Assembly (NCBI RefSeq): GCF_055900595.2
Contig: NZ_CM148325.1
Direction: 5' to 3' (one strand)
Length of the DNA stretch: 64,000 nucleotides
Within the stretch, counting starts at the first letter, position 1. Every line of letters begins with the position of its first letter. Under the pieces are notes generated by a model. It worked only from the letters and a program-made list of their open reading frames with translations, did not search any database and was not told where the DNA came from. Below, piece by piece: positions 1 to 64,000 of this stretch. Both the position numbers and the translations under genes were made by a program.

Positions 1-1
1 T

Positions 2-670
2 GCGGAAGTCTCGGATATAAAAAAACACCCGCGACTTGAGGACGTCAATAAGGGGTGGCTGCAGGATATCAGGGACCAGGCCCCGCAACGCGTCATGAAA
101 GACGTGATGCTGACTGCGCGCAATATGGACAATTCGGTGGCATACACAGGCAGATACGCCAATCCCGATGCACTGGTCCAGGATGCACGCTCATCCCTGC
201 TTGATGAATGGCACAAGGACGCAGACGACCTCGTTGTCATCATGGGGCGAAACCTCTTTAACTCCCTGCGCCTGCCGGTCCTGAACAGTATCAGCATGCA
301 GAATGCGAATGCCGAACTGCTTGCCGGACAGCTCATTGTGTCAACGCGGACCATTGGCGGCCTTGATGTGTACCTTGCGCCATTTTTCCCGGCTCAGTCA
401 ATGCTCATCACCTCATTCAGCAACCTGTCGGTTTACTGGCAGAAGGGGTCCATGCGTCGTCTCATGAAGGATGAGCCCGAATACAACCGTATCGCCATCT
501 ATCAGTCCGTTAACGACTGCTATGTGGTTGAGGACCATGGTAAGTGCGCACTGATTGAGAATATCAGCTTTGCCACATATGACCATGACGCGCCGGACTG
601 GTACCGGGAGGGCATAAAAGCACTGTCAGCGCAGGCTGAAGACAAGGATGCAGGGGAAGAGGAGGATTAA
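2..670 (+). CDS. Phage major capsid protein, C-terminal portion (P2 gpN-like); 5' end lies outside the window
   Basis: Reading frame is open from position 2; sits immediately upstream of a gpM-like terminase subunit as in the P2 N-M-L order; acidic C-terminal tail. Confidence 0.55.
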   Translation, partial: AEVSDIKKHPRLEDVNKGWLQDIRDQAPQRVMKDVMLTARNMDNSVAYTGRYANPDALVQDARSSLLDEWHKDADDLVVIMGRNLFNSLRLPVLNSISMQNANAELLAGQLIVSTRTIGGLDVYLAPFFPAQSMLITSFSNLSVYWQKGSMRRLMKDEPEYNRIAIYQSVNDCYVVEDHGKCALIENISFATYDHDAPDWYREGIKALSAQAEDKDAGEEED

Positions 671-672
671 CC

Positions 673-1449
673 ATGCTGACACCGGCACAGGCTCATTTCC
701 AGCACGTGATGGCTTTACGGGCAGGAACGGCAGCAGAAAACGAGGATATCGTGGCCCGCACGGCTCATGAGCAGGTCCTTCACCGTCTGCGCCTGGCACA
801 GCAACGCATAAAGGGCGTCCAGGCAAAAGCGGCAAAGGCCGCGCTCAAGCGTGAAATGCTGCCGGGTTTTGCAGGCTGGATAGACGGCACGCTGGAAGCC
901 GACGGCGGACAGCAGGATGAGGTGATAGCCACACTCATGGTGTGGGCCGTGGACTGTGGCGACCTGGCGCTTGCACTGCGCATCGGGGATTATGTGGTTC
1001 GCCACAACCTCACGATGCCTGACAACTTCGGGCGTACGGCAGCCACGGTACTGACCGAGGAAATCTGCAACCCTGTTCTGACACAGGCCGGAACGGATGC
1101 ACACGCCGATTTGTCCGGCTACATCGAACCGCTGGACACCCTCTGGCAAATTGTCGCGAACCGGGACATGCCCGATGAGGTCCGCGCCAAGCTGTGCAAG
1201 GCATGCGCCTTTGCCCGTCGTGGCCTGACCGATGCCGACAGCATGGCGGTGAGTCTGAAGCTGTTCCGTGAGGCAATGCACCTTAACCCGAATGCGGGGG
1301 TAAAACGTGAGATTGCCACGCTTTCACGGGCCCTGAAAAAGGCCGGACAGGATGAAGCCGCTGCCGCACAGGAGCCTGCGGCACAGAAAGATACAACCAG
1401 AGAACAGACCACGACGCCGAAGGCGAAAGCGAAGGCGAAACGTGGTTAA
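673..1449 (+). CDS. Phage terminase endonuclease (small) subunit, P2 gpM-like
   Basis: 258-aa ORF; size and position between capsid and head-completion genes match P2 gpM (about 247 aa). Confidence 0.65.
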   Translation: MLTPAQAHFQHVMALRAGTAAENEDIVARTAHEQVLHRLRLAQQRIKGVQAKAAKAALKREMLPGFAGWIDGTLEADGGQQDEVIATLMVWAVDCGDLALALRIGDYVVRHNLTMPDNFGRTAATVLTEEICNPVLTQAGTDAHADLSGYIEPLDTLWQIVANRDMPDEVRAKLCKACAFARRGLTDADSMAVSLKLFREAMHLNPNAGVKREIATLSRALKKAGQDEAAAAQEPAAQKDTTREQTTTPKAKAKAKRG

Positions 1450-1550
1450 CGGCTGACCCCGTCAGAAGGCGGCGTGCCGGGCGTTCCGGTTACGGTTTTC
1501 CGTTCCCCTTACACCCGGCACCCACCGCTTTTTTTCTGAAGGAGCGATTT

Positions 1551-2045
1551 ATGAGCATGGTCGCAAGACCGGAAGCCGCCCCTGCACGGGACGATATCCC
1601 CGACACCGACGACGGCGACGCCACCATCACCGCCGGGGCATTCTGGCCGGAGATTGTGCTGCGGGAGCTGCGCCTTGCAGTACGCCTGCCGGGCCGCATC
1701 ACCTCCACACGTCTGGCGCACGTTGCCACGGGAGCCGTGGCTCACGTCACGCGGGAGCTGGAAGAGTGGCAGAAGGCGCAGTCTGCCGCAGGGTTCAGCA
1801 TCCTCGCAGAAGTGCCTGCCGCCACCATCAACGGTGAGAGCGTCAACGTATGGCATTACCGCAACGCCGTCTACAGCGCCACCCGCGCCCTGATTCTGGA
1901 ACGCTGGCGGGATGTGGACACCACTGATAAAGGGGACCGCCGGGCTGACGCACTGGATGAGCAGATGGAAGACTTATGGCGCGATGTGCGCTGGTCCGTG
2001 GCAGATATTCTGGGTCGCCCCCGTCTTTTTGCGGAGCTGGTGTGA
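1551..2045 (+). CDS. Head completion/stabilisation protein, P2 gpL-like
   Basis: 164-aa ORF (P2 gpL about 169 aa); stop overlaps start of the next gene (ATGA at 2043-2047). Confidence 0.65.
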   Translation: MSMVARPEAAPARDDIPDTDDGDATITAGAFWPEIVLRELRLAVRLPGRITSTRLAHVATGAVAHVTRELEEWQKAQSAAGFSILAEVPAATINGESVNVWHYRNAVYSATRALILERWRDVDTTDKGDRRADALDEQMEDLWRDVRWSVADILGRPRLFAELV

Positions 2046-2242
2046 TGAAAGTGAGGGCACTCCAGGGGGATACCGTCGATTTACTCTGTTTCCGGCACTA
2101 CGGCACCACGCAGGGGGTGACCGCACAGGTACTTGATGCCAATCCAGGGCTCTGCCGCCAGGTAATTCTGGAAGCGGGACAGGAGGTGGAGATGCCGGAG
2201 CCGGAAAGGAAACAGCAACGCGAAAAGGTAAAGCTATGGTGA
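2045..2242 (+). CDS. Small tail protein, P2 gpX-like
   Basis: Internal ATG at 2045 of the 1976..2242 ORF gives a 65-aa product starting MKVRALQGDTVD, resembling P2 gpX (about 67 aa). Confidence 0.6.
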   Translation: MKVRALQGDTVDLLCFRHYGTTQGVTAQVLDANPGLCRQVILEAGQEVEMPEPERKQQREKVKLW

Positions 2243-2526
2243 CGGGATTTTTTCAGCGCGTCAGTGACTGGATCACCTTCTGGGCGTCAGTGACGGCAAC
2301 AACCATTGGTGTTATGACCATCAGCGAAAAAATTGCGCTGGCCGGGCTGCTTCTGGGGTCACTTTCCGCCATCCATGCCTGGTGCCACCGCAGGCGTACG
2401 GAGCAGGCAATGAAGCGCCGCAATGACCTTATCGCCCGCATCCTGGCACGTTCAGAAAACCGCGAGCTTCACGACGGTGAGAGACGGGCACTGGACAGCG
2501 TGAGACAGGACGGAGAAGAGCGGTGA
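2236..2526 (+). CDS. Holin (two predicted transmembrane segments, basic C-terminus)
   Basis: 96-aa ORF with hydrophobic stretches followed by a charged tail; directly upstream of the endolysin. Confidence 0.55.
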   Translation: MVTGFFQRVSDWITFWASVTATTIGVMTISEKIALAGLLLGSLSAIHAWCHRRRTEQAMKRRNDLIARILARSENRELHDGERRALDSVRQDGEER

Positions 2527-3068
2527 AACTGCCGGTAAAACGTTATGCGGTGGCGGCCATTGTGGCGCTGGGCGTCTCCATGGCACCCGGTGAACTGAGA
2601 ACCTCACGGGAAGCACAGATAAAAATCGCCACCCGGGAAGAGTGCCGGGCGACACCGTACCGTGATATTGCAGGAGTAATGACCGTGGGATGTGGTTCAA
2701 CAGGGGGCGTGGAGAACCGGGTTTACGGAGAAAAGGAGGTGGCCCGCCGCTGGGTGAATGACCTGCGGCACGCGGAAAACTGTATCAACCAGAACTTCAG
2801 CGGTGCCGCCATGCCCCAGTCCGCCTTTGAGGCGATGACCGACGCGGCGTTCAACGTCGGCTGTACCGGCCTGATGTGGTACCGGGACAGGAGCGGCAAC
2901 CGGCAGCGCACCACCATCTGGAAGCACGCACAGGCGCACCGCTGGGTGGCGATGTGCGGGAGACTGACCGATTTTGTCAACAGTGGCGGACGCCGCTCAC
3001 AGGGGCTGGTTAACCGCCGGGAGGAGTTCAGACAGTGGTGTCTTCGCGACACGGGAGGCAGCACATGA
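2523..3068 (+). CDS. SAR (signal-anchor-release) endolysin, T4-lysozyme-like (GH24)
   Basis: N-terminal weakly hydrophobic Ala/Gly/Val-rich segment (AVAAIVALGVSMAPG), then an E-x8-D-x5-T spacing (EECRATPYRDIAGVMT); resembles the phage 21 R / P1 Lyz class. Confidence 0.7.
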   Translation: MKLPVKRYAVAAIVALGVSMAPGELRTSREAQIKIATREECRATPYRDIAGVMTVGCGSTGGVENRVYGEKEVARRWVNDLRHAENCINQNFSGAAMPQSAFEAMTDAAFNVGCTGLMWYRDRSGNRQRTTIWKHAQAHRWVAMCGRLTDFVNSGGRRSQGLVNRREEFRQWCLRDTGGST

Positions 3069-3472
3069 GACCGGTTTACGCCGTGATTGTTGCCCTCATG
3101 GTGACCACCCTGACGGCGGCGGCCATGTGGCAGTCATACCGGCTGGGGCGTGCCGGTGAGGCACGTGACGCCGCAGAGCAGCAGCTGGGCGAATACAGCC
3201 GGGCGCTGCGTGAGTCCTCCGCCGTTATCAGCGATGCCTCCGCCGTACTGCATGAGGTGATGACGCAGCGACAGAAAAGGGCACAGGAAGGAGAAGTCAG
3301 ACGTGAACAGCTTCGCGAAATTGCTGCGACGGATGAGTGCGCCGGCACTCTTCCTGACCACCGTTTTACTGACCGGCTGCGCGAACACACGGAACGCGCC
3401 ACTGCCCGCGCCCTCCTTCCGGTTCATTCCGGCGGGACTGACGACGGGAACACGGCCCCCGCCCTTCCCTGA
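3065..3472 (+). CDS. i-spanin (Rz / LysB-like)
   Basis: ATG at 3065 overlaps the endolysin stop; N-terminal TM segment followed by a charged, coiled-coil-like periplasmic domain. Confidence 0.55.
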   Translation: MRPVYAVIVALMVTTLTAAAMWQSYRLGRAGEARDAAEQQLGEYSRALRESSAVISDASAVLHEVMTQRQKRAQEGEVRREQLREIAATDECAGTLPDHRFTDRLREHTERATARALLPVHSGGTDDGNTAPALP

Positions 3473-3617
3473 ACACCCCACCTGGGGAAATATCGGGATA
3501 TGGAGCGACAGCCTCCTGGATGCACTGGAAACCTGCAACGCAGACAAACGGGCCATTGAGGCGATGGAGCGCCGGAGACTCAACCGACAGAACGGAGAGG
3601 CGCATGCTGAAAAGTAA
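3303..3617 (+). CDS. o-spanin lipoprotein (Rz1 / LysC-like), overlapping the i-spanin out of frame
   Basis: Lipobox LLTGC after a signal-like segment, proline-rich mature region; starts inside the Rz-like gene in another frame and runs past its stop. Confidence 0.5.
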   Translation: MNSFAKLLRRMSAPALFLTTVLLTGCANTRNAPLPAPSFRFIPAGLTTGTRPPPFPEHPTWGNIGIWSDSLLDALETCNADKRAIEAMERRRLNRQNGEAHAEK

Positions 3618-4068
3618 ATCCCTGAGCACACACATGAGTACAGCGTGCCGGTGGTGCAGGGCCAACCCGGAAAAGTTCACCGTGTTCATTGAACGTGGCG
3701 GGATAGAGACCACCGGCGAGACGCCGACGTTCGTGTACAACTACCGGCTGGTGATGTTCGTGATGGACTACACGGGCGATCTGGACAACCTGACGCTTCC
3801 ACTGATTGTCTGGCTGGCAGAGAACCAGCCGCAGTTGCTGCTTAATCCTGAGCGCAACAACGATATTCAGTTCACGGCGGCCATTAACGACGACGACAGC
3901 GCGGACGTGCTGTTTGAGCTGCCGTTACGTGAACGCGTGCGCGTCACCCGCAGGGATGACGGCACCCTCATGACAGAACATCTACCGGAGCCGAAATCAC
4001 GCATCCCGCAGGACGGCGACTGGTCACACATTCTGGAGGATGTGACGTGGAACATTGTCACCGGATAA
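3604..4068 (+). CDS. Tail completion protein, P2 gpR-like
   Basis: ATG at 3604 gives 154 aa (P2 gpR about 155 aa); position after the lysis cassette matches P2. Confidence 0.6.
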   Translation: MLKSKSLSTHMSTACRWCRANPEKFTVFIERGGIETTGETPTFVYNYRLVMFVMDYTGDLDNLTLPLIVWLAENQPQLLLNPERNNDIQFTAAINDDDSADVLFELPLRERVRVTRRDDGTLMTEHLPEPKSRIPQDGDWSHILEDVTWNIVTG

Positions 4069-4083
4069 CACGCGGAGAATGTT

Positions 4084-4740
4084 ATGGGGAAACTGAGATA
4101 CCGTAACCTCGTTCCCGCTGAAGGAATGAGTAACATGTTTGTCAATATCCGGCTGGCAACCAGCCCGCAGGCAGTGAAGCGCATTGCCGCGCATGTGGGT
4201 AAGGAGCTGCGGCGCGTGAACCAGAGCCGGATGCGCGCCCAGAAAGCGCCGGACGGTTCGGTGTGGACACGCCGTAAACGCCGTATATCACGCCTTCAGG
4301 AGCGCATCAGCTTTATCTGGCAAAACCAGAACCGCACCCTGAAAAACTGGCATCACGGTTCAGGAAAATACGGCCAGACCATCACCGGCTGGGATGAAGA
4401 CCGGAGCGGCATACGTACCTTTTACCGGAGTGATATCCTCCGTTTCCTTGAAATCAGGACACGCCGCATCAACCGTGACACCACAAAAACGGTGCCGATG
4501 TTTGCGAAGCTGCGCACGGCCCGTTATCTGAAAGTGAAGGCGGACGCATCAGGCGTGACGGTGGGCTACAGCGGCGTGGCGGCACGCATTGCCCGCGTTC
4601 ACCAGTTCGGGGAGCGCGACCGGGTGGCCGCAGGGATGTATACGGATTATCCGGCCCGTGAACTTCTTGGAATAACACCGGCAGATGAACGACTTATTCA
4701 GCGTATCATTATGGACAATATCGCGAGGGCTGTGGCATGA
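4084..4740 (+). CDS. Tail completion / virion morphogenesis protein, P2 gpS-like (longer than P2 gpS)
   Basis: 218-aa ORF between R-like and V-like genes; start codon uncertain. Confidence 0.55.
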   Translation: MGKLRYRNLVPAEGMSNMFVNIRLATSPQAVKRIAAHVGKELRRVNQSRMRAQKAPDGSVWTRRKRRISRLQERISFIWQNQNRTLKNWHHGSGKYGQTITGWDEDRSGIRTFYRSDILRFLEIRTRRINRDTTKTVPMFAKLRTARYLKVKADASGVTVGYSGVAARIARVHQFGERDRVAAGMYTDYPARELLGITPADERLIQRIIMDNIARAVA

Positions 4741-5318
4741 ACGCGGAATTAATGCGCCTTATCAGCAACATCATCAGAACCGGCGTGATTTTCGACGTGA
4801 ACCCGCAGACCTGGGAGGTCCGGGTGCGCAGTGGCGGACTGGAGACAGGCTGGCTTCGCTGGAGCACCGCGCGGGCGGGCGCGTTCAGTGTCTGGGTGCC
4901 GCCAGCCACCGGTGAACAGGTGGCGTTCGTCTGTATCGGTGGTAATCCCGAAACCGCGATAATCATCGGCAGCCTCTGGAGCGATGATATCCCGGCACCG
5001 GGCAGCACACTGAAGGAAATCATCATGACAGCACCGGACGGTGCGGTATTCCGCTACGATGCAGACGCCGGTGCACTGGAGGTTAAGGGGATTAAAACAG
5101 CCAGCATTCAGGCCGACACGCGCATCACCCTGGACACGTCGGAGGTGGTGTGTACCCGCAAACTTATCACCGCCACCCTGGAGGTGCAGAACGGCGGCGA
5201 GATGCGCGGCAGCATATCCCACAGCGGCGGCAGCCTGACATCCAACGGTATCACCGTTCATACGCACACCCACGGTGGCGTCAGGACGGGCCCGGGCACC
5301 ACGGGAGGCCCGCAATGA
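4737..5318 (+). CDS. Baseplate assembly / spike protein, P2 gpV-like
   Basis: 193-aa ORF with Gly-rich C-terminus (HTHTHGGVRTGPGTTGGPQ); overlaps neighbours by 4 nt on each side. Confidence 0.7.
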   Translation: MNAELMRLISNIIRTGVIFDVNPQTWEVRVRSGGLETGWLRWSTARAGAFSVWVPPATGEQVAFVCIGGNPETAIIIGSLWSDDIPAPGSTLKEIIMTAPDGAVFRYDADAGALEVKGIKTASIQADTRITLDTSEVVCTRKLITATLEVQNGGEMRGSISHSGGSLTSNGITVHTHTHGGVRTGPGTTGGPQ

Positions 5319-5665
5319 CCGCTGTTTACAGGGGGATGAACCCGCAGGGAACCGGCACGCTGAGCGACAGCGAACACCTGAAAAACAGCGTGCGGGATAT
5401 CCTGACCACACCGCCAGGCAGCCGGGTGATGCGCCGCGAATACGGCAGCCTGTTACCGGACCTCATCGACGAGCCCATGAACGACACCACGCGTTTACAG
5501 TGCATGAGCGCCACGGTGACTGCGCTGGCGCGCCATGAACCCCGTATAGCACTGCAGAACGTCGATGTGAACTGGCGGGCTGGCGGACGCGCCGTGGTGA
5601 CGTTATCCGGCATCATCACCGAAACCATGCAGAACATCACATTCAGTATCACCCTGAGGGAGTAA
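5315..5665 (+). CDS. Baseplate wedge protein, P2 gpW-like (gp25-like)
   Basis: ATG at 5315 overlapping the V-like stop; 116 aa (P2 gpW 115 aa). Confidence 0.7.
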   Translation: MTAVYRGMNPQGTGTLSDSEHLKNSVRDILTTPPGSRVMRREYGSLLPDLIDEPMNDTTRLQCMSATVTALARHEPRIALQNVDVNWRAGGRAVVTLSGIITETMQNITFSITLRE

Positions 5666-5668
5666 ATC

Positions 5669-6565
5669 ATGCCTTCCGTTGACCTGTCACAGTTACCGGA
5701 ACCGGCCATCATCGCGCAGCCGGATTTTGAGTCCATCCTGGCAGACATTAAAACCATGATGGTGAGCTCCTTCCCGGAAGAATACCGCGCCGCCGTCACC
5801 CGTGCCCTTACTCTGGAATCCGAGCCATTGAACATCATTTCCCAGGCCATGGCCTTTCGTGAAATGCTGCTTCGCCAGCGCATCAATGAAGCCGCCCGCG
5901 CCTGCATGCTCAGCCTCAGCCGGGGCAGTGACCTGGACAATCTGGCCGCCAACAACAACACCCGCCGCCTGGTCATTCATCCGGCCACTGATACCACGGA
6001 AGCAGTGATGGAAAGCGACACATCGCTGCGTCTGCGTGCCCAGTCAGCCTGGGACGGCCTGAGTGTGGCCGGACCGTCCGGCGCGTATGAGTATTTTGCC
6101 CGGAGCGCAAGCGGTCTTGTCCGTGATGCGCGCGCCATCAGCCCGTCACCGGCCACAGTCACCGTCTCCATCCTGTCAGCAGACGGTGACGGCACCGCCG
6201 GTGAGGCGTTACTGAACACGGTGCGCACCGCCCTGAATGCCGAGAACGTGCGCCCGGTTGCCGACCGCCTGACTGTGCAGAGTGCTACCATCGTGAACTG
6301 GGTAATGGAAGCGAAGCTGTATTTTTATCCAGGGCCGGAGTCTGAACCCATGCTTGCGGCCGCTGACGCCGCTTTCCGTGCATGGCTGGCAGACCAGGGC
6401 CGTATCGGTCAGGACGTGGCCCTGTCAGCCATCACTGCAGCGCTGCATGTTCACGGTGTCCAGCGCGTTGAGGTCATAAAACCCACGCAGAACATCACCA
6501 TCAGTGACACTCAGGCAGCCAGATGTACCACATTCAGCATCAGCGAAGGAGGACGCAATGAGTGA
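5669..6565 (+). CDS. Baseplate assembly protein, P2 gpJ-like
   Basis: 298 aa (P2 gpJ about 302 aa), conserved position. Confidence 0.7.
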   Translation: MPSVDLSQLPEPAIIAQPDFESILADIKTMMVSSFPEEYRAAVTRALTLESEPLNIISQAMAFREMLLRQRINEAARACMLSLSRGSDLDNLAANNNTRRLVIHPATDTTEAVMESDTSLRLRAQSAWDGLSVAGPSGAYEYFARSASGLVRDARAISPSPATVTVSILSADGDGTAGEALLNTVRTALNAENVRPVADRLTVQSATIVNWVMEAKLYFYPGPESEPMLAAADAAFRAWLADQGRIGQDVALSAITAALHVHGVQRVEVIKPTQNITISDTQAARCTTFSISEGGRNE

Positions 6566-7121
6566 CAGGAAAAAAACAGACAGCGCACAGCACAGTACAT
6601 CACTGCTTCCACCGTCCGCAGGGCCATTCATGCGCGCCACAGAGGCGACAGGAGTACGCATCAGTACCATACCGGTGGACGCCGACACCCTGTGGTCGCC
6701 GGACCGCTGCCCTGCTCACCTCCTGCCCTACCTTGCATGGGCATGTTCCGTTGACTGCTGGGACCGCAACTGGCCGGAAGAGACCAGGCGACAGGTGATT
6801 CGGGACGCATGGATGATACATCGCCACAAAGGGACCATCAGTGCACTCCGCCGCATCGTTGAACCACTGGGCTACCTCATCCGTGTATCAGAATGGTGGG
6901 AGTTTGACGGCTCGCCCGGGACCTTCACCATTGAGATTGGCACACTTGAAACCGGAGTAAGTGAAGAGCTGCATGAAGAAATGGAGCGTCTGATTGCCGA
7001 TGCGCGCCCCGTCAGCCGCCACCTCGTGGGGCTTAGTATCATCCAGGAAATACACGGTGCCATTTACGACGCTGCCGCAGGTTACGACGGCGACATCATC
7101 ACCATTTACCCGGAAGACTGA
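6558..7121 (+). CDS. Baseplate/tail protein, P2 gpI-like
   Basis: ATG at 6558 overlaps the J-like stop by 8 nt; 187 aa. Confidence 0.65.
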   Translation: MSDRKKTDSAQHSTSLLPPSAGPFMRATEATGVRISTIPVDADTLWSPDRCPAHLLPYLAWACSVDCWDRNWPEETRRQVIRDAWMIHRHKGTISALRRIVEPLGYLIRVSEWWEFDGSPGTFTIEIGTLETGVSEELHEEMERLIADARPVSRHLVGLSIIQEIHGAIYDAAAGYDGDIITIYPED

Positions 7122-7124
7122 ACC

Positions 7125-9359
7125 ATGAGCACGAGAAAATTCAGAACCCTTATCACCGACATCGGGCTGGCAAAGCTGGCCGCAACAACGGCGCCTGGCG
7201 GTAGACCTGTACGCCTTACGCACATGGCTGTAGGGGACGGCAATGGAGAGCTTCGTCAGCCGCAGAAAAACCAGACATCGCTTTACAATGAGGTTTGGCG
7301 CCAGTCTGTCAACCGCGTCTTCACCGACCCGGAGAACCCGAACCGCCTCATCGCCGAACTGGTCATTCCTCCTGAAACCGGCGGATTCTGGGTGCGTGAA
7401 ATTGGTGTGTTTGATGATACAGGTACAATGATTGCAGTAGGAAATACCGCTGAAAGTTACAAGCCCACCAGAGAGGAAGGTTCAGGGCGGGCGCAGATAT
7501 TCCGTGCAGTAATCACCGTCACCTCCGACGCCGTGGTGGAACTGGTCATGGACACAACAACAATTCTGCCGACCACGGACTACATTGATGAGAAAATGGC
7601 GGAACACGCACGTTCCCGTAACCACCCTGACGCGACACTGACAGAAAAAGGATTCACCCAACTGAGCAGCGCCACAAACAGCACCTCTGAAACACTGGCC
7701 GCCACACCGAAGGCCGTCAAGGCTGCATATGACCTTGCAGCCGGTAAAGCACCCGCCAGCCACACCCACCCGTGGAATCAGATAACTGGTGTGCCATCAG
7801 CCTCGCTGACGGCAAAAGGCACCGTACAGCTGAGCAGTGCCACAAACAGTGAGTCAGAGACTGAGGCGGCCACCCCCAAAGCGGTTAAAGCCTTACACGA
7901 TATGGTGACGAGCAAGTATACAGGACAGGATGCAACCACCGGACGCAAAGGCATCGTACAGCTGAGCAGCGCCACAAACAGCAATTCCGAAACACTGGCG
8001 GCCACACCGAAGGCAGTAAGTGATGCACTGAGCATGGCGTTCGTGAAGCCAACAACATCCCTGGGGGAAACAGACCTGAACACTCTGGGGCGTAAGGAAG
8101 ACGCGGGAGATTATTACCAGCAGAGTGACTCAGGTGCGAGAACAGACAGAAACTATCCTGTAGAGAAGGCAGGAGAGTTACGCATCCGTGTTGGTGCATG
8201 GGGATTCTGCCAGCATGAATACACGAGCTGGGATCCGCCACGAAAATTTATCAGGACAGTTACCGGAAACTTTAACGGTAACGGCCCATGGTCAGAGTGG
8301 GTGGAGGTGACAAACACAGATGCAACAACTGGACGCAAAGGCATCGTACAGCTGAGCAGCGATACAAACAGCAATTCCGAAACGCTGGCGGCCACACCAA
8401 GAGCCGTCAAGGCTGCATATGACCTTGCAGCCGGTAAAGCACCCGCCAGCCACACCCACCCGTGGAATCAGATAACAGGTGTGCCATCAGCCTCGCTGAC
8501 GGCAAAAGGCACCGTACAGCTGAGCAGTGCCACAAACAGTGAGTCAGAGACTGAGGCCGCCACCCCCAAAGCGGTTAAAGCCTTACACGATATGCTGACG
8601 AGCAAGTATACAGGACAGGATGCAACCACCGGACGCAAAGGCATCGTACAGCTAAGCAGCGCCACAAACAGCAATTCCGAAACGCTGGCGGCCACACCAA
8701 AAGCTGTTAAAGCTGCGTATGACCTTGCCAACAGCAAAGCCTCGGCAGCCCACACTCATCGCTGGGCTCAGATCACAGACGCCCCTGTTTTTTCGTCTGT
8801 TGCCCGCGTCATCATGGGTAAACAAAGCATAAAAGATATTCTTGATTACTTTGGTTTAGGAGAAGGCTCGACGCTGCCAGTTGGCGTACCCGTTCCGTGG
8901 CCTTCGTCAAGACCACCTGAGGGGTGGTTACAGTGCAACGGTGCCGCATTCACGCGTACAAAATACCCAAAACTGGCGGTGGCCTACCCTGACCTCAGGC
9001 TACCAGATTTGCGCGGGGAATTTATTCGTGGATGGGATGACCTGCGAATGATTGACAGGGGACGCTTATTGTTATCCACACAGGAAGCAACATATATTTG
9101 TACCGCCATACAGGCGTACCACGGCGTAGCGGGAGGTGCAGATATTCAGGCAGGGATTTCATTTGCATCACATGATAACGACATCATAAACATAACCCCT
9201 GATCAACCCAGAACCGGTAACGGCATCCTGTACGGCACAAAACCAGTTGACAGATGGGCAATAGCCAGAGCCGGTAAGCTGGTGAGTAATGAAAAAGACA
9301 GATGGATAGCGATCAGACCGCGCAATATCGCTTTTAATTATATTGTGAGGGCAGTTTAA
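7125..9359 (+). CDS. Tail fibre protein, P2 gpH-like, with internal repeat modules and a collar-like C-terminal domain
   Basis: 744 aa; conserved gpH-type N-terminus (MSTRKFRTLITDIGLAKLAATTAPGG...); repeated GIVQLSSATNS...ATPKAVKA motifs; C-terminus ends NIAFNYIVRAV. Confidence 0.75.
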   Translation: MSTRKFRTLITDIGLAKLAATTAPGGRPVRLTHMAVGDGNGELRQPQKNQTSLYNEVWRQSVNRVFTDPENPNRLIAELVIPPETGGFWVREIGVFDDTGTMIAVGNTAESYKPTREEGSGRAQIFRAVITVTSDAVVELVMDTTTILPTTDYIDEKMAEHARSRNHPDATLTEKGFTQLSSATNSTSETLAATPKAVKAAYDLAAGKAPASHTHPWNQITGVPSASLTAKGTVQLSSATNSESETEAATPKAVKALHDMVTSKYTGQDATTGRKGIVQLSSATNSNSETLAATPKAVSDALSMAFVKPTTSLGETDLNTLGRKEDAGDYYQQSDSGARTDRNYPVEKAGELRIRVGAWGFCQHEYTSWDPPRKFIRTVTGNFNGNGPWSEWVEVTNTDATTGRKGIVQLSSDTNSNSETLAATPRAVKAAYDLAAGKAPASHTHPWNQITGVPSASLTAKGTVQLSSATNSESETEAATPKAVKALHDMLTSKYTGQDATTGRKGIVQLSSATNSNSETLAATPKAVKAAYDLANSKASAAHTHRWAQITDAPVFSSVARVIMGKQSIKDILDYFGLGEGSTLPVGVPVPWPSSRPPEGWLQCNGAAFTRTKYPKLAVAYPDLRLPDLRGEFIRGWDDLRMIDRGRLLLSTQEATYICTAIQAYHGVAGGADIQAGISFASHDNDIINITPDQPRTGNGILYGTKPVDRWAIARAGKLVSNEKDRWIAIRPRNIAFNYIVRAV
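7705..8010. repeat. Direct repeat copy A inside the tail fibre gene (about 300 bp, near-identical to 8395-8700)
   Basis: Read by eye: the stretch gccgtcaaggctgcatatgaccttgcagccggtaaagcacccgccagccacacccacccgtggaatcagataac... recurs almost exactly. Confidence 0.6.
8395..8700. repeat. Direct repeat copy B inside the tail fibre gene
   Basis: Near-identical to 7705-8010; shorter partial copies of the GIVQLSSATNS module occur at about 7925 and 8630. Confidence 0.6.
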
Positions 9360-9970
9360 TGAGTAACACTGCAGTTCTGGATGAAAACGGTATCGCCACT
9401 TTCGCAGGCGATATCACTGTATATCACTATGATGAGGAAACCCGGGAATACACCTCATCCTCTGTGGAGTATCTCGCCCTGGGGGTGGGTACCCCGGCAC
9501 ATTCATGCGCCGATGCCCCGCCAGAGGCAATGCCGGGTTACGTGATTTGCCGGACGTCCACGCTGGACGGGTGGGAGTATGTCCCCGATCATCGTGGAGA
9601 GACGGTATACAGCACAGAGAACGGTAATCCGGTCCAGATTACCCAACCAGGTGACTACCCGGAAGGGACAACGACAAAACAGCCTGCCACACCATGGGAT
9701 ACCTGGAACGGTGAGGCGTGGGTAACCGATACAGAACGGCAGCAAGCCGAAGAGCTGGAGGTTGCCAGACAGCAACGCAAGGAACGGGTGGATCAGGCGA
9801 TGAAGTCCATCGACCTCATCAACCTTAAGTTGCGGGCAGGTCGCAGTCTGACACCAGAAGAAACGGCAAAACTGAATGCCGTGCTGGATTATATCGACGA
9901 GCTGAACGCACTGGATATCAGCACGGAGCCTGAAATAAGCTGGCCGGAAACACCACCAGAAATGGAATGA
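9359..9970 (+). CDS. Tail fibre assembly chaperone (gpG / Tfa-like)
   Basis: 203-aa ORF starting at the tail fibre stop (TAATG overlap); typical Tfa N-terminus MSNTAVLDENGIATFAGDITVYHYDEETREY. Confidence 0.7.
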   Translation: MSNTAVLDENGIATFAGDITVYHYDEETREYTSSSVEYLALGVGTPAHSCADAPPEAMPGYVICRTSTLDGWEYVPDHRGETVYSTENGNPVQITQPGDYPEGTTTKQPATPWDTWNGEAWVTDTERQQAEELEVARQQRKERVDQAMKSIDLINLKLRAGRSLTPEETAKLNAVLDYIDELNALDISTEPEISWPETPPEME

Positions 9971-10040
9971 GCGGGGAAAAGGAACGGGCATTCATAAATA
10001 ATTCATCATGCAGGTGCCGCAAGAATGCGGCACATTACCT

Positions 10041-10529
10041 TCACATCAGATCATTTACGCCGCTTACTGTGGTATTCCAGACCGAACTTAACTTCCCTTT
10101 CATTCCCGAAAGCATATCAGACACCGGCGACGAGGCCATACTCTCCCGCAAATCCTCATCACAGCGTTCCAGACTGACAGTGAACTCAATTTTTTTGGCC
10201 TTACCGTGGCGGTCAAGTTCGCTTCGCGTTGTGCGGACAGCCGTTATCACATACATGCCGTATATCTGCCCCACACCGTCAATCAGCGGCCATGGGCGAC
10301 CAGTGTAAGCCTGCGTCGTTAAAAGGCTGAGGGAAACCTCACCGCCGGTAATTTCGGGATAAAGCACACCGGACAACGTGATCTGGTCGTCACCCGCCCC
10401 GATATACTGCCAGCTGGCCGAACGATTGATGCGTTCATTTTTAACGTGGCGCCAGGTTTTATTATGTTGCAGTTGTTGATGAGGCAGCGTACGCAACTCA
10501 AAAACAAACATGCCGTAAATCATCATCAT
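10041..10529 (-). CDS. Tail protein, P2 gpU-like
   Basis: 162 aa, N-terminus MMMIYGMFVFELRTLPHQQLQHNKTWRH closely resembles P2 gpU (159 aa); on the opposite strand to H/G. Confidence 0.7.
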   Translation of the reverse strand: MMMIYGMFVFELRTLPHQQLQHNKTWRHVKNERINRSASWQYIGAGDDQITLSGVLYPEITGGEVSLSLLTTQAYTGRPWPLIDGVGQIYGMYVITAVRTTRSELDRHGKAKKIEFTVSLERCDEDLRESMASSPVSDMLSGMKGKLSSVWNTTVSGVNDLM

Positions 10530-10540
10530 GCGAGGTACTC

Positions 10541-13500
10541 CTAATCTCTGTCACGGAAACTACCGACTGTCTGGCGGATACGGCGTTCCATTTCCGCACG
10601 GACGGCATCACCCACCATTTTTGCCAGTTCGCGCGGGTTTTGCGTGTGAACATCATGCAGGTGAATATGCAGTTCGCCAGTTAATCCCCATGGTGCCGGC
10701 TCACTCTGGCGCGGTCGGGGCGATGCGGGGGATATGGGCTGGCGCACAGCCTCAACCACCGGACGGGATGTTGCCGCCATCACTGGTGTCATTAGCGGGG
10801 AGAACGTCGGCATGACATCGTGAGTCATAACCGGTTTGATCACCGGCGGAACCACTGGCGTAATATTACCGGACAGTACCGGACGGACGACCGGAGGAAT
10901 AACCGGCACATTATTCACGGACACCACCGGCTTCACGACCGGCGACACGTTCGCCGTGGTGGATATCAGCGGCGAAACACTGACAGGCGGTGGCGCTGGC
11001 AGCGGTGGCAACGAAGGCACACTGACCGACGGCACCTGCGGCAGTCTGACAGGTGGCTCACTGACACTACCCGGTAACAGGGAAGCTGCTCGGTTAAAGC
11101 GTTCCTCCTTCCACTCACCACGAACGGCCAGCGCTTCCGGCAGGTTTTTAAAGATAATATCGCCGGGACCAGCGCGTTTTTTCGCCTGTTTCGCCTCATC
11201 CAGCAGACCACCGGTGTTATCGACGATTTTGTTCAGGCGGCGCATAGTGCCGGTATTCTCCCCCGTCAGGGGTGGTTGCCCCCCTTTGGGTTTTTCGCCG
11301 TCTTTTTTATCCTCGTCCTTTTTCGGCGGATTAATGACGTTAACATCCGCCAGAAGCATGGCAGCTTTCTCGTTCAGCAACTCCTTCTGTTTTAGTTCTT
11401 CCGCCTTTTTCCGGGCGCGCTCAACCGCCGACGGAATCAGCCCGAGTTTTTCCAGCACCCGGGTTAATGAGTCAATCAGCAGCGTAACCGGACCGGTCAC
11501 CAGATTGCTGATAAACTCCCCGACCTTCTGCCCGAACGTACGCCCGGCTTCCGTGCACTTGTCCAGCTCATCCTTTGTTGTGCTTACCGGCGCGAACAAA
11601 TCCACGAACCACTGCCACACACGCCCGATTGTCTGCCCGACATACTCAAACAGCGGTCCCAGTGGTGCCACAGCCTCGCGCAGTGGCGTAAGCCCCTGCC
11701 ACAGGCCGGACAAGAACCCGCCCACGACAGCCTTCAGCTGGTCCCAGTGCCGCCAGATAAGCACTGCCGCACCGACCAGTGTCGCCACCACAAGGCCCAC
11801 CGGACTTAACAGAAAACCCAGCGCCCCGCCAAGTGCGCCCACCGCACCACTCACCATCCCCCACAGTGCGGGCAGACCTGACAGTCTGAGCGCCAGTATT
11901 CCGATACCGCGCCCCAGTGAAATCAGTGCGCCGCCAGGTGAAGTGAACGCAGCCAGCAGACCACCACGCAGCGCGCCAAGTCCCGCCTGCACACCACGAA
12001 GCCGCCCCGCAACTACGCCCAGCAGTGCAGCAAACCGTCCGGCACCGGAGGTGATACCGACAAACAGCACGCGCCAGCCACCGATACCGCCCAGCGGACC
12101 ACCGAGTACGCCGCGCAGCTGCGTCAGTAACGGCAGCGCACGACCGAGGCCGGATGTGCCGGTCAGCAGGGCAAACCCAAGACGCAGTTTTGCCAGCGGC
12201 CCCATCAACACACCAGTGGCAAGTGACAGCGCCCCCATGGCCGCAACCGCAGCCAGCAGTACACCACCGGCAATCAGCAGTTGTTTTGTCAGTTCAGGGT
12301 GCGCCTGAGCCAGCGCGGTGACTTTCGCAATAACCCGGGTGAACGACTGCGTGACAGAACGCAGCGGCCCGTCAACGAGGTCAGCGACACGGATACGCAG
12401 TCCTTCCCATGCGCTGTTCAGTGATTTCAGGTCACCGTCCAGGTTATCAGCCATAACACGGGCAGTGTGATTAAGTTCCCCGGTGGCCAGTTCAATCTCC
12501 TGCGTAAGACGGGGAAGATTATTTTCCCCCGCCGCAGTGACAAGATTCATCAGGGAAACATAGGACTCCTGCCCGGCAATAGCCCTGAAAAAGGAGACCT
12601 GCGCGGCATTACCGTATTTTCGGGTGGCCTGGTACAGCTCATTCAGGATATTTTCCATCCGGCGCATGTTCCCGTAAGCATCCTGCGTCTCCACGCCAAG
12701 CTCTTTCAGTGCCATTGCAGCGGCCTTCGGCGGATCAACCAGACGTGACAGACTGGCACGCAGCGCCGTACCTGCATCACTTCCACGGATCCCCACACTG
12801 CCAAGGACACCCGTCATGGCTGCCGCCTGTTCAAGGGACAGGCCAAGTGAAGCTGCAACCGGACCCGTGTACTTCATGGTTTCACCCAGCGAACGGAGAT
12901 CCGTATTGGTTCGTGTGAAGGTGGCGGCCAGCGTGTCACCCACGCGATCCATCTGGTCAGCGGACAGACCAAACTGTGTGAGGATATTCGAACTGATATC
13001 GGCAGTCTGTCCCAGGTCCATCCCTGCAGCCATTGCCAGATCAAGCACGCCGGGTAGCGCCGCCTGTATGGCCTGTGGTGTGAAGCCGGCCATGGCAAGG
13101 AACGCCTGACCGCTGGCAGCATCACCGGCGGTAAACTGCGTTTCAGAGCCCAGCTTAATGGCCTGTTCGCGCAGCGCCTTAAACTGCGGACTGTTTTTGT
13201 CAATACGGGTCAGCGCCTGGACGCGCGACATCTCCTTACCAAAACTGACCGCCGGTTGCAGGAAACGTCCGGCCGCATAGCCGCCTGCCGCCGCCGTACC
13301 AACCGCCGTAAGTCCGACCGTTTTAAGTTTTCCCGCCGTCTCCTGAGCACGGGAATATTGCTGGCGTGCCTGCGTGACACGTGCCAGCGCCTGCCGTTCG
13401 CGTTCCAGCTGGTCGTTGTATTGCTGTGTTCGCCGTATGGCCTGTTGAATGGTGTTGTCACTGCCGGAAAGCGCAATACCGTGGCGCCGCAGCTCACCAC

Positions 13501-13888
13501 CCAGTTCGCGCATTCGCTGAACTTCACGCGCACGGACCTCATTGAGACGCTCAAGTTTGAGGCTCAAATCGTTCATCAGCTTTTTCTGTTTGTCAGACAG
13601 CACGGTTCCGGCGCGCTGAATTTGCTGAAGTGCGCTTAACTGGCGTTGCGCCCTGACAATGCCGTTTCCGGCCTTGTTTGCAGCCTCGCGGGCGCGATCA
13701 AATGAACGGGCGTGGCGTTCCAGGTTTTTGATCGCACCCTGCGTTCTCTGTATGGAGTCGCCAAGCTGGCCCATCATGCGACGGGCGTTTTCGGTGGGAC
13801 GGGTCAGCCTGTCAACAGCGCTGAAGGCGACCCGTATATCAAGCGTTTTCATGCTCTGCGTTCCCGCTGCGAAGGGCCGCCCGCTCAC
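10541..13888 (-). CDS. Tail tape measure protein, P2 gpT-like
   Basis: 1115-aa ORF; coiled-coil N-terminal region, Gly/Ala-rich hydrophobic centre, Pro/Val-rich C-terminal part; track start is GTG at 13888, an in-frame ATG also lies at 13852. Confidence 0.8.
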   Translation of the reverse strand: MSGRPFAAGTQSMKTLDIRVAFSAVDRLTRPTENARRMMGQLGDSIQRTQGAIKNLERHARSFDRAREAANKAGNGIVRAQRQLSALQQIQRAGTVLSDKQKKLMNDLSLKLERLNEVRAREVQRMRELGGELRRHGIALSGSDNTIQQAIRRTQQYNDQLERERQALARVTQARQQYSRAQETAGKLKTVGLTAVGTAAAGGYAAGRFLQPAVSFGKEMSRVQALTRIDKNSPQFKALREQAIKLGSETQFTAGDAASGQAFLAMAGFTPQAIQAALPGVLDLAMAAGMDLGQTADISSNILTQFGLSADQMDRVGDTLAATFTRTNTDLRSLGETMKYTGPVAASLGLSLEQAAAMTGVLGSVGIRGSDAGTALRASLSRLVDPPKAAAMALKELGVETQDAYGNMRRMENILNELYQATRKYGNAAQVSFFRAIAGQESYVSLMNLVTAAGENNLPRLTQEIELATGELNHTARVMADNLDGDLKSLNSAWEGLRIRVADLVDGPLRSVTQSFTRVIAKVTALAQAHPELTKQLLIAGGVLLAAVAAMGALSLATGVLMGPLAKLRLGFALLTGTSGLGRALPLLTQLRGVLGGPLGGIGGWRVLFVGITSGAGRFAALLGVVAGRLRGVQAGLGALRGGLLAAFTSPGGALISLGRGIGILALRLSGLPALWGMVSGAVGALGGALGFLLSPVGLVVATLVGAAVLIWRHWDQLKAVVGGFLSGLWQGLTPLREAVAPLGPLFEYVGQTIGRVWQWFVDLFAPVSTTKDELDKCTEAGRTFGQKVGEFISNLVTGPVTLLIDSLTRVLEKLGLIPSAVERARKKAEELKQKELLNEKAAMLLADVNVINPPKKDEDKKDGEKPKGGQPPLTGENTGTMRRLNKIVDNTGGLLDEAKQAKKRAGPGDIIFKNLPEALAVRGEWKEERFNRAASLLPGSVSEPPVRLPQVPSVSVPSLPPLPAPPPVSVSPLISTTANVSPVVKPVVSVNNVPVIPPVVRPVLSGNITPVVPPVIKPVMTHDVMPTFSPLMTPVMAATSRPVVEAVRQPISPASPRPRQSEPAPWGLTGELHIHLHDVHTQNPRELAKMVGDAVRAEMERRIRQTVGSFRDRD

Positions 13889-14365
13889 GCCAGGCGACCA
13901 CCTCGCCGGGATCCATCAGGAAGATTTCAGCGGGAGACCAGTTGAAAATAACGGCGATATCCGCCACAAAGTCTTCAATGTGCTCAAAGGGCACGACGGT
14001 TATCAGCCTGCCGTCGCCGCCCCACTCTTCCCGCCAGAGTCCTGACCGGCCAAAAAATTAACCGCCACCCCGCACAGCTGAATAAAATCAGCGGACCCCA
14101 TGCGCTTAAGCAGAACCTCGTCCAGTCGCGGCGAAGTGACGCGCGGGAGTAACTCAAACATCGCGTCCGTTTTCATGTTCAGCACGTCAAGCAGTGACAG
14201 CCCGCGCAGTGAACCGGCCTGCTGTACAGCAGGCGTGATTTCCACATACGTGATTTTTTTGTTACCGAGCACAAGGGGCGTTTTCAGCGTCACGCCGCGC
14301 TCACTGGTCACGTCCGCCGCATCAGCACCGTCAGTAACAGGGGCAACAACCGGATTTTCTTTCAT
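13839..14365 (-). CDS. Putative E+E' fusion made by programmed -1 ribosomal frameshift
   Basis: TTTTTTG on the coding strand at 14051-14057; the -1 frame stays open for about 70 codons and stops at TGA 13839-13841, just inside the tape measure 5' end. Confidence 0.45.
14003..14365 (-). CDS. Tail assembly chaperone, P2 gpE-like (zero-frame product)
   Basis: 120-aa ORF between the tube gene and tape measure gene; contains the slippery heptamer near its 3' end. Confidence 0.6.
   Translation of the reverse strand: MKENPVVAPVTDGADAADVTSERGVTLKTPLVLGNKKITYVEITPAVQQAGSLRGLSLLDVLNMKTDAMFELLPRVTSPRLDEVLLKRMGSADFIQLCGVAVNFLAGQDSGGKSGAATAG
14051..14057 (-). other. Slippery heptamer T_TTT_TTG (candidate -1 frameshift site)
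   Basis: Plus strand reads caaaaaa at 14051-14057; reverse complement is TTTTTTG in the E reading frame (AVNFLAGQ). Confidence 0.45.
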
Positions 14366-14415
14366 GCATAAAACCTCAAATCAGGGGGCGACGCCGCGCG
14401 CCGCCGTGGGAAACA

Positions 14416-14934
14416 TTAACCACCAAGACCAATCGCCGAGCGCACGCGGTCCGGGAAGACGTTTTTGCCGTCCTTGCGTTCGATGTGGTTCAGTAAATCA
14501 ATCTCCAGCACCGGACGGTCGTTAATGCTGAGTTTGTAGTAGGTACTCCTGACCGCATAGGTGTGAGACGTGACCTCACCCTGTTTTGCCTCCCCCGTAT
14601 CAATTTCCGTCACGCGGCCGCGAAGCTCAATTTCATACAGGTCGCTCTGCTCTTCATCGTTGTAGTACTCACCGACAAAGCGCAGCAGCGTACCGTCGAT
14701 CGTGCCGCCGTACTTAAGGAACAGTTCGCGGGTCGGCCCGCCCATGGTGAAACTCGCATCCAGCGCGCCGTCATCCAGACCAAGGTCGATATTCACCGCG
14801 CCGGCCATACCACCACCGCGATAGGCTTCCGTTTTACGGGTCAGTTTGGGGGGGGTGAAGCCGGTCACCCTGCCAATCTGGTTCACCCCGTCAGTAAACA
14901 GCGTGAACACCCTGAGATTTTTTGGTACGGCCAT
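14416..14934 (-). CDS. Tail tube protein, P2 gpFII-like
   Basis: 172 aa, same length as P2 FII; directly downstream of the sheath gene. Confidence 0.75.
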   Translation of the reverse strand: MAVPKNLRVFTLFTDGVNQIGRVTGFTPPKLTRKTEAYRGGGMAGAVNIDLGLDDGALDASFTMGGPTRELFLKYGGTIDGTLLRFVGEYYNDEEQSDLYEIELRGRVTEIDTGEAKQGEVTSHTYAVRSTYYKLSINDRPVLEIDLLNHIERKDGKNVFPDRVRSAIGLGG

Positions 14935-16124
14935 TAAGCACCTCCAAGCGTCGCAAATGCAGGACCAAAGAATTCATCAGTAAACGTCTGGTAAAGTTCC
15001 ATATCCTCAAGCGGCGGAACGGGCGTGTACTTGTAGCGGATACGCACGCGTCCCTGACGAAGTTCCGTGGTGCTGTTATCCACCACGTCATACCAGCACT
15101 CCGCACCAATGAGACGTCCTGACGTAACCAGCGCATCCAGTTTTGCGCGAATTGCGCTTAACACGTCTTTCACATTAGCAGGGGTCAGCGGGGCATCAAT
15201 CGTTTCAAACTGCGCTTCCGCAATGGAATCAGCCAGCACCTGAGCGGTTCGCGTGTACACCTCAAAGAGATACGCCTTCGTTTCCGGCGTACGGTTGCCC
15301 CAGAAGCGGAAACCGTTACGGCAAATGATGGTAGTGATTTCCTTGTTGTTGAGATTGTTGGCATCGCTGTCTTCGGACTGAAGGGACCAGAACACCGGGC
15401 TGGAAATACCCAGCACATTTCTTACCGGCACGTTGGACAGCGATTTATGCCAGCCCTGTTCGTGGTCAATACGTGCACGTAAACCGCAGGCGTACGCCGC
15501 AGCCGGGAAGACCTCATTAGCGCCGGATTTCGGGTTATGGGCGATGAAGTCCGGCCAGACCAGCATAAGTTCGCGCTCGTTAAATCTGGCGCGGTAGCTG
15601 ATTGCATCGGCGGGCTTCTTGCAGTTGTGACAGCCCGCGTAGACAAATGCGCGAAGTTTTTCTGCAATTACACACAGGGATTTTGTGACAGCTTCAGTAT
15701 CCAGTCCGGGAGCTGCGATGATGCGCGGACGGTAACCGATGGCATCATCCTGTTCAGCTATCAGAAGTGCATACATGCCGGTATAGTTTCCGTCATCATC
15801 AGAACCACCGATAACGAGTTTGTCCTGGGTTTGTCCTGAATGCGTCTCTTCCTTAAATTCAGGAACGCGCACCACAATCACCTTCGTGCTCACCTGGTCG
15901 GCGACAGCCTTAAGCGATTTGTAAAGCGTCCCCTTTGTGCCGGCCTTACCCAGCACATCACTGACGCGGGTCAGCAGTGTGGGTTTGTTCAGCGGGAACA
16001 GAGTTTCATCCGCGTCATCTGCCGTAGCCACAATACCAATAACACTGGAATCCACATCATTAATGGCGGTGGCAAGGCCGGTACTTTCCCTTACGCGCGC
16101 ACCATGAAAGCGTGTTTCACTCAT
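14934..16124 (-). CDS. Contractile tail sheath protein, P2 gpFI-like
   Basis: Internal ATG at 16124 (MSETRFHGARV...) gives 396 aa, same length as P2 FI; conserved motifs such as RNGFRFWGNRT. Confidence 0.8.
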   Translation of the reverse strand: MSETRFHGARVRESTGLATAINDVDSSVIGIVATADDADETLFPLNKPTLLTRVSDVLGKAGTKGTLYKSLKAVADQVSTKVIVVRVPEFKEETHSGQTQDKLVIGGSDDDGNYTGMYALLIAEQDDAIGYRPRIIAAPGLDTEAVTKSLCVIAEKLRAFVYAGCHNCKKPADAISYRARFNERELMLVWPDFIAHNPKSGANEVFPAAAYACGLRARIDHEQGWHKSLSNVPVRNVLGISSPVFWSLQSEDSDANNLNNKEITTIICRNGFRFWGNRTPETKAYLFEVYTRTAQVLADSIAEAQFETIDAPLTPANVKDVLSAIRAKLDALVTSGRLIGAECWYDVVDNSTTELRQGRVRIRYKYTPVPPLEDMELYQTFTDEFFGPAFATLGGA

Positions 16125-16200
16125 ATGTTTCACCCTTGTCTGGCTGGTTGATTTTGCGTAATCATTACCCACACACGCGGTAATCTCACCCCTTTGATGT

Positions 16201-16218
16201 TGTCTCCTGACAGCGACA
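16201..16218. promoter_or_regulatory. TGT-N12-ACA dyad, candidate Ogr/Delta-type late activator site between divergent FI and D
   Basis: tgtctcctgacagcgaca lies inside a longer palindrome (ttgttgtc...gacaacaa); about 77 bp from the FI start and about 68 bp from the D start. Confidence 0.4.
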
Positions 16219-16285
16219 ACAAAACAGCCATTCAACGCCGCTGCGGTGCATGAAACCATTACAGAACGCACCAGGAGAGAACACC

Positions 16286-17377
16286 ATGAAAGAGCTGTCA
16301 GTTACCGTTCCGTCACCGGATATCGACATCACCATCAACAACAACACACTGGCAAACCTCACAGAGCGACTCATGACGCTGACCCTGACGGATAACCGGG
16401 CCTTTGAGGCAGACCGCGTCACCCTCACCCTTGACGATACGGACGGGCAGTTACAGTTGCCACCACGTGGCGCACGCCTGAGAGTGATGATTGGCTGGCG
16501 AGGAGAATCACTGGTTAACAAGGGCACCTACGTCGTTGATGAGGTTGCGTGGGAAGGACCTCCAGATAAACTGATCATCACCGCCAGCAGCGCAGATTTT
16601 CGGGAAGAGTTCAACGTGAGGCGGGAGGTATCCTGGCACGACGTGACCGTAAAACAGGTTGTGTCAGCCATCGCTCACCGCTACGGCCTGAAGACACAGA
16701 TAAGCGAAATCCTCATGGATATCGAAATTGACCACGCTGACCAGACCGAAGAGAGCGATATATCCTTCCTGACCCGCATGGCTGAAATGCTGGGTGCGAT
16801 TGCCACCGTAAAAAACGGCAGCCTGTTATTCATTCTGCCGGGTGGCGGAACCGGGCCGGACGGAAGAGCCCTGCCTTCGTTCGCCATTACCCGCAGCAGC
16901 GGCGACAGTCACCGCTTTCGCATTGCTGACCGTGATGCGTATACGGGGGTCCGGGCGCACTGGCTCGATCTGAAGTTCGGGCAAAAGAAAAAAGTGAACG
17001 TGAAGCGACGCAGGGAAGCCGGGAAACAGAAACAGGAGAAGAGCAGCAGCCGGGAGGGTGATTACATGGAAGGCGCGGAAGGGAACGTCTACGTTCTGCG
17101 CAGGACTTACCAGAATGAAGAAACCGCACGACGTGCAGCTGCGGCAAAGTGGCAGGAGTTACAGCGGGGAGCAGCGGCATTCTCCATCACTCTGGCACGG
17201 GGTCGTGCCGACCTGTATCCCGAAATGCACGGCAGGGTAACAGGTTTTAAAAGCGAGGTGGACAATCAGGACTGGATTATTGCCAGGGTGGAGCACATCA
17301 TAGATGAAAGCGGCTTCACCACACAACTGGAGCTGGAAGCGAAAATCCCCGAATGGATAGCAGATTCAGGCGGATAA
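16286..17377 (+). CDS. Tail protein D (late control gene D family), P2 gpD-like
   Basis: ATG at 16286 preceded by aggagag; 363 aa with gpD-type motifs (LTLTDNR.FEAD, FSITLARGRADLYPE). Confidence 0.7.
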   Translation: MKELSVTVPSPDIDITINNNTLANLTERLMTLTLTDNRAFEADRVTLTLDDTDGQLQLPPRGARLRVMIGWRGESLVNKGTYVVDEVAWEGPPDKLIITASSADFREEFNVRREVSWHDVTVKQVVSAIAHRYGLKTQISEILMDIEIDHADQTEESDISFLTRMAEMLGAIATVKNGSLLFILPGGGTGPDGRALPSFAITRSSGDSHRFRIADRDAYTGVRAHWLDLKFGQKKKVNVKRRREAGKQKQEKSSSREGDYMEGAEGNVYVLRRTYQNEETARRAAAAKWQELQRGAAAFSITLARGRADLYPEMHGRVTGFKSEVDNQDWIIARVEHIIDESGFTTQLELEAKIPEWIADSGG

Positions 17378-17420
17378 AATTAAAATGAGCCATCTCCACT
17401 CAGCCAGATAAGGAGAAGCC

Positions 17421-17672
17421 ATGTTCCGTTGTCCCCTATGCGGTGCATCCGCACGTATCCGCACCAGTCGCAATGAAAATGATTCAGGCACAGTTCGCCT
17501 GAAGTACTACCAGTGCAATAACCTCGAATGCGGGATCGGCTTTACCACACTGGAGGGTTTTAACAAATTCACATCAAAACGCGCCCCGTCGCCGCAGGGT
17601 ACAGAGCGGATACCGTGGGAAGATTTTCCGGGATCTCACAGGGGGAATACTCAGATTAATCTTGATATTTAA
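17421..17672 (+). CDS. ogr: Ogr/Delta-family zinc-finger late transcription activator
   Basis: 83 aa; N-terminus MFRCPLCGASARIRTSR...YYQCNNLEC carries the four-Cys Ogr signature; last gene of the P2-type late region. Confidence 0.7.
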   Translation: MFRCPLCGASARIRTSRNENDSGTVRLKYYQCNNLECGIGFTTLEGFNKFTSKRAPSPQGTERIPWEDFPGSHRGNTQINLDI

Positions 17673-17790
17673 GAACAATAATCAGGTTGAGAGGACATCA
17701 TAAGGCAAGTAGATTAACGGCAGATACTTTCCCGCAACCACGGGCAAGTATTTAATTATCCATGATGAAATATGACCTAAATTGTTTTTT

Positions 17791-17816
17791 GCCCGCCGGA
17801 AAGCGGGCATTTTTTT
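17791..17816 (+). terminator. Intrinsic terminator (GC hairpin plus T7), first of a recurring family in the array
   Basis: gcccgccggaaagcgggc then attttttt; T-run only on the plus-strand side. Confidence 0.55.
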
Positions 17817-18030
17817 ATTCTTTTGTGGTTATGGGGTCATCAGGAACCACGTGCAGATTATATTTTTGTTTTTTTGGCGTTCCTCCGGCAGCAACGAGTT
17901 CATCAATAAGACACTGACACGCCTGAACATCCCGGGCATGTCTTAGTTTCACCTTTATTGATTTAACCTTATCCTCACCGGAGGAGAAATGCAGTTCAAT
18001 CTCAATATCGTTTCTTCGGAACAATCTCAT
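17815..18030 (-). CDS. Hypothetical small protein (71 aa) encoded in the 450-bp repeat unit; only this copy is full length
   Basis: MRLFRRNDIEIELHFSSGEDKVKS...; copy at about 19.2 kb differs by two synonymous and one non-synonymous change in the first 7 codons and is truncated to about 35 codons; third copy degenerate. Confidence 0.35.
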   Translation of the reverse strand: MRLFRRNDIEIELHFSSGEDKVKSIKVKLRHARDVQACQCLIDELVAAGGTPKKQKYNLHVVPDDPITTKE

Positions 18031-18254
18031 ACGCCCCCTGAATATATCAGAAATACTAGTATCGAAAAATGAGAAAACAGTTAGACAGGAGAAACATATT
18101 AACACAAATCATTTATACCTATAGATGAAATTATAATTTCATTCATGAATATGATAGATAACTATATTGTGAACAAAATGAAAAATGGCTAAATTAAAAA
18201 TGGGCATGGAGGAATGCCCGGTTATCAATATAATGTGACGTAGATCATTGTTTT

Positions 18255-18281
18255 GCCCGCCGGAGAGCGGGCATTTTTTTT
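18255..18281 (+). terminator. Intrinsic terminator (repeat family)
   Basis: gcccgccggagagcgggc followed by a T8 run. Confidence 0.5.
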
Positions 18282-18465
18282 GCGCCTGCCATCGAGGCGC
18301 CTTCCCTGGCGCACACAAAGCAGCCCTGATTTTCCATGAAAACTTCAGGGTTGAGCTGCGGGCACAAAGTGAGTAGATTAGCTACGGGTACCTCCCCCTG
18401 ACAACAGGAAGGGTGTCCATTATCCATGATATACAAACGAAAAGTCTTGTTTTTTGCCCGCCGAA

Positions 18466-18491
18466 GCGCGGGCATTTTTTTATGCATCAGA
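18466..18491 (+). terminator. Intrinsic terminator (repeat family), immediately upstream of the hok-like locus
   Basis: gcccgccgaagcgcgggc followed by a T7 run. Confidence 0.5.
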
Positions 18492-18607
18492 CAAGATACA
18501 GCCCACCCCAACTGACACCTGAAATATTGCCGCAACAAAAAGAAACAGTTAAATTACGCGCGGGTGCCTTTCGGCTGATGGCCGGAGGGAAAACCTGAAG
18601 GCCGGAT

Positions 18608-18841
18608 GTGGAAAGGCCCCGGAAAACATTTCTGTTTAACCGAGGCCCTAACCGCATTACCTTGACAAGTGAAAGGTTAGCGCCTCTCCGGAAAAGGAGC
18701 AAGTGCTATGTCGCAAAAATCGCTTACGGCCATCACGTTCTGCGTGACGGCAATCCTCATCATCTGGATATTGCACGGTTCGCTGTGCGAAATACGGATG
18801 AGCTTCTGGGGAGCGGAGTTTGCGGCGTTCTTACAATGTAA
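18608..18841 (+). CDS. mok-like overlapping reading frame of the hok-like locus
   Basis: 77-codon frame starting at GTG 100 nt upstream of the hok-like ATG and covering it in another frame, as in hok/mok/sok modules. Confidence 0.4.
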   Translation: MERPRKTFLFNRGPNRITLTSERLAPLRKRSKCYVAKIAYGHHVLRDGNPHHLDIARFAVRNTDELLGSGVCGVLTM

Positions 18842-18848
18842 GAAGTAA
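18708..18848 (+). CDS. Hok-family type I toxin (46 aa), apparently intact
   Basis: ATG at 18708 preceded by aaggag with 8-nt spacing; MSQKSLTAITFCVTAILIIWILHGSLCEIRMSFWGAEFAAFLQCKK has a single TM helix, the Hok SLCEIR motif and the E(F/V)AAF motif; too short for the ORF track. Confidence 0.6.
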   Translation: MSQKSLTAITFCVTAILIIWILHGSLCEIRMSFWGAEFAAFLQCKK

Positions 18849-18947
18849 GGAAACCGCGACGGGGGAGCAATCCCCCGTCAATCGGTTGCCAGGGTAAGGT
18901 CGATAAGGCACCCTATCTCACAGACATGAACAACAAACCCGCAGCAT

Positions 18948-18979
18948 AAAAACTGCGGGTTTTCTTTTTGGTGTCCTCA
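18948..18979 (+). terminator. Intrinsic terminator downstream of the hok-like gene
   Basis: cccgcag cataaaaa ctgcggg followed by tttctttttgg. Confidence 0.5.
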
Positions 18980-20612
18980 CCGACTTGAAACAGTGATCAG
19001 ACTATAAGACAAAGCCCGCAATGTTGCGGGCTTACTCTACCTCTCGAAAATGTGGTCACTGCGTGGACATACGCTGATACAAATCCTTTATATCAATAAA
19101 TTAAATCTTTGTTTTTTTCATCAACAATGATTTAACCTTATCCTCACCGGAGGAGAAATGCAGTTCAATCTCAATATCGTTTCTGTGGAACAGCCTCATA
19201 AGACAACCTCCTGAATTCATCAGAAACACAGTCAACTGAAAACCAGAAAGCAGACAAACAGTGGACACACATTAATACAAATCATTTATACCTATAGATG
19301 AAATTGCAGTTTCATCTATAACATGACAGGTAACAATATTGTGAAAAAACTCAAAACTCGTTAGATTAAAGACGGACAGAGCAATGCTACTTTATCAATA
19401 ACATGTAACCTGTACTTCCTTATTTTGCCCGCCGAAGCACGGGCATTTTTTTTGCGCCTGCCATCGAGGCGCCTTCCCTGGCGCACACAAAGCAGCCCTG
19501 ATTTTCCATGAAAACTTCAGGGTTGAGCCAAAAGCACAAAGACAGTAGATTAACCACGGGTGCCTTCCACCTGACAACAGGAAGGGTGTCCAGTATCAAT
19601 GACAGACAACTCACATTGCTGTTTTGCCCGCCGGAAAGCGGGCATTTTTTTATTCTTTTGTGGTTATTGGGTCATCAGGAACAACATGCAGATTATGCTT
19701 TGATTTTTTTGGTGTTATTACAGCAGCAACGAGTTTATTAATAAGACACTGACATGCCTGAACATCCCTGACATATCATAATTTCACTTTATTTTTTTAG
19801 CTTGTCCTTTCTGGAGCAGAAATATCTCAACATCGTTTCTGTGGAACAACCTCATTTGCCCCTGAATGTATCATAAATATCAGCATCGGAAAACCAACAG
19901 CAATACAGAAGAAACATGTTAATGCAAATCACTTATACCTATAGATGAAATTACAGTTTTGTTCATAAATATGATAAGTAACTATATTGTGAATAAAATG
20001 AAAACTAGCTAAATTAAACGTGGGCATGGTGGAATGCCTCGTAATCAATAATACATGATCCGTACTTCCTTGTTTTGCCCGCCGGAAAGCGGGCATTTTT
20101 TTGGCGGTTACCATCGCCTCACCTTCCTGGTTCACATGAAGCAACCCTGATTTTCCATGAAAACTTCAGGGTTGAGACAAAAGCACAAAGACAGTAGATT
20201 AACCACGGGTACCTTCCACCTGACAACAGGAAGGCTGTCCAGTATCAATGACAGACAACTCACATTGCTGTTTTGCCCGCCGGAAAGCGGGCTTTTTTTG
20301 GCAGTTATCATAGCCGCACCTTCCTGGCACATATGAAGCAACCCTGATTTTCCATGAAAACTTCAGGGTTGAGACAAAAGCACAAAAACAGTAGATTAAC
20401 CACGGGTGCCTGCCACCTGACAACAGGAAGGGGTGTCCATTATCCATGATATACAAACGAAAAGTCTTGTCTTTTGCCCGCCAAAGCGCGGGCATTTTTT
20501 TATGCATCAGACAAGATACAGCCCACCCCAACTAACACCTGAAATATTGCCGCAACAAAAAGAAACGGGTGCCTTTCGGCTGATGGCCGGAGGGAAAACC
20601 TGAAGACCGGAT

Positions 20613-20795
20613 GTGGAAAGGCCCCGGAAAACATCTGTGTTTAACCGAGGCCTGACCCTTCCTACCGTGACAAGTGGAAGGTTAGCGCCTCTTTGTAAAA
20701 GGAGCAAGCGCTATACCGCAAAAAACGATTATTGTTGGCATTTTATGCCTGACAATAACCCTGGTCATCTGGATGGTCCACGATTCGTTATGTGA
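20613..20795 (+). CDS. mok-like frame of the second (decayed) hok-like locus
   Basis: 60-codon frame from GTG, homologous to 18608..18841. Confidence 0.3.
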   Translation: MERPRKTSVFNRGLTLPTVTSGRLAPLCKRSKRYTAKNDYCWHFMPDNNPGHLDGPRFVM

Positions 20796-20853
20796 ATTCA
20801 GCTTTGATATCTGAGGAGCGCGTTTTGCGGCGTTCTTGCAGTGTAAACCGTAA
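20713..20853 (+). pseudogene. Decayed hok-like toxin gene (start codon lost, in-frame nonsense codon)
   Basis: Alignment to copy 1 by eye: ATG is ATA at 20713-20715 and TGG is TGA at 20812-20814; remaining frame IPQKTIIVGILCLTITLVIWMVHDSLCEFSFDI* still shows the Hok core. Confidence 0.5.
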
Positions 20854-21003
20854 GAAACCGCAGCGGGGGAGAAATTCCCCGCTATCCGGTTGTTGGGGTG
20901 GGCCGATATGGCGCCCTTTCCCTGTAGAGACAAAACAAAAAACCAGATTTGCCCGCCATTGAGAGGGCTTTTTTGTCACCCTCACCAGTGAGGGCATCAT
21001 CAT

Positions 21004-21231
21004 TCAGAGGCGCGTAAGCCACCCGGCGTTAACATCCTGCCTGTCAACCCTGGCCGCAGAGTCTGAACGGCAGGTACCGGAAGGAGTACCAAAAACATCC
21101 CTGACAAGTTCCGCCACCTTCCCGATATCATCAGGTGTCACATTCCTCACCTCGGCCGTGATCCGTGGCGTACCATCATCGTTAACAAGAGTGGCTTTAA
21201 AGCTGGTGCGAAGGGAAAACAACATCAACAT
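21004..21231 (-). CDS. Hypothetical small protein (75 aa) between the repeat array and serS
   Basis: ORF only; not recognised; absent from my recollection of the K-12 serS-dmsA spacer. Confidence 0.25.
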   Translation of the reverse strand: MLMLFSLRTSFKATLVNDDGTPRITAEVRNVTPDDIGKVAELVRDVFGTPSGTCRSDSAARVDRQDVNAGWLTRL

Positions 21232-21386
21232 CCCCTCCCTTTGGTTCGTTGCACTGACGGCACGACACCATCAGGAAAAAGAAAAGCCCACAACGTCAGT
21301 ATTGTGGACTTTTTTCTTCAAAGATGGACATTATCTGGACACATGAAAATAAAATCCATTTATTTTCATATAGTTAAGTACCATGC

Positions 21387-21410
21387 AAAAGCGCCCGCAG
21401 GCGCTTTTTA
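21387..21410 (-). terminator. serS terminator (bidirectional-looking hairpin)
   Basis: aaaagcgcc cgca ggcgctttt immediately 3' of the serS stop. Confidence 0.55.
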
Positions 21411-21429
21411 GATTCAGAAAAATTGGGTA

Positions 21430-22743
<1,314 letters not shown>

Positions 22744-22812
22744 TTAAATGGGAGATGTGGCCACAGCCTGCGACCACAGGGATACAGTAACAACATTACC
22801 GCAACGATAACA

Positions 22813-24156
22813 TTAACGGTAGCGTTTTATGGGGCTATTTTGATCCTGTTCAGCCAGCCAGGCGAGCTTTTCGCCAATCTTGCCTTCAAGGCCCCTGTTT
22901 GTCGGGAAATAATAGCGTGTTTGTGCTATTTCCGGCGGGAAGTAAACCTCACCGGCAGCATAAGCGTTTGCTTCATCATGAGCATAACGATATTCCTGAC
23001 CGTAGCCCATTTCCTTCATTAATTTCGTCGGCGCATTACGCAAATGAACCGGCACGTCATAATCCGGACGTTCGCGAGCATCGGCCAGCGCGGCTTTAAA
23101 TGCGGTATAGACAGCGTTACTTTTTGGCGCGCAGGCCAGGTAAACAATCGCCTGAGCAATGGCACGTTCACCTTCAGCCGGACCAACGCGAGTAAAGCAA
23201 TCCCAGGCCGCAATTGCCACCTGCATCGCCCGTGGGTCAGCATTACCCACATCTTCAGACGCAATCGCCAGGCAGCGACGCGCGACATATAACGGATCTC
23301 CACCGGCGGTAATAATTCGCGCATACCAGTACAGCGCCGCATCGGGTGCGCTCCCACGCACCGATTTATGCAGTGCAGAGATCAGATCGTAAAAGCGATC
23401 GCCTTTGTTATCAAAGCGGGCGCTACGCTCACCGGCGATTTCGGTCAGTAATTCAGGCTTCAGGACTCGCTTACCGCTATCATCGACTTCAGCCATATCC
23501 GCCATCATTTCCAGCGTATTTAACGCGCGGCGCGCGTCGCCATTCACCAATTCAGCGATGGCGCGTCTTGTTTCACCCGGCAGAACGATATCCTGACCAC
23601 CATAACCGCGGGTTTTGTCTTCCATCGCCTGAGTCAGTACCTGTTCGATATCCTCTGTACTCAGGGATTTCAACAGGTAGACACGGGCACGGGAAAGCAG
23701 TGCCGAATTAAGCTCAAATGACGGGTTTTCAGTGGTTGCACCAATAAAAGTGATGGTGCCGTCTTCGATATGTGGCAGAAATGCATCCTGCTGACTTTTG
23801 TTGAAACGGTGAACTTCGTCAACAAAAAGAATAGTGCGGCGACCAGCATTGCGGTTTTGCCGAGCGCGCTCGATCGCCTCGCGAATCTCTTTCACGCCAG
23901 AGGTGACGGCAGAAATACGTTCCACATCAGCGTTCGCATAACGGGCTATAACTTCAGCGAGGGTTGTTTTGCCGGTACCCGGTGGCCCCCAGAGGATCAT
24001 AGAATGCAAATGCCCAGCTTCGATAGCGCGCGGCAATGGCTTCCCGGCAGCCAGCAAATGTTGCTGGCCGATATACTGTGCTAAATTTTCTGGCCGCATA
24101 CGCGCGGCCAGAGGTTGAAAAGTATTATCCGAAAAATCGAGCGACAGATTGCTCAC
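22813..24156 (-). CDS. rarA: Replication-associated recombination protein A (AAA+ ATPase)
   Basis: 447 aa; Walker [10 protein letters not shown]; conserved position between lolA and serS. Confidence 0.93.
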
Positions 24157-24166
24157 TCAGGTGCCT

Positions 24167-24781
24167 CTACTTACGTTGATCATCTACCGTGACGCCTTGC
24201 GGCGGGGTGAAGGTAAATTTCGCTGCATCCACAGCCCCATTTTGCTGGGATTTCAGCTGATAACTGCTGCGCTGATCGTCCTGCTCCACCGCGCTAAACT
24301 GATGGATTGTGCCATCACGCCCTACGTTAATGGTGAACTGCTTCAAATTGCCATTGCTGGCTTTCGGCGTCAGGACAAAGTCATCGCCATTCTGTTTGAT
24401 ATTGTACTGCTGCCAGTCGCTGGACTGGTTGCGGGCAATCAGCATAAACGGCGTATTACCGGTGGCATCTTTCAGCCAGGTTGCCGTAGCTTGCTCAACG
24501 AACGGGTTATAGAACCACAGTGTTTTACCGTCAGAAACCAGAATGCTTTCGTCAGGTTGAGTCATATGCCAGTTGAATAAGTTTGGACGTTTCACCCACA
24601 GATCGCCCTGACCTTCCTGCACCGCAGCGCCGCTACCGTCAGTCACTTTTTGTGTGAAACTGGCGTGGAAGCTGCTGACTTTATCCAGACGGCTTTTCAG
24701 ATCGCTTGCGGCATCAGCCCAAACACTGGACGCCACTAAACTTGAGAGTAATGCACAGGTGATGGCAATTTTTTTCATCAT
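24167..24781 (-). CDS. lolA: Outer-membrane lipoprotein carrier protein
   Basis: 204 aa with N-terminal signal peptide; conserved position downstream of ftsK. Confidence 0.93.
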
Positions 24782-24936
24782 TGTTCCTCAAATTACGTCA
24801 CTCCCGATCGGGAGTTCCCTCTACTCTCTATTCCAGGCTAATAATCAGCTTGAGGAAAGAAGAAAATACTGAATTTTCAGTTGATAGAGTGCCGGATGCA
24901 ACGCTACCTCGCCTTATCCGGCCTACGATGCATTAA

Positions 24937-27900
24937 TTAGTCAAACGGCGGTGGGGCCAGCACTTCACGATTACCGTTGTGCCCCTGTTCGCTGACAATC
25001 CCTTGCGCTTCCATCTGTTCGATAATACGCGCTGCACGGTTATAACCAATGCGGAACTGACGCTGTACGCCTGAAATTGACGCTTTGCGTTTTTCAATGA
25101 CAAACTGCACCGCCTGATCGAACAACGGATCCAATTCTTCAGCGCCATCGAAACCACCCGCACCACCTTCGCTTTCGCTGTCGGAGGTGATGCCGTCAAC
25201 ATACTGTGGGCGACCACGCGCTTTCCAGTCCTGCACCACGGCATGAACTTCCTGATCGCGAACAAAAGCACCATGAACACGTACCGGCAACGTGGAGTTC
25301 GGCCCAGAGTAAAGCATATCCCCCATACCCAGCAGTGATTCCGCGCCAGCCTGATCAAGAATGGTACGGGAGTCAATCTTGCTGGAAACGGTAAAGGCAA
25401 TACGGGTCGGAATATTCGCTTTAATCAGACCAGTAATAACATCAACCGATGGACGCTGCGTTGCCAGTACGAGGTGGATACCTGCAGCACGGGCTTTTTG
25501 CGCCAGACGTGCTATCAGCTCTTCCACTTTTTTACCTACCGTCATCATCAGGTCGGCAAATTCGTCCACCAACACCACAATGTACGGTTCTTTTTTCAGC
25601 ACCGGATGCTGGGCATCCATACTGTCACCCGGCTTCCAGTACGGGTCTGGAATCGGACGCATCATGCGATCGGCTTCAGCAATTTTTTCGTTATAACCCG
25701 CCAGATTACGCACACCCAGTGCAGACATCAGTTTATAACGACGCTCCATCTCGTTAACACACCAGCGCAGCGCGTTGGCGGCATCTTTCATATCGGTAAC
25801 AACTTCCGTTAACAGGTGCGGAATGCCTTCATAAACCGAAAGCTCCAGCATTTTCGGGTCGATCATGATGAAACGCACATCTTCTGGCTGTGCTTTATAA
25901 AGCATGCTCAGGATCATCGCGTTCACACCGACAGATTTACCGGAACCGGTAGTCCCCGCAACCAACAAGTGCGGCATCTTCGCCAGATCGGCAACCACCG
26001 GCTCACCGGCGATATCTTTACCCAGCACCACGGTTAATGGCGACGGATTATCGCGGAATTTGGCGTTATCCAAAACTTCGCGCAGATAAACGGTTTGTCG
26101 TTTTTTATTCGGTAACTCCAGACCTACATAAGGTTTGCCAGGAATAACTTCAACGACACGCACCGCGACCGTCGAAAGTGAACGGGCAAGGTCACGAGAC
26201 AAGTTAGAAATGCGCGCCGCTTTTACGCCCGGTGCCAGATTCAATTCAAAGCGAGTGATAACCGGTCCCGGAGAGTAATTGACGACATCGGCTTTAATAC
26301 GGAAATCAGCCAGACGCGCTTCCACCAGACGCGCCATTTGTTCAAGCGCAAAGGTATCTACCGGTTCCACTTCGCTCGGTGGCGGTGTCAGCAAATCCAG
26401 AGAAGGCAGCGGCGTCGTCGGTTTATGCAACGGACGGCTGTCGCCATTACGCATCAACAGCGGATGAAGCAGGGTATCCTGCGGCTGCGGCGCAACCGGT
26501 TGTTGTGGCTGCTGATACTGCGGCTGCGGCGCAACTGGCTGTTGCGGCTGCTGATATTGCTGCTGTGGTGCAACCGGCTGTTGCGGCTGCTGATATTGCT
26601 GCTGCGGTGCAACCGGTTGTTGTGGCTGCTGATATTGCTGCTGCGGCGCTACCGGTTGTTGTGGCTGCTGGTATTGCTGCTGCGGCGCTATCGGTTGTTG
26701 CGGCTGCTGATACTGCGCCTGTGGCACTACCGGTTGTTGCGGCTGCTGTACAGGTTCAACAATTGGCGTAAACAGCGGTTCGTGTGGCCCATCATCCAGC
26801 AAAGCTTTCATTGGCGAAAATTCGAAATCATCCAGCGAGAACGGATTCGCCCCAGCCGGTTGTTCGCCCGAATAACGTTGCTGTTGAGTTTGAGCAAACT
26901 GACGAGCCAGTTCTGCCTCTGCTGCAGCATCTGTATCTTCTGCGTTGACTGGCACATCATGTTGATACTGTTCGCCATAGCGTTGCTGCTGCGTCTGGGC
27001 GAACTGACGCGCCAGTTCATCCTGCTGCATCGCATCGATTTCATCATCGTTATACTGATCGCCGGAATCGTACTGATTGCGCTGGGCTTCACGGGCTTTT
27101 TCTTCTGCTGCACGCTGTGAGGGCAGCTTAATGCCATATGACGCCAGTTCACGACGAGTTGGCACCCGGATACGTTTCGGTCGTGGCAACTGCGGGCCAA
27201 TCCCCTCTTTAACCTGCGGACGCGGTCCACCGCTATTTGCCAGACTGAAGACTGGTGCGGCAACGGTTGCGGCAGCCCCCGTCGCCAATGTCGCTTTTTT
27301 CACGCCAGATGCCAGCGGAGAAACAGCGGCAGCGGCTTCTACTGGAGGTACTGCTGTAACAGAAGGTGCTTTCAGCGATGATTTAATCGGTTCTGGTTCT
27401 TTAACCGGTTCAGGAATCGGTTGATACCAGGCCGCAAGTTGTTCACGTTCACGGGCACGCTTCTCTTCCACTTCTTCAAAATAGTAAAGCGGCGGACGTG
27501 CGGGTTTTGTCTCTTCTACAACGGGTTCAGGCTCCGCAACAGGCTGCTGTTCAACGGATTGCGGCTGTTGGTATAACGGTTCTTGAGCGGCTGGCTGCTG
27601 ATAAGTTTGCTCCGTCTGGTATGTAGACTGTGGAGCAAAAGTGGATTGCTGCTCTTCGGCTTGCCAGGCGTTACCTGCCACCGGTTGTTCTGGCGCAGGG
27701 GCGTAATACGGCTGTTGCGCAGACTGTTCCGGCGCAGGAGCGTAGTAAGGTTGTTGCACAGGCTGTTCAGCTGCAGGCGCATAATACGGCTGCTGTGGCT
27801 GTACAGGTTGTTGCAGCGGCTCATTATATTGCACTGCAGGCTGCGCATATTGTGGCTGCTGAGGGTAACCTTCCGGTGCAGGAGCAATAACCGGCTCTCC

Positions 27901-29004
27901 CGTTTGTGGCCCCGGTACAGGCTGCCAGGCTACTGTAGGTTGCGCAGGTGGAACATCAACAGAGGCAACTGGCGGCGTCTGAGTCACAGGTTCAACCGGT
28001 GCAGCCCAGCTTTGTGTCGCCGTGGTAGCAGCAGCTGCTACAGCAACAGGTTCGGTAATTGGCGCACCGTTTAATAATGGATCGTATTCGTCATATTCTG
28101 GCTGCGTTGCACGATTGCCCGAAAAGAGGACGTCGTCAGGGTCGGCAGCCACACCGCGTGCAGTGTAGGTAATCTCTTCTTCATCATCCATCCGCTTACC
28201 GGAGAACAACGCAGCATCTGTTTGCCGCCCCATCGGATTAATGAATTTTTCCGCCAGACGTTTACGACGTGCTAGCGCGCCGCGAAGAATACGGGCACGG
28301 CGCGATTCATGCTGTTTGCCGCGATTTTCATCTTCATATTCTTCGTCGTCTTCATACTCATCTTCATCGACCCAGGTATCATCGCGACGGGTACGATTAC
28401 TGGCGAAGGTGAGAATGTTTAAAATCCAGCCGCCGAGTTTTTCAGCAATGGTCACCCATGACCAACCGGTGAACAGCGTCAGGCCCGCTGCCCAAACGCA
28501 GAGCAGCGCAATAGTTCCCCCGCTACTGTGTAGCAGTGGTTGTAGCGTAGTGCTTAGTAAGCTGCCGATGACGCCACCAGAGGCAAAATACCAGATATCG
28601 TCAGCGTTGATTGCCGCCAGACCACAAGAGGTAAGGATGAGCGCCAAAACGCCAATGATGCGTAGCGAAACGGCAAAATAATCAATGTATTCGTCACTGG
28701 ACTGATGACGCCAGGCAAACCAACAGCCGCCGACGATAATGACGGGAATGGTGTAAGCCATCACGCCAAAAATAAAGAACAGCGTATCTGCCAGCCACGC
28801 ACCGGGCATTCCACCTAAATTATGGATAGGCTCATGCCAGGCCGTTTGCGACCAGCTGGGGTCCGAAGGGTTAAAGCTTAGTAAGGCAGCCATCAACCAG
28901 ACGGCAAACAGGACAATAAGGATCAGCAACGCCTCCAGAAGGCGGCGGCCGCTACTTAACTTTGTCAATGTGACTTCTTTGTCTTCAGTGTATTCCTGGC
29001 TCAA
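24937..29004 (-). CDS. ftsK: DNA translocase FtsK (N-terminal membrane domain, Pro/Gln-rich linker, C-terminal motor and gamma domain)
   Basis: 1355 aa; Walker A GTTGSGKS; long [13 protein letters not shown] linker repeats. Confidence 0.95.
26455..26760. repeat. Tandem nucleotide repeats encoding the FtsK PQ-rich linker
   Basis: Units such as ccggttgttgtggctgctgatattgctgctgcggcgc recur about 8 times. Confidence 0.6.
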
Positions 29005-29082
29005 GAAAGGCTCTCCAGGTTACAGGCTTTTCCTGCCCGATGCTAAAACGGACAACAGTACCAGGTTACCCCAGTACTGTTG

Positions 29083-29098
29083 CTGTATGGATTAACAG
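29083..29098. promoter_or_regulatory. Candidate LexA (SOS) box upstream of ftsK
   Basis: ctgtatggattaacag fits CTG-N10-CAG about 80 bp upstream of the ftsK start; ftsK is known to have an SOS-inducible promoter (dinH). Confidence 0.4.
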
Positions 29099-29137
29099 GA
29101 GTGTAATCAAAATACGCCGATTTTGCACCTGTTCGTG

Positions 29138-29632
29138 TTAGCGCGTCTTAATAACCAGACGATTACTCTGCTTGACTTCTTCCATAACAACGTATGTCCG
29201 TGTGTCATTGACGCCAGGCAGACGCAGCAGGGTTTCCCCCAACAACTTACGGTAAGCTGACATATCCGGCACGCGTGTTTTCAACAGGTAGTCGAAATCA
29301 CCGGATACTAAATGACACTCCTGAATTTCTTCAAGTTTTTGTACAGCGGTATTGAATTGTTCAAACACATCCGGTGCGCCACGATTCAGAGTAATCTCAA
29401 CGAATACCAGAAGTGATGCATCCAGATAATGGGGGTTCAGCAGCGCTGTATAGCCCTGAATAAACCCTTGTCTTTCCAGCCGACGCACACGCTCAAGGCA
29501 CGGCGTTGGGGAAAGTCCCACACGTTTAGAAAGCTCGACGTTAGAAATACGCCCATCCTTTTGCAACTCATTAAGAATGTTACGATCGATACGGTCGAGA
29601 TCTTTGCCAGGGCGCTTCTTGCTATCTACCAT
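29138..29632 (-). CDS. lrp: Leucine-responsive regulatory protein
   Basis: Internal ATG at 29632 gives the 164-aa protein MVDSKKRPGKDLDRIDRNILNELQKDGRISNVELSKRVGLSPTPCLERVRRLERQG...; the 18-codon upstream extension in the track is rejected. Confidence 0.95.
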   Translation of the reverse strand: MVDSKKRPGKDLDRIDRNILNELQKDGRISNVELSKRVGLSPTPCLERVRRLERQGFIQGYTALLNPHYLDASLLVFVEITLNRGAPDVFEQFNTAVQKLEEIQECHLVSGDFDYLLKTRVPDMSAYRKLLGETLLRLPGVNDTRTYVVMEEVKQSNRLVIKTR

Positions 29633-30059
29633 TATTATTGTCTCTCTGTATTCCTTCCCTACTCCTGTCTGACCCTGAAACATCACTGTTCAGAGTCGCT
29701 ACCCGTCACGATAGACCGAAATCATTAAGATTCACGGCGCGCAATGCCTGGTCTACGGTGAGAAGACCGTTGCCTGGTGGCAGCTATCGACATCACGAAT
29801 GGCGTCTGTCCACGCCATACGTAGATTTCACTAGCACGGTAAACATGGTATTTACATGCATGGTTATGCGCATATAAGAATACTGTTTTTTTTCTTCCTC
29901 GAATGTTTTCGCAAAACACCAGGGGATTGTCAAAGCAAAACATCGATTTTTAGTACAACATGCCAGATATTCATTAACAGGGGCGTTTATTCATCATTTA
30001 ATCGGCTTATAACGCGGGAAATTTAAGTAGCAGAGGTGATAATGCCGGAGGGAGTTTGA

Positions 30060-31142
<1,083 letters not shown>

Positions 31143-31170
31143 TTTTACAAATCAGTAACAAAAGTAAAGA

Positions 31171-31208
31171 AGGCGACACCATGCGACTATGGGTCGCCTT
31201 TATTTTTT
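31171..31208 (+). terminator. trxB intrinsic terminator
   Basis: aggcgac...gtcgcct hairpin followed by tttatttttt. Confidence 0.55.
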
Positions 31209-31264
31209 CCCCGTTGTAACATTGCTCTGCAAATAATTCTGATAACTCACCTGCTAAGCGTGCA

Positions 31265-33031
31265 ATGAATAAATCCCGTCAAAAAGAGTTAACCCGCTGG
31301 TTAAAACAGCAAAGCGTCATCTCCCAACGTTGGCTGAATATTTCTCGTCTACTGGGCTTTGTGAGCGGCATATTGATCATTGCCCAGGCCTGGTTCATGG
31401 CGCGAATTCTGCAACATATGATTATGGAGAATATTCCCCGTGAAGCCCTGCTGCTTCCCTTTACGTTACTGGTTCTGACCTTTGTACTGCGCGCATGGGT
31501 GGTCTGGTTACGAGAACGGGTGGGTTATCACGCCGGGCAGCATATCCGCTTTGCCATCCGACGTCAGGTTCTCGACCGTCTGCAACAAGCAGGGCCAGCG
31601 TGGATTCAGGGTAAACCGGCGGGGAGCTGGGCGACGCTGGTACTCGAGCAAATTGACGATATGCATGATTACTATGCGCGCTACCTGCCGCAAATGGCGC
31701 TGGCAGTGTCGGTGCCGTTGCTGATTGTGGTGGCTATCTTCCCCTCTAACTGGGCTGCGGCGCTCATTCTGCTGGGCACTGCTCCGTTAATTCCGTTGTT
31801 TATGGCGCTGGTTGGAATGGGGGCTGCCGATGCTAACCGACGTAACTTTCTCGCTCTTGCTCGCTTAAGTGGGCATTTTCTTGATCGCCTGCGCGGCATG
31901 GAAACATTGCGTATTTTTGGTCGTGGCGAAGCTGAAATTGAAAGTATTCGTTCTGCTTCGGAAGATTTCCGCCAACGGACAATGGAAGTGCTACGGCTGG
32001 CGTTTTTATCCTCCGGCATTCTGGAATTCTTTACCTCGCTGTCGATTGCTCTGGTGGCGGTCTATTTTGGTTTCTCCTATCTCGGTGAGCTGAATTTTGG
32101 TCACTACGATACTGGCGTGACGCTAGCTGCGGGTTTTCTGGCCCTGATCCTTGCGCCGGAGTTTTTCCAGCCATTGCGCGATCTGGGTACGTTTTATCAT
32201 GCTAAAGCCCAGGCTGTTGGCGCGGCGGACAGTCTGAAAACGTTTATGGAAACCCCGCTCGCCCATCCGCAGCGCGGTGAGGCTGAATTAACGTCGACCG
32301 ATCCGGTGACCATTGAGGCCGAGGATCTGTTTATCACGTCGCCGGAAGGTAAAACGCTGGCAGGTCCGTTGAACTTTACTTTGCCAGCAGGCCAACGAGC
32401 GGTGTTGGTTGGTCGTAGCGGTTCAGGTAAAAGCTCACTACTGAATGCGCTTTCCGGTTTTCTTTCATATCAGGGATCGCTACGAATCAACGGAATAGAA
32501 TTACGTGATTTATCACCGGAATCATGGCGTAAGCATCTCTCCTGGGTTGGTCAAAATCCACAATTACCAGCAGCAACACTACGAGATAACGTACTGCTGG
32601 CACGACCTGATGCCAGCGAACAAGAGTTACAAACAGCACTGGATAACGCGTGGGTCAGTGAGTTTCTACCGCTCCTGCCACAAGGAGTTGATACGCCTGT
32701 TGGCGACCAGGCTGCCCGCCTTTCCGTAGGCCAGGCACAACGTGTGGCGGTGGCGCGTGCATTACTGAATCCCTGTTCGCTATTACTGTTGGATGAACCC
32801 GCAGCAAGCCTTGATGCTCACAGTGAACAGCGCGTAATGGAGGCGCTGAATGCCGCCTCTCTGCACCAGACAACGTTAATGGTCACCCACCAGTTAGAAG
32901 ATCTTGCTGACTGGGATGTCATTTGGGTAATGCAGGATGGTCAGATTATCGAGCAAGGACGTTACGCGGAATTAAGCGTGGCTGGTGGTCCTTTCGCCAC
33001 ATTGCTGGCCCATCGTCAGGAGGAGATTTAA
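31265..33031 (+). CDS. cydD: Cysteine/glutathione ABC exporter, permease/ATPase subunit CydD
   Basis: 588 aa; N-terminal TM domain plus C-terminal ABC ATPase (GRSGSGKSS, LSVGQAQRVAVARAL). Confidence 0.9.
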   Translation: MNKSRQKELTRWLKQQSVISQRWLNISRLLGFVSGILIIAQAWFMARILQHMIMENIPREALLLPFTLLVLTFVLRAWVVWLRERVGYHAGQHIRFAIRRQVLDRLQQAGPAWIQGKPAGSWATLVLEQIDDMHDYYARYLPQMALAVSVPLLIVVAIFPSNWAAALILLGTAPLIPLFMALVGMGAADANRRNFLALARLSGHFLDRLRGMETLRIFGRGEAEIESIRSASEDFRQRTMEVLRLAFLSSGILEFFTSLSIALVAVYFGFSYLGELNFGHYDTGVTLAAGFLALILAPEFFQPLRDLGTFYHAKAQAVGAADSLKTFMETPLAHPQRGEAELTSTDPVTIEAEDLFITSPEGKTLAGPLNFTLPAGQRAVLVGRSGSGKSSLLNALSGFLSYQGSLRINGIELRDLSPESWRKHLSWVGQNPQLPAATLRDNVLLARPDASEQELQTALDNAWVSEFLPLLPQGVDTPVGDQAARLSVGQAQRVAVARALLNPCSLLLLDEPAASLDAHSEQRVMEALNAASLHQTTLMVTHQLEDLADWDVIWVMQDGQIIEQGRYAELSVAGGPFATLLAHRQEEI

Positions 33032-34753
33032 ATGCGCGCTTTGCTACCCTATCTGGCACTGTATAAACGTCATAAATGGATGTTAAGTCTTGGTATTGTG
33101 CTGGCAATTGTCACGCTGCTCGCCAGTATCGGTCTGTTGACACTTTCCGGCTGGTTCCTCTCGGCCTCAGCGGTAGCGGGGGTTGCCGGACTGTACAGCT
33201 TCAACTATATGCTACCCGCTGCGGGCGTGCGTGGTGCAGCAATCACCCGTACTGCCGGGCGCTATTTTGAACGTCTGGTAAGTCACGACGCGACTTTCCG
33301 CGTGTTGCAGCATCTGCGTATTTACACCTTCAGCAAATTGCTCCCCCTCTCCCCTGCCGGACTGGCGCGCTATCGTCAGGGCGAATTGCTCAACCGCGTG
33401 GTGGCGGATGTTGATACGCTCGATCATCTTTACCTGCGCGTTATCTCGCCGCTGGTGGGCGCTTTTGTGGTGATTATGGTGGTGACAATCGGGTTAAGTT
33501 TCCTTGATTTCACCCTCGCCTTTACGCTGGGCGGCATTATGTTACTGACGCTTTTGCTGATGCCACCGCTGTTTTATCGTGCGGGAAAAAGCACCGGGCA
33601 AAATCTGACTCATCTTCGCGGGCAGTATCGCCAACAACTGACAGCCTGGCTGCAAGGGCAAGCTGAGCTGACCATTTTTGGTGCCAGCGATCGTTATCGC
33701 ACGCAATTAGAGAATACTGAAATTCAGTGGCTGGAAGCGCAACGCCGTCAATCTGAACTGACAGCTTTGTCGCAAGCAATAATGCTGTTAATTGGCGCGT
33801 TAGCGGTGATCCTGATGCTGTGGATGGCGTCTGGCGGCGTTGGTGGCAATACTCAACCAGGCGCGTTAATTGCCCTGTTTGTCTTCTGTGCGTTAGCCGC
33901 GTTTGAAGCACTGGCACCGGTAACGGGTGCATTTCAGCATCTGGGGCAAGTCATTGCCTCTGCCGTACGGATCACTGATTTAACGGATCAAAAACCGGAA
34001 GTCACCTTCCCTGATACCCAAACCCATGTTGCCGATCGTGTTTCGCTGACGTTACGGGATGTTCAGTTCACTTATCCGGAGCAGTCCCAACAGGCACTTA
34101 AAGGGATTTCTCTTCAGGTAAACGCCGGAGAACATATGGCGATTCTCGGGCGAACCGGATGCGGCAAATCAACACTGTTACAACTGCTGACCCGCGCATG
34201 GGACCCGCAACAGGGCGAGATTTTGCTTAACGATAGCCCCATAGCCAGCCTGAATGAAGCGACTCTACGACAGACCATCAGCGTTGTTCCTCAGCGAGTG
34301 CATCTGTTTAGCGCCACGCTGCGTGATAATCTGTTACTCGCCTCCCCTGGCAGTAGTGATGAAGTTTTGGCGGAGATCTTGCGTCGAGTTGGTCTGGAGA
34401 AGCTGCTCGAGGATGCAGGTCTCAACAGTTGGTTAGGTGAAGGCGGACGCCAGCTCTCCGGTGGTGAACTGCGCCGTCTGGCTATCGCCCGTGCGCTGTT
34501 ACATGATGCGCCACTGGTATTGCTGGATGAACCTACCGAAGGCTTAGATGCCACAACTGAAAGTCAGATCCTTGAATTACTTGCAGAAATGATGCGTGAG
34601 AAAACGGTGTTAATGGTCACCCATCGACTTCGCGGGCTCTCTCGTTTCCAGCAAATAATAGTGATGGACAACGGGCAAATTATTGAGCAAGGTACTCACG
34701 CAGAACTGCTTGCCAGACAGGGGCGTTATTACCAGTTTAAGCAGGGTTTGTAA
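33032..34753 (+). CDS. cydC: Cysteine/glutathione ABC exporter, permease/ATPase subunit CydC
   Basis: 573 aa; starts at the cydD stop; ABC motifs GRTGCGKST, LSGGELRRLAIARAL. Confidence 0.9.
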   Translation: MRALLPYLALYKRHKWMLSLGIVLAIVTLLASIGLLTLSGWFLSASAVAGVAGLYSFNYMLPAAGVRGAAITRTAGRYFERLVSHDATFRVLQHLRIYTFSKLLPLSPAGLARYRQGELLNRVVADVDTLDHLYLRVISPLVGAFVVIMVVTIGLSFLDFTLAFTLGGIMLLTLLLMPPLFYRAGKSTGQNLTHLRGQYRQQLTAWLQGQAELTIFGASDRYRTQLENTEIQWLEAQRRQSELTALSQAIMLLIGALAVILMLWMASGGVGGNTQPGALIALFVFCALAAFEALAPVTGAFQHLGQVIASAVRITDLTDQKPEVTFPDTQTHVADRVSLTLRDVQFTYPEQSQQALKGISLQVNAGEHMAILGRTGCGKSTLLQLLTRAWDPQQGEILLNDSPIASLNEATLRQTISVVPQRVHLFSATLRDNLLLASPGSSDEVLAEILRRVGLEKLLEDAGLNSWLGEGGRQLSGGELRRLAIARALLHDAPLVLLDEPTEGLDATTESQILELLAEMMREKTVLMVTHRLRGLSRFQQIIVMDNGQIIEQGTHAELLARQGRYYQFKQGL

Positions 34754-34794
34754 GCTATTATTGAACGATCCGACTTGCGTGGAGTTTTGCGGTC

Positions 34795-35499
34795 ATGCGC
34801 CTGGTTCAGCTTTCTCGCCATTCAATAGCCTTCCCTTCCCCGGAAGGCGCATTACGTGAGCCTAACGGCCTGCTGGCACTGGGGGGCGATCTTAGCCCTG
34901 CGCGCCTGTTAATGGCTTACCAGCGTGGTATTTTTCCGTGGTTTTCTCCAGGCGACCCCATCCTCTGGTGGTCGCCCGATCCTCGCGCGGTGCTATGGCC
35001 AGAATCACTGCATATCAGCCGTAGTATGAAGCGATTTCATAAACGCTCGCCCTATCGTGTCACGATGAATTACGCCTTTGGTCAGGTCATTGAAGGCTGT
35101 GCCAGCGATCGCGAAGAAGGAACCTGGATCACGCGTGGCGTGGTCGAAGCCTACCATCGTCTTCACGAACTCGGTCATGCCCACTCCATCGAAGTCTGGT
35201 GTGAAGATGAGCTTGTTGGCGGTATGTACGGCGTGGCCCAGGGAACGCTATTTTGTGGCGAGTCCATGTTCAGCCGGATGGAAAACGCGTCCAAAACGGC
35301 GCTACTGGTCTTCTGTGAGGAATTTATCCGTCACGGTGGCAAACTTATCGACTGCCAGGTCCTTAACGATCACACAGCTTCGCTTGGTGCCTGCGAAATT
35401 CCCCGCCGGGATTATCTAAATTATCTCAATCAAATGCGCCTCGGACGATTGCCGAATAATTTCTGGGTACCACGGTGCTTGTTTTCACCACAAGAATGA
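34795..35499 (+). CDS. aat: Leucyl/phenylalanyl-tRNA--protein transferase
   Basis: 234 aa, [50 protein letters not shown]... Confidence 0.9.
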
Positions 35500-35780
35500 A
35501 TGTTTTCGGCACTTTTCTCCCCAGAGTGTTATAATTGCGGTCGCAGAGTTGGTTACGCTCATTACCCCGCTGCCGATAAGGAATTTTTCGCGTCAGGTAA
35601 CGCCCATCGTTTATCTCACCGCTCCCTTATACGTTGCGCTTTTGGTGCGGCTTAGCCGTGTGTTTTCGGAGTAATGTGCCGAACCTGTTTGTTGCGATTT
35701 AGCGCGCAAATCTTTACTTATTTACAGAACTTCGGCATTATCTTGCCGGTTCAAATTACGGTAGTGATACCCCAGAGGAT

Positions 35781-36002
<222 letters not shown>

Positions 36003-36250
36003 TTGTTTTACCGCCTGATGGGCGAAGAGAAAGAACGAGTAAAAGGTCGGTTTAACCGGCCTTTTTATTTTGTACGAAGAACGCTGGAAGTATAAGTACA
36101 TAACTTGTCTCGATGTAGATATACTGCACAACTTGTTTACAGTATGAGCAAACGAGAATTGTCAGTAAAATTCTTCTTGACCGTTTTACTCCAACTCCCT
36201 ATAGTAGCGCCCCGTTGCCCCCCCATGAGGTCAGGCAGCAAAACAATTTG

Positions 36251-36337
36251 GTGAGGTGTCCGAGTGGCTGAAGGAGCACGCCTGGAAAGTGTGTATACGG
36301 CAACGTATCGGGGGTTCGAATCCCCCCCTCACCGCCA
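36251..36337 (+). tRNA. serW: tRNA-Ser (GGA anticodon)
   Basis: ggtgaggtgtccgagtggctgaaggagcacgcctggaaagtgtgtatacggcaacgtatcgggggttcgaatccccccctcaccgcca: 7-bp acceptor stem, long variable arm, T-loop GGTTCGAATCC, encoded CCA. Confidence 0.9.
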
Positions 36338-36351
36338 TATTTGAAGAAGAG

Positions 36352-36378
36352 CTCGTACGAAAGTACGGGCTTTTTTTT
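36352..36378 (+). terminator. serW intrinsic terminator
   Basis: cgtac gaaa gtacg hairpin followed by a T8 run. Confidence 0.55.
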
Positions 36379-36682
36379 CGCATTTTATCTGCCTGTACGG
36401 CAGTGAACGGTATAAAAATCGAGTTTTCCTTTCGGTTGGCTTTCTAAGCTGCCTGTACGGCAGTGAACTCAAATACTACACGTCTAGCCCGTTGTTAATA
36501 AAGCAAAACCATCTCATTTTCCTGCTGCCCCCCCTTTTTTATCCTTACCTTTCAGCTGCACTACTTATCAACAACTTACCATCATCATCAAAAAAAGGGT
36601 CTGAACCTCCTCCACCCCATAAATAAAAAGTCCGTAACCTCTTTCGAGATTACGGACTTCACCAACCTACCTAACAATTAGA

Positions 36683-38959
36683 TTAATGCGCTGCTTCCGC
36701 CTTGTGCTTTTGTGCACTCTGAAATCCGTAAGTCAGCTCATTTTTCTCTTTATCCAGCGCAACCGTCACCTGACCGCCGTCCACCAGCGAACCAAACAAC
36801 AGTTCGTTGGCGAGCGGTTTTTTCAGGTTGTCCTGGATGACACGCGCCATCGGACGTGCGCCCATTGCCCGGTCGTAACCTTTCTCGGCCAGCCAGTTAC
36901 GCGCTTCCTGGCTCACTTCCAGAGAAACACCTTTCTGATCCAACTGAACCTGCAACTCGACGATGAATTTATCCACTACCTGATGGATCACGTCGGTGGA
37001 GAGATGATCGAACCAGATAATGTTGTCGAGACGGTTACGGAATTCCGGTGTAAAGATCTTCTTGATCTCTTCCATCGCATCGGTGCTGTTATCCTGGTGG
37101 ATAAGACCAATGGATTTACGCTCAGTTTCCCGTACCCCGGCATTAGTGGTCATCACCAGCACCACGTTACGGAAGTCCGCTTTGCGTCCGTTGTTATCGG
37201 TCAGCGTACCGTTGTCCATCACCTGCAACAGAATATTGAACACGTCCGGGTGCGCTTTCTCGATTTCGTCCAGCAGCAGCACCGCATGAGGATGCTTGAT
37301 GACCGCATCAGTCAGCAAACCGCCCTGATCAAAACCAACGTATCCCGGAGGCGCACCAATCAGACGGCTGACGGTATGGCGTTCCATATACTCGGACATA
37401 TCAAAGCGCAGAAGCTCAATGCCCAAAGCTTTCGAAAGCTGTACCGTCACCTCTGTTTTCCCGACCCCGGTAGGGCCGGCAAACAGGAACGAACCGACTG
37501 GTTTATGTTCGTGACCTAAACCTGCACGCGCCATCTTAATGGCTTCAGTCAGCGCCTCAATGGCTTTATCCTGACCGAAGACCAGCATTTTCAGGCGATC
37601 GCTGAGGTTTTTCAGGGTATCGCGGTCACTCTGAGAAACACTCTTCTCTGGAATGCGCGCAATACGGGCCACCACGGACTCAATATCCGCCACATTAACG
37701 GTTTTCTTGCGTTTGCTTACCGGCATCAGGCGTGCGCGAGCGCCCGCTTCGTCGATAACGTCAATGGCTTTATCCGGCAGATGACGATCGTTAATGTATT
37801 TCACCGCCAGCTCTACCGCTGCACGCACCGCTTTTGCGGTATAACGCACGTCATGGTGCGCTTCGTACTTCGGTTTCAGGCCGTTGATGATCTGTACGGT
37901 TTCTTCGATCGACGGTTCAGTAATATCAATTTTCTGGAAGCGACGCGCCAGAGCACGGTCTTTCTCGAAAATGTTGCTGAACTCCTGATAGGTTGTCGAA
38001 CCAATTACGCGAATTTTACCGCTTGAGAGCAACGGTTTGATCAGGTTAGCCGCATCAACCTGACCACCAGAGGCTGCACCCGCACCGATAATGGTGTGGA
38101 TCTCATCAATAAACAGGATGCTGTTAGTGTCCTGCTCCAGCTGCTTGAGCAACGCTTTAAAACGTTTTTCAAAGTCGCCGCGATATTTTGTGCCCGCTAA
38201 CAGAGAACCGATATCGAGAGAGTAAATCGTACAGTCAGCCATCACTTCCGGCACATCGCCCTGTACAATTCGCCAGGCAAGACCTTCCGCAATCGCGGTT
38301 TTGCCGACACCGGATTCCCCCACCAGCAGCGGGTTGTTTTTACGGCGACGGCAGAGAACCTGAATAGCACGCTCCAGCTCCTTCTCACGACCAATCAGTG
38401 GGTCGATTCCGCCCACACGCGCAAGCTGATTCAGGTTCGTCGTGAAATTCTCCATACGTTCCTCCCCACCAGCTTGTTCTTCGCTGTTTGGCTGGCTGCC
38501 AGGATCAGAAGACTGTGTCGGCTCGTCTTTACGCGTGCCATGAGAGATAAAGTTCACCACATCGAGACGGCTGACTTCATGTTTGCGCAACAGATATGCC
38601 GCCTGCGACTCCTGTTCGCTAAAGATAGCGACCAGAACGTTTGCACCGGTAACCTCATTGCGACCGGAGGACTGGACATGGAAGACCGCACGTTGCAGTA
38701 CACGCTGAAAACTCAGCGTTGGCTGTGTGTCGCGCTCCTCTTCACTGGCAGGCAGAACGGGTGTGGTTTGTTCAATAAAGGCTTCCAGTTCCTGACGGAG
38801 CGCAACCAAATCCACGGAACACGCTTCCAGCGCCTCCCGGGCAGATGGGTTACTGAGCAGCGCCAGTAACAAGTGCTCGACGGTCATAAACTCATGACGG
38901 TGCTCGCGCGCTCTGGCGAAAGCCATATTTAAACTGAGTTCCAGTTCTTGATTGAGCAT
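36683..38959 (-). CDS. clpA: ATP-dependent Clp protease ATP-binding subunit ClpA
   Basis: Start at internal ATG giving [35 protein letters not shown]... (758 aa); two AAA+ modules with Walker A motifs. Confidence 0.95.
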
Positions 38960-38989
38960 AGGCACCTCCCCCAATTTTTATGCCTGCAT

Positions 38990-39310
38990 TCAGGCTTTTT
39001 CTAGCGTACACAGCAATGGATGCTCATTCTCCCTCGCGTACTTGTTCACCATCGCCACTTTGGTTTCTGCAACCTCGGCGGTAAAGACTCCGCAAATGGC
39101 CTTCCCCTGGTAGTGAACAGCGAGCATCAATTGCGTTGCACGTTCTACATCATAAGAAAAGAATTTTTGTAACACGTCAATAACAAACTCCATCGGAGTG
39201 TAATCATCATTGACTAATATCACTTTATACATAGATGGCGGTTTTAGCGCGTCGCGAACTTTTTCTTCCGCCAGTTGATCAAAGTCCAGCCAGTCGTTCG
39301 TTTTACCCAT
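38990..39310 (-). CDS. clpS: ClpA adaptor / N-end rule recognition protein ClpS
   Basis: 106 aa, [51 protein letters not shown]... Confidence 0.95.
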
Positions 39311-39632
39311 TGTCAGTTATCATCTTCGGTTACGGTTATCGGCAGAACGCCCTGCCGCTGACAAGAGCTTATTTGCCTGACCAATCTACTCCACATGATA
39401 GATAACTATCATCTATCGTTGGCATCAGCGACATCTGTCACATTCCTGTCAATAGCGTTAACTGCTTCAAATTTTTGATTCATACCTGCCCCCTGGCCCC
39501 TGTCAAATGCTTGACGGCTCGCCCTAATTCTCTAAATTGTATTTCTAGAGTTGGCGAGGTTTTGAACAGCCCCCTCTCTGACCCCGGTTTATTCCATCTT
39601 ACTTGTATAAGATTTGCGAAGGATGTCGAAGC

Positions 39633-39857
39633 ATGGAAAAGGGTACTGTTAAGTGGTTCAACAATGCCAAAGGGTTTGGTTTCATCTGCCCTGAAGGCGG
39701 CGGCGAAGATATTTTCGCTCATTATTCCACCATTCAGATGGATGGTTACAGAACGCTAAAAGCTGGACAATCCGTTCAGTTTGATGTCCACCAGGGGCCA
39801 AAAGGCAATCACGCCAGTGTTATTGTGCCCGTCGAAGTAGAAGCGGCAGTCGCATAG
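39633..39857 (+). CDS. cspD: Cold-shock-domain protein CspD (stationary-phase replication inhibitor)
   Basis: Internal ATG gives 74 aa MEKGTVKWFNNAKGFGFICPEGGGEDIFAHYSTIQMDGYRTLKAGQSVQFDVHQGPKGNHASVIVPVEVEAAVA. Confidence 0.9.
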   Translation: MEKGTVKWFNNAKGFGFICPEGGGEDIFAHYSTIQMDGYRTLKAGQSVQFDVHQGPKGNHASVIVPVEVEAAVA

Positions 39858-39892
39858 CTCTTCTGTCTCATTGTGTACATCCTAAAGGCAAA

Positions 39893-39920
39893 ATGCCAGC
39901 CCGATCGGCTGGCATTTTTA
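39893..39920 (+). terminator. Hairpin terminator between convergent cspD and macB
   Basis: gccagcc cgat cggctggc followed by attttta. Confidence 0.5.
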
Positions 39921-39929
39921 TCTCAAAAA

Positions 39930-41876
39930 TTACTCTCGTGCCAGAGCATCTACTGGATCCAGTCGTGCCGCATTTCGTGCGGGTAACCAGCCAAATAAAA
40001 TCCCGGTGACCGTCGAGCAGAGAAACGCCAGCAGCAGCGCCAACGGTGAAAAACCAATCTCCCAGCCGGGTAAGAAAAGCTGCAAGGTGAAAGCAATTAA
40101 CAGTGACAGTGTTATTCCCAACGCGCCACCGACCAGGCAAACCAGTACGGCTTCGATCAGAAACTGTTGCAAAACATCGCTTGCTCGCGCACCTACAGCC
40201 ATGCGAATGCCAATTTCCCGCGTCCGCTCGGTCACTGACACCAGCATAATATTCATTACACCAATACCGCCCACCACCAGCGAAATCACCGCCACCAGCG
40301 TCAGAAACAGTTGTAAAGTACGTGTGGTCTTTTCAACGGTTTTCAAGACGCCGTCCATGTTCCAGGTAAAGAAATCCTTCTTACCGTGGCGCAGTGAAAG
40401 TAAACGCGTGAGTTGCTGTTCCGCCTCAGCGCTGTCAAATCCTTCTTTCACCCTGACAGTAATAGAGTTCAGCCACGACTGGCCCATAACTCGCCCGGAC
40501 ATCGTGCTGTAAGGTAACCACACGCGCAGCACTTTACTACTGCCAAACATCGACTGTTTTTCCTCTGCCACGCCGATGACTCTCGCTGGCATATTACCAA
40601 CCAAGATAACCTCGCCAACCACATTTGCTTTATGGGGGAAAAGCTGACGGCGAGTATTACTGTCGAGAACCACGACTTGCGCACGGCCATTCAGCTGTTC
40701 CTGATTAAAGGTATTCCCTTCGCTGAAGGTCATGCCATAGACATTGAAATAATCGCCGCTCACGCCATTGGCACTGGCAGCCACATCAACATTGTTATAA
40801 CGCAGGCGCAGGTTTTGCGAGACGGCAGGTGTGGCTGAGGCGACCCACGGTTGTTTCTGGATGGCAATTAAGTCGTCGTACTTTAGCGCCTGCTGATATT
40901 GCGGATCGTCATCGCCAAAATCTTTTCCGGGATAGACATCGATAGTATTCGTACCAATAGAACGGATATCCGCCAGCACCATTTGTTTGGCGGCATCGCC
41001 CACCACGACAATTGAAACCACCGACGCAATACCGATAATAATCCCCAGCATGGTTAGTAAAGTACGCATTTTATTCGCTGCCAGCGCCCGCCATGCCATC
41101 GTCAGCGCCTCGTTAAAACCGCTGACAAACTGCCGCCAGCCAGAGGCCATTTTGACAACAGGTGCCGTCCCGCCAGCAACATTCACTTTTTCAATGGCGG
41201 GAGGATTGCGCACAATTTCGCCGTCGCGAATTTCGATCACCCGCTCTGCCTGAGCAGCAACCTGCGGATCATGAGTGACGATAATCACCGTATGCCCGCG
41301 ATCGCGCAGCTGATGCAGGATCGCCATTACCTCCTCACCGGAATGGCTGTCCAGTGCGCCTGTCGGTTCATCGGCAAGAATTACCTGACCGCCGTTCATC
41401 AATGCCCGCGCGATGCTGACGCGCTGTTGCTGACCACCCGAAAGCTGTGCCGGATAATACTCTGTACGGTCTTCAAGCCCCAGTCGTTGCAATAACTTCT
41501 GGGCACGAAGCAGTCGCTGTTTCCGCTCAAGACCCGCATAGACGGCGGGTACTTCAACATTCTGCTCGGCGGTTAAATGTGAAAGCAAATGGTAACGCTG
41601 GAAAATAAAGCCGAAGTGTTCGCGACGCAGTTGCGCCAGCGCATCGGCGTCCAGCATGGCAACATCCTGACCGGCGACGCGATAGGTGCCGCTGGTGGCC
41701 TTATCCAGGCAGCCGAGAATATTCATCAGGGTCGATTTACCGGAACCCGAAGCGCCGACAATCGCCACCATCTCACCAGCATAAATATCGAGGGTGATGC
41801 CCTTCAGCACCTCAACCTGCTCATCACCGGCAGGATAGCTGCGACGAATATCCTTTAATTCGAGCAAGGGCGTCAT
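39930..41876 (-). CDS. macB: Macrolide export ABC transporter, ATPase/permease MacB
   Basis: 648 aa; N-terminal ABC ATPase (GASGSGKST), C-terminal FtsX-like permease; translationally coupled to macA. Confidence 0.9.
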
Positions 41877-42988
41877 TGTGCAGCTCCTGGTTTGGCCTCA
41901 CCAATCACCACTTCATCGCCAGCTTCCAGCCCTTTGACAATCTCAACGTCGGTGTCGTTACGTGCACCAATCGTCACTTCACGTTCGCGTGTTTCACCAT
42001 TACGCAACAATTTGACTTTATAACGATTATCACCGACTGGATCGCCTAACGCCGACAGAGGGATCGTCAGCACATTTTTCACATCGGTGAGTTGAATATG
42101 CACTTGCGCAGTCATATCCAGACGCAGCAAACCATTGGGGTTGGGTACTTCAAAACGGGCGTAATAGAAAATAGCGTCGTTAACCTTTTCCGGCGTCGGT
42201 AGCACATCCTTGATTTGCCCCTCGTAGCGCGTCAGCGGATCGCCAAGCACCGTAAACCAGGCTTTTTGCCCCGGCTTCAGGTGGATTACATCCGCTTCAG
42301 AAACCTGCGCTTTTACCAGCATGGTGCTCATATCTGCCAGCGTCAGAATGTTCGGTGCTTGTTGTGCGGCAATCACCGTCTGGCCTTGCAGAGTGGTGAT
42401 TTGCGTGACTTCCCCGGCCATCGGGGCAACGATGCGGGTGTAATCGAGATTGGTTTTAGCCGTATCGAGTGAGGCCTGATTGCGCTTGATTTGCGCGTCA
42501 ATGGTGCCAATTTGCGCCTGTTTCACAGCCATCTCCGTCGCGGCGGTATCGAGATCCTGCTGTGAAACCGCCTGCGTTTGTGCAAGACGTTGCTGACGGG
42601 AATACGTCACCCGCGCCAGTTTCAGCTCCGCTTCCGCCTGCTGCCGCTGCGCGCGTAGCTCCATCAGCGTTGCTTCCACCTCCTTGATCTGGTTTTCAGC
42701 TTGTTCAGGATCAATAACCCCTAAAAGCTGGTCTTTTTTTACTTTATCGCCAATCGCCACCGACAGCGTTTTCAACTGACCGCTGACCTGTGCACCCACG
42801 TCAACCTTACGCAGCGCGTCCAGCTTTCCGGTCGCCAGCACGCTTTGCTGTAAATCGCCTGGACGCACAATCAGCGTCTGATAAGTCGGCACGGGTGCGT
42901 TAAGAATTCTCCATAACGTAATCAGCCCGGCAATGACTATCACCAGCGCAATAACGTAACGCTTCTTCACGGTTTTCCGCTTTTTCAT
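41873..42988 (-). CDS. macA: Macrolide export membrane fusion protein MacA
   Basis: Start at internal [29 protein letters not shown]... (371 aa); coiled-coil/lipoyl/beta-barrel adaptor architecture. Confidence 0.88.
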
Positions 42989-43102
42989 AAATATTCTGAA
43001 TACTCCATATGCCAATCCGGGTCATTAACTTCAACGAAATATCAACAAAACCCTAAAATTTACGTTAGTAATCACACTATTGATGTTTGGTTAAGATACG
43101 CC

Positions 43103-44095
43103 ATGGTGAAATCGACGTTATGTATAACCATTGATTTCATGAATATGTCGCAGCTAACTGAACGGACCTTTACGCCATCTGAATCTCTCAGCAGCCTGTC
43201 ACTTTTTCTTAGTCTGGCACGTGGACAGTGTCGGCCGGGTAAATTTTGGCATCGCCGTAGTTTTCGCCAGAAATTTTTGCTGCGCTCGTTGATTATGCCG
43301 CGTTTAAGCGTTGAGTGGATGAACGAACTTTCCCACTGGCCGAATCTCCATGTGTTGTTAACGCGCCAGCCGCGACTGCCTGTGCGTCTGCATCGCCCTT
43401 ACCTTGCGGCGAATCTTAGCCGCAAGCAATTGCTGGAGGCGTTACGTTACCATTATGCATTGCTTCGTGCCTGCATGTCGGCAGAAGAATTCAGCTTATA
43501 TTTGAATACTCCCGGGCTGCAACTGGCGAAGCTGGAAGGCAAAAACGGCGAGCAGTTCACACTTGAGCTGACCATGATGATCTCAATGGATAAAGAAGGT
43601 GACAGCACAATCCTGTTCCGCAACAGCGAAGGTATTCCTCTGGCAGAGATCACCTTTACTCTGTGTGAATACCAGGGGAAAAGAACAATGTTTATTGGCG
43701 GGCTGCAAGGTGCGAAATGGGAAATTCCACATCAGGAAATCCAGAATGCGACGAAAGCCTGCCACGGGCTATTTCCCAAACGTCTCGTGATGGAAGCGGC
43801 CTGTCTGTTTGCCCAACGTTTGCAGGTAGAGCAGATCATTGCCGTCAGCAATGAAACACATATTTACCGCAGCCTGCGTTATCGCGATAAAGAAGGCAAG
43901 ATCCATGCTGATTACAACGCGTTCTGGGAGTCGGTTGGCGGCGTATGTGATGCTGAACGCCATTACCGCCTTCCGGCACAGATAGCACGAAAAGAGATTG
44001 CCGAAATCGCCAGTAAAAAACGGGCTGAATACCGTCGGCGCTATGAGATGCTCGACGCTATTCAGCCACAAATGGCCACGATGTTTCGCGGTTAA
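43103..44095 (+). CDS. ybjX: DUF535/VirK-family protein YbjX
   Basis: 330-aa ORF in the conserved position between macA and ybjD; exact start not verified. Confidence 0.7.
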   Translation: MVKSTLCITIDFMNMSQLTERTFTPSESLSSLSLFLSLARGQCRPGKFWHRRSFRQKFLLRSLIMPRLSVEWMNELSHWPNLHVLLTRQPRLPVRLHRPYLAANLSRKQLLEALRYHYALLRACMSAEEFSLYLNTPGLQLAKLEGKNGEQFTLELTMMISMDKEGDSTILFRNSEGIPLAEITFTLCEYQGKRTMFIGGLQGAKWEIPHQEIQNATKACHGLFPKRLVMEAACLFAQRLQVEQIIAVSNETHIYRSLRYRDKEGKIHADYNAFWESVGGVCDAERHYRLPAQIARKEIAEIASKKRAEYRRRYEMLDAIQPQMATMFRG

Positions 44096-45750
44096 TCCGC
44101 GCGACCGCGCGCCAGCCACAGCACGCGTGAGAACATTTTTTTCAGCAGCGTCGGTACGGAATCCACACCACGACGTCCTGCCTCCATTGCCACTTCAATG
44201 GCAAGATCGGGTTTGGAAGAGCGATGGATCGCTTTCGAGATAATTTTACGCAGATTCATCGGCACATTTTCCGGGATCTGCGCCACGCGGTGGAACACAT
44301 CGGAAAATCCCTGGCGATACATAAAATGTTCCATATCCAGCGCCGGTAACGCCGTTAAATGTTCTCGTTCGGCTTCCCGATCGTTATTCAACAGGCTGCG
44401 TACCGTAGCGGCATATTTCTTCCCTGCTTCATCGCCATCGACCAGTACATGCCATTCAATCCCCATCCGGCGGGCGAATTTAACCAGTGGCTTTAGCCCG
44501 GACTGGGCAAACTCAATGACCTTGATCCCTTCGGCATCAAAATGATGTCCACACTGACGCGCCAGTTCATTGATAACCCAGGTTTCCGTTTCGCCTTCCA
44601 CCAGCAGCCAGCAGCGAGCAAACAGCGATGACGGACGGTTAAAACGAATGTGGAAAGAGATACGTCGGCTGTCTTCGGTACTCAAGCCACTCGGACCCAA
44701 ACGCCAGGCGGCAACGCGAGAGGACTCACGTACCAGACGGCAAACATGCTCTACCGGCGTTAACGAAAGCAACTCACCCGAGTTGGTGGTGGCAATGCGC
44801 TGCAATGGCAGAAGATTCAACAGATGCCAGGCAACTGAAAGCATAATGGGGTGTAAACGGGTTTCTGGATCTTCGATCAGCAACAATGGACGGGCGTCTT
44901 TATCCAGTCGCAATGTGCCTTTTGCCTGCAATAAAGTAGCAAACAGGCCGAGCAAAATAACCCGATACGAGCGCCCTCCTGGTCGGTCAATCATCCGGTT
45001 GATGATATCCAGATAGCGCCAGCTTCGTTGCTCATTACTGGCCCGCCGCCGCATTAAACGATATCGCGCTTGTCCGGCCCCCTGTTCAGAGAAATAATGC
45101 TCAAGCAGCTGTACCATTGCGGAAAGTCCCTGACGAATCTGCCCATCAGAGAGATTTTGCGGATGTGAGGATAACTCACGGGCGAGGAAATCGAGCTGGC
45201 GCGCGGTGACTTCCACATTAGGGACATTTGGCACCGTGCCGTTACGAATACGGCGCATAAAACGGGCATCACGCAAGCGCAGCACCGGCATTAAACGCAC
45301 CAGATGGCGTGCCTGATCGTTAATATCCTCGACATCAATCGGATGTCCGTCTTTATCGAGAAAACTGCGGAGTGTCATCACACTGCCATCTTCCGCACTC
45401 TCTCCTTCCAGGCGATAAAAAATTCGATGATAACCATCGGTGCATGGCGTCCAGCACGCTTCCAGCGGCCGATAGCGGCGAACCCGATGTCGGCCTGGCA
45501 GCGATTCGCGGAAGGTCAAAATAATATGCAGATGATGTTCTCGCCCGTTGATATCTCCCGGCGGGAACCAGAAATCGTCGCGCTCAAAATGGTAGAGATC
45601 TGATTCTGGCGATAGCAGCAGAGTTAAGGCGTCCAGCAAGCTGGATTTACCCCACGCGTTCTCCCCAATCAGGACGTTGTTTTGTTCCAGCATCAACGAC
45701 AAACGGTTGATACCGCGAAAACCCACAATTTCAACGCGCTCAAGAATCAT
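44092..45750 (-). CDS. ybjD: OLD-family ATPase/nuclease homologue YbjD (AAA-like ATPase plus TOPRIM domain)
   Basis: 552 aa, MILERVEIVGFRGINRLSLMLEQNNVLIGENAWGKSSLLDALTLLL...; conserved position next to aqpZ. Confidence 0.8.
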   Translation of the reverse strand: MILERVEIVGFRGINRLSLMLEQNNVLIGENAWGKSSLLDALTLLLSPESDLYHFERDDFWFPPGDINGREHHLHIILTFRESLPGRHRVRRYRPLEACWTPCTDGYHRIFYRLEGESAEDGSVMTLRSFLDKDGHPIDVEDINDQARHLVRLMPVLRLRDARFMRRIRNGTVPNVPNVEVTARQLDFLARELSSHPQNLSDGQIRQGLSAMVQLLEHYFSEQGAGQARYRLMRRRASNEQRSWRYLDIINRMIDRPGGRSYRVILLGLFATLLQAKGTLRLDKDARPLLLIEDPETRLHPIMLSVAWHLLNLLPLQRIATTNSGELLSLTPVEHVCRLVRESSRVAAWRLGPSGLSTEDSRRISFHIRFNRPSSLFARCWLLVEGETETWVINELARQCGHHFDAEGIKVIEFAQSGLKPLVKFARRMGIEWHVLVDGDEAGKKYAATVRSLLNNDREAEREHLTALPALDMEHFMYRQGFSDVFHRVAQIPENVPMNLRKIISKAIHRSSKPDLAIEVAMEAGRRGVDSVPTLLKKMFSRVLWLARGRAD

Positions 45751-46175
45751 ATCCCCTCCAGAAATATGTGACTTATCCTTTACGCTGGCAGTATAACGGG
45801 AAAGGCCTTGCTAATACGTGATGACATCACATTTAAGCATGGCAAATGTCTGAAAAATGAGCGAATAATCGCGTTATACTCCCTCTTGCTGATAAGTCTG
45901 CAAAAACAACAAAATCAAATAATTAGCATGATAAATTATTTTTTATTACGCCTAAAGGATTAAATCTTTTGCTTGCACTACACTGTCAATCAGACAAATG
46001 ACTATATGGGGCAACCCGCTGTTGCCCTAAATCAAATTTACTGGATTTATTTATCTGGTGAATGACTCGCCTTCGTTTTTAAAATAGCCGCGCATTATTT
46101 CCGTCGTCACTTTTTTACGACGACCCTATAAAACGACCATATTTTTCACAGGGTCAATTTTTAATTGAGGTGGAT

Positions 46176-46871
46176 ATGTTCAGAAAATTAGCAGCTGAAT
46201 GTTTTGGTACTTTCTGGCTTGTTTTTGGTGGCTGTGGTAGTGCCGTACTGGCCGCAGGCTTCCCGGAATTAGGCATTGGTTTTGCCGGCGTGGCGCTGGC
46301 ATTCGGTTTAACCGTTCTGACGATGGCCTTCGCTGTTGGTCATATTTCTGGTGGTCATTTTAACCCGGCGGTCACTATTGGCTTATGGGCTGGCGGACGT
46401 TTTCCGGCAAAAGAAGTCGTTGGCTACGTAATTGCCCAGGTTGTCGGCGGTATTGTTGCAGCGGCGCTGCTGTATTTAATTGCCAGTGGTAAAACGGGAT
46501 TTGACGCGGCAGCCAGCGGTTTTGCTTCTAACGGTTATGGCGAGCATTCACCAGGCGGTTATTCCATGCTTTCCGCGCTGGTAGTTGAACTGGTATTGAG
46601 TGCAGGTTTCTTGCTGGTGATCCACGGCGCAACCGACAAATTCGCTCCGGCGGGTTTTGCACCAATTGCCATTGGTCTGGCATTAACGCTGATTCACTTA
46701 ATCAGTATTCCGGTGACTAACACTTCCGTTAACCCGGCGCGCAGTACTGCGGTTGCCATCTTCCAGGGCGGCTGGGCGTTAGAACAACTGTGGTTCTTCT
46801 GGGTAGTGCCAATTATCGGCGGTATTATCGGTGGTCTGATTTACCGGACTCTGCTGGAAAAACGTAATTAA
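46176..46871 (+). CDS. aqpZ: Aquaporin Z
   Basis: 231 aa from [21 protein letters not shown]; two NPA motifs (HFNPAVT, VNPARS). Confidence 0.95.
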
Positions 46872-46880
46872 TTAACGCAG

Positions 46881-46910
46881 AAGGCCTGGCGCAATGTCAG
46901 GCCTTTTTTA
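46881..46910 (+). terminator. aqpZ intrinsic terminator
   Basis: aggcctg gcgcaatgt caggcct followed by tttttta. Confidence 0.55.
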
Positions 46911-47355
46911 AATATATTGATTCATCTTCCTGTTGCGCTCCTTGATGTGTTAAGCCACATATAGTCACTGGCGCAGGGAGCGCGCAGGGGGCGGCCAATC
47001 GCCGCCGCCCCCTGCCCCCCCGGGCTCTGGCGAACAAAATCGCCGCTGCGCGGTGCCCTCGACTTATCCCTTGCGGCTACCGGGTCGGGCGCGAGGTAAC
47101 ATCCCGGTAAAACGCGCCCTCAGCCCACATCCATGTGGGCTGCCCCGGCCTTCAGGGAACGCCTCGGCGATTTTGACGCCACCAACACCGGTGCGGTTTG
47201 TAATTAAAGCGCAAGAATATCTTTAAATGAAAATGAATACCCTACCGATCCTTATGCATAACATTTCCTTTTAATTGCAACTTTACTCGTCCTTCCGCTT
47301 TCAGTAGTGTGTCATCGCGCATTTCGACTTCTTTCTTTGCAAGGACTGGTTTTTC

Positions 47356-48255
47356 ATGTTTTCTGGGCTGTTAATCATTCTGGTTCCCCTGATTGTGGGT
47401 TACCTCATTCCGCTTCGCCAAAAAGCTGCATTAAAGGTTATTAATCAGCTATTAAGCTGGATGGTTTACCTTATTCTCTTTTTTATGGGTATCAGTCTGG
47501 CGTTTCTCGATAACCTCGCCAGTAACCTGTTGGCGATTCTGCATTATTCCGCCGTCAGTATTACCGTTATTTTACTGTGTAATATTGCCGCCCTGATGTG
47601 GCTGGAGCGAGGCCTACCGTGGCGCAACCACCATCAGCAAGAAAAACTCCCGTCACGTATTGCGATGGCGCTGGAGTCCCTCAAGCTCTGCGGTGTGGTG
47701 GTGATTGGCTTTGCTATTGGCCTTAGCGGATTAGGTTTCTTACAACACGCTACGGAAGCCAGCGAATACACGTTAATTCTGCTACTTTTCCTCGTCGGTA
47801 TTCAGTTGCGCAATAATGGCATGACCTTAAAGCAGATTGTCCTTAATCGCCGGGGAATGATTGTCGCTGTGGTGGTGGTGGCCAGTTCTTTAATTGGTGG
47901 TTTAATTAACGCCTTTATTCTTGATCTTCCCATCAATACCGCGCTGGCAATGGCTTCCGGTTTCGGCTGGTATTCTCTTTCCGGTATTTTATTGACCGAA
48001 TCTTTTGGTCCGGTAATCGGGAGCGCGGCGTTTTTTAATGATTTGGCCCGTGAGCTGATTGCTATTATGTTGATCCCTGGGCTGATTCGCCGTAGCCGCT
48101 CGACTGCACTGGGCTTATGCGGTGCAACCTCGATGGATTTCACCCTGCCCGTTCTTCAACGTACTGGCGGGCTGGATATGGTCCCGGCGGCGATTGTTCA
48201 CGGTTTTATTCTCAGCCTGTTAGTACCTATCCTCATCGCCTTTTTCTCCGCGTAA
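47356..48255 (+). CDS. lysO: Lysine exporter LysO (YbjE)
   Basis: 299-aa polytopic membrane protein in the conserved position between aqpZ and hcp. Confidence 0.85.
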   Translation: MFSGLLIILVPLIVGYLIPLRQKAALKVINQLLSWMVYLILFFMGISLAFLDNLASNLLAILHYSAVSITVILLCNIAALMWLERGLPWRNHHQQEKLPSRIAMALESLKLCGVVVIGFAIGLSGLGFLQHATEASEYTLILLLFLVGIQLRNNGMTLKQIVLNRRGMIVAVVVVASSLIGGLINAFILDLPINTALAMASGFGWYSLSGILLTESFGPVIGSAAFFNDLARELIAIMLIPGLIRRSRSTALGLCGATSMDFTLPVLQRTGGLDMVPAAIVHGFILSLLVPILIAFFSA

Positions 48256-48398
48256 TACCTCTCTGGCGGTAGATCCCTGCCGCCAAAATTGCGCTAAATC
48301 AATCTCCCTTAAAGTTGGATGAAAAATCCCTTTTATCCCCGTGTTAAGCGTCTTAATCTTAAACATGTATATTAAATATAACTTTAAAAGGTGTGATC

Positions 48399-50051
48399 AT
48401 GTTTTGTGTGCAATGTGAACAAACTATCCGTACTCCGGCAGGAAACGGCTGCTCATACGCGCAGGGGATGTGTGGTAAAACGGCGGAAACCTCTGACCTT
48501 CAGGATTTACTCATTGCGGCGCTGCAAGGGCTTTCGGCCTGGGCGGTAAAAGCGCGTGAATACGGCATCATCAACCACGATGTAGACAGCTTCGCGCCGC
48601 GCGCATTTTTCTCAACTCTGACTAACGTTAACTTCGATTCTCCGCGTATTGTCGGCTACGCTCGTGAAGCAATTGCCCTGCGCGAGGCGCTGAAAGCACA
48701 GTGCCTGGCTGTAGATGCCAACGCCCACGTCGATAACCCGATGGCTGACCTGCAACTGGTGAGTGACGATCTCGGCGAACTGCAACGTCAGGCGGCGGAA
48801 TTTACTCCCAATAAAGATAAAGCGGCGATTGGCGAAAACATTCTCGGCCTGCGTCTGCTCTGCCTGTATGGCCTGAAAGGTGCTGCCGCCTATATGGAAC
48901 ACGCGCACGTTCTCGGTCAATATGACAACGATATTTACGCCCAGTACCATAAAATCATGGCATGGCTGGGTACCTGGCCTGCCGATATGAACGCACTTCT
49001 CGAGTGCTCCATGGAAATCGGCCAGATGAACTTCAAAGTGATGAGCATTCTGGACGCAGGCGAAACCGGTAAATACGGTCACCCGACGCCAACTCAGGTC
49101 AACGTCAAAGCGACGGCGGGTAAATGCATTCTGATTTCCGGTCACGATCTCAAAGATCTCTACAACTTGCTGGAACAGACCGAAGGCACGGGCGTTAATG
49201 TCTACACTCACGGCGAAATGCTGCCTGCCCACGGCTACCCGGAGCTGCGTAAATTCAAGCATCTGGTCGGTAACTACGGCAGCGGCTGGCAGAATCAGCA
49301 AGTAGAGTTCGCTCGCTTCCCTGGACCTATCGTGATGACCTCGAACTGCATCATCGACCCAACCGTAGGGGCTTATGACGATCGTATCTGGACCCGCAGC
49401 ATCGTTGGCTGGCCGGGTGTGCGTCATCTGGATGGTGATGATTTCTCAGCAGTTATTGCCCAGGCACAACAAATGGCGGGCTTCCCGTACAGCGAAATTC
49501 CGCACCTGATCACCGTGGGCTTTGGTCGTCAGACGCTGCTTGGCGCGGCGGATACGCTGATTGATCTGGTGAGCCGTGAAAAACTGCGTCATATCTTCCT
49601 GCTCGGTGGCTGTGACGGCGCACGCGGCGAGCGCCACTACTTCACCGATTTCGCCACCAGCGTGCCAGATGACTGCCTGATCCTGACTCTCGCCTGCGGT
49701 AAATATCGCTTTAACAAACTTGAGTTCGGCGATATCGAAGGTCTGCCGCGTCTGGTAGATGCTGGTCAATGTAACGATGCTTACTCAGCGATTATTCTGG
49801 CTGTCACTTTGGCAGAAAAACTGGGCTGCGGTGTCAACGATCTGCCGTTGTCGCTGGTACTCTCCTGGTTCGAACAAAAAGCGATTGTTATTCTGCTGAC
49901 GCTGCTTTCTTTGGGCGTGAAAAATATCGTTACCGGCCCGACTGCACCTGGCTTCCTGACGCCAGACCTGCTGGCGGTACTGAACGAGAAATTCGGCCTG
50001 CGTTCTATCACCACTGTTGAAGAAGATATGAAGCAACTGTTGAGCGCGTAA
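48399..50051 (+). CDS. hcp: Hydroxylamine reductase (hybrid-cluster protein)
   Basis: 550 aa from [28 protein letters not shown] (N-terminal Cys cluster). Confidence 0.92.
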
Positions 50052-50062
50052 GGAGTTTGTCG

Positions 50063-51031
50063 ATGACGATGCCAACCAATCAATGCCCCTGGCGGATGCA
50101 GGTTCATCACATTACGCAAGAAACGCCGGATGTGTGGACGATTTCCCTGATTTGCCACGATTACTACCCATATCGCGCCGGGCAATATGCACTGGTCAGC
50201 GTGCGAAACTCAGCGGAAACGCTGCGTGCTTACACCATTTCCTCCACGCCAGGCGTGAGTGAATACATCACTCTGACCGTGCGGCGGATTGATGACGGTG
50301 TCGGTTCCCAGTGGCTGACCCGCGATGTAAAACGCGGTGACTACCTCTGGCTTTCGGACGCGATGGGGGAATTTACCTGCGACGATAAAGCAGAAGATAA
50401 ATTCCTGTTGCTGGCGGCCGGTTGCGGCGTCACACCGATTATGTCGATGCGTCGCTGGCTGGCGAAAAATCGCCCGCAGGCGGATGTGCAGGTGATCTAC
50501 AACGTGCGTACGCCGCAGGATGTCATTTTCGCGGATGAGTGGCGTAATTACCCGGTGACACTGGTAGCGGAAAACGATGTTACGGAGGGATTCGTTGCCG
50601 GACGTCTGACACGTGAACTGCTGACAAGCGTTCCTGATTTAGCCTCTCGTACTGTGATGACCTGTGGCCCGGCTCCGTATATGGATTGGGTAGAACAGGA
50701 AGTGAAAGCGCTCGGCGTGACGCGTTTCTTTAAAGAGAAGTTCTTTACGCCAGTGGCGGAAGCAGCAACCAGCGGTCTGAAATTCACCAAACTGCAACCG
50801 GCGCAAGAATTTTACGCACCTGTTGGCACCACACTGCTGGAGGCTTTGGAAAGCAACAAAGTTCCGGTTGTCGCCGCCTGCCGTGCGGGTGTTTGCGGCT
50901 GCTGTAAAACGAAGGTGGTTTCCGGTGAATATACGGTGAGCAGCACGATGACGCTGACCGACGCCGAAATCGCTGAAGGTTACGTACTGGCCTGCTCCTG
51001 CCATCCGCAGGGGGATTTGGTTCTCGCATAA
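50063..51031 (+). CDS. hcr: NADH oxidoreductase for Hcp (FAD/NAD-binding, 2Fe-2S)
   Basis: 322 aa; C-terminal CRAGVCGCC ferredoxin motif; immediately downstream of hcp. Confidence 0.9.
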   Translation: MTMPTNQCPWRMQVHHITQETPDVWTISLICHDYYPYRAGQYALVSVRNSAETLRAYTISSTPGVSEYITLTVRRIDDGVGSQWLTRDVKRGDYLWLSDAMGEFTCDDKAEDKFLLLAAGCGVTPIMSMRRWLAKNRPQADVQVIYNVRTPQDVIFADEWRNYPVTLVAENDVTEGFVAGRLTRELLTSVPDLASRTVMTCGPAPYMDWVEQEVKALGVTRFFKEKFFTPVAEAATSGLKFTKLQPAQEFYAPVGTTLLEALESNKVPVVAACRAGVCGCCKTKVVSGEYTVSSTMTLTDAEIAEGYVLACSCHPQGDLVLA

Positions 51032-51163
51032 TCGTATTATGCCCGATGATATACCTGTCATCGGGCAGTTTAACCGTTAGTGCCTCATTTTTCTCCCATC
51101 TCTTCCCCCTCCGTCAGATGAACTAAACTTGTTACCGTTATCACATTCAGGAGATGGAGAACC

Positions 51164-52882
51164 ATGAAACAAACGGTTGCAGCTTATATCGCCAAAACAC
51201 TCGAATCAGCAGGGGTAAAACGCATTTGGGGAGTGACTGGCGACTCTCTGAACGGTCTTAGCGACAGTCTTAATCGCATGGGCACCATCGAGTGGATGTC
51301 CACCCGTCATGAAGAAGTGGCGGCCTTTGCCGCTGGCGCTGAAGCCCAACTTAGCGGGGAACTGGCGGTCTGCGCCGGATCATGCGGACCTGGCAACCTG
51401 CACTTAATCAATGGTTTGTTCGATTGTCACCGTAATCACGTTCCGGTACTGGCAATTGCCGCTCATATCCCTTCCAGCGAAATTGGCAGCGGCTATTTCC
51501 AGGAAACCCACCCGCAAGAGTTATTCCGCGAATGTAGCCATTATTGCGAGCTGGTTTCCAGCCCGGAGCAGATCCCACAAGTGCTGGCGATTGCTATGCG
51601 TAAAGCGGTGTTAAACCGTGGCGTTTCCGTTGTCGTGTTACCGGGCGACGTGGCGTTAAAACCGGCACCGGAAGGGGCAACCACGCACTGGTATCATGCG
51701 CCACAACCAGTCGTCACCCCAGAAGAGGAAGAGTTACGCAAACTGGCGCAACTGCTGCGTTACTCCAGCAATATCGCTCTGATGTGTGGCAGCGGTTGCG
51801 CGGGGGCGCATAAAGAGCTCGTCGAGTTTGCCGGAAAAATTAAAGCGCCTATTGTTCATGCCCTGCGCGGTAAAGAACATGTCGAATACGATAATCCGTA
51901 TGATGTCGGAATGACGGGATTAATCGGCTTCTCGTCAGGTTTTCATACCATGATGAACGCCGACACGTTAGTGCTGCTCGGCACCCAATTCCCCTACCGT
52001 GCGTTCTACCCGACCGATGCCAAAATTATTCAGATTGATATCAACCCGGCCAGCATCGGCGCGCACAGTAAGGTGGATATGGCACTGGTCGGTGATATCA
52101 AATCGACTCTGCGTGCATTGCTGCCTTTAGTGGAAGAAAAAACCGATCGCAAATTTCTGGATAAAGCGCTGGAAGATTACCGCGATGCCCGCAAAGGGCT
52201 GGACGATTTAGCTAAACCGAGTGAGAAAGCCATTCACCCGCAATATCTGGCGCAGCAAATTAGCCATTTTGCTGCCGATGACGCCATTTTCACCTGTGAT
52301 GTCGGCACACCAACGGTATGGGCGGCGCGTTATCTGAAAATGAACGGCAAGCGCCGCCTGTTAGGTTCGTTTAACCACGGTTCAATGGCCAACGCCATGC
52401 CGCAGGCGCTGGGTGCTCAGGCGACAGAGCCAGAACGTCAGGTGGTCGCCATGTGCGGTGATGGTGGTTTCAGTATGTTGATGGGCGATTTTCTCTCAGT
52501 GGTACAAATGAAGCTGCCAGTGAAAATTATCGTCTTTAACAACAGCGTGCTGGGCTTTGTAGCGATGGAGATGAAAGCCGGAGGCTACCTGACTGACGGC
52601 ACCGAACTGCACGACACCAACTTTGCCCGCATTGCTGAAGCGTGCGGTATTACGGGCATCCGCGTAGAAAAAGCCGCTGAAGTCGATGAAGCCTTGCAAC
52701 GCGCCTTTTCCATCGACGGCCCGGTGCTGGTGGATGTGGTAGTCGCGAAAGAAGAGTTAGCCATTCCGCCGCAGATCAAACTCGAACAGGCCAAAGGATT
52801 TAGCCTGTATATGTTGCGCGCAATCATCAGCGGACGCGGTGACGAAGTGATCGAACTGGCGAAAACGAACTGGCTAAGGTAA
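51164..52882 (+). CDS. poxB: Pyruvate oxidase (ubiquinone-dependent, ThDP/FAD)
   Basis: 572 aa, [32 protein letters not shown]... Confidence 0.95.
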
Positions 52883-52919
52883 AAAGGGTGGCATTTCCTG
52901 TCATAAATAAGGACATGCC

Positions 52920-53921
52920 ATGATTGATTTACGCAGTGATACCGTTACCCGACCGAGCCGCGCCATGCTCGAAGCAATGATGGCCGCCCCGGTTGGGGAC
53001 GACGTTTACGGAGACGACCCTACCGTTAATGCTCTGCAGGACTATGCGGCAGAGCTTTCCGGGAAAGAAGCCGCCATTTTTCTGCCTACCGGCACTCAGG
53101 CCAACCTGGTCGCTCTGCTCAGTCACTGCGAGCGCGGCGAAGAGTATATTGTCGGTCAGGCCGCGCATAACTATCTGTTTGAAGCCGGTGGCGCAGCGGT
53201 GCTGGGCAGTATTCAGCCGCAACCCATCGATGCTGACGCCGACGGTACGCTACCGCTGGATAAAGTCGCCATGAAAATCAAACCCGACGATATCCATTTC
53301 GCCCGCACCAAATTACTCAGTCTGGAAAACACCCACAATGGAAAAGTGCTGCCGCGGGAATACCTGAAAGAAGCATGGGAATTTACTCGCGAGCGCAATC
53401 TGGCACTGCATGTTGACGGTGCGCGCATCTTTAATGCCGTGGTGGCTTACGGCTGCGAACTGAAAGAGATCACGCAATATTGTGATTCGTTCACCATTTG
53501 TCTGTCGAAAGGTCTTGGTACGCCAGTCGGTTCATTACTGGTCGGCAATCGTGATTACATTAAACGCGCCATCCGCTGGCGGAAAATGACTGGCGGCGGG
53601 ATGCGTCAATCCGGCATTCTGGCTGCCGCAGGGATGTATGCGCTGAAAAATAACGTCGCACGCTTGCAGGAAGACCACGACAACGCAGCCTGGATGGCGG
53701 AGCAGTTGCGTGAAGCAGGCGCGGATGTGATGCGTCAGGACACCAATATGCTGTTTGTTCGCGTCGGACAAGAAAATGCTGCCGCGTTAGGCGAATACAT
53801 GAAAGCGAGAAACGTACTGATTAACGCCTCGCCGATTGTCCGCCTGGTAACCCATCTTGATGTCTCGCGTGAACAACTGGCAGAAGTCGCAGCCCACTGG
53901 CGCGCTTTCCTGGCGCGTTAA
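52920..53921 (+). CDS. ltaE: Low-specificity L-threonine aldolase
   Basis: 333 aa, [40 protein letters not shown]... Confidence 0.9.
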
Positions 53922-53931
53922 GGAGAGAGAC

Positions 53932-55362
53932 GTGCCGCAACGCATTTTAGTTCTCGGTGCCAGTGGCTATATTGGTCAGCATCTGGTGCACGCGCTCAGC
54001 CAACAAGGGCATCAGATCCTGGCGGCAGCACGTCACGTCGACAGGCTTGCAAAACTGCAACTGGCAAACGTCAGTTGCCATAAAGTCGATCTCAGCTGGC
54101 CGGATAACCTTCCGGCCCTGTTGCAGAATATCGATACCGTCTATTTTCTGGTGCACAGCATGGGCGAAGGCGGCGATTTTATCGCTCAGGAACGCCAGGT
54201 AGCTCTTAACGTCCGCGATGCGCTGCGCGAAGCACCGGTTAAACAATTAATCTTTCTGAGTTCATTGCAGGCCCCGCCTCACGAGCAGTCGGACCATCTG
54301 CGCGCCCGTCAGGCTACGGCGGATATTCTTCGTGAAGCGGGTGTCCCGGTGACCGAATTGCGTGCCGGAATTATCGTTGGCGCAGGTTCAGCGGCGTTCG
54401 AAGTTATGCGCGATATGGTCTACAACCTGGCGGTGTTAACCCCGCCGCGTTGGGTTCGTTCACGCACCACGCCCATTGCACTGGAAAACCTGCTGCATTA
54501 TCTGGTGGCGTTACTGGACCATCCAGCCTGGGAACATCGCATTTTCGAAGCCGCCGGACCAGAGGTGCTCAGTTATCAACAACAGTTTGAACATTTTATG
54601 GCGGTGAGCGGTAAGCGCCGCTGGTTAATCCCCATCCCCTTTCCCACCCGCTGGATTTCGGTGTGGTTTCTCAATGTGATTACTTCCGTACCGTCAACCA
54701 CCGCCAAAGCGTTGATTCAGGGGCTGAAACACGATCTGCTGGCGGATGACACCGCGCTACGTGCACTCATTCCACAACAACTGATCGCTTTCGATGACGC
54801 GGTACGTCGCACGTTGAAAGAAGAAGAAAAGCTGGTCAACTCCAGCGACTGGGGATACGACGCTCAGGCCTTTGCCCGCTGGCGACCGGAGTACGGTTAT
54901 TTCGCCAAACAGGCGGGGTTTACCGTTAAAACGTCCGCCAGCCTTGCGGCTTTATGGCAGGTGGTGAATCAAATCGGCGGTAAAGAGCGTTATTTCTTTG
55001 GCAATATTTTGTGGCAAACCCGGGCGTTGATGGACCGCGCGATCGGTCATAAGCTGGCGAAAGGCCGCCCGGAGCGTGAATATTTGCAGACCGGAGATGC
55101 GGTGGATAGCTGGAAAGTGATTGTCGTTGAACCGGAAAAACAACTTACGCTGTTATTTGGCATGAAAGCGCCGGGGCTGGGACGACTGTGTTTTACCCTG
55201 GAAGATAAAGGTGACTATCGTACTATCGATGTTCGCGCATTCTGGCATCCGCACGGTATGCCGGGGCTGTTTTACTGGTTATTGATGATCCCCGCGCATC
55301 TGTTTATTTTTCGCGGAATGGCAAAACGAATCGCCAGACTGGCAGAACAAAGCACAGATTAA
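53932..55362 (+). CDS. ybjT: NAD(P)-binding Rossmann-fold protein YbjT
   Basis: GTG start at 53932 preceded by aggagagag gives 476 aa ([18 protein letters not shown]...); the longer track ORF from 53857 would overlap ltaE and is rejected. Confidence 0.75.
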
Positions 55363-55460
55363 TCGACAAAACCTGCGTTATTCTTTCATGTTTCCCATTG
55401 CATCAAGGGGGAAATCACGGAAGAATGCGCACGTCATTTTCTCAACAACAGTGGATTGAT

Positions 55461-56474
55461 ATGAAGGTACTGGTTACCGGCGCCACCAGCGGCTTAGGTC
55501 GAAACGCGGTAGAGTTTTTATGCCAGAAAGGCATCAGCGTGCGTGCGACCGGTCGCAACGAGGCAATGGGTAAATTGCTGGAAAAAATGGGCGCAGAGTT
55601 TGTTCCAGCGGATCTGACCGAGCTGGTCTCATCACAAGCTAAAGTGATGCTCGCAGGCATTGATACGTTGTGGCACTGCTCCAGCTTTACCTCTCCGTGG
55701 GGGACACAACAGGCTTTCGATCTGGCTAACGTTCGCGCCACTCGCCGTCTGGGTGAATGGGCTGTCGCCTGGGGAGTACGTAACTTTATTCATATCTCTT
55801 CCCCCTCCCTGTACTTCGATTATCACCACCATCGCGATATTAAAGAAGATTTTCGCCCTCACCGCTTCGCTAACGAGTTTGCCCGCAGCAAGGCGGCCAG
55901 CGAAGAAGTGATCAATATGCTTTCGCAGGCGAATCCACAAACACGCTTTACTATTTTACGCCCACAAAGTCTGTTCGGGCCGCACGATAAAGTCTTTATT
56001 CCCCGTCTGGCGCATATGATGCACCACTACGGCAGCATTCTGTTACCACACGGCGGCAGTGCGCTGGTCGATATGACGTACTATGAAAATGCCGTGCACG
56101 CCATGTGGCTGGCAAGTCAGGAAGCCTGCGATAAGCTGCCTTCCGGGCGAGCATATAACATTACCAACGGCGAGCATCGCACTCTACGCAGCATCGTGCA
56201 AAAACTGATCGACGAGTTGAATATTGACTGTCGTATTCGTTCCGTCCCCTACCCGATGCTGGATATGATCGCCCGCAGCATGGAGCGTTTAGGCCGCAAG
56301 TCAGCAAAAGAGCCGCCGCTGACCCACTACGGCGTCTCCAAGTTGAATTTTGACTTTACGCTGGATATTACGCGTGCGCAGGAAGAGTTAGGTTATCAAC
56401 CAGTCCTCACCCTGGATGAAGGTATCGAGAAAACTGCCGCCTGGCTACGCGACCACGGAAAACTGCCGCGCTAA
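55461..56474 (+). CDS. ybjS: NAD-dependent epimerase/dehydratase-family protein YbjS
   Basis: Internal [20 protein letters not shown]... gives 337 aa with a Rossmann GxxGxxG motif. Confidence 0.75.

Positions 56475-64000: not shown

What the first reader, a model, noticed from the sequence alone, without database searches (positions are those of the whole stretch)
1..17700. P2-family prophage late region ends at ogr with no integrase in the window
Gene content and order from the capsid C-terminus to ogr match P2 closely, so the right prophage end should lie just after 17672. On the P2 map int, the immunity genes and the replication genes lie beyond the att site on the other side of the circular map, which in the prophage is beyond the left edge of this window. 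The prophage may therefore be complete, but that cannot be judged here. By eye the prophage looks more GC-rich than the flanking core; I did not compute this.
Basis: partly seen in the sequence, partly recalled or inferred. Interest (0 to 1): 0.35.

Follow-up and report, generated by a model that had tools for sequence, protein, structure and literature searches.

The report
P88-like prophage with accessory right end
This is the intact right half of an ordinary P2-family (P88-like) prophage sitting in the E. coli serS terminator, but it ends 3.7 kb beyond ogr, after an accessory block holding a hok/sok toxin-antitoxin locus and eight unexplained small-RNA-like units.

Summary
In detail: window 1-17672 is an uninterrupted P2-family late region, from the major capsid C-terminus to ogr. 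No integrase lies anywhere in the window. The late region is more GC-rich than the core (57.4% against 50.8%).

Two parts of the interpretation fail.
- **Not a close match to P2.** Protein identity to P2 is 32-63%. The FI-FII-E-T-U block is inverted, as in phage P88 (60-85% identity).
- **The prophage does not end after ogr.** Comparison with empty sites places the attR core AAAAGCGCCCGCAGG at 21387-21401, inside the serS terminator.

The intervening 3.7 kb (44% GC) occurs only in genomes that carry this phage. It holds one intact hok/sok locus and one decayed copy. It also holds three copies of a ~690-bp module containing eight promoter-plus-terminator units of about 80-100 nt that match no Rfam family, and a conserved small gene next to attR.

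About 21 complete E. coli genomes carry a 99-100% identical prophage at the same site with integrase, repressor, cox, replication, portal and terminase genes upstream. The window's closest core relatives have an empty site. The prophage is therefore probably complete and recently acquired, though the window cannot prove this.

Ordinary overall; the RNA-like array is a modest open lead.

The parts
1..670 (+). Major capsid protein N, C-terminal 222 aa (gene starts left of the window)
   Evidence: PF05125 Phage_cap_P2, E=6.5e-62, profile positions 145-327. The full 1140-nt gene is present in relatives.
673..2242 (+). Terminase small subunit M (673-1449), head completion L (1551-2045), tail protein X (2045-2242)
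   Evidence: PF05944, PF05926 and PF05489. 75-77% aa identity to P88, 36-48% to P2.
2236..3617 (+). Lysis cassette: holin (2236-2526), lysozyme (2580-3068), Rz-like spanin (3065-3472), embedded Rz1/LysC (about 3354-3617)
   Evidence: phrog_1350 holin, PF00959, phrog_214 Rz-like spanin. LysC comes from the RefSeq annotation of relatives.
3604..9970 (+). Tail completion, baseplate and fibre genes: R, S, V, W, J, I, H (7125-9359), G (9359-9970)
   Evidence: PF06891, PF05069, PF04717/PF18715, PF04965, PF04865, PF09684, PF03406/PF12571/PF07484, PF02413.
10041..16124 (-). Inverted tail block: U (10041-10529), tape measure T (10541-13852, 1103 aa), E/E+E' (13839-14365, slippery T_TTT_TTG at 14057-14051), tube FII (14416-14934), sheath FI (14934-16124)
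   Evidence: PF06995, PF10145, PF06528, phrog_103, PF04985, PF04984. Frameshift heptamer read. T is intact and 55-60% identical to P88 T. P88 has the same orientation; P2 has the opposite one.
16198..16221 (.). Perfect dyad TGTTGTC-N10-GACAACA (contains TGT-N12-ACA) in the divergent FI/D intergenic region; inferred shared Ogr activator site
   Evidence: Sequence. The spacing to the FI start (85 nt) resembles P2 pF (83 nt), and the shared pP/pO site is annotated in the P2 record. This is an inference and was not tested.
16286..17672 (+). Baseplate hub D (16286-17377) and late activator ogr (17421-17672)
   Evidence: PF05954 and PF04606 Ogr_Delta, E=4.9e-14. The CPLC-X24-C-X4-C cysteines are visible in the translation.
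17685..18482 (.). Accessory module copy 1: unit U1 (17685-17816, +), orf71 (17815-18030, -), 18-bp palindrome ATGAAATTATAATTTCAT (18125-18142), unit V1 (18165-18281, +), unit U2 (18349-18482, +)
   Evidence: Repeat families and self-BLAST. Invariant TTGAGA-17-TAGATT promoters and terminators. RNA folds. orf71 matches phrog_14142, unknown function. Model R1 finds exactly these units.
18562..18962 (+). hok/sok locus 1, intact; Hok ORF 18708-18848, overlapping mok-like ORF 18608-18841, terminator 18935-18962
   Evidence: PF01848 at 29 bits (cutoff 22); phrog_251 E=8.5e-22. Rfam sok RF01794 at 46.2 bits, E about 1e-7, below the gathering score of 59. Terminator.
19128..20502 (.). Module copies 2 (19128-19653, truncated orf71; V2 19337-19453; U3 19521-19652) and 3 (19622-20301; V3 19985-20103; U4 20170-20301), plus extra unit U5 (20367-20502)
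   Evidence: 80-82% identical to copy 1. Tandem 197-nt repeat. Model R1 hits with E from 1e-21 to 1e-31.
20567..20944 (+). hok/sok locus 2, decayed: the hok start codon ATG is ATA and a premature stop follows
   Evidence: Rfam sok at 42.8 bits. 80% identical to locus 1. Sequence read.
21004..21231 (-). orf75, a small conserved phage gene next to attR
   Evidence: 85% aa identity to the gene next to attR of a related prophage at the copA site. No Pfam, PHROG or PADLOC hit.
21387..21401 (+). attR core AAAAGCGCCCGCAGG, the 5' half of the serS terminator hairpin; true right end of the prophage
   Evidence: Three-way alignment of the empty site, attL and attR. Empty sites in E. coli B and strain 100117. 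The only exact copy in the window.

Best explanation
The window holds the right 21.4 kb of a temperate phage of about 37 kb. It belongs to the family Peduoviridae and is laid out like phage P88. It is integrated by site-specific recombination into the terminator hairpin of serS, between dmsA and serS.

The phage carries its own copy of the 15-bp core, so the serS terminator is rebuilt at attR (21387-21401).

Late genes N to G run rightward. The FI-FII-E-T-U block runs leftward from a divergent region shared with D. That region contains an Ogr-type dyad. ogr closes the late region.

Between ogr and attR the phage carries 3.7 kb of AT-richer accessory DNA.
- One working hok/sok post-segregational killing locus and one decayed copy.
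- Three recombined copies of a lineage-specific module with eight small promoter-to-terminator units. I infer these are small RNAs of unknown target.
- A small conserved gene beside attR.

Shown: gene identities, the att sites, the layout, GC content, distribution among genomes, and the repeat architecture. Inferred: use of the Ogr site, hok/sok function, expression of the RNA-like units, and the completeness of the prophage to the left of the window.
For: - **Gene identities.**
- **Layout.** Same as P88, with 60-85% aa identity, against 32-63% to P2.
- **att sites.** Defined by comparing attB, attL and attR.
- **Accessory block.** Present only in genomes with this phage (26 of 5426). It is bracketed by orf75, which is conserved next to attR in a relative integrated elsewhere.
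- **Accessory slot in related phages.** Chuche, 500465-2 and P88 also carry hok plus variable cargo between ogr and att.
- **Early half.** Present in 21 genomes at 98.9-100% identity.
- **Recent acquisition.** The window's core is 100% identical to strains with an empty site.
- **Integrity.** All late ORFs are intact, including T, which is disrupted in the two relatives compared base by base.
Against: - The left half of the prophage lies outside the window, so int, C, cox, A, cos, Q, P and O are not seen in the source strain.
- A few relatives carry IS insertions or a large internal deletion (F11, LR-31).
- No isolated phage in the phage collection covers more than 10% of the late region at the DNA level, so its ability to form particles is untested.
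- The sok RNA matches fall below Rfam's gathering score.
- No target or expression evidence exists for the RNA-like units.
Confidence: 0.88

Rival explanations
1. One reading: the prophage ends just after ogr at about 17672, and everything to the right is host core.
For: In P2 itself the attP core lies about 100 bp after ogr. GC falls sharply after 17672.
Against: - Positions 17673-21386 are absent from 5400 of 5426 E. coli genomes and occur only together with this phage.
- Empty sites join dmsA directly to the sequence starting at 21387.
- No att core copy lies near 17672.
Confidence: 0.02
2. The 3.7-kb block is a separate element, such as a satellite or the remnant of an earlier prophage, lying in tandem between the P2-family phage and serS. 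On this view it is not part of the phage genome.
For: - Its GC (44%) differs from that of the late region.
- It holds decayed duplicates: hok2 and truncated orf71 copies.
- Module copy 3 is closer to the module of other phages (87%) than to copy 1 (81%).
- A metagenome contig at the same site has a different arrangement of copies.
Against: - No third att core separates the block from ogr, allowing up to 3 mismatches.
- Module copy 1 follows ogr directly in relatives integrated at the ihfA and copA sites.
- orf75 next to attR is likewise carried by those phages.
- The whole block is 99.9-100% conserved together with the phage across unrelated hosts.
- P88, Chuche and 500465-2 carry hok in the same slot.
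Confidence: 0.07
3. The prophage is a defective head/tail remnant whose early half is missing or broken in the source strain.
For: - The window cannot show the left half.
- Some relatives have an internal deletion (F11, LR-31) or IS21-family insertions.
- The tape measure gene is disrupted in the two relatives compared base by base, strain 135 and TUM9803, and is also annotated as a pseudogene in the two related prophages at the ihfA and copA sites.
Against: - Every late ORF in the window is intact, including T.
- The F11-type deletion removes 1-11583 of the window, so it is excluded here.
- About 21 of about 26 carriers keep at least 80% of the early half.
- The nearest core relatives have an empty site, which points to a recent arrival.
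Confidence: 0.12

Closest known systems
Escherichia phage P88 (Peduoviridae, Xuanwuvirus; NC_026014)
   Same: - The layout is the same, including the inverted FI-FII-E-T-U block, a divergent D gene, and ogr followed by hok before the att site (ogr is unannotated in the P88 record at 34476-34724).
- Late proteins are 60-85% identical.
- P88 was obtained by induction from a lysogen (abstract of PMC5285337).
   Different: - Only about 10% of the late region aligns at the DNA level, at about 77% identity.
- The holin and endolysin are of different types, and there is no invertible tail-fibre segment or invertase.
- T is 168 aa longer.
- P88 lacks the orf71/U/V module and has a single hok.
Bacteriophage P2 (Peduovirus; NC_001895)
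   Same: - The set of late genes N through ogr is the same.
- The E/E' -1 frameshift heptamer T_TTT_TTG is present.
- ogr encodes a zinc-finger activator, and a TGT-N12-ACA dyad lies upstream of the sheath gene.
   Different: - Protein identity is 32-63%.
- FI to U are inverted.
- There is no orf30, lysA or Z/fun.
- attP in P2 lies about 100 bp after ogr, whereas here it lies 3.7 kb away.
- The integration site differs.
Phages Chuche and 500465-2 (Gemsvirus): the accessory slot between ogr and att
   Same: ogr is followed by a hok (MokW-like) locus and then variable cargo before the att site.
   Different: Their cargo is com plus a DNA methyltransferase, or a zinc-ribbon protein plus TagO. Neither has U or V units.
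Prophage-encoded Hfq-type small RNAs of pathogenic E. coli (e.g. AgvB, Rfam RF02702)
   Same: These are short units carried on a prophage. Each has its own promoter, a 5' hairpin, a single-stranded stretch, and a U-rich tract followed by a terminator with a long U tail.
   Different: The Rfam match to AgvB is only 17-23 bits against a gathering score of 56, driven by the terminator. There is no sequence relationship and no expression or target evidence.

Membership tests
P2-family phages (Peduoviridae) | P2-type major capsid, small terminase gpM and head completion gpL | tested here: met
   PF05125, PF05944 and PF05926, all far above their cutoffs.
P2-family phages (Peduoviridae) | Contractile tail and baseplate set R, S, V, W, J, I, H, G, FI, FII, E/E', T, U, D | tested here: met
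   Pfam and PHROG hits for every gene. Frameshift heptamer.
P2-family phages (Peduoviridae) | Ogr/Delta zinc-finger late activator | tested here: met
   PF04606 at 52 bits (cutoff 26.3).
P2-family phages (Peduoviridae) | Integrase, C repressor, Cox, replication protein A, portal Q and terminase P | not testable with these tools
   These genes lie outside the window. They are present in 99-100% identical prophages at the same site.
Close relative of P2 itself (genus Peduovirus) | P2 gene order (FI to D on one strand, attP next to ogr) and high sequence identity | tested here: not met
   The FI-U block is inverted, attR lies 3.7 kb from ogr, and protein identity is 32-63%.
Genus Xuanwuvirus (P88-like) | P88-type layout | tested here: met
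   Gene orientations match, and hok follows ogr.
Genus Xuanwuvirus (P88-like) | About 70% nucleotide identity over the genome. This is the usual genus criterion, stated from my own knowledge. | tested here: not met
   Megablast covers about 10% of the late region at about 77% identity.
hok/sok type I toxin-antitoxin | Hok/Gef toxin peptide | tested here: met
   Locus 1: PF01848 at 29 bits (cutoff 22) and phrog_251 E=8.5e-22. Locus 2 has lost its start codon.
hok/sok type I toxin-antitoxin | sok antisense RNA and hok mRNA leader structure | tested here: inconclusive
   RF01794 at 46.2 and 42.8 bits, against a gathering score of 59, with E about 1e-7.
Trans-acting bacterial small RNAs (U and V units) | Own promoter and intrinsic terminator bounding a 50-300 nt non-coding unit | tested here: met
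   - The -35 and -10 hexamers are invariant at 17-nt spacing.
- 17 terminator-like hairpins are found, against 4.9 expected.
- No conserved ORF is present.
Trans-acting bacterial small RNAs (U and V units) | Expression and a base-pairing target | not testable with these tools
   No transcript data are available. No significant complementarity was found to the phage genome, orf71 or hok.
Any Rfam family (U and V units) | Score at or above the gathering threshold | tested here: not met
   The best non-sok scores are 20-26 bits, against thresholds of 41-56.

The most novel reading that the evidence does not exclude
The region between ogr and attR encodes an undescribed, lineage-restricted family of eight paralogous phage small RNAs (five U and three V units). 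Each has its own conserved promoter, a 5' hairpin, a shared single-stranded UAUC(A/C)AU motif and an Hfq-type terminator. They are arranged around a small orphan gene with a palindromic operator and amplified by recombination between phages. The lysogen would use them to reprogram host genes or competing phages.
Probability: 0.35. Interest if true: 0.45.

Novelty: new member of a known kind. Interest (0 to 1): 0.25.

Why it matters
For genome annotation, this case shows that P88-like prophages cannot be delimited by the P2 rule that att follows ogr. Here the rule would misassign 3.7 kb of phage cargo to the host core, including a toxin-antitoxin locus.

The integration site is the serS terminator, and the phage rebuilds it. 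This explains how the insertion is tolerated next to an essential gene.

The slot between ogr and att emerges as a recombination hot spot. Across relatives it carries addiction modules (hok/sok or hicAB) and other cargo.

If the RNA-like units are expressed, they would add a new phage-borne regulatory RNA family. Otherwise the finding is a routine prophage.

Tried and rejected
- **Rfam scans.** A scan of 1-22000 and a laxer scan of 17600-21450 gave only the two sok matches. The rest were weak hits driven by terminators.
- **Targets for the U and V units.** Short-word BLAST against the full phage genome and the window gave nothing beyond chance; the best was 13 nt at E=0.08. Duplex energies against the orf71 and hok leaders did not differ from shuffled controls (a first attempt timed out).
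- **Covariance model of the units.** It found exactly the eight units in the window and four in a relative, and none in P88, Chuche, 500465-2 or P2. RNAalifold supported only the terminator stem. There are too few distinct sequences for a covariation test.
- **Collection scans.**
  - IMG/VR held three contigs.
  - The GTDB species representatives held none.
  - The metagenome scan used a pattern that was too loose.
- **orf71.**
  - Only E. coli near-copies were found, plus a few proteins of 57 to 133 aa whose C-terminus it matches.
  - It has no Pfam or PADLOC hit.
  - One homologue also sits at a prophage edge.
- **Tandem-element idea.** Rejected, because no extra att core is present.
- **The + strand ORFs 9967-10308 and 10836-12308.** These lie inside or overlapping U and T. 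The first has no family hits, and both are treated as spurious.
- **Literature searches.** None found a description of this module.
Full report
**What is at 1-17700**

ORF listing and profile searches identify an unbroken series of P2-family late genes.

| Gene | Coordinates | Strand |
|---|---|---|
| Major capsid N, C-terminal 222 aa | 1-670 | + |
| M | 673-1449 | + |
| L | 1551-2045 | + |
| X | 2045-2242 | + |
| Holin | 2236-2526 | + |
| Lysozyme | 2580-3068 | + |
| Rz-like spanin | 3065-3472 | + |
| R | 3604-4068 | + |
| S | 4126-4740 | + |
| V | 4737-5318 | + |
| W | 5315-5665 | + |
| J | 5669-6565 | + |
| I | 6558-7121 | + |
| H | 7125-9359 | + |
| G | 9359-9970 | + |
| U | 10041-10529 | - |
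| T | 10541-13852 | - |
| E and E' | 13839-14365 | - |
| FII | 14416-14934 | - |
| FI | 14934-16124 | - |
| D | 16286-17377 | + |
| ogr | 17421-17672 | + |

None of these ORFs contains a stop codon. The E/E' pair keeps the P2-type slippery heptamer T_TTT_TTG, in the correct phase, at 14057-14051 on the minus strand.

**How close it is to P2**

It is not close. Against the P2 reference, the proteins are 32-63% identical. The holin, lysozyme, Rz and G proteins have no BLASTP match.

In P2, FI, FII, E, T, U and D all lie on the same strand, and the attP core lies about 100 bp after ogr. Here FI to U are inverted relative to D.

Phage P88 (Xuanwuvirus) has exactly this inverted arrangement, and its late proteins are 60-85% identical to those in the window. 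At the DNA level, no phage record covers more than about 10% of the late region, at about 77% identity. This is therefore a P88-like member of the Peduoviridae with no isolated representative in that collection. Near-identical prophages are, however, already present in RefSeq E. coli genomes.

**The divergent FI/D region**

The 161-bp region between the FI and D start codons contains a perfect dyad, TGTTGTC-N10-GACAACA, at 16198-16221. The dyad includes TGT-N12-ACA.

Its centre lies 85 nt from the FI start codon. In P2, the annotated pF activator site lies 83 nt from the FI start. P2 also has one annotated activator site shared by the divergent pP and pO promoters. I infer that this dyad is an Ogr site serving both directions. 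This was not tested.

**Where the prophage really ends**

The window comes from an E. coli chromosome.

- A search with 17673-21429 shows that only the last 43 bases are present in essentially all 5426 complete genomes. The rest occurs in 26 genomes, all of which carry this phage.
- Empty sites in E. coli B, and in strain 100117, whose core is 100% identical to the window over 23 kb, join dmsA directly to serS.
- Aligning the empty site, the left junction of a lysogen (strain 135) and the window's right junction gives a 15-bp common core, AAAAGCGCCCGCAGG.
- In the window this core lies at 21387-21401 and has no other exact copy. No copy with up to three mismatches lies between ogr and that point.

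The core is the 5' half of the serS terminator hairpin, so the phage-borne copy restores the terminator at attR.

Measured from attL to attR in strain 135, the whole element is about 37.3 kb.

**No integrase, and GC**

Positions 21430-64000 are core genes: serS, rarA, lolA, ftsK, lrp, trxB, cydDC, aat, infA, tRNA-Ser, clpAS, cspD, macAB and onward to artM. None is an integrase.

| Region | GC |
|---|---|
| Late region, 1-17672 | 57.4% |
| Accessory block, 17673-21386 | 44.4% |
| Core, 21402-64000 | 50.8% |
| Core without the AT-rich islet | 51.9% |

The late region differs from the core on 1-kb windows at p=3.6e-7.

**Is the prophage complete?**

The window cannot show this. Indirect evidence favours completeness.

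- In strains 135 and TUM9803 (99.7-99.9% identical to the window), the DNA left of N holds O, P, Q, the replication endonuclease A, cox, an HTH repressor and the integrase next to dmsA.
- Twenty-one genomes keep at least 80% of that early half at 98.9-100% identity. A few carry IS21-family insertions. F11 and LR-31 have a deletion running from the early region to the middle of T. The window excludes that deletion, because its sequence is continuous from N onward.
- The tape measure gene is intact in the window (1103 aa). Strain 135 has a 10-bp deletion in it, and TUM9803 has substitutions and is annotated with an internal stop.
- The nearest core relatives lack the prophage, so this copy looks recent.

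I put completeness at about 0.85.

**The accessory block, 17673-21386**

The block is highly repetitive. It contains several kinds of element.

1. **A ~690-bp module, present three times.** Its complete form (17685-18482) consists of:
   - unit U1 on the + strand
   - a 71-codon gene on the - strand (orf71, 17815-18030)
   - a perfect 18-bp palindrome (18125-18142)
   - unit V1
   - unit U2

   Copy 2 (19128-19653) is truncated. Copy 3 (19622-20301) has a decayed orf71 and is followed by an extra unit, U5.
2. **Two hok/sok loci.**
   - Locus 1 (18562-18962) has an intact 46-aa Hok. It passes the Pfam cutoff (29 bits against 22) and matches PHROG 251 (E=8.5e-22).
   - Locus 2 (20567-20944) has ATA in place of the start codon, followed by a premature stop.
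   - Both match the Rfam sok model below its gathering score: 46 and 43 bits against 59, with E about 1e-7.
3. **orf75 (21004-21231, - strand).** A related prophage at the copA site encodes an 85% identical protein next to its own attR.
4. **A bidirectional hairpin** at 21282-21313.

**The U and V units**

The five U and three V units align over their full length. They share:

- a conserved TTG(A/T)GA -35 hexamer, 17-nt spacing and a TA(G/A)ATT -10 hexamer
- a 5' hairpin, whose sequence in U1 differs from that in U2-U5 while the shape is kept
- a single-stranded stretch with an invariant ATC-AT motif
- a U-rich tract followed by a GC-rich terminator and seven or more T residues

The region holds 17 terminator-like hairpins, against 4.9 ± 2.4 in shuffled sequence. 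The predicted transcripts are about 80-100 nt and contain no conserved ORF.

They match no Rfam family. The best scores are 20-26 bits against thresholds of 41-56. A covariance model built from them finds exactly eight units in the window and four in a relative. It finds none in P88, Chuche, 500465-2 or P2.

No convincing target was found in the phage genome, in the orf71 mRNA or in the hok mRNA.

The module occurs in 30 of 5426 complete E. coli genomes, in three IMG/VR contigs, in three metagenome contigs, and in no GTDB species representative.

orf71 matches only PHROG 14142 (unknown function). It corresponds to the C-terminal part of proteins of about 130 aa. One of these also lies at a prophage edge.

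**Is the block part of the phage?**

Yes, most likely.

- Related prophages integrated next to ihfA and copA have a single module directly after ogr. It is followed by hicAB or by nothing, and the copA-site prophage then has orf75 before attR.
- P88, Chuche and 500465-2 carry hok and other cargo in the same slot.
- A metagenome contig at the same serS site has a variant in which copies 1 and 2 are fused and hok1 is missing.

The array therefore looks like the product of recombination between module copies of related phages. The rival idea, that it is a tandem second element, has no extra att core to support it.

**Verdict**

This is an ordinary P2-family prophage of the P88 type. It is intact across the window and probably complete.

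The only feature that is not routine is the array of small promoter-to-terminator units in the accessory slot. These are structurally like small RNA genes, but there is no evidence yet for their expression or their targets.

Noticed in passing
window 57831-59615 (- strand): A 594-aa ORF with about 31% GC forms an AT-rich islet between ybjQ and ybjP. Its pentapeptide-repeat Pfam hits are weak and below cutoff, and it has no PADLOC hit. RefSeq relatives annotate it as hypothetical or as a pentapeptide repeat protein.
   Followed up: partly
window 16198-16221: A perfect dyad, TGTTGTC-N10-GACAACA (containing TGT-N12-ACA), lies midway between the divergent sheath and D genes. Its spacing resembles P2 late promoters, so it may be a shared Ogr site.
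   Followed up: partly
window 10541-13852; L003 and L001: The tape measure gene is intact here. In strain 135 it carries a 10-bp deletion (window 10998-11007). In TUM9803 it has seven substitutions and is annotated with an internal stop. It is also annotated as a pseudogene in related prophages at other sites.
   Followed up: partly
L005 (phage P88) 34476-34724: The P88 record has an unannotated ogr homologue between D and hok, 71% identical at the protein level to the window's ogr.
   Followed up: yes
window 18125-18142, with imperfect copies near 19298 and 19946: An 18-bp perfect palindrome, ATGAAATTATAATTTCAT, lies between orf71 and the divergent V1 unit and looks like an operator. The protein that would bind it is unknown.
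   Followed up: no
L001 43476-47001 (strain TUM9803, after clpS): A satellite-like element (primase, SSB, PerC, ProQ/FinO, small terminase) lies beyond clpS in that strain. It is absent from the window, where cspD and macB follow clpS.
   Followed up: no
window 10836-12308 (+ strand): A 490-codon ORF lies antisense to the tape measure gene. It is probably a by-product of the GC-rich, Gly/Ala/Leu-rich coding strand, and it was not searched against any family.
   Followed up: no
window 36250-36337: A tRNA-Ser(GGA) gene lies here. In relatives the adjacent sequence is annotated as an RtT sRNA.
   Followed up: no

What the first reader, a model, noticed from the sequence alone, without database searches (positions are those of the whole stretch)
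2236..3617. Lysis cassette with a SAR endolysin and overlapped spanins in a P2-type backbone
The endolysin (2523..3068) has an N-terminal weakly hydrophobic Ala/Gly/Val-rich segment and a T4-lysozyme-like E-x8-D-x5-T spacing, features of signal-anchor-release endolysins (phage 21 R, P1 Lyz) rather than a cytoplasmic P2 K-type enzyme. The holin is a small two-TM protein, as expected for a pinholin partner. The Rz1-like lipoprotein gene (3303..3617, lipobox LLTGC) starts inside the Rz-like gene in another frame and extends 145 nt beyond it into the R-like gene. No lysA-like antiholin gene is present between endolysin and spanins.
Basis: partly seen in the sequence, partly recalled or inferred. 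Interest (0 to 1): 0.4.

Follow-up and report, generated by a model that had tools for sequence, protein, structure and literature searches.

The report
Prophage lysis cassette with membrane-anchored endolysin
A P2-like prophage of E. coli carries an ordinary four-gene cell-bursting cassette whose wall-degrading enzyme is a membrane-tethered relative of the phage P1 lysozyme, with its regulatory cysteines rearranged.

Summary
Window 2236-3617 holds four tightly overlapping genes between P2-type X and R. They are a 96-aa two-TMD holin, a 181-aa GH24 lysozyme (GTG 2523) with a basic/hydrophobic N-terminus and E39-x8-D48-x5-T54, a type-II i-spanin (3065-3472), and a +1-frame lipoprotein o-spanin (3303-3617, LTGC).

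There is no lysA. Holin, endolysin and i-spanin show no similarity to P2 Y, K or LysB.

It is not unusual. P2's own lysC also runs 145 nt past lysB into R. The P2-like phage HP1 has a P1-type SAR endolysin. The same cassette sits in sequenced Peduoviridae (phiT5282H, ST16-OXA48phi5.4, 3LV2017).

The closest solved relative is P1 Lyz (45% identity; model matches active 1XJT, TM 0.87), not phage 21 R.

The N-terminal extension is real. It is under purifying selection and relatives start with ATG there, so RefSeq's M20 start and its truncated lysC are annotation errors.

One mildly new point concerns the cysteines. This subclade lacks P1's SAR-domain Cys and catalytic Cys (Y8, D48), keeps C41 and gains C57. 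That combination appears to recur independently in the wider family, suggesting a C41-C57 pair and activation without thiol isomerisation.

SAR release and pinholin function remain inferred.

The parts
2045..2242 (+). P2 gpX-like tail gene; left backbone flank of the cassette. Its stop overlaps the holin start (ATGgTGA).
   Evidence: Pfam Phage_tail_X E=1.7e-20. 48% identity to P2 X.
2236..2526 (+). Class II holin, 96 aa, candidate pinholin. N-in/C-in topology. TMD1 is residues 12-30 (2269-2325), TMD2 is residues 33-51 (2332-2388), and the C-terminal tail is highly charged.
   Evidence: phrog_1350 holin E=7e-23. Weak Pfam HP1-holin hit, E=8e-4, below cut-off. Two charge-free runs. Family alignment A2 has invariant G25, M27, T28, A34, G37, G41 and R52, a SEK loop and GxxxG in TMD2. 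No similarity to P2 Y.
2523..3068 (+). GH24 (T4-type) lysozyme, 181 aa; P1-Lyz-family SAR endolysin candidate. The GTG start overlaps the holin stop (GTGA), with GGAG 7 nt upstream.
   Evidence: Pfam PF00959 E=1.4e-21. PDB 1XJT P1 Lyz E=6.9e-36. AF2 pLDDT 93.4, best fold match active P1 Lyz at TM 0.87. Start supported by homologues and pN/pS.
2523..2591 (+). N-terminal signal-anchor (SAR-like) segment, codons 1-23: basic MKLPVKR, then YAVAAIVALGVSMAPG.
   Evidence: Charge-free run of 16 aa, against 24 in P1 Lyz and R21 and a family range of 14-27. Pairwise identity within the subclade is 76.5% for residues 8-23 against 70.7% for 61-176. Predicted helix at residues 10-20 with block pLDDT 86-96. 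RefSeq omits this segment.
2637..2693 (+). Catalytic hairpin: E39 (2637-2639), C41 (2643-2645), D48 (2664-2666), T54 (2682-2684), C57 (2691-2693).
   Evidence: E39, C41 and T54 are invariant in A1. Positions 8, 48 and 57 split the family cleanly: Y/D/C in 16 sequences, C/C/(I,M,L) in 30.
3065..3472 (+). i-spanin (Rz/LysB-like), 135 aa, with an N-terminal TMD at residues 3-25 (3071-3139). Its ATG overlaps the endolysin stop (ATGA).
   Evidence: phrog_214 Rz-like spanin E=1.9e-25. Charge-free run 3-25. Homologues carry Pfam DUF2570. TIGR03495 LysB only E=0.003, below cut-off.
3303..3617 (+). o-spanin (Rz1/LysC-like) lipoprotein, 104 aa precursor. Signal is codons 1-25, lipobox L-T-G-C with Cys26 at 3378-3380, +2 Ala, 79-aa Pro-rich mature part. 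It lies in the +1 frame inside the i-spanin gene, extends 145 nt beyond it and runs 14 nt into R.
   Evidence: Pfam LysC PF23793, 49.3 bits against cut-off 27. phrog_456 and phrog_3001. A lipobox ORF is conserved in the same frame in L002-L004. AAGGAG lies 9 nt upstream of the GTG.
3604..4068 (+). P2 gpR-like tail completion gene; right backbone flank.
   Evidence: Pfam P2_Phage_GpR E=6e-38, with the model starting at this ATG. 35% identity to P2 R.

Best explanation
This is the lysis module of an intact-looking P2-like (Peduoviridae) prophage of E. coli. It sits in the late operon between tail genes X and R.

Proposed mechanism, all steps inferred:
1. The four genes are translated from one late transcript, with overlapping stop and start codons.
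2. The endolysin is exported by Sec. It stays tethered to the inner membrane by its short, weakly hydrophobic N-terminal signal anchor (K2, K6 and R7 inside; Y8-G23 in the bilayer), with the muramidase domain in the periplasm and inactive.
3. The two-TMD holin accumulates and, at a set time, depolarises the membrane, probably through small holes.
4. The anchor then leaves the bilayer and packs onto the catalytic domain as a helix, as in active P1 Lyz. This gives an active E39/D48/T54 lysozyme.
5. This subclade has neither the SAR-domain cysteine nor the catalytic cysteine of P1 Lyz. Activation therefore cannot use P1's thiol-disulfide isomerisation and is presumably purely conformational, as in phage 21 R. 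The conserved C41 is presumably paired with the newly acquired C57.
6. After the wall is cut, the i-spanin/o-spanin complex (inner-membrane protein plus outer-membrane lipoprotein) disrupts the outer membrane.

Shown here: gene structure, homology, conservation, fold prediction and cysteine covariation.

Inferred: export, tethering, release, hole size, the disulfide and spanin action.
For: Context:
- Gene order and family hits.
- 100% identity to prophages in 22 RefSeq E. coli chromosomes.
- Backbone genes L, X, R and S are 35-48% identical to P2, while the cassette genes are unrelated to P2's.

Endolysin homology and fold:
- P1 Lyz 1XJT E=6.9e-36, 45% identity, with the alignment reaching into the N-terminal segment.
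- AF2 model pLDDT 93.4 with a helix at residues 10-20. Its best match is full-length active P1 Lyz (TM 0.87, rmsd 2.0 A). Inactive 1XJU scores TM 0.60 and R21 scores 0.67.

The N-terminal segment is translated and constrained:
- pN/pS of 0.37-0.38, similar to 0.26-0.31 for the rest of the gene, with ATG starts in relatives.
- It is at least as conserved as the catalytic domain within the subclade, 76.5% against 70.7%.
- Pro22 is nearly invariant directly after the only AXA-like site, S19-M20-A21. A +1 proline blocks signal peptidase I (established knowledge, Barkocy-Gallagher & Bassford 1992).

Cysteine pattern:
- Y8/D48/C57 in 16 sequences against C8/C48/(I,M,L)57 in 30, with no mixed states.
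- In 48 cluster representatives with E39, C41 and a SAR-like N-terminus, C57 occurs only where the SAR domain has no Cys: 4 of 7 against 0 of 41, Fisher p=1.8e-4.
- This state sits at three separate places in a crude tree.

Holin and spanins:
- Holin features.
- o-spanin lipobox ORF conserved in three phages.
- Same cassette and context in divergent relatives.

The definition of SAR features and the definitive test are given in PMC9239132.
Against: - No dedicated TM, signal-peptide or lipoprotein predictor could be run.
- The charge-free N-terminal run is only 16 residues. A simple Hessa-scale sum for the best 19-mer is +7.3 kcal/mol, against about +0.5 to +0.8 for P1 Lyz and R21. The segment looks as much like a Sec signal-peptide h-region as like a membrane anchor.
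- With the SAR cysteine lost, the argument that the N-terminus must stay attached no longer applies directly to this subclade.
- 'Pinholin' has no sequence-level support. P1 itself pairs a SAR endolysin with a non-pinholin holin system.
- The C41-C57 disulfide could not be checked because no model coordinates were available.
- The covariation test is not corrected for phylogeny, and the tree is a crude p-distance NJ.
- No experiment exists for any member of this cassette type, as far as I could find.
Confidence: 0.75

Rival explanations
1. The N-terminus is an ordinary cleavable Sec signal peptide. The endolysin would be secreted as a soluble periplasmic enzyme, like Lys44 of Oenococcus phage fOg44, and kept in check by the energised membrane or some other means rather than by tethering.
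For: The hydrophobic core is short: a 16-residue charge-free run, with a 19-mer Hessa sum of +7.3. The layout is a classical n-region (MKLPVKR), h-region and a small-residue stretch (ALG, VSMA, APG) that offers -3/-1-type sites. This subclade has lost the SAR cysteine that forces retention in P1-type enzymes. Secreted endolysins are a known class (PMC6116005).
Against: The best AXA-like site is followed by a nearly invariant Pro22. The other candidate sites are not conserved across the family. The segment is as conserved as the catalytic domain, unlike typical signal peptides. AlphaFold builds it confidently into the fold, as in full-length active P1 Lyz. Sister sequences with nearly the same segment carry the P1-type Cys, which must stay attached. 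Run lengths of 14-18 are common among the Cys-bearing SAR domains of the family.
Confidence: 0.1
2. The holin is a canonical large-hole holin rather than a pinholin. The SAR endolysin would be released by depolarisation all the same, as in phage P1.
For: There is no sequence similarity to S21 68-type pinholins. The only family hits are the generic phrog_1350 'holin' and a sub-threshold HP1-holin Pfam match. P1 uses a SAR endolysin with the LydA/LydB holin system (PMC9025707). The 46-residue charged C-terminal tail is much longer than that of S21 68.
Against: There are two TMDs with N-in/C-in topology. TMD1 is 53% Gly/Ala/Ser/Thr, like the SAR-type TMD1 of S21 68. TMD2 carries a conserved A34/G37/G41 small-residue face. 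Most phages with SAR endolysins encode pinholins (PMC9239132).
Confidence: 0.3
3. The RefSeq gene models are right. The lysozyme would start at Met20 (ATG 2580) and be a soluble cytoplasmic endolysin, and lysC would be the 63-codon ORF from 3426 without a lipoprotein signal.
For: PGAP annotates it this way in identical prophages.
Against: Codons 2-23 are under purifying selection, and relatives have ATG at the homologous upstream position. GGAG lies 7 nt before GTG 2523, while nothing comparable precedes ATG 2580. The P1 Lyz alignment and the model include the segment. The RefSeq lysC start is an ATT codon, whereas the upstream lipobox is conserved in three phages. Misplaced starts and missed o-spanins are a documented annotation problem (PMC6139136).
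Confidence: 0.03
4. The cassette is a decaying remnant in a defective prophage and no longer functions.
For: One otherwise identical prophage (TUM1886) has a tape-measure pseudogene. No matching phage isolate exists in the phage collection at the DNA level.
Against: All four ORFs are intact, with coupled starts and good Shine-Dalgarno sites. They show purifying selection. They are identical in 22 genomes. The tape-measure ORF is intact in this window.
Confidence: 0.05

Closest known systems
Phage P1 endolysin Lyz (PDB 1XJT active form, 1XJU inactive form), the prototype SAR endolysin
   Same: Homologous over almost the full length: 45% identity, E=6.9e-36, including part of the N-terminal anchor. 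Same fold as the active form (TM 0.87). Shares the GH24 triad spacing, the equivalent of C44 (C41), and four further conserved Cys (C87, C114, C145, C173).
   Different: Lacks the SAR-domain thiol (Y8 in place of P1 C13) and the catalytic Cys (D48 in place of C51), and gains C57 (P1 I60). The P1 disulfide-isomerisation switch is therefore impossible. The anchor is 16 charge-free residues rather than 24. P1 lyz is not part of a holin-endolysin-spanin cassette.
Phage 21 R / DLP12 RrrD (PDB 3HDE, 3HDF, 4ZPU), a SAR endolysin regulated by refolding of the SAR domain, with pinholin S21 68
   Same: E-x8-D-x5-T triad with Asp. No Cys in the SAR domain. Basic residues at positions 6-7. Gene order holin-endolysin-spanins, with a two-TMD holin whose TMD1 is weakly hydrophobic.
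   Different: Only distant sequence similarity (E=1.2e-4, about 24% identity, TM 0.67). The holin is unrelated. Phage 21 spanins are embedded, not overlapped (from established knowledge).
Lysis cassettes of Enterobacter phage phiT5282H (Novemvirus), Klebsiella phages ST16-OXA48phi5.4 (Reipivirus) and 3LV2017 (Reginaelenavirus), and the 'P1/P2-like' cassette of Klebsiella phage KP12 (PMC9902359)
   Same: Same position (L-X-holin-endolysin-Rz/Rz1-R-S) and homologous proteins: holin 52%, endolysin 69%, Rz 29%, Rz1 39% identity to phiT5282H. No lysA. o-spanin overlapped in the +1 frame.
   Different: Those endolysins keep the P1-type cysteine set (C8, C41, C48), whereas the window has Y8, C41, D48 and C57. 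None has been studied experimentally beyond protein purification.
Phage P2 lysis cassette Y-K-lysA-lysB-lysC
   Same: Same location in the late operon between X and R. Same overlapped spanin architecture, with lysC running 145 nt beyond lysB into R. The o-spanin belongs to Pfam LysC.
   Different: Holin, endolysin and i-spanin have no detectable similarity to Y, K and LysB. The o-spanin is only marginally similar to LysC (25% identity, E=0.044). lysA is absent.
Haemophilus phage HP1 hol/lys (Peduoviridae)
   Same: A P2-like phage with a P1-Lyz-type SAR endolysin (40% identity to the window enzyme) preceded by a small holin and followed by an Rz-like gene.
   Different: The HP1 cassette lies after the tail sheath and tube genes. 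HP1 Lys keeps the P1 cysteine set. The HP1 holin shows no BLASTP similarity to the window holin.

Membership tests
GH24 / T4-type phage lysozyme (Pfam PF00959) | Profile match above the curated cut-off, and the Glu-8x-Asp/Cys-5x-Thr catalytic triad | tested here: met
   77.6 bits against cut-off 22.3. E39, D48 and T54 read from the sequence. E39 and T54 are invariant in 46 homologues.
SAR (signal-anchor-release) endolysin | N-terminal, charge-free, weakly hydrophobic stretch rich in Gly/Ala/Ser/Thr, preceded by a short basic cytoplasmic segment | tested here: met
   MKLPVKR followed by 16 charge-free residues, 8 of 16 being Ala/Gly/Ser. This is shorter than P1 and R21 (24) but inside the family range of 14-27. 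The criterion is as described for Mu gp22 in PMC9239132.
SAR (signal-anchor-release) endolysin | The N-terminal segment is not removed by signal peptidase and becomes part of the mature enzyme | tested here: inconclusive
   Indirect evidence only: the conserved Pro22 after the SMA site, conservation equal to that of the catalytic domain, and confident packing in the AF2 model matching full-length active P1 Lyz. No SignalP run or processing data.
SAR (signal-anchor-release) endolysin | Sec-dependent export, membrane tethering, and release on depolarisation or by a pinholin (the definitive test) | not testable with these tools
   This needs expression, fractionation and triggering experiments (PMC9239132).
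P1 Lyz regulatory subclass (disulfide isomerisation) | Free thiol in the SAR domain (P1 C13) | tested here: not met
   Y8 occupies the aligned position, and there is no Cys in residues 1-40.
P1 Lyz regulatory subclass (disulfide isomerisation) | Catalytic Cys (P1 C51) caged by C44 | tested here: not met
   D48 replaces the catalytic Cys. Only the C44 equivalent (C41) is kept.
Phage 21 R-type regulatory subclass (conformational) | Asp-type triad with no Cys in the SAR domain | tested here: met
Phage 21 R-type regulatory subclass (conformational) | Close sequence kinship with R21, and activation by SAR-domain refolding that repositions the catalytic Glu | tested here: inconclusive
   Kinship is weak (E=1.2e-4, TM 0.67). 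Refolding cannot be tested here, and the model shows only the packed state.
Pinholin (S21 68 type) | Two TMDs in N-in/C-in topology, TMD1 weakly hydrophobic (able to leave the membrane), TMD2 with a small-residue face | tested here: met
   Charge-free runs at 12-30 (10 of 19 Gly/Ala/Ser/Thr) and 33-51. SEK loop, and HRRR after TMD2. A34, G37 and G41 are invariant. Hydropathy only.
Pinholin (S21 68 type) | Forms nanometre-scale holes that depolarise the membrane but do not pass a folded endolysin | not testable with these tools
   A functional assay is required.
Two-component spanin, overlapped architecture (P2 LysB/LysC type) | i-spanin with a single N-terminal TMD and a periplasmic domain | tested here: met
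   Charge-free run at residues 3-25 and a charged remainder. phrog_214 E=1.9e-25.
Two-component spanin, overlapped architecture (P2 LysB/LysC type) | o-spanin with a lipoprotein signal and a lipobox [LVI][ASTVI][GAS]C | tested here: met
   L-T-G-C26, preceded by K6, R9, R10 and a hydrophobic core. +2 Ala. Conserved in L002-L004. Consensus taken from PMC6139136. LipoP was not run.
Two-component spanin, overlapped architecture (P2 LysB/LysC type) | The o-spanin gene starts inside the i-spanin gene in another frame and extends beyond its stop | tested here: met
   3303 lies within 3065-3472 in the +1 frame. There is a 170-nt overlap and a 145-nt extension, and P2 has the same 145-nt extension.
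Two-component spanin, overlapped architecture (P2 LysB/LysC type) | Sequence-family membership with P2 LysB and LysC | tested here: inconclusive
   o-spanin: Pfam LysC at 49.3 bits against cut-off 27 (met). i-spanin: TIGR03495 LysB at 17.8 bits against cut-off 92.75, and no BLASTP similarity (not met).
Canonical P2 lysis cassette (Y, K, lysA) | Homologues of holin Y, endolysin K and the lysA gene | tested here: not met
   No BLASTP hits to Y or K. There is no ORF between the endolysin and the i-spanin.

The most novel reading that the evidence does not exclude
The window enzyme may represent an undescribed regulatory subtype of P1-Lyz-family SAR endolysins.

In this subtype the SAR-domain thiol is lost, the catalytic residue is Asp, and the invariant C41 is satisfied by a new partner, C57, at the base of the catalytic beta-hairpin. 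Activation would then depend only on release and refolding of an unusually short anchor.

The same swap (no SAR Cys, plus C57) seems to have arisen at least three times in the wider family. That would make it a convergent solution and a natural experiment on how disulfide-switch regulation is gained and lost.
Probability: 0.35. Interest if true: 0.4.

Novelty: new member of a known kind. Interest (0 to 1): 0.27.

Why it matters
Mostly as a clean-up. The finding shows that a widespread E. coli prophage lysis module is a standard SAR-endolysin, holin and overlapped-spanin cassette. It also shows that RefSeq models hide both export signals: the lysozyme is started at Met20 and lysC is started at an ATT codon after the lipobox. 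That would mislead any automated survey of lysis strategies.

The cysteine rearrangement (Y8/D48/C57 against C8/C48/I57) gives lysis biologists closely related enzyme pairs, 66-69% identical. One member has the P1 disulfide switch and the other does not. This is a convenient system for asking what the switch adds to lysis timing. It does not open a new field.

Tried and rejected
- Megablast of the region against the phage collection found nothing. Only protein-level relatives exist.
- NCBIfam gave no family-level hit for the holin or o-spanin, and only sub-threshold hits for the other two.
- Rfam at gathering threshold on window 1-22000 found nothing.
- The promoter and terminator scan of 1400-4900 gave counts at chance level, with no analogue of the P2 lysC attenuator.
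- I considered a dual-start antiholin as in S21 or lambda S. It was rejected because ATG 2236 is the first start codon after an in-frame stop and there is no second Met near it.
- I considered a Mu-type releasin, because K6 and R7 resemble the Mu gp22 K6/K7 motif. It was rejected as a specific claim because R21 has R6/K7 too, and the 96-aa protein has two TMDs and holin-family hits rather than DUF2730.
- I tried to read Kuty 2010, Sun 2009 and Xu 2004 for the published SAR subclass definitions. None is held, so what I state about them rests on my own knowledge and on secondary citations.
- I tried to obtain model coordinates to measure the C41-C57 distance. None is exposed.
- SignalP, TMHMM, Phobius and LipoP are unavailable. 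I replaced them with charge-free-run and Hessa/Kyte-Doolittle sums, which are crude.
Full report
**What the window is**

The first ~18 kb of the window is the right part of a P2-like (Peduoviridae) prophage. The rest is core E. coli chromosome: serS, ftsK, lrp, trxB, cydDC, infA, tRNA-Ser, clpA, macB, poxB and hcp.

The 3.3-kb stretch around the finding is at least 99% identical to 22 RefSeq E. coli chromosomes. It has no near-identical match among 50,697 phage records.

The gene order is M, L (1551-2045), X (2045-2242), holin (2236-2526), endolysin (2523-3068), i-spanin (3065-3472), o-spanin (3303-3617), R (3604-4068), S.

**Observation check**

- The holin is 96 aa. It has two charge-free runs (residues 12-30 and 33-51) and a long charged tail. 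It matches phrog_1350 'holin' at E=7e-23.
- The endolysin matches Pfam Phage_lysozyme at E=1.4e-21. It reads E39-x8-D48-x5-T54, preceded by MKLPVKR-YAVAAIVALGVSMAPG.
- The Rz-like ORF opens at 3035, but its supported start is ATG 3065. That codon overlaps the endolysin stop (ATGA) and has GGGAGG upstream.
- The Rz1-like gene starts at GTG 3303 (AAGGAG 9 nt upstream) in the +1 frame of Rz. It has a K/R-rich n-region, a hydrophobic core and the lipobox L-T-G-C26 with Ala at +2.
- The Rz1-like gene also matches Pfam LysC above its cut-off (49.3 against 27 bits), runs 145 nt past the Rz stop and extends 14 nt into R.
- Nothing lies between the endolysin and Rz, so lysA is absent.

**Is the hydrophobic N-terminus really translated?**

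RefSeq starts this lysozyme at Met20 (ATG 2580), which removes the segment. Four lines of evidence say RefSeq is wrong.

1. GGAG lies 7 nt before GTG 2523, which overlaps the holin stop. No Shine-Dalgarno precedes ATG 2580.
2. Relatives at 66-77% identity all start with ATG at the homologous upstream codon.
3. Codons 2-23 show pN/pS of 0.37-0.38 at near-saturated synonymous divergence (pS 0.54-0.66). The rest of the gene shows 0.26-0.31.
4. The alignment to P1 Lyz and the structural model both include the segment.

RefSeq's lysC likewise begins at an ATT codon (3426), downstream of the lipobox. The full ORF with a lipobox is conserved in the +1 frame in three related phages. Kongari et al. (PMC6139136) describe exactly these two failure modes: unannotated overlapped o-spanins and misplaced starts that remove export signals.

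**What the endolysin is**

It is unrelated to P2 K (BLASTP E=33). Its best solved relative is the prototype SAR endolysin P1 Lyz (1XJT, E=6.9e-36, 45% identity). Phage 21 R and RrrD are distant (E about 1e-4).

An AlphaFold model built on 46 homologues is confident: pLDDT 93.4, pTM 0.90, with a helix at residues 10-20 and block pLDDT of 86-96. Its best PDB matches are:

| PDB entry | Description | TM (query) | rmsd | Aligned columns |
|---|---|---|---|---|
| 1XJT | full-length active P1 Lyz | 0.87 | 2.0 Å | 179 |
| 1XJU | inactive P1 Lyz | 0.60 | 7.4 Å | 180 |
| 3HDE | phage 21 R | 0.65-0.67 | 4.8-5.5 Å | 170-177 |

(All.) So the N-terminal segment is predicted to be an integral part of the folded, active enzyme, as in P1 Lyz.

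**How SAR-like is the anchor?**

The charge-free run is 16 residues, half of them Ala/Gly/Ser. It is 24 in P1 Lyz and R21, 18 in phiT5282H and 22 in 3LV2017. Across 98 cluster representatives of the wider family, Cys-bearing SAR domains range from about 14 to 27 residues, so 16 is low but not aberrant.

A crude Hessa-scale sum (+7.3 for the best 19-mer) says it is a poor stable TMD. That fits either a very weak anchor or a signal-peptide h-region.

Evidence against cleavage:
- The only AXA-like site (S19-M20-A21) is followed by the nearly invariant Pro22. A +1 proline blocks signal peptidase I (established knowledge).
- Other candidate sites are not conserved.
- Within the subclade, residues 8-23 are more conserved (76.5% pairwise identity) than residues 61-176 (70.7%).

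I put the cleavable-signal rival at about 0.1.

**The cysteine rearrangement**

In an alignment of 46 homologues, the family splits cleanly.

- 30 sequences carry the P1 set: C8 in the anchor, C41 and catalytic C48, with I/M/L at position 57. These include P1 Lyz and the phages phiT5282H, ST16-OXA48phi5.4 and 3LV2017.
- 16 sequences carry Y8, C41, D48 and C57. These include the window.
- There are no mixed states.
- The only fully diagnostic columns in the whole alignment are 8, 48, 57 and 121.

In P1 Lyz, C13 of the released SAR domain attacks the C44-C51 disulfide and frees the catalytic C51. This comes from my own knowledge of Xu et al. 2005. PMC3556154 supports only that the catalytic Cys is held in a disulfide until the enzyme is activated. 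The window enzyme cannot use that switch.

To see whether this was a single historical accident, I searched 1.84 billion cluster representatives (583 hits at E ≤ 0.001) and aligned 98 full-length ones. Among the 48 with E39, C41 and a SAR-like N-terminus:

| | C57 present | C57 absent |
|---|---|---|
| SAR domain has a Cys | 0 | 41 |
| SAR domain has no Cys | 4 | 3 |

Fisher p is 1.8e-4, not corrected for phylogeny.

By nearest neighbours and a crude NJ tree, the 'no SAR Cys + C57' state sits in three separate places:
- the window subclade, next to P1-type sequences;
- P0082 and P0100, inside a D48-plus-SAR-Cys clade;
- P0146, near soluble enzymes.

The simplest reading is that C57 replaces the SAR thiol as the partner of C41 in the oxidising periplasm. 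It would tie the base of the catalytic hairpin, whose strands are 41-47 and 53-56 in the model. I could not measure the distance because no coordinates are exposed, so this is an inference.

**Holin**

Twelve family members share an invariant core, IGVMTxSEKxAxAGLLxG. This is the end of TMD1, a three-residue periplasmic loop, and a small-residue face (A34, G37, G41) on TMD2, followed by HRRR. TMD1 is 53% Gly/Ala/Ser/Thr.

This is the class II, N-in/C-in layout of the phage 21 pinholin, and most SAR-endolysin phages encode pinholins (PMC9239132). But there is no sequence relationship to S21 68, and P1 shows that a SAR endolysin need not have a pinholin. I keep 'canonical holin' as a 0.3 rival on this sub-point.

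Databases often label this protein 'phage tail protein' or 'hypothetical'.

**Spanins**

The overlapped layout is that of P2 itself. P2 lysC (8202-8492) starts in lysB (7922-8347), runs 145 nt beyond it and overlaps R. P2 is the textbook 'overlapped' example (PMC6139136).

At the sequence level, the o-spanin is a Pfam LysC member but only 25% identical to P2 LysC. The i-spanin has no detectable similarity to LysB.

**Comparison with what is known**

The backbone genes L, X, R and S are 35-48% identical to P2, while all four cassette genes are effectively replaced.

The same cassette, in the same place, with homologous proteins and without lysA, is present in Enterobacter phage phiT5282H and in Klebsiella phages ST16-OXA48phi5.4 and 3LV2017. 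It is also present in more divergent E. coli prophages of the Y/D/C subclade.

The classical P2-like phage HP1 has a P1-type SAR endolysin that is 40% identical to this one. [quoted passage not shown]

So 'a SAR endolysin with overlapped spanins in a P2-type backbone' is a known arrangement.

**Verdict**

The thing itself is an ordinary member of a known kind of lysis system.

Two points have modest value. First, RefSeq models of this prophage hide both export signals. Second, the endolysin belongs to a P1-Lyz-family lineage that has swapped the P1 cysteine switch for an Asp triad plus a C41/C57 pair, apparently convergently. That hypothesis is cheap to test but not a surprise of the first order.

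Interest 0.27; novelty: new member of a known kind.

Noticed in passing
window 2523-2579 and 3303-3425 (L001 16082 and 16928 in RefSeq NZ_CP128970.1): RefSeq/PGAP models of the identical prophage start the lysozyme at Met20, dropping the hydrophobic N-terminus. They start lysC at an ATT codon downstream of the lipobox. The holin is called 'hypothetical', and elsewhere 'phage tail protein'. Both export signals are therefore invisible in the public annotation.
   Followed up: yes
window 17,700-20,900, between ogr (17421-17672) and serS (21430-22722, minus strand): A block of degenerate direct repeats with a period of roughly 2 kb. For example, 18411-18546 matches 20431-20566 at 98%, 18561-18791 matches 20566-20796 at 81%, and a 174-nt unit occurs four times. 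The block surrounds a hok/gef-type ORF (18708-18848), and the second copy looks decayed. There was no Rfam match at gathering threshold.
   Followed up: partly
window 10541-13888 (minus strand): The tail tape-measure ORF is intact here (1115 aa). It is annotated as a truncated pseudogene in the otherwise identical prophage of strain TUM1886 (L001 25159-27354).
   Followed up: partly
L011 4094-6459 and L012 2096-4459 (related E. coli prophages carrying endolysin P0008): In these relatives, extra genes sit between the spanin genes and R. L011 carries a 681-aa DUF1737(weak)/SASA/DUF6645 protein plus a DUF1378 protein. L012 has separate DUF1737 (122 aa) and DUF6645 (425 aa) genes plus DUF1378. Such genes are typical of the late region of lambdoid (Stx-type) phages (from my own knowledge). 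The window has no such insertion.
   Followed up: no
Representatives P0071, P0074, P0083, P0092, P0108 (alignment): Several members of the wider family with Asp at the catalytic position carry a C-x-x-C motif directly after the catalytic Glu (E-x-C-x-x-C). Four of the five listed also have a Cys in the SAR domain; P0074 does not. This may be another disulfide-control variant, reminiscent of but not identical to the published Lyz103 'caging' arrangement.
   Followed up: no
window ~1-21,400 compared with L007 (strain 100117, NZ_CM128596.1): Strain 100117 shares the right-hand core sequence at 100% but has dmsA directly next to serS with no prophage. The prophage plus the hok repeat block therefore occupies the dmsA-serS interval. 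The attachment site was not mapped.
   Followed up: partly
window 2592-2594 (codon 24 of the endolysin): Glu24 shortens the charge-free anchor from 18 to 16 residues. Within the 16-member subclade, position 24 is Glu in 6 (counting the window), Lys in 1 and Ala/Val/Thr in the rest. Anchor length therefore varies among close relatives and might tune lysis timing.
   Followed up: partly

What the first reader, a model, noticed from the sequence alone, without database searches (positions are those of the whole stretch)
7650..8760. Near-identical 300-bp direct repeats inside the tail fibre gene
Two almost identical segments (7705-8010 and 8395-8700), plus shorter partial copies, encode the repeated GIVQLSSATNS...ATPKAVKA...HTHPWNQITGVP modules of the fibre shaft. 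Such repeats can recombine and change fibre length. They also generate the spurious minus-strand ORFs in the track across 7482-8755, which share the peptide AALTAFGVAASVSE because they are antisense to the repeat.
Basis: seen in the sequence. Interest (0 to 1): 0.4.

Follow-up and report, generated by a model that had tools for sequence, protein, structure and literature searches.

The report
Shuffled repeat modules in tail fibre
The near-identical 300-bp repeats are real: they are copies of the shaft modules of an E. coli prophage tail fibre gene, they flank a small "knob" domain, and related prophages carry different numbers and orders of these modules, which is an ordinary, well-known way for phage fibres to vary.

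Summary
Confirmed and ordinary. Window 7125-9359 (+) encodes a 744-aa P2 gpH-type tail fibre. It belongs to a P88/Xuanwuvirus-like prophage inserted next to serS in E. coli.

Two segments 690 bp apart (7647-8019 and 8337-8709) are direct repeats. Their cores (7713-8008 and 8403-8698, 296 bp) differ at 5 sites, four of them synonymous.

Each copy encodes part of a 56-aa 'a' module, a full 44-aa 'b' module and the next repeat core. The a modules carry an HxH motif, and all six cores match Pfam PF03406. The protein reads N-a-b-K-a-b-w-C.

It is an R-pyocin-type knob domain, shown by a profile match to PDB 6CL6/6CL5 (E 8e-12) and a confident model with the same top fold hits.

Alleles about 99% identical outside the repeats show at least 8 well-supported module orders, 626 to 868 aa. 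Two lack the knob, and one carries a crossover footprint for knob loss or gain. Identical cassettes lie on opposite sides of the knob in different alleles.

The exact 514-aa product of recombination between the two copies occurs only in short-read contigs. Three of the nine have mosaic SNP patterns, so repeat collapse is likely.

No invertase, inverted repeats or DGR features are present. The antisense ORFs are spurious.

The parts
7125..9359 (+). Tail fibre gene, 744 aa, P2 gpH type. Module order is N-a-b-K-a-b-w-C.
   Evidence: ORF. Pfam PF12571 1e-50, PF03406 six times 1e-104, PF07484 3e-13. Identical in 22 complete E. coli genomes, where it is annotated 'tail fiber protein'.
7134..7577 (+). 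N-terminal baseplate-attachment domain (aa 4-151)
   Evidence: PF12571 match. Differs by 0-4 nt among the alleles compared.
7647..8019 (+). Direct repeat copy 1. The near-identical core is 7713-8008. It covers the 3' part of module a1, module b2 and the core of module K.
8337..8709 (+). Direct repeat copy 2, 690 bp downstream. The core is 8403-8698. It covers module a4, module b5 and the core of module w.
7650..7817 (+). Module a1 (aa 176-231): PF03406 core plus a linker with the HxH motif HTH at 7761-7769
   Evidence: The metal-site role of HxH is inferred from PMC6116203.
7818..7949 (+). Module b2 (aa 232-275): PF03406 core plus the KYTGQDATTGRK linker
7950..8339 (+). Module K (aa 276-405): PF03406 core followed by the knob domain (about aa 314-397, nt 8064-8315). 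About 90 bp of direct repeat at 87% identity flanks it (7929-8019 and 8319-8409).
   Evidence: Profile match to R2/R1 pyocin fibre Knob2 in PDB 6CL6, 6CT8 and 6CL5, E 8e-12 to 2e-8. AF2 model with pLDDT 87.7. The top Foldseek hits are the same entries. Offset-390 identity.
8340..8507 (+). Module a4 (aa 406-461), with HTH at 8451-8459. It is identical over 168 nt to the pre-knob module a2 of alleles L002, L003 and L005.
8508..8639 (+). Module b5 (aa 462-505). It differs by 1 nt from the pre-knob b module of L002, L003 and L005.
8640..9356 (+). Module w plus the C-terminal tip (aa 506-744). It holds the last PF03406 core, HTH at 8751-8759 and the collar domain at 8883-9026.
   Evidence: PF07484. 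PDB sequence matches to T4 gp37 tip 2XGF (E 3.5e-12) and Mu gpS 5YVQ (E 1.5e-7).
9359..9970 (+). Tail fibre assembly chaperone (gpG/Tfa type)
   Evidence: PF02413 4.5e-27
7482..8755 (-). Set of spurious antisense ORFs: 7482-7769, 7580-7765, 7778-8083, 7885-8241, 8153-8455 and 8468-8755
   Evidence: No CDS is annotated here in RefSeq.

Best explanation
The repeats are translated building blocks of the shaft of a trimeric P2 gpH-type tail fibre. Each block is a PF03406 'phage tail fibre repeat' core followed by one of two linkers. The 56-aa 'a' module has a linker with an HxH motif, and the 44-aa 'b' module has a KYTGQDATTGRK linker. One core leads into an R-pyocin-type knob domain. All module lengths (168, 132 and 390 bp) are multiples of three, and the cores share 30-80-bp stretches of perfect identity. 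Out-of-register homologous recombination therefore adds, removes or moves modules in frame. It can occur within one gene, between sister chromosomes, or between co-resident prophage copies. The 98% identity of the two 296-bp copies, synonymous sites included, marks a recent event of this kind or gene conversion. The a-b cassette that follows the knob here lies before the knob in sister alleles. The outcome is a population of fibres that share the baseplate-attachment domain, the receptor-binding tip and the chaperone. They differ in shaft length and in whether a knob is present. What is shown: the anatomy, the domain identities, the polymorphism and one crossover footprint. What is inferred: the recombination pathway (RecA or a phage recombinase), iron binding at the HxH sites, any sugar binding by the knob, and any effect on adsorption or host range.
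For: Repeat anatomy is. Eight module orders occur on complete genomes or Mb-scale contigs: a-b-K-a-b-w 744 aa; a-b-K-a-a-w and a-a-b-K-a-w 756; a-a-b-K-a-b-w 800; a-a-b-K-a-a-w 812; a-a-b-K-a-a-a-w 868; and the knob-less a-b-a-a-w 626 and a-b-a-b-a-w 670. Further orders are seen only on short contigs. Compared with the window allele, the sister alleles differ by 1-4 of 525 nt in the N-terminal part, 1 of 390 in module K, 8-11 of 720 in the C-terminal part, and 2-6 nt in each flanking gene. Structural change therefore outpaces point substitution. Window a4 equals a2 of L002, L003 and L005 at 0 of 168 differences, and window b5 differs from their b3 by 1 of 132. Module 3 of the knob-less allele L001 is a chimera. 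Its nt 1-59 match the K core and its nt 25-120 match the first post-knob a module, so the crossover lies in a 35-bp shared stretch (nt 25-59). Some genomes carry two or three copies of this prophage family with different fibre alleles: 744 and 868 aa in TUM9803, 744 and 670 aa in LH50-c. Published precedents exist. PF03406-plus-collar fibres occur in E. coli prophages (PMC4134206). Repeat-length variation occurs in prophage fibres (PMC3368898). Motif-mediated recombination and duplications occur in T4 fibres (Tetart 1996 and 1998, cited in PMC3157838). HxH iron sites and knob domains occur in R-pyocin fibres (PMC6116203).
Against: No rearrangement was observed directly in this strain. The 744-aa allele is stable enough to be identical in 22 complete genomes and on 444 contigs. 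The predicted 690-bp deletion product appears only in short-read assemblies, and 3 of the 9 contigs have mosaic SNP patterns. That points to assembly collapse rather than biology. No allele with two knobs was found. The sequencing technology behind the 'complete' genomes was not checked. No functional consequence of shaft length or of the knob has been tested.
Confidence: 0.85

Rival explanations
1. The two copies are old paralogous modules kept alike by ongoing gene conversion (concerted evolution), not by a recent duplication or unequal crossover.
For: Module sequence types are shared among positions and alleles with 0-4 nt differences. The mosaic patterns in some contigs could in principle be short conversion tracts.
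Against: Conversion alone does not change module number or order, yet alleles differ mainly in both. The mosaic contigs are all short-read assemblies. This rival uses the same recombination machinery and is a variant of the main explanation rather than an alternative to it.
Confidence: 0.1
2. The repeat is an assembly artefact, meaning a falsely duplicated segment in this window.
For: Repeats of this size do confuse short-read assemblers. Collapsed 514-aa versions exist in short-read contigs.
Against: The identical 2235-bp gene is present in 22 complete genomes from several countries, and the 744-aa protein is on 444 contigs. The copies differ at 5 core sites and in their 5' flanks. The reading frame is intact. 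Artefacts usually collapse repeats rather than expand them.
Confidence: 0.01
3. The repeats belong to a programmed diversification system: a diversity-generating retroelement, an invertase-driven switch (Gin/Cin/Min type) or a shufflon.
For: Related P88/Xuanwuvirus phages carry a DNA invertase and alternative fibre tips just downstream of the fibre gene. E. coli prophage fibres of this architecture do switch by inversion (PMC4134206).
Against: No inverted repeats occur in 6500-10000. No invertase gene is present, and only 70 bp separate the chaperone (end 9970) from gpU (start 10041). No reverse transcriptase lies nearby. The differences between copies are not adenine-specific: G/A, A/G, T/A and G/C. 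The variable part is the shaft, not the receptor-binding tip.
Confidence: 0.02
4. The gene is a fusion of two fibres. The first would end in a knob-type receptor-binding domain, joined to a second shaft and tip.
For: The architecture looks like shaft-globular domain-shaft-globular domain. The second half repeats the first almost exactly.
Against: In 217 instances from 150 cluster representatives the knob domain is never terminal. It is always at least 19 aa from the C-terminus (median 251 aa) and is often present in 2-4 copies per protein. R-pyocin fibres also carry internal knobs. Knob-less alleles retain the same N- and C-termini.
Confidence: 0.02

Closest known systems
P2 gpH / Mu gpS / lambda Stf-type tail fibres with PF03406 repeats and a tail-collar tip
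   Same: It has the PF12571 N-terminus, PF03406 repeats and PF07484 collar. A Caudo_TAP chaperone lies downstream and baseplate J and I genes lie upstream. Sequence matches reach Mu gpS (5YVQ) and the T4 gp37 tip (2XGF). The same architecture is described for E. coli prophages in PMC4134206.
   Different: An R-pyocin-type knob sits in the middle of the repeat array. The closest isolated phages are only about 78% identical, and only over the sheath and tube genes.
R1/R2 pyocin receptor-binding fibre (PA0620; PDB 6CL5, 6CL6, 6CT8)
   Same: The knob profile matches Knob2 at E 8e-12, and the model's best fold hits are these entries. HxH motifs like the iron site of the pyocin shaft are present. 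Both are P2-type contractile-tail fibres.
   Different: There is one knob rather than two in tandem. The tip is a collar-type domain rather than a lectin-like foot. The shaft is built of PF03406 modules. Sequence identity in the knob is only about 20%.
T4 gp37 duplications and motif-mediated recombination (Tetart et al. 1996, 1998)
   Same: Conserved fibrous motifs serve as recombination sites, and duplications of small fibre segments occur (cited in PMC3157838).
   Different: In T4 the events alter the adhesin and host range. Here the receptor-binding tip is constant and only the shaft and knob vary. No phenotype is known.
Invertase-driven fibre switching in P88/Xuanwuvirus, Mu, P1 and e14
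   Same: The prophage backbone and gene order match, with the FI-to-U block on the opposite strand followed by D and ogr. The fibre gene class is the same.
   Different: This lineage has no invertase and no alternative tips. Variation arises through direct-repeat homologous recombination, not site-specific inversion.
Tail-fibre length haplotypes of Pseudomonas tailocins (bioRxiv 10.1101/2023.04.17.536465)
   Same: Discrete fibre-length classes coexist in one bacterial population.
   Different: In that study length class correlates with killing spectrum. No such data exist here, and the molecular basis of the length classes was not compared.

Membership tests
P2 gpH-type tail fibre | N-terminal tail-collar fibre domain (PF12571) | tested here: met
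   aa 4-151, E 6e-50
P2 gpH-type tail fibre | Phage tail fibre repeats (PF03406) in the shaft | tested here: met
   Six matches, E 1e-104
P2 gpH-type tail fibre | Gene context of baseplate J and I upstream and a Tfa chaperone downstream | tested here: met
   PF04865, PF09684 and PF02413. P2-type capsid, terminase, lysis, R, S, V, U, T and D genes are also present.
P2 gpH-type tail fibre | Homotrimer incorporated into virions and binding a host receptor | not testable with these tools
   Needs purified particles or a structure.
R-pyocin-type knob domain | Sequence-profile similarity to Knob1/Knob2 of PA0620 | tested here: met
   A 45-sequence profile matches 6CL6 (E 7.8e-12), 6CT8 (4.3e-11) and 6CL5 (2.5e-8).
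R-pyocin-type knob domain | Antiparallel five- or six-strand beta-sheet fold that superposes on the solved knobs | tested here: inconclusive
   The monomer model (pLDDT 87.7, five strands) has 6ct8, 6cl6 and 6cl5 among its top hits at probability 1.00. However, TM is only 0.50-0.60, rmsd 3.1-4.5 A and E about 1e-2.
R-pyocin-type knob domain | Trimeric beta-prism assembly with saccharide binding | not testable with these tools
   The tool predicts monomers only, and no ligand data exist.
Diversity-generating retroelement target | Nearby reverse transcriptase, and a template/variable repeat pair differing at adenines | tested here: not met
   No reverse transcriptase was found among the neighbouring genes. 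The mismatches are G/A, A/G, T/A and G/C.
Invertase (Gin/Cin/Min) fibre switch | Invertase gene and inverted crossover sites flanking alternative fibre tips | tested here: not met
   No inverted repeats in 6500-10000. There is a 70-bp gap where P88 relatives carry the invertase cassette.

The most novel reading that the evidence does not exclude
The repeat-flanked knob and the a-b cassettes may act as a contingency locus. In that reading, homologous recombination between the 30-80-bp identical stretches would generate subpopulations of lysogens or virions with shorter, longer or knob-less fibres, at a frequency high enough to matter for adsorption through different O-antigen or capsule layers. 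This would replace the invertase-driven tip switching that this lineage has lost relative to its P88-like relatives.
Probability: 0.12. Interest if true: 0.5.

Novelty: new member of a known kind. Interest (0 to 1): 0.25.

Why it matters
The main value is practical and descriptive. The repeat is an assembly hazard: nine short-read contigs carry a probably collapsed 514-aa version of the gene. This should be remembered when fibre lengths are compared across draft genomes or metagenomes. The lineage also offers a clean natural series of fibres with the same attachment domain, tip and chaperone but different shaft lengths, with or without a knob. That series could be used to test how shaft length and knob domains affect adsorption in P2-type phages or engineered tailocins. 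The knob domain family is widespread (260 cluster representatives at E up to 0.001) yet has no Pfam or NCBIfam model.

Tried and rejected
- Tandem Repeats Finder gave no rows. The 690-bp period exceeds its limit and the copies are interspersed.
- Pfam and NCBIfam gave no hit for the knob segment or for any of 45 family members. PHROGs gave only weak internal matches to fibre families.
- I first suspected that the knob was the terminal receptor-binding domain of a fused fibre. I rejected this because the domain is always internal in 217 instances.
- I built the four proteins expected from recombination between the two copies. Both 514-aa deletion forms exist exactly in public data, but only in MEGAHIT, metaSPAdes or draft contigs. 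Their flanks are identical to the window allele, the switch points vary, and three have mosaic SNP patterns. I therefore do not count them as evidence of real deletions. The two 974-aa double-knob forms are absent.
- DGR and invertase models were rejected, as set out in the membership tests.
- A megablast of the whole prophage part against the phage collection found no close isolate. The best hit was 78% identity over 10% of the query.
- The second structure job was not used. A monomer prediction of a trimeric shaft would not be informative.
Full report
**Observation**

The region lies inside one long ORF, 7125-9359 on the + strand, encoding 744 aa. A repeat search reports a 300-nt pair, 7647-7946 and 8337-8636, at 94% identity. 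It also reports a four-copy 160-nt family starting at 7629, 7929, 8319 and 8619.

Ungapped comparison at an offset of 690 bp shows similarity from about 7647 to 8019. The core (7713-8008 and 8403-8698) differs at 5 of 296. Four of those five differences are synonymous third-position changes and one is Val/Leu.

Perfect-identity runs of 80, 74, 58 and 36 bp separate the mismatches. Weaker diagonals at offsets 300, 390 and 990 reflect the other repeat cores. Tandem Repeats Finder is silent because the period exceeds its limit.

**What the gene is**

Pfam gives the following matches:
- an N-terminal tail-collar fibre domain (PF12571, aa 4-151);
- six phage tail fibre repeats (PF03406);
- a tail collar domain (PF07484, aa 587-634).

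The neighbours are baseplate J and tail protein I upstream and a Caudo_TAP fibre-assembly chaperone downstream. The rest of the left part of the window encodes P2-type capsid, small terminase, head completion, lysozyme, R, S, V, U, tape measure and D proteins.

The C-terminal part matches the T4 gp37 tip (2XGF). The last repeat matches Mu gpS (5YVQ).

The host is E. coli. The identical gene occurs in 22 of 5426 complete genomes, and the 744-aa protein is on 444 contigs. The prophage lies between dmsA and serS.

Its gene order has the FI-to-U tail block on the opposite strand, followed by D and ogr. This is the order of P88/Xuanwuvirus phages. No isolated phage is close at the DNA level.

**Anatomy of the repeats**

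Splitting the protein at each repeat core gives the order a(56 aa)-b(44)-K(130)-a(56)-b(44)-w.
- 'a' is a core plus a linker carrying HTHPW.
- 'b' is a core plus KYTGQDATTGRK.
- 'K' is a core followed by a globular segment.
- 'w' is the last core running into the C-terminal tip.

The 690-bp repeat unit therefore comprises most of an a module, a whole b module and the next core.

HxH motifs lie at aa 213-215, 443-445 and 543-545. In R-pyocin fibres, T4 gp37 and P2 gpV, such motifs from three chains form buried octahedral iron sites (PMC6116203). The same role here is an inference.

**The segment between the copies**

The roughly 100 aa between the copies has no Pfam or NCBIfam match.

A search of 1.84 billion cluster representatives found 260 relatives at E up to 0.001. 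In 217 instances the domain is always internal, and many proteins carry two to four copies.

A 45-sequence profile matches the R2 and R1 pyocin fibres 6CL6, 6CT8 and 6CL5 at E 8e-12 to 2e-8, over their Knob2 domain. An AlphaFold model built from that alignment has mean pLDDT 87.7 and five strands. Its best Foldseek hits are the same pyocin entries, at probability 1.00 and TM 0.50-0.60.

The segment is therefore an R-pyocin-type knob. Buth et al. propose that knobs aid trimer folding and may bind saccharides. Neither role is tested here. About 90 bp of direct repeat (7929-8019 and 8319-8409) flanks the knob.

**Do the repeats recombine?**

Alleles of the same prophage lineage were taken from complete genomes and from the protein collection. 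They show these module orders:

| Length (aa) | Module order |
|---|---|
| 744 | a-b-K-a-b-w |
| 756 | a-b-K-a-a-w and a-a-b-K-a-w |
| 800 | a-a-b-K-a-b-w |
| 812 | a-a-b-K-a-a-w |
| 868 | a-a-b-K-a-a-a-w |
| 626 | a-b-a-a-w (knob-less) |
| 670 | a-b-a-b-a-w (knob-less) |

All eight orders are on complete genomes or Mb-scale contigs. Several further orders appear only on short contigs.

Outside the repeats the sister alleles are almost the same as the window allele. They differ by 1-4 of 525 nt in the N-terminal part, 1 of 390 in module K, 8-11 of 720 in the C-terminal part, and 2-6 nt in each flanking gene. Structural change is therefore fast relative to point substitution.

Cassettes also move. 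The post-knob a module of the window is identical (0 of 168) to the pre-knob second a module of L002, L003 and L005. The window's post-knob b differs from their pre-knob b by one base.

Module 3 of the knob-less allele L001 is a chimera. Its first 59 nt match the K core and its nt 25-120 match the first post-knob a module. This is the footprint of a crossover in a 35-bp shared stretch (nt 25-59) that removes or adds the 390-bp knob module.

Some genomes hold two or three copies of this prophage family with different alleles. TUM9803 has 744 and 868 aa, and LH50-c has 744 and 670 aa. Recombination partners are therefore available in the same cell.

**A test that turned into a caution**

I built the proteins expected from recombination between the two 690-bp-spaced copies. 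Both 514-aa deletion forms exist residue for residue in public data. The 974-aa duplication forms do not.

All nine contigs carrying the 514-aa forms are short-read metagenome or draft assemblies. Their flanks are identical to the window allele. The switch from copy-1 to copy-2 SNPs falls in different intervals. Three contigs alternate between the two copies.

This is what repeat collapse by an assembler would produce. I therefore do not count these contigs as real deletions. Only the raw reads can settle the question.

**Rivals**

- An assembly artefact in the window is excluded by the 22 identical complete genomes.
- Programmed systems are excluded. There are no inverted repeats, no invertase, only 70 bp where P88 relatives carry their invertase cassette, no reverse transcriptase, and no adenine-specific differences.
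- A two-fibre fusion is unlikely because the knob is never terminal.
- Gene conversion may contribute to the identity of the copies. It cannot by itself explain the changes in module number and order.

**Antisense ORFs**

The minus-strand ORFs have no Pfam hit above the curated cut-off, and RefSeq does not annotate them. Their shared peptide maps exactly antisense to the SETLAATPKAVKAA core at 7685-7726, 8375-8416 and 8675-8716.

**Comparison with what is known**

Fibres built of PF03406 repeats with a collar tip are described in E. coli prophages (PMC4134206). Length variation in multiples of the repeat unit is described for prophage fibre proteins (PMC3368898). Recombination at conserved fibre motifs and host-range-changing duplications are classic T4 results (Tetart 1996 and 1998, cited in PMC3157838). 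Fibre-length haplotypes occur in Pseudomonas tailocins.

This locus is a new, well-documented example of that kind. Its particular feature is a pyocin-type knob embedded in the repeat array that is itself gained or lost by the same mechanism.

**Verdict**

The finding is a new member of a known kind and of low to moderate interest (0.25). The most novel reading not excluded is an actively variable 'contingency' fibre that replaces invertase switching. I give it a probability of about 0.12.

Noticed in passing
window 17700-21400: An ORF-poor stretch of about 3.6 kb lies between the prophage ogr gene and serS. It holds at least nine copies of a terminator-like element, TTTGCCCGCCGGAAAGCGGGCATTTTTTT, spaced about 200, 460 or 970 nt apart and set inside larger diverged direct repeats. 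No Rfam family reaches its gathering score. Two sub-threshold sok matches (18562-18721 and 20567-20724, 46 and 43 bits against a cut-off of 59) lie next to a hok-like ORF at 18708-18848. A weak AgvB/RyhB-like hit lies at 19597-19651. This looks like an array of small terminator-ended transcription units.
   Followed up: partly
L010-L018 (public short-read contigs): Nine contigs carry a 514-aa version of this fibre that equals the window allele minus the 690-bp unit. The switch points vary, and three contigs have mosaic SNP patterns. These are probably repeat-collapse misassemblies, so the repeat is an assembly hazard for draft genomes and metagenomes.
   Followed up: yes
window 9970-17400; L009: The tail genes U, T, E, FII and FI are on the opposite strand to V-W-J-I-H-G and to D-ogr, unlike in P2. 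The same order is found in P88/Xuanwuvirus phages. Those phages also carry a DNA invertase and alternative fibre tips between the chaperone and gpU. This lineage has only 70 bp there.
   Followed up: partly
L004 (E. coli LH10-b-1) compared with window 1-17700: In some strains the serS-dmsA site holds a decayed copy of the prophage. That copy has no capsid, terminase or lysis genes and a frameshifted tape measure gene. The window copy has these genes and an intact 1115-aa tape measure.
   Followed up: no
window 7125-9359 (database names): Several NCBI and UniRef entries name this exact tail fibre protein 'short-chain fatty acid transporter'. This is an evident misannotation that has propagated.
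   Followed up: no
window 10541-13888 (-) and 10836-12308 (+): The tape measure protein ends in a Pro/Val-rich periodic region (for example PVVKPVVSVNNVPVIPPVVRPV). A 490-aa ORF lies antisense within the gene and is most likely spurious.
   Followed up: no
window 8064-8315 and proteins P0121-P0270: The knob domain family is widespread, with 260 cluster representatives at E up to 0.001. It is often present in 2-4 copies per fibre, yet no Pfam or NCBIfam model covers it.
   Followed up: partly

What the first reader, a model, noticed from the sequence alone, without database searches (positions are those of the whole stretch)
9971..16285. Tail sheath-tube-E/E'-tape measure-U block lies on the opposite strand to the rest of the P2-type late region
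All other late genes read left to right on the plus strand in canonical P2 order (N-M-L-X-holin-endolysin-spanins-R-S-V-W-J-I-H-G, then D-ogr). The six genes that normally sit between G and D in the same orientation (FI, FII, E, E', T, U) are on the minus strand: FI starts at 16124 facing D, and U ends at 10041 facing G. In P2 the FETUD genes form one operon from the F promoter, so this arrangement separates D from that operon and creates a convergent G/U junction and a divergent FI/D junction. I saw no obvious inverted repeats at the two junctions. This is either a roughly 6.2-kb segmental inversion, a lineage-specific layout, or a misassembly.
Basis: partly seen in the sequence, partly recalled or inferred. 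Interest (0 to 1): 0.65.

Follow-up and report, generated by a model that had tools for sequence, protein, structure and literature searches.

The report
Inherited reversed tail-gene block in P2-type prophage
The reversed tail sheath-to-U gene block is real, but it is the normal inherited gene order of a large, common group of P2-family phages of enteric bacteria (about one in five complete E. coli genomes carries it), not a recent rearrangement or an assembly error.

Summary
Observation confirmed. U, T, E/E', FII and FI lie on the minus strand (10041-16124), between H-G and D-ogr on the plus strand.

- **Not a misassembly.** Both junctions are contiguous at >=99% identity in 27 complete E. 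coli genomes.
- **Common.** The divergent FI/D junction occurs in 1139 of 5426 complete E. coli genomes and in all 80 related IMG/VR loci.
- **Present in classified phages.** It is found in four ICTV genera (Xuanwuvirus/P88, Novemvirus, Reginaelenavirus, Reipivirus) and in Serratia KSP20.
- **Compatible with function.** P88 forms plaques and has a contractile tail.
- **Derived once.** Seven other Peduoviridae genera keep the P2 order, and D, FI and J trees each give one inverted clade.
- **No switch.** There are no junction inverted repeats and no invertase here.

Inferred mechanism: the 161-bp FI/D spacer carries one exact dyad, GTTGT-N12-ACAAC (16199-16220). It sits 85.5 nt from the FI start codon, against 82.5 for the P2 pF site. 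-10-like elements lie about 48-50 nt to each side. This copies the geometry of this phage type's own P/O spacer and of P2 pP/pO. One Ogr site probably drives both FI-to-U and D-ogr.

The finding is ordinary. Interest is low.

The parts
7125..9970 (+). H (tail fibre, 7125-9359) and G (fibre assembly, 9359-9970). These are the last genes of the long rightward late transcription unit.
9971..10040 (.). Convergent G/U junction, 70 bp. It holds a perfect 8-bp G+C-rich hairpin, GTGCCGCA-agaa-TGCGGCAC, at 10013-10034, a candidate two-way terminator. There is no invertase gene and no invertible fibre segment here.
   Evidence: z about -2.2 to -2.5 on both strands. The consensus terminator scan did not flag it, because there is no clean T run. 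Relatives without an invertase have strong hairpin terminators at the same junction.
10041..10529 (-). U tail protein
   Evidence: phrog_76; 80% aa identity to P88 U
10541..13852 (-). T, tape measure protein. About 1103 aa from the ATG at 13852; the ORF list extends it to a GTG at 13888.
13839..14365 (-). E (14003-14365) and E+E', made by a -1 frameshift at TTTTTTG (14057-14051). The E' frame ends at 13839.
   Evidence: RefSeq 'GpE family' ORF in the near-identical prophage
14416..14934 (-). FII tail tube
14934..16124 (-). FI tail sheath, 396 aa from the ATG at 16124
16125..16285 (.). Divergent FI/D spacer, 161 bp, proposed to be a two-way late promoter region.
16199..16220 (.). Exact dyad GTTGTctcctgacagcgACAAC, containing TGT-N12-ACA, centred at 16209.5. 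Proposed Ogr binding site shared by the leftward F promoter and a rightward D promoter.
   Evidence: It is the only extended dyad in window 1-18000 and the only exact match in the 64-kb window. ACAAC is invariant in 13 divergent relatives. The near-identical prophage has exactly two exact copies, at P/O and at FI/D.
16160..16167 (-). -10-like element for the F promoter (GGTAATGATT on the minus strand), ending 47.5-49.5 nt from the dyad centre. Predicted transcription start near 16153-16155 (inferred).
   Evidence: conserved GAT(G/T)AT-type block in the alignment
16251..16259 (+). Extended -10-like element for D (TGaAACCAT), ending 49.5 nt from the dyad centre. Predicted start near 16265-16267 (inferred). 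AGGAG ribosome-binding site at 16273-16277.
   Evidence: the TG and the A/T columns are invariant in 13 relatives; the spacing equals that of TGcCATCAT on the O side of the P/O spacer
16286..17377 (+). D (late control D / VgrG-Pvc8-family tail protein), 363 aa
17421..17672 (+). ogr/delta-type zinc-finger late activator (Cys4, Cys7, Cys32, Cys37)
17790..17819 (+). Intrinsic terminator ending the D-ogr unit (GCCCGCCggaaaGCGGGCA followed by T7)

Best explanation
This is the normal, vertically inherited gene order of a large clade of enterobacterial P2-family (Peduoviridae) phages. An ancestor of the clade inverted the FI-FII-E-E'-T-U module once, between G and D. The F promoter travelled with the module and now abuts D. 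The late region is therefore proposed to be read as three units. (1) A long rightward unit runs from the O promoter, outside the window, through G and stops at the G/U junction. (2) A leftward FI-to-U unit stops at the same junction. (3) A rightward D-ogr unit stops at the terminator at 17790-17819. Units 2 and 3 are proposed to start from two back-to-back promoters that share a single dyad-symmetric Ogr binding site (16199-16220) placed about 56 nt upstream of each start, as the divergent P and O promoters do in P2. Shown here: the layout, how widespread and old it is, the conservation of the motifs, and the matching geometry. Inferred: Ogr binding, the two start sites, and termination at the junction hairpin.
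For: Layout and gene identities.

Independent assemblies: 27 complete E. coli genomes carry both junctions at >=99% identity.

Lineage trait:
- All 80 IMG/VR loci with D >=72% identical have FI(-)/D(+).
- P88 and P88_4B11, phiT5282H, 3LV2017, KSP20 and ST16-OXA48phi5.4 all share it.
- 1139 of 5426 complete E. coli genomes have the divergent junction.
- Phage D proteins split into 48 records at 60-80% identity (every one checked is inverted) and the rest at <=52% (every one checked is canonical).

Polarity and single origin: P2, Fels-2, Gegavirus, 186, Shewanella M16-3, Mannheimia PHL101 and Burkholderia phi52237 are all co-directional. NJ trees of D, FI and J each place all inverted phages in one clade.

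Viability: P88 plaques, has a burst size of about 65 and a 137-nm contractile tail (PMC5285337). P88 and phiSM are active phages (PMC6456863).

Promoter model:
- The dyad centre lies 83-85 nt from the FI ATG in six divergent lineages. The equivalent distances are 82.5 for P2 pF and 186 pJ (read) and 81.5 in Fels-2 (counted from the sequence).
- ACAAC and both -10-like blocks are invariant in an otherwise poorly conserved spacer.
- The exact 22-nt dyad occurs only at P/O and FI/D in the 35-kb near-identical prophage. About 0.03 exact matches are expected by chance in 35 kb (own calculation).
- All four arms have -10-like elements ending about 48-50 nt from the dyad centre in three genera.
- The P2 record annotates one activator site for pP and pO, with starts 111 bp apart.
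- The TGT-N12-ACA consensus, and a single dyad shared by PP'/PO' in Smp131, are reported in PMC3931495.
Against: No transcript data exist for any member of the clade, so the start sites, Ogr dependence of D and termination at the junction are not demonstrated. In P88-type relatives the left half-site reads TCT rather than TGT, so the dyad is imperfect in most members. With one mismatch allowed, the pattern occurs at chance frequency in the window (3 found, 2.1 expected); only the exact match and its position carry weight. If ogr were transcribed only from an Ogr-dependent promoter it could not get started, so it needs a second promoter. Only a -10-like TAAAAT pair at 17375-17386 with no good -35 is visible, and the consensus scan found nothing there. 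The junction hairpin lacks a clean U tract. Whether this particular prophage is inducible was not tested.
Confidence: 0.9

Rival explanations
1. A recent 6.2-kb inversion that happened in this prophage or strain and may have crippled tail production.
For: None beyond the contrast with P2 itself.
Against: The same orientation is found in every relative, down to 65% FI and 68% D identity and across four phage genera. The clade is monophyletic. All genes are intact, including the frameshift site. P88, with the same layout, makes working tails.
Confidence: 0.01
2. Misassembly of the source genome.
For: None.
Against: Twenty-seven complete genomes from different laboratories hold the 7.7-kb stretch with both junctions at >=99% identity, one as a single 100% piece. 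Deposited phage genomes show the same junctions.
Confidence: 0.01
3. A reversible, recombinase-driven invertible segment (Gin/Cin/Hin-type switch) caught in one orientation.
For: P88-type relatives carry a DNA invertase and an invertible fibre segment directly next to U.
Against: The window has no invertase gene between G and U. There are no inverted repeats at the two junctions. Not one of more than 85 related loci is in the other orientation. In Fels-2 the 3' end of the invertase gene, not its crossover-site end, faces FI.
Confidence: 0.01
4. The clade's layout arose when a foreign sheath-tube-tape-measure cassette was inserted backwards, replacing the original genes, rather than by inversion in place.
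For: Block genes are a little more diverged from P2 (FII 40%, E 36%, T 32%) than the flanking J (55%) or I (56%). No breakpoint scars survive.
Against: FI (inside the block) and D and J (outside it) give the same deep split and similar internal groupings. The F promoter dyad keeps the P2 and 186 distance to the FI ATG. FI (46%) and U (50%) are as close to P2 as D is (46%).
Confidence: 0.1
5. D-ogr is driven by an ordinary activator-independent or otherwise regulated promoter. The dyad serves only the F promoter, and its distance to D is incidental.
For: The half-site nearer FI is degenerate (TCT) in many relatives. The -10-like AACCAT/GACCAT is a weak match to TATAAT. There is no experimental evidence.
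Against: The TG and -10-like columns on the D side are invariant across 13 divergent spacers. They sit at the same distance from the dyad centre as the O-side element of the phage's own P/O region. The spacer has almost no length variation between the two -10 blocks.
Confidence: 0.3

Closest known systems
Escherichia phage P88 and other Xuanwuvirus (Peduoviridae)
   Same: Identical order and strands: V-W-J-I-H-G (+), U-T-E'-E-FII-FI (-), D-ogr (+). The FI/D spacer architecture is the same, with ACAACAAAA and both -10-like blocks. S and V overlap, so there is no separate V promoter gap.
   Different: P88 has an invertible fibre segment and a DNA invertase between G and U; the window has only 70 bp there. 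Protein identity is only 54-85%. DNA similarity detectable by megablast covers only FI-FII, at 78%. The left half-site is TCT in P88. T is 935 aa in P88 and about 1103 aa here.
Enterobacter phage phiT5282H (Novemvirus), Klebsiella phages 3LV2017 (Reginaelenavirus) and ST16-OXA48phi5.4 (Reipivirus), Serratia phage KSP20
   Same: The same inverted block. As in the window, there is no invertase at the convergent junction, which carries a hairpin terminator next to the U stop codon.
   Different: More distant: D 68-74% and FI 65-72% identical. They come from different hosts.
Phage P2 F operon (FI-FII-E-E'-T-U-D from pF) and phage 186 J operon
   Same: The same genes in the same internal order, the same E/E' frameshift, and the activator site about 82-86 nt upstream of the FI ATG.
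   Different: In P2 and 186 the block is co-directional with H-G and D, U overlaps D, and D is the last gene of the operon. Here D lies on the other strand from U and needs its own promoter and ribosome-binding site.
Phage P2 divergent pP/pO late promoter pair
   Same: One annotated activator site sits midway between two divergent starts 111 bp apart. The FI/D spacer here predicts starts about 112 bp apart around one dyad, with -10-like elements placed as in this phage type's own P/O spacer.
   Different: It serves tail genes (FI..U and D-ogr) rather than packaging and head genes. Function here is inferred from sequence only.
Gin/Cin/Hin invertible tail-fibre segments (Mu G, P1 C, Fels-2, P88)
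   Same: DNA in the tail region lies in an orientation opposite to its neighbours.
   Different: Those are about 1-3 kb reversible switches with crossover sites and an adjacent invertase. This is a fixed 6.1-kb arrangement with neither.

Membership tests
Peduoviridae (P2-like) late morphogenesis region | P2-type set and order of head, lysis, baseplate, fibre and tail genes, with D and an ogr/delta-type zinc-finger activator | tested here: met
   PHROG hits for U, T, E, FII, FI, D, ogr, H and G. RefSeq annotation of the 98% identical prophage lists N, M, L, X, lysis genes, R, S, V, W, J, I, H, G and the rest. Nearest phage records are all Peduoviridae.
Inverted-FETU clade of Peduoviridae (Xuanwuvirus, Novemvirus, Reginaelenavirus, Reipivirus) | FI-FII-E-E'-T-U on the strand opposite to H-G and D-ogr, with FI and D divergent across a spacer of about 160-220 bp | tested here: met
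   groups inside the inverted clade in D, FI and J trees
Genus Xuanwuvirus specifically | Genome-wide nucleotide identity at the ICTV genus level (about 70% over the full genome; stated from my own knowledge of ICTV practice) | tested here: inconclusive
   Only 21% of an 8.8-kb query aligns to P88 by megablast, at 78%. The 1.1-kb junction aligns at 73.7% with blastn. The window holds only part of the prophage, so whole-genome identity was not computed.
P2-type F operon | D co-transcribed with FI-U as the last gene of one operon from pF | tested here: not met
   D is on the opposite strand from U and lies upstream of FI. Compare the P2 annotation.
Ogr/B/delta-dependent late promoter | Partial dyad TGT-N12-ACA upstream of the promoter (about -55) and a poor -35 | tested here: met
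   Exact TGT-N12-ACA lies within GTTGT-N12-ACAAC at 16199-16220. Its position relative to the FI ATG matches P2 pF and 186 pJ. The consensus is cited from PMC3931495. The position relative to the transcription start is inferred, not measured.
Ogr/B/delta-dependent late promoter | Transcription requires the zinc-finger activator | not testable with these tools
   An Ogr homologue with four Cys residues is encoded at 17421-17672. No expression data are available.
Site-specific invertible DNA segment (Gin/Cin/Hin) | Inverted-repeat crossover sites at both ends | tested here: not met
Site-specific invertible DNA segment (Gin/Cin/Hin) | Adjacent serine invertase gene, and both orientations present in populations | tested here: not met
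   No invertase homologue in the window next to U. Only one orientation is seen in all related loci.

The most novel reading that the evidence does not exclude
The old inversion did more than flip six genes. It placed the dyad-symmetric Ogr site of the F promoter next to D and so created a second two-way late promoter. In this clade the whole late programme would then run from just two Ogr sites (P/O and F/D) serving four transcription units, with no V promoter. D and ogr would sit in their own Ogr-activated unit, giving a positive feedback loop and dosing of D independent of sheath and tube. No paper found in the searchable library describes this wiring.
Probability: 0.55. Interest if true: 0.35.

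Novelty: new member of a known kind. Interest (0 to 1): 0.2.

Why it matters
The main value is for annotation. Prophage callers and readers who use P2 as the template should not flag this layout as a rearrangement, a defect or an assembly error. It is the standard order for a clade found in about a fifth of complete E. coli genomes and in Klebsiella, Enterobacter, Citrobacter and Serratia phages. If the shared-site promoter model holds, the clade is a natural example of a symmetric activator site acquiring a second promoter after an inversion. That would be of modest interest for understanding how phage late operons are rewired and for engineering P2-type tails or tailocins.

Tried and rejected
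- **False memory lead.** I recalled that Fels-2/SopEphi carry this inversion. The Fels-2 record is fully co-directional, and the SopEphi paper is not held.
- **Literature.** Searches for an explicit description of the inverted block found none. Absence from this library does not prove it was never described.
- **Junction inverted repeats.** None above background.
- **Dyad with one mismatch across the window.** Chance level, 3 found against 2.1 expected, so only the exact match and its location are used.
- **Consensus sigma-70 scan of the spacer.** It found nothing, as expected for activator-dependent promoters. This is not counted as evidence either way.
- **Rfam on 1-24000.** No family reached threshold.
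- **Tandem repeats in T.** None.
- **Half-site co-variation.** In P88 both the P/O and F/D sites read TCT, while both read TGT in the window type and in 3LV2017. I considered this as evidence for a shared binding protein. I do not rely on it, because L008, whose Ogr is 98% identical to the window's, has TCT at F/D.
- **Invertase-mediated origin of the inversion.** Considered and dropped. The invertase is absent from more than half of the clade, and its gene orientation in Fels-2 does not put a crossover site at the breakpoint.
- **GTDB genome scan for host range.** Not run; I judged it not worth the cost.


Full report
**1. What is there**

- On the plus strand: H (7125-9359), G (9359-9970), D (16286-17377) and an ogr-type zinc-finger gene (17421-17672).
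- On the minus strand between them: U (10041-10529), the tape measure T (10541-13852/13888), E (14003-14365), the tube FII (14416-14934) and the sheath FI (14934-16124).

The E/E' programmed -1 frameshift site TTTTTTG is present at 14057-14051 on the minus strand, with the E' frame open down to 13839. No gene in the block looks damaged. G and U converge across 70 bp. FI and D diverge across 161 bp. RefSeq annotation of a 98% identical prophage in E. coli strain 135 gives the same genes, strands and start codons. It also shows the rest of the late region in P2 order on the plus strand. The window is an E. coli chromosome, with the prophage lying next to serS.

**2. Not an artefact and not private to this strain**

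A 7.7-kb query spanning both junctions (9300-17000) is found at >=99% identity and >=80% coverage in 27 complete E. coli genomes. In strain GF4 it is one 100% piece. That excludes a misassembly.

A 1.1-kb query made of the 5' ends of FI and D plus the spacer can match as one place only if the two genes are adjacent and divergent. It does so in 1139 of 5426 complete E. coli genomes. It also does so in deposited phages of Escherichia, Citrobacter, Enterobacter, Klebsiella and Serratia.

Annotated records show the same order and strands in:
- P88 and P88_4B11 (Xuanwuvirus)
- phiT5282H (Novemvirus)
- 3LV2017 (Reginaelenavirus)
- KSP20
- ST16-OXA48phi5.4 (Reipivirus)

All 80 IMG/VR loci retrieved with the D protein (72-100% identity) have FI on the strand opposite to D.

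P88 forms plaques, has a burst size of about 65 and a 137-nm tail that contracts (PMC5285337). P88 and Citrobacter phiSM are described as active temperate phages (PMC6456863). The layout is therefore compatible with making tails.

**3. Polarity and age**

Seven other Peduoviridae genera have FI-FII-E-T-U-D co-directional with H-G, with U abutting or overlapping D:
- P2
- Fels-2
- Klebsiella Gegavirus
- 186
- Shewanella M16-3
- Mannheimia PHL101
- Burkholderia phi52237

Among phage records, D identity to the window falls into two groups. Forty-eight records lie at 60-80%, and the rest at 52% or below. Every sampled member of the first group is inverted, and every sampled member of the second is canonical.

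Neighbour-joining trees of D and J (outside the block) and FI (inside it) each put all inverted phages in one clade on a long branch. The simplest reading is a single old inversion, inherited since. Replacement by a foreign cassette inserted backwards cannot be strictly excluded. It is less likely, because genes inside and outside the block tell the same history.

No inverted repeats mark the junctions. The DNA invertase that sits beside U in P88-type phages is missing from the window and from more than half of the related loci. This is not a flip-flop switch.

**4. How D is probably expressed**

In P2, D is the last gene of the F operon, and late promoters depend on Ogr, which recognises a partial dyad TGT-N12-ACA (PMC3931495). 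Here D has been cut off from that operon.

*The site.* The FI/D spacer contains an exact extended dyad, GTTGT-N12-ACAAC, at 16199-16220. It is the only one in the phage part of the window and the only exact match in all 64 kb.

*Position relative to FI.* Its centre lies 85.5 nt from the FI start codon. In six divergent lineages of the clade a TGT-N12-ACA sits 83-85 nt from that codon. The corresponding distance is 82.5 for P2 pF and 186 pJ (coordinates) and 81.5 in Fels-2 (sequence). The F promoter evidently moved with the block.

*Conservation.* I aligned 13 spacers that otherwise share little sequence. ACAAC is invariant and the other half-site is GTT(G/C)T. Two further blocks are conserved: a GAT(G/T)AT-like element on the FI side and a TGn(A/G)A(C/T)nnT element on the D side. 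There is almost no length variation between them.

*Geometry.* Measured outward from the dyad centre, these -10-like elements end about 48-50 nt away on both sides. This predicts transcription starts about 56 nt from the centre in each direction, roughly 112 bp apart.

*Comparison with P/O.* The near-identical prophage of strain 135 has exactly two exact copies of the 22-nt dyad in 35 kb. One is in the divergent terminase/scaffold (P/O) spacer and one is here. P88 and 3LV2017 show the same pairing. The P/O arms carry -10-like elements at the same distances. The P2 record annotates a single activator site for pP and pO, with starts 111 bp apart.

I therefore propose that one Ogr site in the FI/D spacer activates both the leftward FI-to-U unit and a rightward D-ogr unit. 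The D-ogr unit would end at the strong terminator at 17790-17819. S and V overlap and no other intergenic dyad exists. N through G is therefore probably one unit from the O promoter, ending at the G/U junction. There a perfect 8-bp hairpin (10013-10034) is a candidate two-way terminator. Relatives that lack the invertase have clear hairpin terminators at the same junction.

All of this is inference from sequence and conservation. I put the shared-site model at about 0.55-0.65.

**5. Caveats**

- Most clade members have TCT instead of TGT in one half-site.
- With one mismatch allowed, the motif is at chance frequency.
- The junction hairpin has no clean U run, and the terminator scan did not flag it.
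- ogr needs some Ogr-independent expression. Only a -10-like TAAAAT pair at 17375-17386 is visible.
- Inducibility of this particular prophage is unknown.

**6. Comparison with what is known, and verdict**

The element is a member of the P2 family and of its inverted-block clade. It fails the defining feature of the P2 F operon (D co-transcribed with U) and all tested features of a site-specific invertible segment. Genus assignment to Xuanwuvirus is open, because DNA similarity to P88 is patchy.

I found no paper in the searchable library that describes the inverted block or its promoter consequences. However, the arrangement is plain in many annotated public genomes. The finding is therefore ordinary: a correct observation of a common lineage trait. 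Interest is 0.2.

The most novel reading still open is that the inversion created a second two-way Ogr-dependent promoter, and with it a late programme run from two sites. I give that a probability of about 0.55 and an interest of about 0.35 if true.

Noticed in passing
window 17787-20880: A nest of degenerate direct repeats (nine families, 66-98% identity, spacings of about 1.17 and 1.8-2.0 kb) lies between the ogr terminator and serS. Each unit repeats a terminator-like hairpin (GCCCGCCGGAAAGCGGGCA followed by a T run). One unit holds a hok/gef-type ORF (18708-18848), with a decayed second copy near 20.7 kb. It looks like stacked remnants of P2-type prophage right ends at one attachment site. 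No Rfam family was detected.
   Followed up: partly
window 10541-13852: The tape measure gene encodes about 1103 aa, against 935 aa in P88 (137-nm tail) and 815 aa in P2. This predicts a noticeably longer tail. In the 98% identical prophage of strain 135 the same gene is broken into pseudogene pieces.
   Followed up: no
window 4084-5318: S (4084-4740) and V (4737-5318) overlap, so there is no room for a P2-type V promoter. The only other TGT-N12-ACA in the phage part of the window lies inside R, at 3755.
   Followed up: partly
window 9971-10040; L001 9934-12082: P88-type relatives carry an invertible tail-fibre segment and a DNA invertase at the convergent G/U junction. The module sits next to U in 23 related loci and is absent from about 32, including the window. 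It is an accessory insertion at that junction.
   Followed up: partly
L017, L022, L029, L030, L038, L044, L051, L063, L071, L072, L078 and others: In many P88-like IMG/VR loci ogr lies 2-5 kb downstream of D instead of 43 bp. This suggests a cargo insertion site between D and ogr.
   Followed up: no
L037 5722-9100: A G homologue lies on the plus strand, and a J-I-H gene set lies on the opposite strand, downstream of D-ogr in one IMG/VR contig. This may be two adjacent P2-type elements or a rearranged contig.
   Followed up: no
window 17375-17386: Two overlapping-in-phase TAAAAT hexamers straddle the D stop codon, 35-45 nt upstream of the ogr ATG, with no good -35. They may be ogr's own weak promoter, analogous to the ogr promoter annotated in P2.
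   Followed up: no
window 9967-10308 and 10836-12308 (plus strand): Long ORFs lie antisense to U (113 aa, no PHROG hit) and to T (490 aa, TTG start). They are most likely shadow ORFs of the G+C-rich coding strand.
   Followed up: partly

What the first reader, a model, noticed from the sequence alone, without database searches (positions are those of the whole stretch)
13839..14365. Candidate programmed -1 frameshift producing an E+E' chaperone
The E-like gene contains TTTTTTG in frame (14051-14057, minus strand). Shifting -1 at that heptamer opens a frame of about 70 further codons ending at TGA 13839-13841, which overlaps the first codons of the tape measure gene. This is the arrangement used by the tail assembly chaperones of P2 and most long-tailed phages, and it is preserved inside the re-oriented block.
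Basis: partly seen in the sequence, partly recalled or inferred. Interest (0 to 1): 0.45.

Follow-up and report, generated by a model that had tools for sequence, protein, structure and literature searches.

The report
P2-type tail chaperone frameshift site
This is the ordinary, well-known ribosomal -1 frameshift that P2-like phages use to make two versions of their tail assembly chaperone (E and E+E'), here in a P88-like E. coli prophage where databases annotate the two halves as separate genes.

Summary
On the minus strand, a 120-codon E-like ORF (14365..14003) carries TTTTTTG at 14057-14051 in the phase T_TTT_TTG. The -1 frame is closed by a TAA just before the heptamer. It then runs 70 codons to TGA 13841-13839, overlapping the tape-measure ATG (13852) by 14 nt.

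- The gene sits between the tail tube and tape-measure genes of a Peduoviridae (P88/Xuanwuvirus-like) prophage.
- The -1 extension hits Pfam PF06528 (the P2 E' segment, E 8e-13).
- The 175-aa conceptual fusion aligns collinearly across the junction with P2 E+E' (36% identity, E 1e-27).
- In 22 loci from 18 distinct P2-like lineages, an in-phase slippery heptamer lies at the same aligned spot. It is TTTTTTG in 19; the others have A_AAT_TTT, C_CCT_TTC or G_GGA_AAG.
- Just after the heptamer, the -1 frame is better conserved than the zero-frame tail.

I found no downstream RNA structure. An upstream Shine-Dalgarno-like motif is explained by the encoded amino acids.

This is a new member of a known kind, of low interest. 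Its practical value is an annotation fix, because RefSeq lists a "hypothetical protein" plus a separate 51-aa "GpE family" ORF. No expression data exist for this prophage.

The parts
14003..14365 (-). Zero-frame tail assembly chaperone gene, a P2 gpE homologue. It has 120 codons plus a TGA stop. RefSeq calls it 'hypothetical protein'.
   Evidence: ORF and translation. It hits phrog_103 at E 4.7e-31, the same PHROG as P2 gpE. BLASTP to P2 gpE gives 36% identity, E 1e-14. It has no Pfam PF10109 hit.
14374..14377 (-). GAGG Shine-Dalgarno sequence, 8 nt upstream of the E start codon (ATG 14365).
   Evidence: Read directly from the sequence.
14051..14057 (-). Slippery heptamer T_TTT_TTG, the site of the -1 ribosomal frameshift. 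It covers codons 104-105 (Phe-Leu) of E.
   Evidence: Searches give phase 2, meaning X is the third base of a zero-frame codon. The site is conserved at the same aligned position in 19 of 22 related loci, and the other 3 carry alternative in-phase heptamers.
14058..14060 (-). TAA stop in the -1 frame immediately 5' of the heptamer. The -1 frame can only be entered at or after the heptamer.
   Evidence: the -1 frame opens at nt 308 of the gene, which is the heptamer.
13839..14051 (-). E' extension in the -1 frame: 70 codons plus TGA 13841-13839. The expressed product is E+E', 175 aa, join(14365..14051, 14051..13839).
   Evidence: Translation. Pfam PF06528 at E 8e-13. phrog_1756 at E 8e-32. The fusion is collinear with P2 E+E'.
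14003..14050 (-). Dual-coded segment. It holds the last 15 zero-frame codons of E plus the stop, and the first 16 codons of E'. The -1 frame is the better conserved of the two.
   Evidence: Identity to relatives is 7-11 of 16-18 residues in the -1 frame against 3-8 of 15-17 in the zero frame, in the six closest lineages. Seven of the 12 window-versus-P88 differences fall on the -1-frame third position.
13992..13994 (-). GTG used by RefSeq/PGAP as the start of a separate 51-aa 'GpE family phage tail protein'. It is probably not a real start.
   Evidence: One search shows the annotation. The aligned codon is GCG or CGG in the Klebsiella and Enterobacter relatives. The -1 frame is conserved upstream of this codon. 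The predicted beta-hairpin at residues 112-124 lies upstream of it.
10541..13852 (-). Tape measure gene (P2 T homologue). Its ATG 13852 overlaps the end of E' by 14 nt.
   Evidence: Pfam PF10145 at E 6e-53. The start codon follows the RefSeq annotation.
14416..14934 (-). Tail tube gene (P2 FII homologue), immediately upstream of E.
   Evidence: Pfam PF04985 at E 1.8e-44.
14934..16124 (-). Tail sheath gene (P2 FI homologue), the first gene of the inverted FI-FII-E-T-U block.
   Evidence: Pfam PF04984, PF17482 and PF22671. The start is mapped from the RefSeq annotation.

Best explanation
This is the E / E+E' tail assembly chaperone pair of a P2-like (Peduoviridae, P88/Xuanwuvirus-like) E. coli prophage, expressed by programmed -1 ribosomal frameshifting.

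Most ribosomes translate the 120-codon E ORF to its TGA. A minority slip back one base when tRNA-Phe (P site, UUU) and tRNA-Leu (A site, UUG) sit on T_TTT_TTG at 14057-14051 and re-pair on UUU UUU. These ribosomes then read 70 more codons in the -1 frame and terminate at TGA 13841-13839, just inside the tape-measure gene. The product is a 175-aa E+E' that shares its first 105 residues with E.

By analogy with lambda gpG/gpGT and P2 E/E+E', the shared E part would coat the tape measure protein. The E' part would recruit tail tube subunits. The fixed slip frequency would set the E : E+E' ratio, and neither protein would end up in the virion.

Shown here: the sequence anatomy, the homology to P2 E and E', and family-wide conservation of the in-phase heptamer and the -1 relation. 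Inferred: that the shift actually occurs in this prophage, its efficiency, and the protein functions.
For: 1. Anatomy. The heptamer is in phase, a -1 frame stop lies directly before it, and 70 open codons follow, ending in the tape-measure start.
2. Context. The gene lies between the tail tube (PF04985) and tape-measure (PF10145) genes of a P2-type tail operon.
3. Homology of the extension. It hits PF06528 at E 8e-13 and phrog_1756 at E 8e-32. All 18 aligned family members hit PF06528.
4. Collinearity. The fusion aligns without a break across the junction with P2 E+E', 36% identity, E 1e-27...VNFL/G... against ...VGFL/V....
5. Conservation. All 22 loci (18 distinct lineages from Escherichia, Salmonella, Klebsiella, Enterobacter, Burkholderia, Ralstonia, Shewanella, Acidovorax and Mannheimia phages) have an in-phase X_XXY_YYZ heptamer at the same aligned position. 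Each has a -1 extension of 51-73 codons. Nineteen carry TTTTTTG. The exceptions carry other canonical slip heptamers (A_AAT_TTT, C_CCT_TTC, G_GGA_AAG), as expected for ribosomal tandem slippage.
6. Constraint. In the dual-coded 16 codons after the heptamer, the -1 frame (W..ER.GDG..I motif) is more conserved than the zero-frame tail. Window-versus-P88 differences pile up on -1-frame third positions.
7. Structure. AlphaFold2 models the fusion with pLDDT 87 and pTM 0.77. Confidence of about 93 runs across the junction, with a beta-hairpin at residues 112-124 encoded upstream of any candidate internal start.
8. Literature. P2 makes E (91 aa) and E+E' (142 aa) by a -1 shift at TTTTTTG, conserved in P2-like phages (PMC3091744). 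The G/GT-type shift is conserved in long-tailed phages, with higher efficiency in P2 relatives (PMC5009743).
Against: - There are no expression or proteomic data for this prophage, so occurrence and efficiency are inferred from homology.
- The E part does not reach any Pfam TAC family. PF10109, which P2 gpE and 14 of 18 relatives hit, gives no hit. NCBIfam also gives no hit.
- No stimulatory RNA structure is detectable downstream.
- The AlphaFold alignment was built from conceptual fusions, so its confidence across the junction is not independent evidence.
- The window starts inside the prophage, so I could not check whether the whole phage is intact.
Confidence: 0.9

Rival explanations
1. E' is an independent small gene, as RefSeq annotates it. 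Under this reading, a 51-aa 'GpE family phage tail protein' is initiated at GTG 13994 and no frameshift occurs.
For: PGAP and many phage records annotate a separate small ORF here. This exact 51-aa protein is recorded on at least 999 contigs, while the 175-aa fusion is absent from the 15-billion-protein collection.
Against: - No good Shine-Dalgarno sequence precedes GTG 13994. The upstream sequence is GGCAGGCTGATAACCGTC.
- The aligned codon is not a start codon in the Klebsiella ST16phi5.4 (GCG) and Enterobacter phiT5282H (CGG) relatives.
- Annotated E' starts differ from record to record, giving products of 39-51 aa.
- The -1 frame is conserved at the protein level upstream of the GTG, right back to the heptamer.
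- The in-phase heptamer would have no reason to be conserved in 22 of 22 loci.
- In P2, the product is the E+E' fusion made from the E start codon (PMC3091744).
Confidence: 0.04
2. The same E+E' fusion is made by transcriptional slippage rather than ribosomal slippage. RNA polymerase would add one extra U while copying the T6 run.
For: The site contains a homopolymeric run of six T. Transcriptional slippage gives the same protein product as a -1 ribosomal shift and is used by some phages and insertion sequences (reviewed in PMC5009743).
Against: - Six T is shorter than the runs of about 8-9 or more that usually give efficient slippage in bacteria (established knowledge, not tested here).
- Relatives that lack the run keep an in-phase two-codon slippery pattern instead: C_CCT_TTC, G_GGA_AAG, A_AAT_TTT. 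That fits tRNA re-pairing, not polymerase stuttering.
- The strict phase conservation of the heptamer (22 of 22 loci) is irrelevant to polymerase slippage but essential for ribosomal slippage.
Confidence: 0.03
3. The signal is an inherited relic in a silent or defective prophage. The sequence is a true E/E' homologue, but nothing is expressed or functional in this host.
For: The window begins inside the prophage, so completeness cannot be judged. In a 100%-identical copy of this region in E. coli strain 135, the adjacent tape-measure gene is broken into pseudogene fragments.
Against: - In this window the sheath, tube, E, E', a 1103-codon tape measure and the U homologue are all open.
- The heptamer and both frames are intact in 93-100% identical copies.
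- P88-type phages are inducible and infective (PMC5285337, PMC6456863).
- This rival concerns activity, not the nature of the element.
Confidence: 0.03

Closest known systems
Bacteriophage P2 gpE / gpE+E' (FETUD operon; Christie et al. 2002, cited via PMC3091744 and PMC5009743)
   Same: - The position is the same, between FII (tube) and T (tape measure).
- The slippery heptamer TTTTTTG is the same and in the same phase, encoding Phe-Leu at the junction.
- The shift is -1 in both, and E' ends at the T start in both.
- E' matches PF06528, and E and E' fall in the same PHROGs (103, 1756, 6416).
- Identity over E+E' is 36%.
- No downstream hairpin is found, as reported for P2 (PMC3091744).
   Different: - E is 120 aa here, not 91. 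It has an 18-residue poorly conserved N-terminal extension and a 15-codon rather than 6-codon zero-frame tail.
- E+E' is 175 aa here, not 142.
- E' carries about 13 extra residues right after the junction (GLWREEWGGDGRLITV). They are predicted to form a beta-hairpin and are shared only with the Xuanwuvirus, Reipivirus, Novemvirus and Reginaelenavirus lineages.
- The E part is below Pfam PF10109 detection.
- The operon block FI-U is inverted relative to the neighbouring late genes.
Escherichia phage P88 and other Xuanwuvirus members (Chuche, 500465-2, P88_4B11, Citrobacter phiSM)
   Same: - These are the closest sequenced phages, with 66-69% amino-acid identity over the fusion.
- They share the inverted FI-U block.
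- The E and E' lengths are the same (121-124 aa and 70-71 aa), and so is the extra linker motif.
- They have the same annotation as two separate 'tail protein' CDS.
   Different: - P88 and Chuche have an overlapping second heptamer, A_AAT_TTT_TTG.
- P88_4B11 has lost TTTTTTG (it reads TTTTATG) and keeps only A_AAT_TTT.
- The window has T_AAT upstream, so it has only the TTTTTTG option.
- Nucleotide identity is too low for megablast against the phage collection.
Lambda gpG / gpGT tail assembly chaperones (Levin 1993; Xu, Hendrix and Duda 2004, 2013, 2014, cited via PMC5009743)
   Same: - The logic is the same: two overlapping ORFs between the major tail and tape-measure genes.
[quoted passage not shown]
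- The fusion is the minor product, and a chaperone role is inferred.
- The Mannheimia member of the present family even uses lambda's G_GGA_AAG.
   Different: - I found no detectable sequence similarity to lambda G/T.
- The host tail is contractile (myovirus) rather than a siphovirus tail.
- The heptamer differs.
- P2-type efficiency is reported to be 2-3 fold higher than lambda's (PMC5009743).

Membership tests
P2-type gpE / gpE+E' frameshifted tail assembly chaperone | The gene pair lies between the tail tube (FII) gene and the tape measure (T) gene. | tested here: met
   The tube gene (14934..14416) hits PF04985. The tape-measure gene (13852..10541) hits PF10145. RefSeq shows the same gene order.
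P2-type gpE / gpE+E' frameshifted tail assembly chaperone | [quoted passage not shown] | tested here: met
   T_TTT_TTG lies at 14057-14051, codons 104-105 of 120. It sits at the same aligned site as in P2.
P2-type gpE / gpE+E' frameshifted tail assembly chaperone | The -1 frame is open from the heptamer to the start of the tape-measure gene and has no conserved start of its own. | tested here: met
   Seventy codons run to TGA 13841-13839, overlapping ATG 13852. The GTG 13994 position is not a start codon in the Klebsiella and Enterobacter relatives.
P2-type gpE / gpE+E' frameshifted tail assembly chaperone | The extension is homologous to P2 E' (Pfam PF06528 Phage_P2_GpE). | tested here: met
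   E 8e-13, 48 bits against a cut-off of 23. P2 E' itself scores E 1e-21.
P2-type gpE / gpE+E' frameshifted tail assembly chaperone | The upstream part is homologous to P2 gpE. | tested here: met
   BLASTP gives 36% identity over 87 residues, E 1e-14. Both proteins hit phrog_103.
P2-type gpE / gpE+E' frameshifted tail assembly chaperone | The fusion protein is actually produced at a set ratio and is needed for tail assembly. | not testable with these tools
   This needs proteomics or genetics on an induced lysogen.
Pfam PF10109 Phage_TAC_7 (tail assembly chaperones E, 41, 14) | The HMM score is above the gathering threshold. | tested here: not met
   The window E protein gives no hit even at E<=10. 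P2 gpE hits at E 2.6e-12, and 14 of the 18 aligned relatives hit. Membership is therefore by transitive and pairwise homology only.
Tail assembly chaperone fold (e.g. HK97 TAC, PDB 2ob9) | Structural similarity of the E domain to solved TAC structures. | tested here: inconclusive
dnaX-type stimulated -1 frameshift (upstream SD-like element plus downstream hairpin) | A downstream stable or conserved RNA structure lies 5-9 nt after the heptamer. | tested here: not met
   The z-scores are -0.12 (60 nt) and -0.49 (90 nt). The consensus fold of 6 relatives is -1.09 kcal/mol, with nothing near the site.
dnaX-type stimulated -1 frameshift (upstream SD-like element plus downstream hairpin) | A selected Shine-Dalgarno-like element lies about 10-15 nt upstream of the heptamer. 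| tested here: inconclusive
   CGGGGTGG starts 15 nt upstream and pairs with the anti-SD at -9.5 kcal/mol, the strongest in the gene. Similar motifs occur in 12 of 19 lineages. Synonymous recoding gives equally strong motifs often (window P 0.14, combined P 0.24). P88 lacks the motif.

The most novel reading that the evidence does not exclude
The most novel reading not excluded concerns the P88-like subgroup of the family. This subgroup has remodelled the recoding region in three ways:
- a longer dual-coded overlap (15-17 zero-frame codons after the slip site);
- an extra, conserved 13-residue beta-hairpin (W..ER.GDG..I) encoded in the -1 frame right after the heptamer;
- in this prophage, a strong anti-SD-complementary GGGGTGG starting 15 nt upstream.

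Together these could change frameshift efficiency (dnaX-like stimulation) or add a new contact surface in E+E'. That might be linked to the unusually long, 1103-aa tape measure.
Probability: 0.1. Interest if true: 0.3.

Novelty: new member of a known kind. Interest (0 to 1): 0.12.

Why it matters
The value is mainly in annotation quality.

- In this prophage lineage, the E gene is labelled 'hypothetical protein' and E' is called as a free-standing 51-aa gene on about a thousand or more contigs.
- The real 175-aa product is absent from a 15-billion-protein collection.
- Recognising the -1 shift gives the correct proteome for P88-like prophages of poultry and human E. coli.
- It also adds divergent lineages to the data on P2-type slip sites, because three of the 22 loci use alternative heptamers.

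It does not change the understanding of frameshifting or tail assembly.

Tried and rejected
1. Downstream stimulatory structure. Folding the 60, 90 and 180 nt around and after the heptamer gave z-scores of -0.12, -0.49 and -1.85. A consensus fold of six relatives gave -1.09 kcal/mol with no helix near the site. A hairpin starting 28 nt after the heptamer in the window is not kept in P88. Rejected.

2. Upstream SD-like stimulator. A clear peak of anti-SD complementarity lies 9-20 nt upstream in many lineages. It disappears as a selection signal once the encoded amino acids are held fixed. Not supported, though a functional effect is not excluded.

3. Terminator-like hairpin. The hairpin at 13967-13951 is the palindromic coding of the conserved A-D-I-A motif (GCGGATATCGCC). 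It lies about 84 nt from the slip site, so I do not consider it a stimulator.

4. Inverted repeats flanking the inverted FI-U block. None were convincing.

5. Sequence searches that found nothing:
- Megablast against the phage collection found nothing. Relatives only appear at the protein level.
- NCBIfam gave no hit.
- A PDB sequence search gave no meaningful hit.

6. The original P2 paper (Christie 2002) is not in the held library. Its content is cited second-hand via PMC3091744 and PMC5009743.

7. Tandem repeats as an explanation for the long tape-measure gene: none found.
Full report
**Observation**

I read the region on the minus strand.
- An ATG at 14365, preceded by GAGG with 8 nt of spacing, opens a 120-codon ORF that ends at TGA 14005-14003.
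- TTTTTTG occupies 14057-14051. The zero-frame codons are AAT TTT TTG, so the heptamer is in the T_TTT_TTG phase required for simultaneous -1 slippage of two tRNAs.
- In the -1 frame, a TAA (14060-14058) lies directly before the heptamer. After it, the frame is open for exactly 70 codons to TGA 13841-13839.
- The tape-measure ORF begins at ATG 13852 (the RefSeq choice; GTG 13888 is also in frame). E' therefore ends 14 nt inside it.

**Is it more than chance?**

The bare pattern is not very rare. Among all stop-to-stop ORFs of at least 90 codons in the window, I counted 116 in-phase XXXYYYZ heptamers. Thirteen have a -1 extension of at least 40 codons that passes the zero-frame stop. For TTTTTTG specifically, in the last 30 codons of a given gene and followed by 70 open codons, a rough upper bound is about 9e-4. 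The case rests on context, homology and conservation, not on the pattern.

**Context**

- The flanking genes are a tail sheath (PF04984, PF17482, PF22671), a tail tube (PF04985, E 1.8e-44) and a tape measure (PF10145, E 6e-53).
- The region is 99.8-100% identical to chromosomal prophages in about two dozen complete E. coli genomes, many from chickens. These prophages are integrated next to serS.
- The closest sequenced phages are P88-like Peduoviridae of the genus Xuanwuvirus, at 66-69% amino-acid identity.
- RefSeq annotates the E ORF as 'hypothetical protein' and a separate 51-aa 'GpE family phage tail protein' starting at GTG 13994. No frameshift is annotated.
P88 has the same layout, so this is a lineage trait.

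**Homology**

- The -1 extension alone hits Pfam PF06528 'Phage_P2_GpE' (E 8e-13) and phrog_1756 (E 8e-32). The E part hits phrog_103 (E 4.7e-31).
- P2's own E+E' falls in the same three PHROGs. Its PF06528 match covers residues 104-139, which is the E' part.
- The 175-aa conceptual fusion aligns with the 142-aa P2 E+E' in one collinear BLASTP alignment that runs through the junction (36% identity, E 1e-27).
- The E parts alone give E 1e-14.
- The window's E does not reach Pfam PF10109 (Phage_TAC_7), which P2 gpE and 14 of 18 aligned relatives do hit. NCBIfam is also silent. This probably explains the 'hypothetical protein' label.

**Comparative test of the recoding signal**

I fetched the E-T region from 21 further loci: one E. 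coli genome, two IMG/VR contigs and 18 phage records. Together with the window they represent 18 distinct lineages.
- Every one has an in-phase X_XXY_YYZ heptamer at the same aligned position, encoding the nearly invariant Phe-Leu. Each is followed by a -1 ORF of 51-73 codons that carries the ADIAVIFHW...WRE.A..RSG motif.
- Nineteen loci have TTTTTTG.
- P88_4B11 has A_AAT_TTT, Klebsiella ST16-OXA48phi5.4 has C_CCT_TTC, and the Mannheimia phage has G_GGA_AAG (lambda's heptamer).
- Replacement by other canonical two-codon slip sites, always in phase, points to ribosomal rather than transcriptional slippage.

**Constraint in the overlap**

In the 16 codons read in both frames, the -1 frame is clearly the better conserved. 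Identity between the window and its six closest lineages is 7-11 of 16-18 residues in the -1 frame, against 3-8 of 15-17 in the zero frame. The zero-frame tail is a low-complexity Gly/Ser/Ala/acidic tail. Between the window and P88, 7 of the 12 differences in this segment fall on -1-frame third positions, which are zero-frame second positions. Selection therefore acts on the -1 frame right from the heptamer, upstream of the annotated GTG start. The aligned codon of that GTG is not a start codon in the Klebsiella and Enterobacter relatives.

**Structure**

**Stimulators**

- The sequence downstream folds no better than shuffles (z -0.12 and -0.49). It has no conserved structure in relatives. 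This agrees with what is reported for P2 and Burkholderia P2-like phages (PMC3091744).
- Upstream, CGGGGTGG starts 15 nt before the heptamer and pairs with the anti-SD at -9.5 kcal/mol, the strongest site in the gene. A peak at the same place is seen in 12 of 19 lineages.
- Holding the amino acids fixed and resampling synonymous codons reproduces such motifs often (window P 0.14, combined P 0.24). P88 lacks the motif. I therefore do not claim a selected stimulator.

**Mechanism and comparison**

The best explanation is the classical one: a -1 programmed ribosomal frameshift at T_TTT_TTG gives E (major product) and E+E' (minor product). These would act as tape-measure-binding and tube-recruiting chaperones, as in lambda G/GT and P2 E/E+E' (PMC5009743, PMC3091744).

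Differences from P2 are modest:
- a longer E (120 against 91 aa), with a disordered N-terminal extension and a longer zero-frame tail;
- about 13 extra residues after the junction, shared with a few related genera;
- the inverted operon block.

The rivals are each unlikely for the reasons given in their entries. They are an independent E' start, transcriptional slippage, and a silent relic.

**Novelty**

The kind is textbook. This instance is an unannotated, somewhat divergent member. The exact 175-aa fusion is absent from a 15-billion-protein collection, while its two halves are recorded separately on at least 999 contigs each. Interest is low. The result is a confirmation and an annotation correction.

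Noticed in passing
window 10041-16124 (minus strand) versus 7125-9970 and 16286-17672 (plus strand): The FI-FII-E-T-U tail block is inverted relative to the neighbouring late genes H/G and D/ogr. In P2 all of these run the same way. Phage P88 shows the same layout, so it is a Xuanwuvirus trait. No convincing inverted repeats flank the block.
   Followed up: partly
window 16201-16218: A perfect TGT-N12-ACA dyad (TGTctcctgacagcgACA) lies in the 161-bp gap between the divergent sheath (ATG 16124, minus strand) and D (ATG 16286, plus strand) genes. From memory, this is the consensus for Ogr/Delta-type late-promoter activators of P2/P4. A single dyad about 55 nt from plausible start sites on both sides might serve both divergent late promoters. 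An ogr-like gene lies at 17421-17672.
   Followed up: no
window 14041-14072 (minus strand), upstream of the heptamer: An anti-SD-complementary motif, CGGGGTGG, starts 15 nt upstream of the slip site (-9.5 kcal/mol, the strongest in the gene). A similar peak occurs in 12 of 19 P2-like lineages. A synonymous-recoding control shows it is largely explained by the encoded Gly/Glu-Val residues (combined P 0.24).
   Followed up: yes
window 10541-13852 (minus strand); L001 20649-23950: The tape-measure gene is 1103 codons here against 935 in P88, which implies a longer tail. No internal tandem repeat explains the extra length. In E. coli strain 135, whose E region is 100% identical, the tape-measure gene is broken into pseudogene fragments.
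   Followed up: partly
window 36250-36337 and 36441-36468: A tRNA-Ser(GGA) gene is followed about 100 nt later by a single Rfam CRISPR-DR4 repeat (50 bits) on the opposite strand. It is probably the known residual type I-F CRISPR remnant of E. coli between clpA and infA. That identification is from memory and was not checked.
   Followed up: no
window 18708-18848 (plus strand): A 46-aa Hok/Gef-family toxin ORF lies just beyond ogr at the prophage end, annotated in the identical RefSeq region. P88 carries a hok/gef-like gene at the equivalent position, so it is probably phage cargo.
   Followed up: no
window 14387-14405 (minus strand), between the tube gene and E: A GC-rich 8-bp hairpin (GGCGGCGC-GCG-GCGUCGCC) lies in the 50-nt tube-E intergenic region. 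It is not followed by a T run and is not significant against shuffles (z -0.16). A Mannheimia relative has an annotated terminator at the same place, so an attenuator lowering chaperone and tape-measure expression relative to sheath and tube is conceivable.
   Followed up: partly
window 63888-63968 (minus strand): An Rfam naRNA4 (nucleoid-associated, REP-derived sRNA) match at 78 bits. It is unrelated to the finding.
   Followed up: no
L009 (OR820920.1, 'Bacillus phage vB_BpuM-ZY1'): A record labelled as a Bacillus pumilus phage carries a typical proteobacterial P2-like E/E' with TTTTTTG and about 39% identity to the window protein. The host assignment looks doubtful.
   Followed up: no
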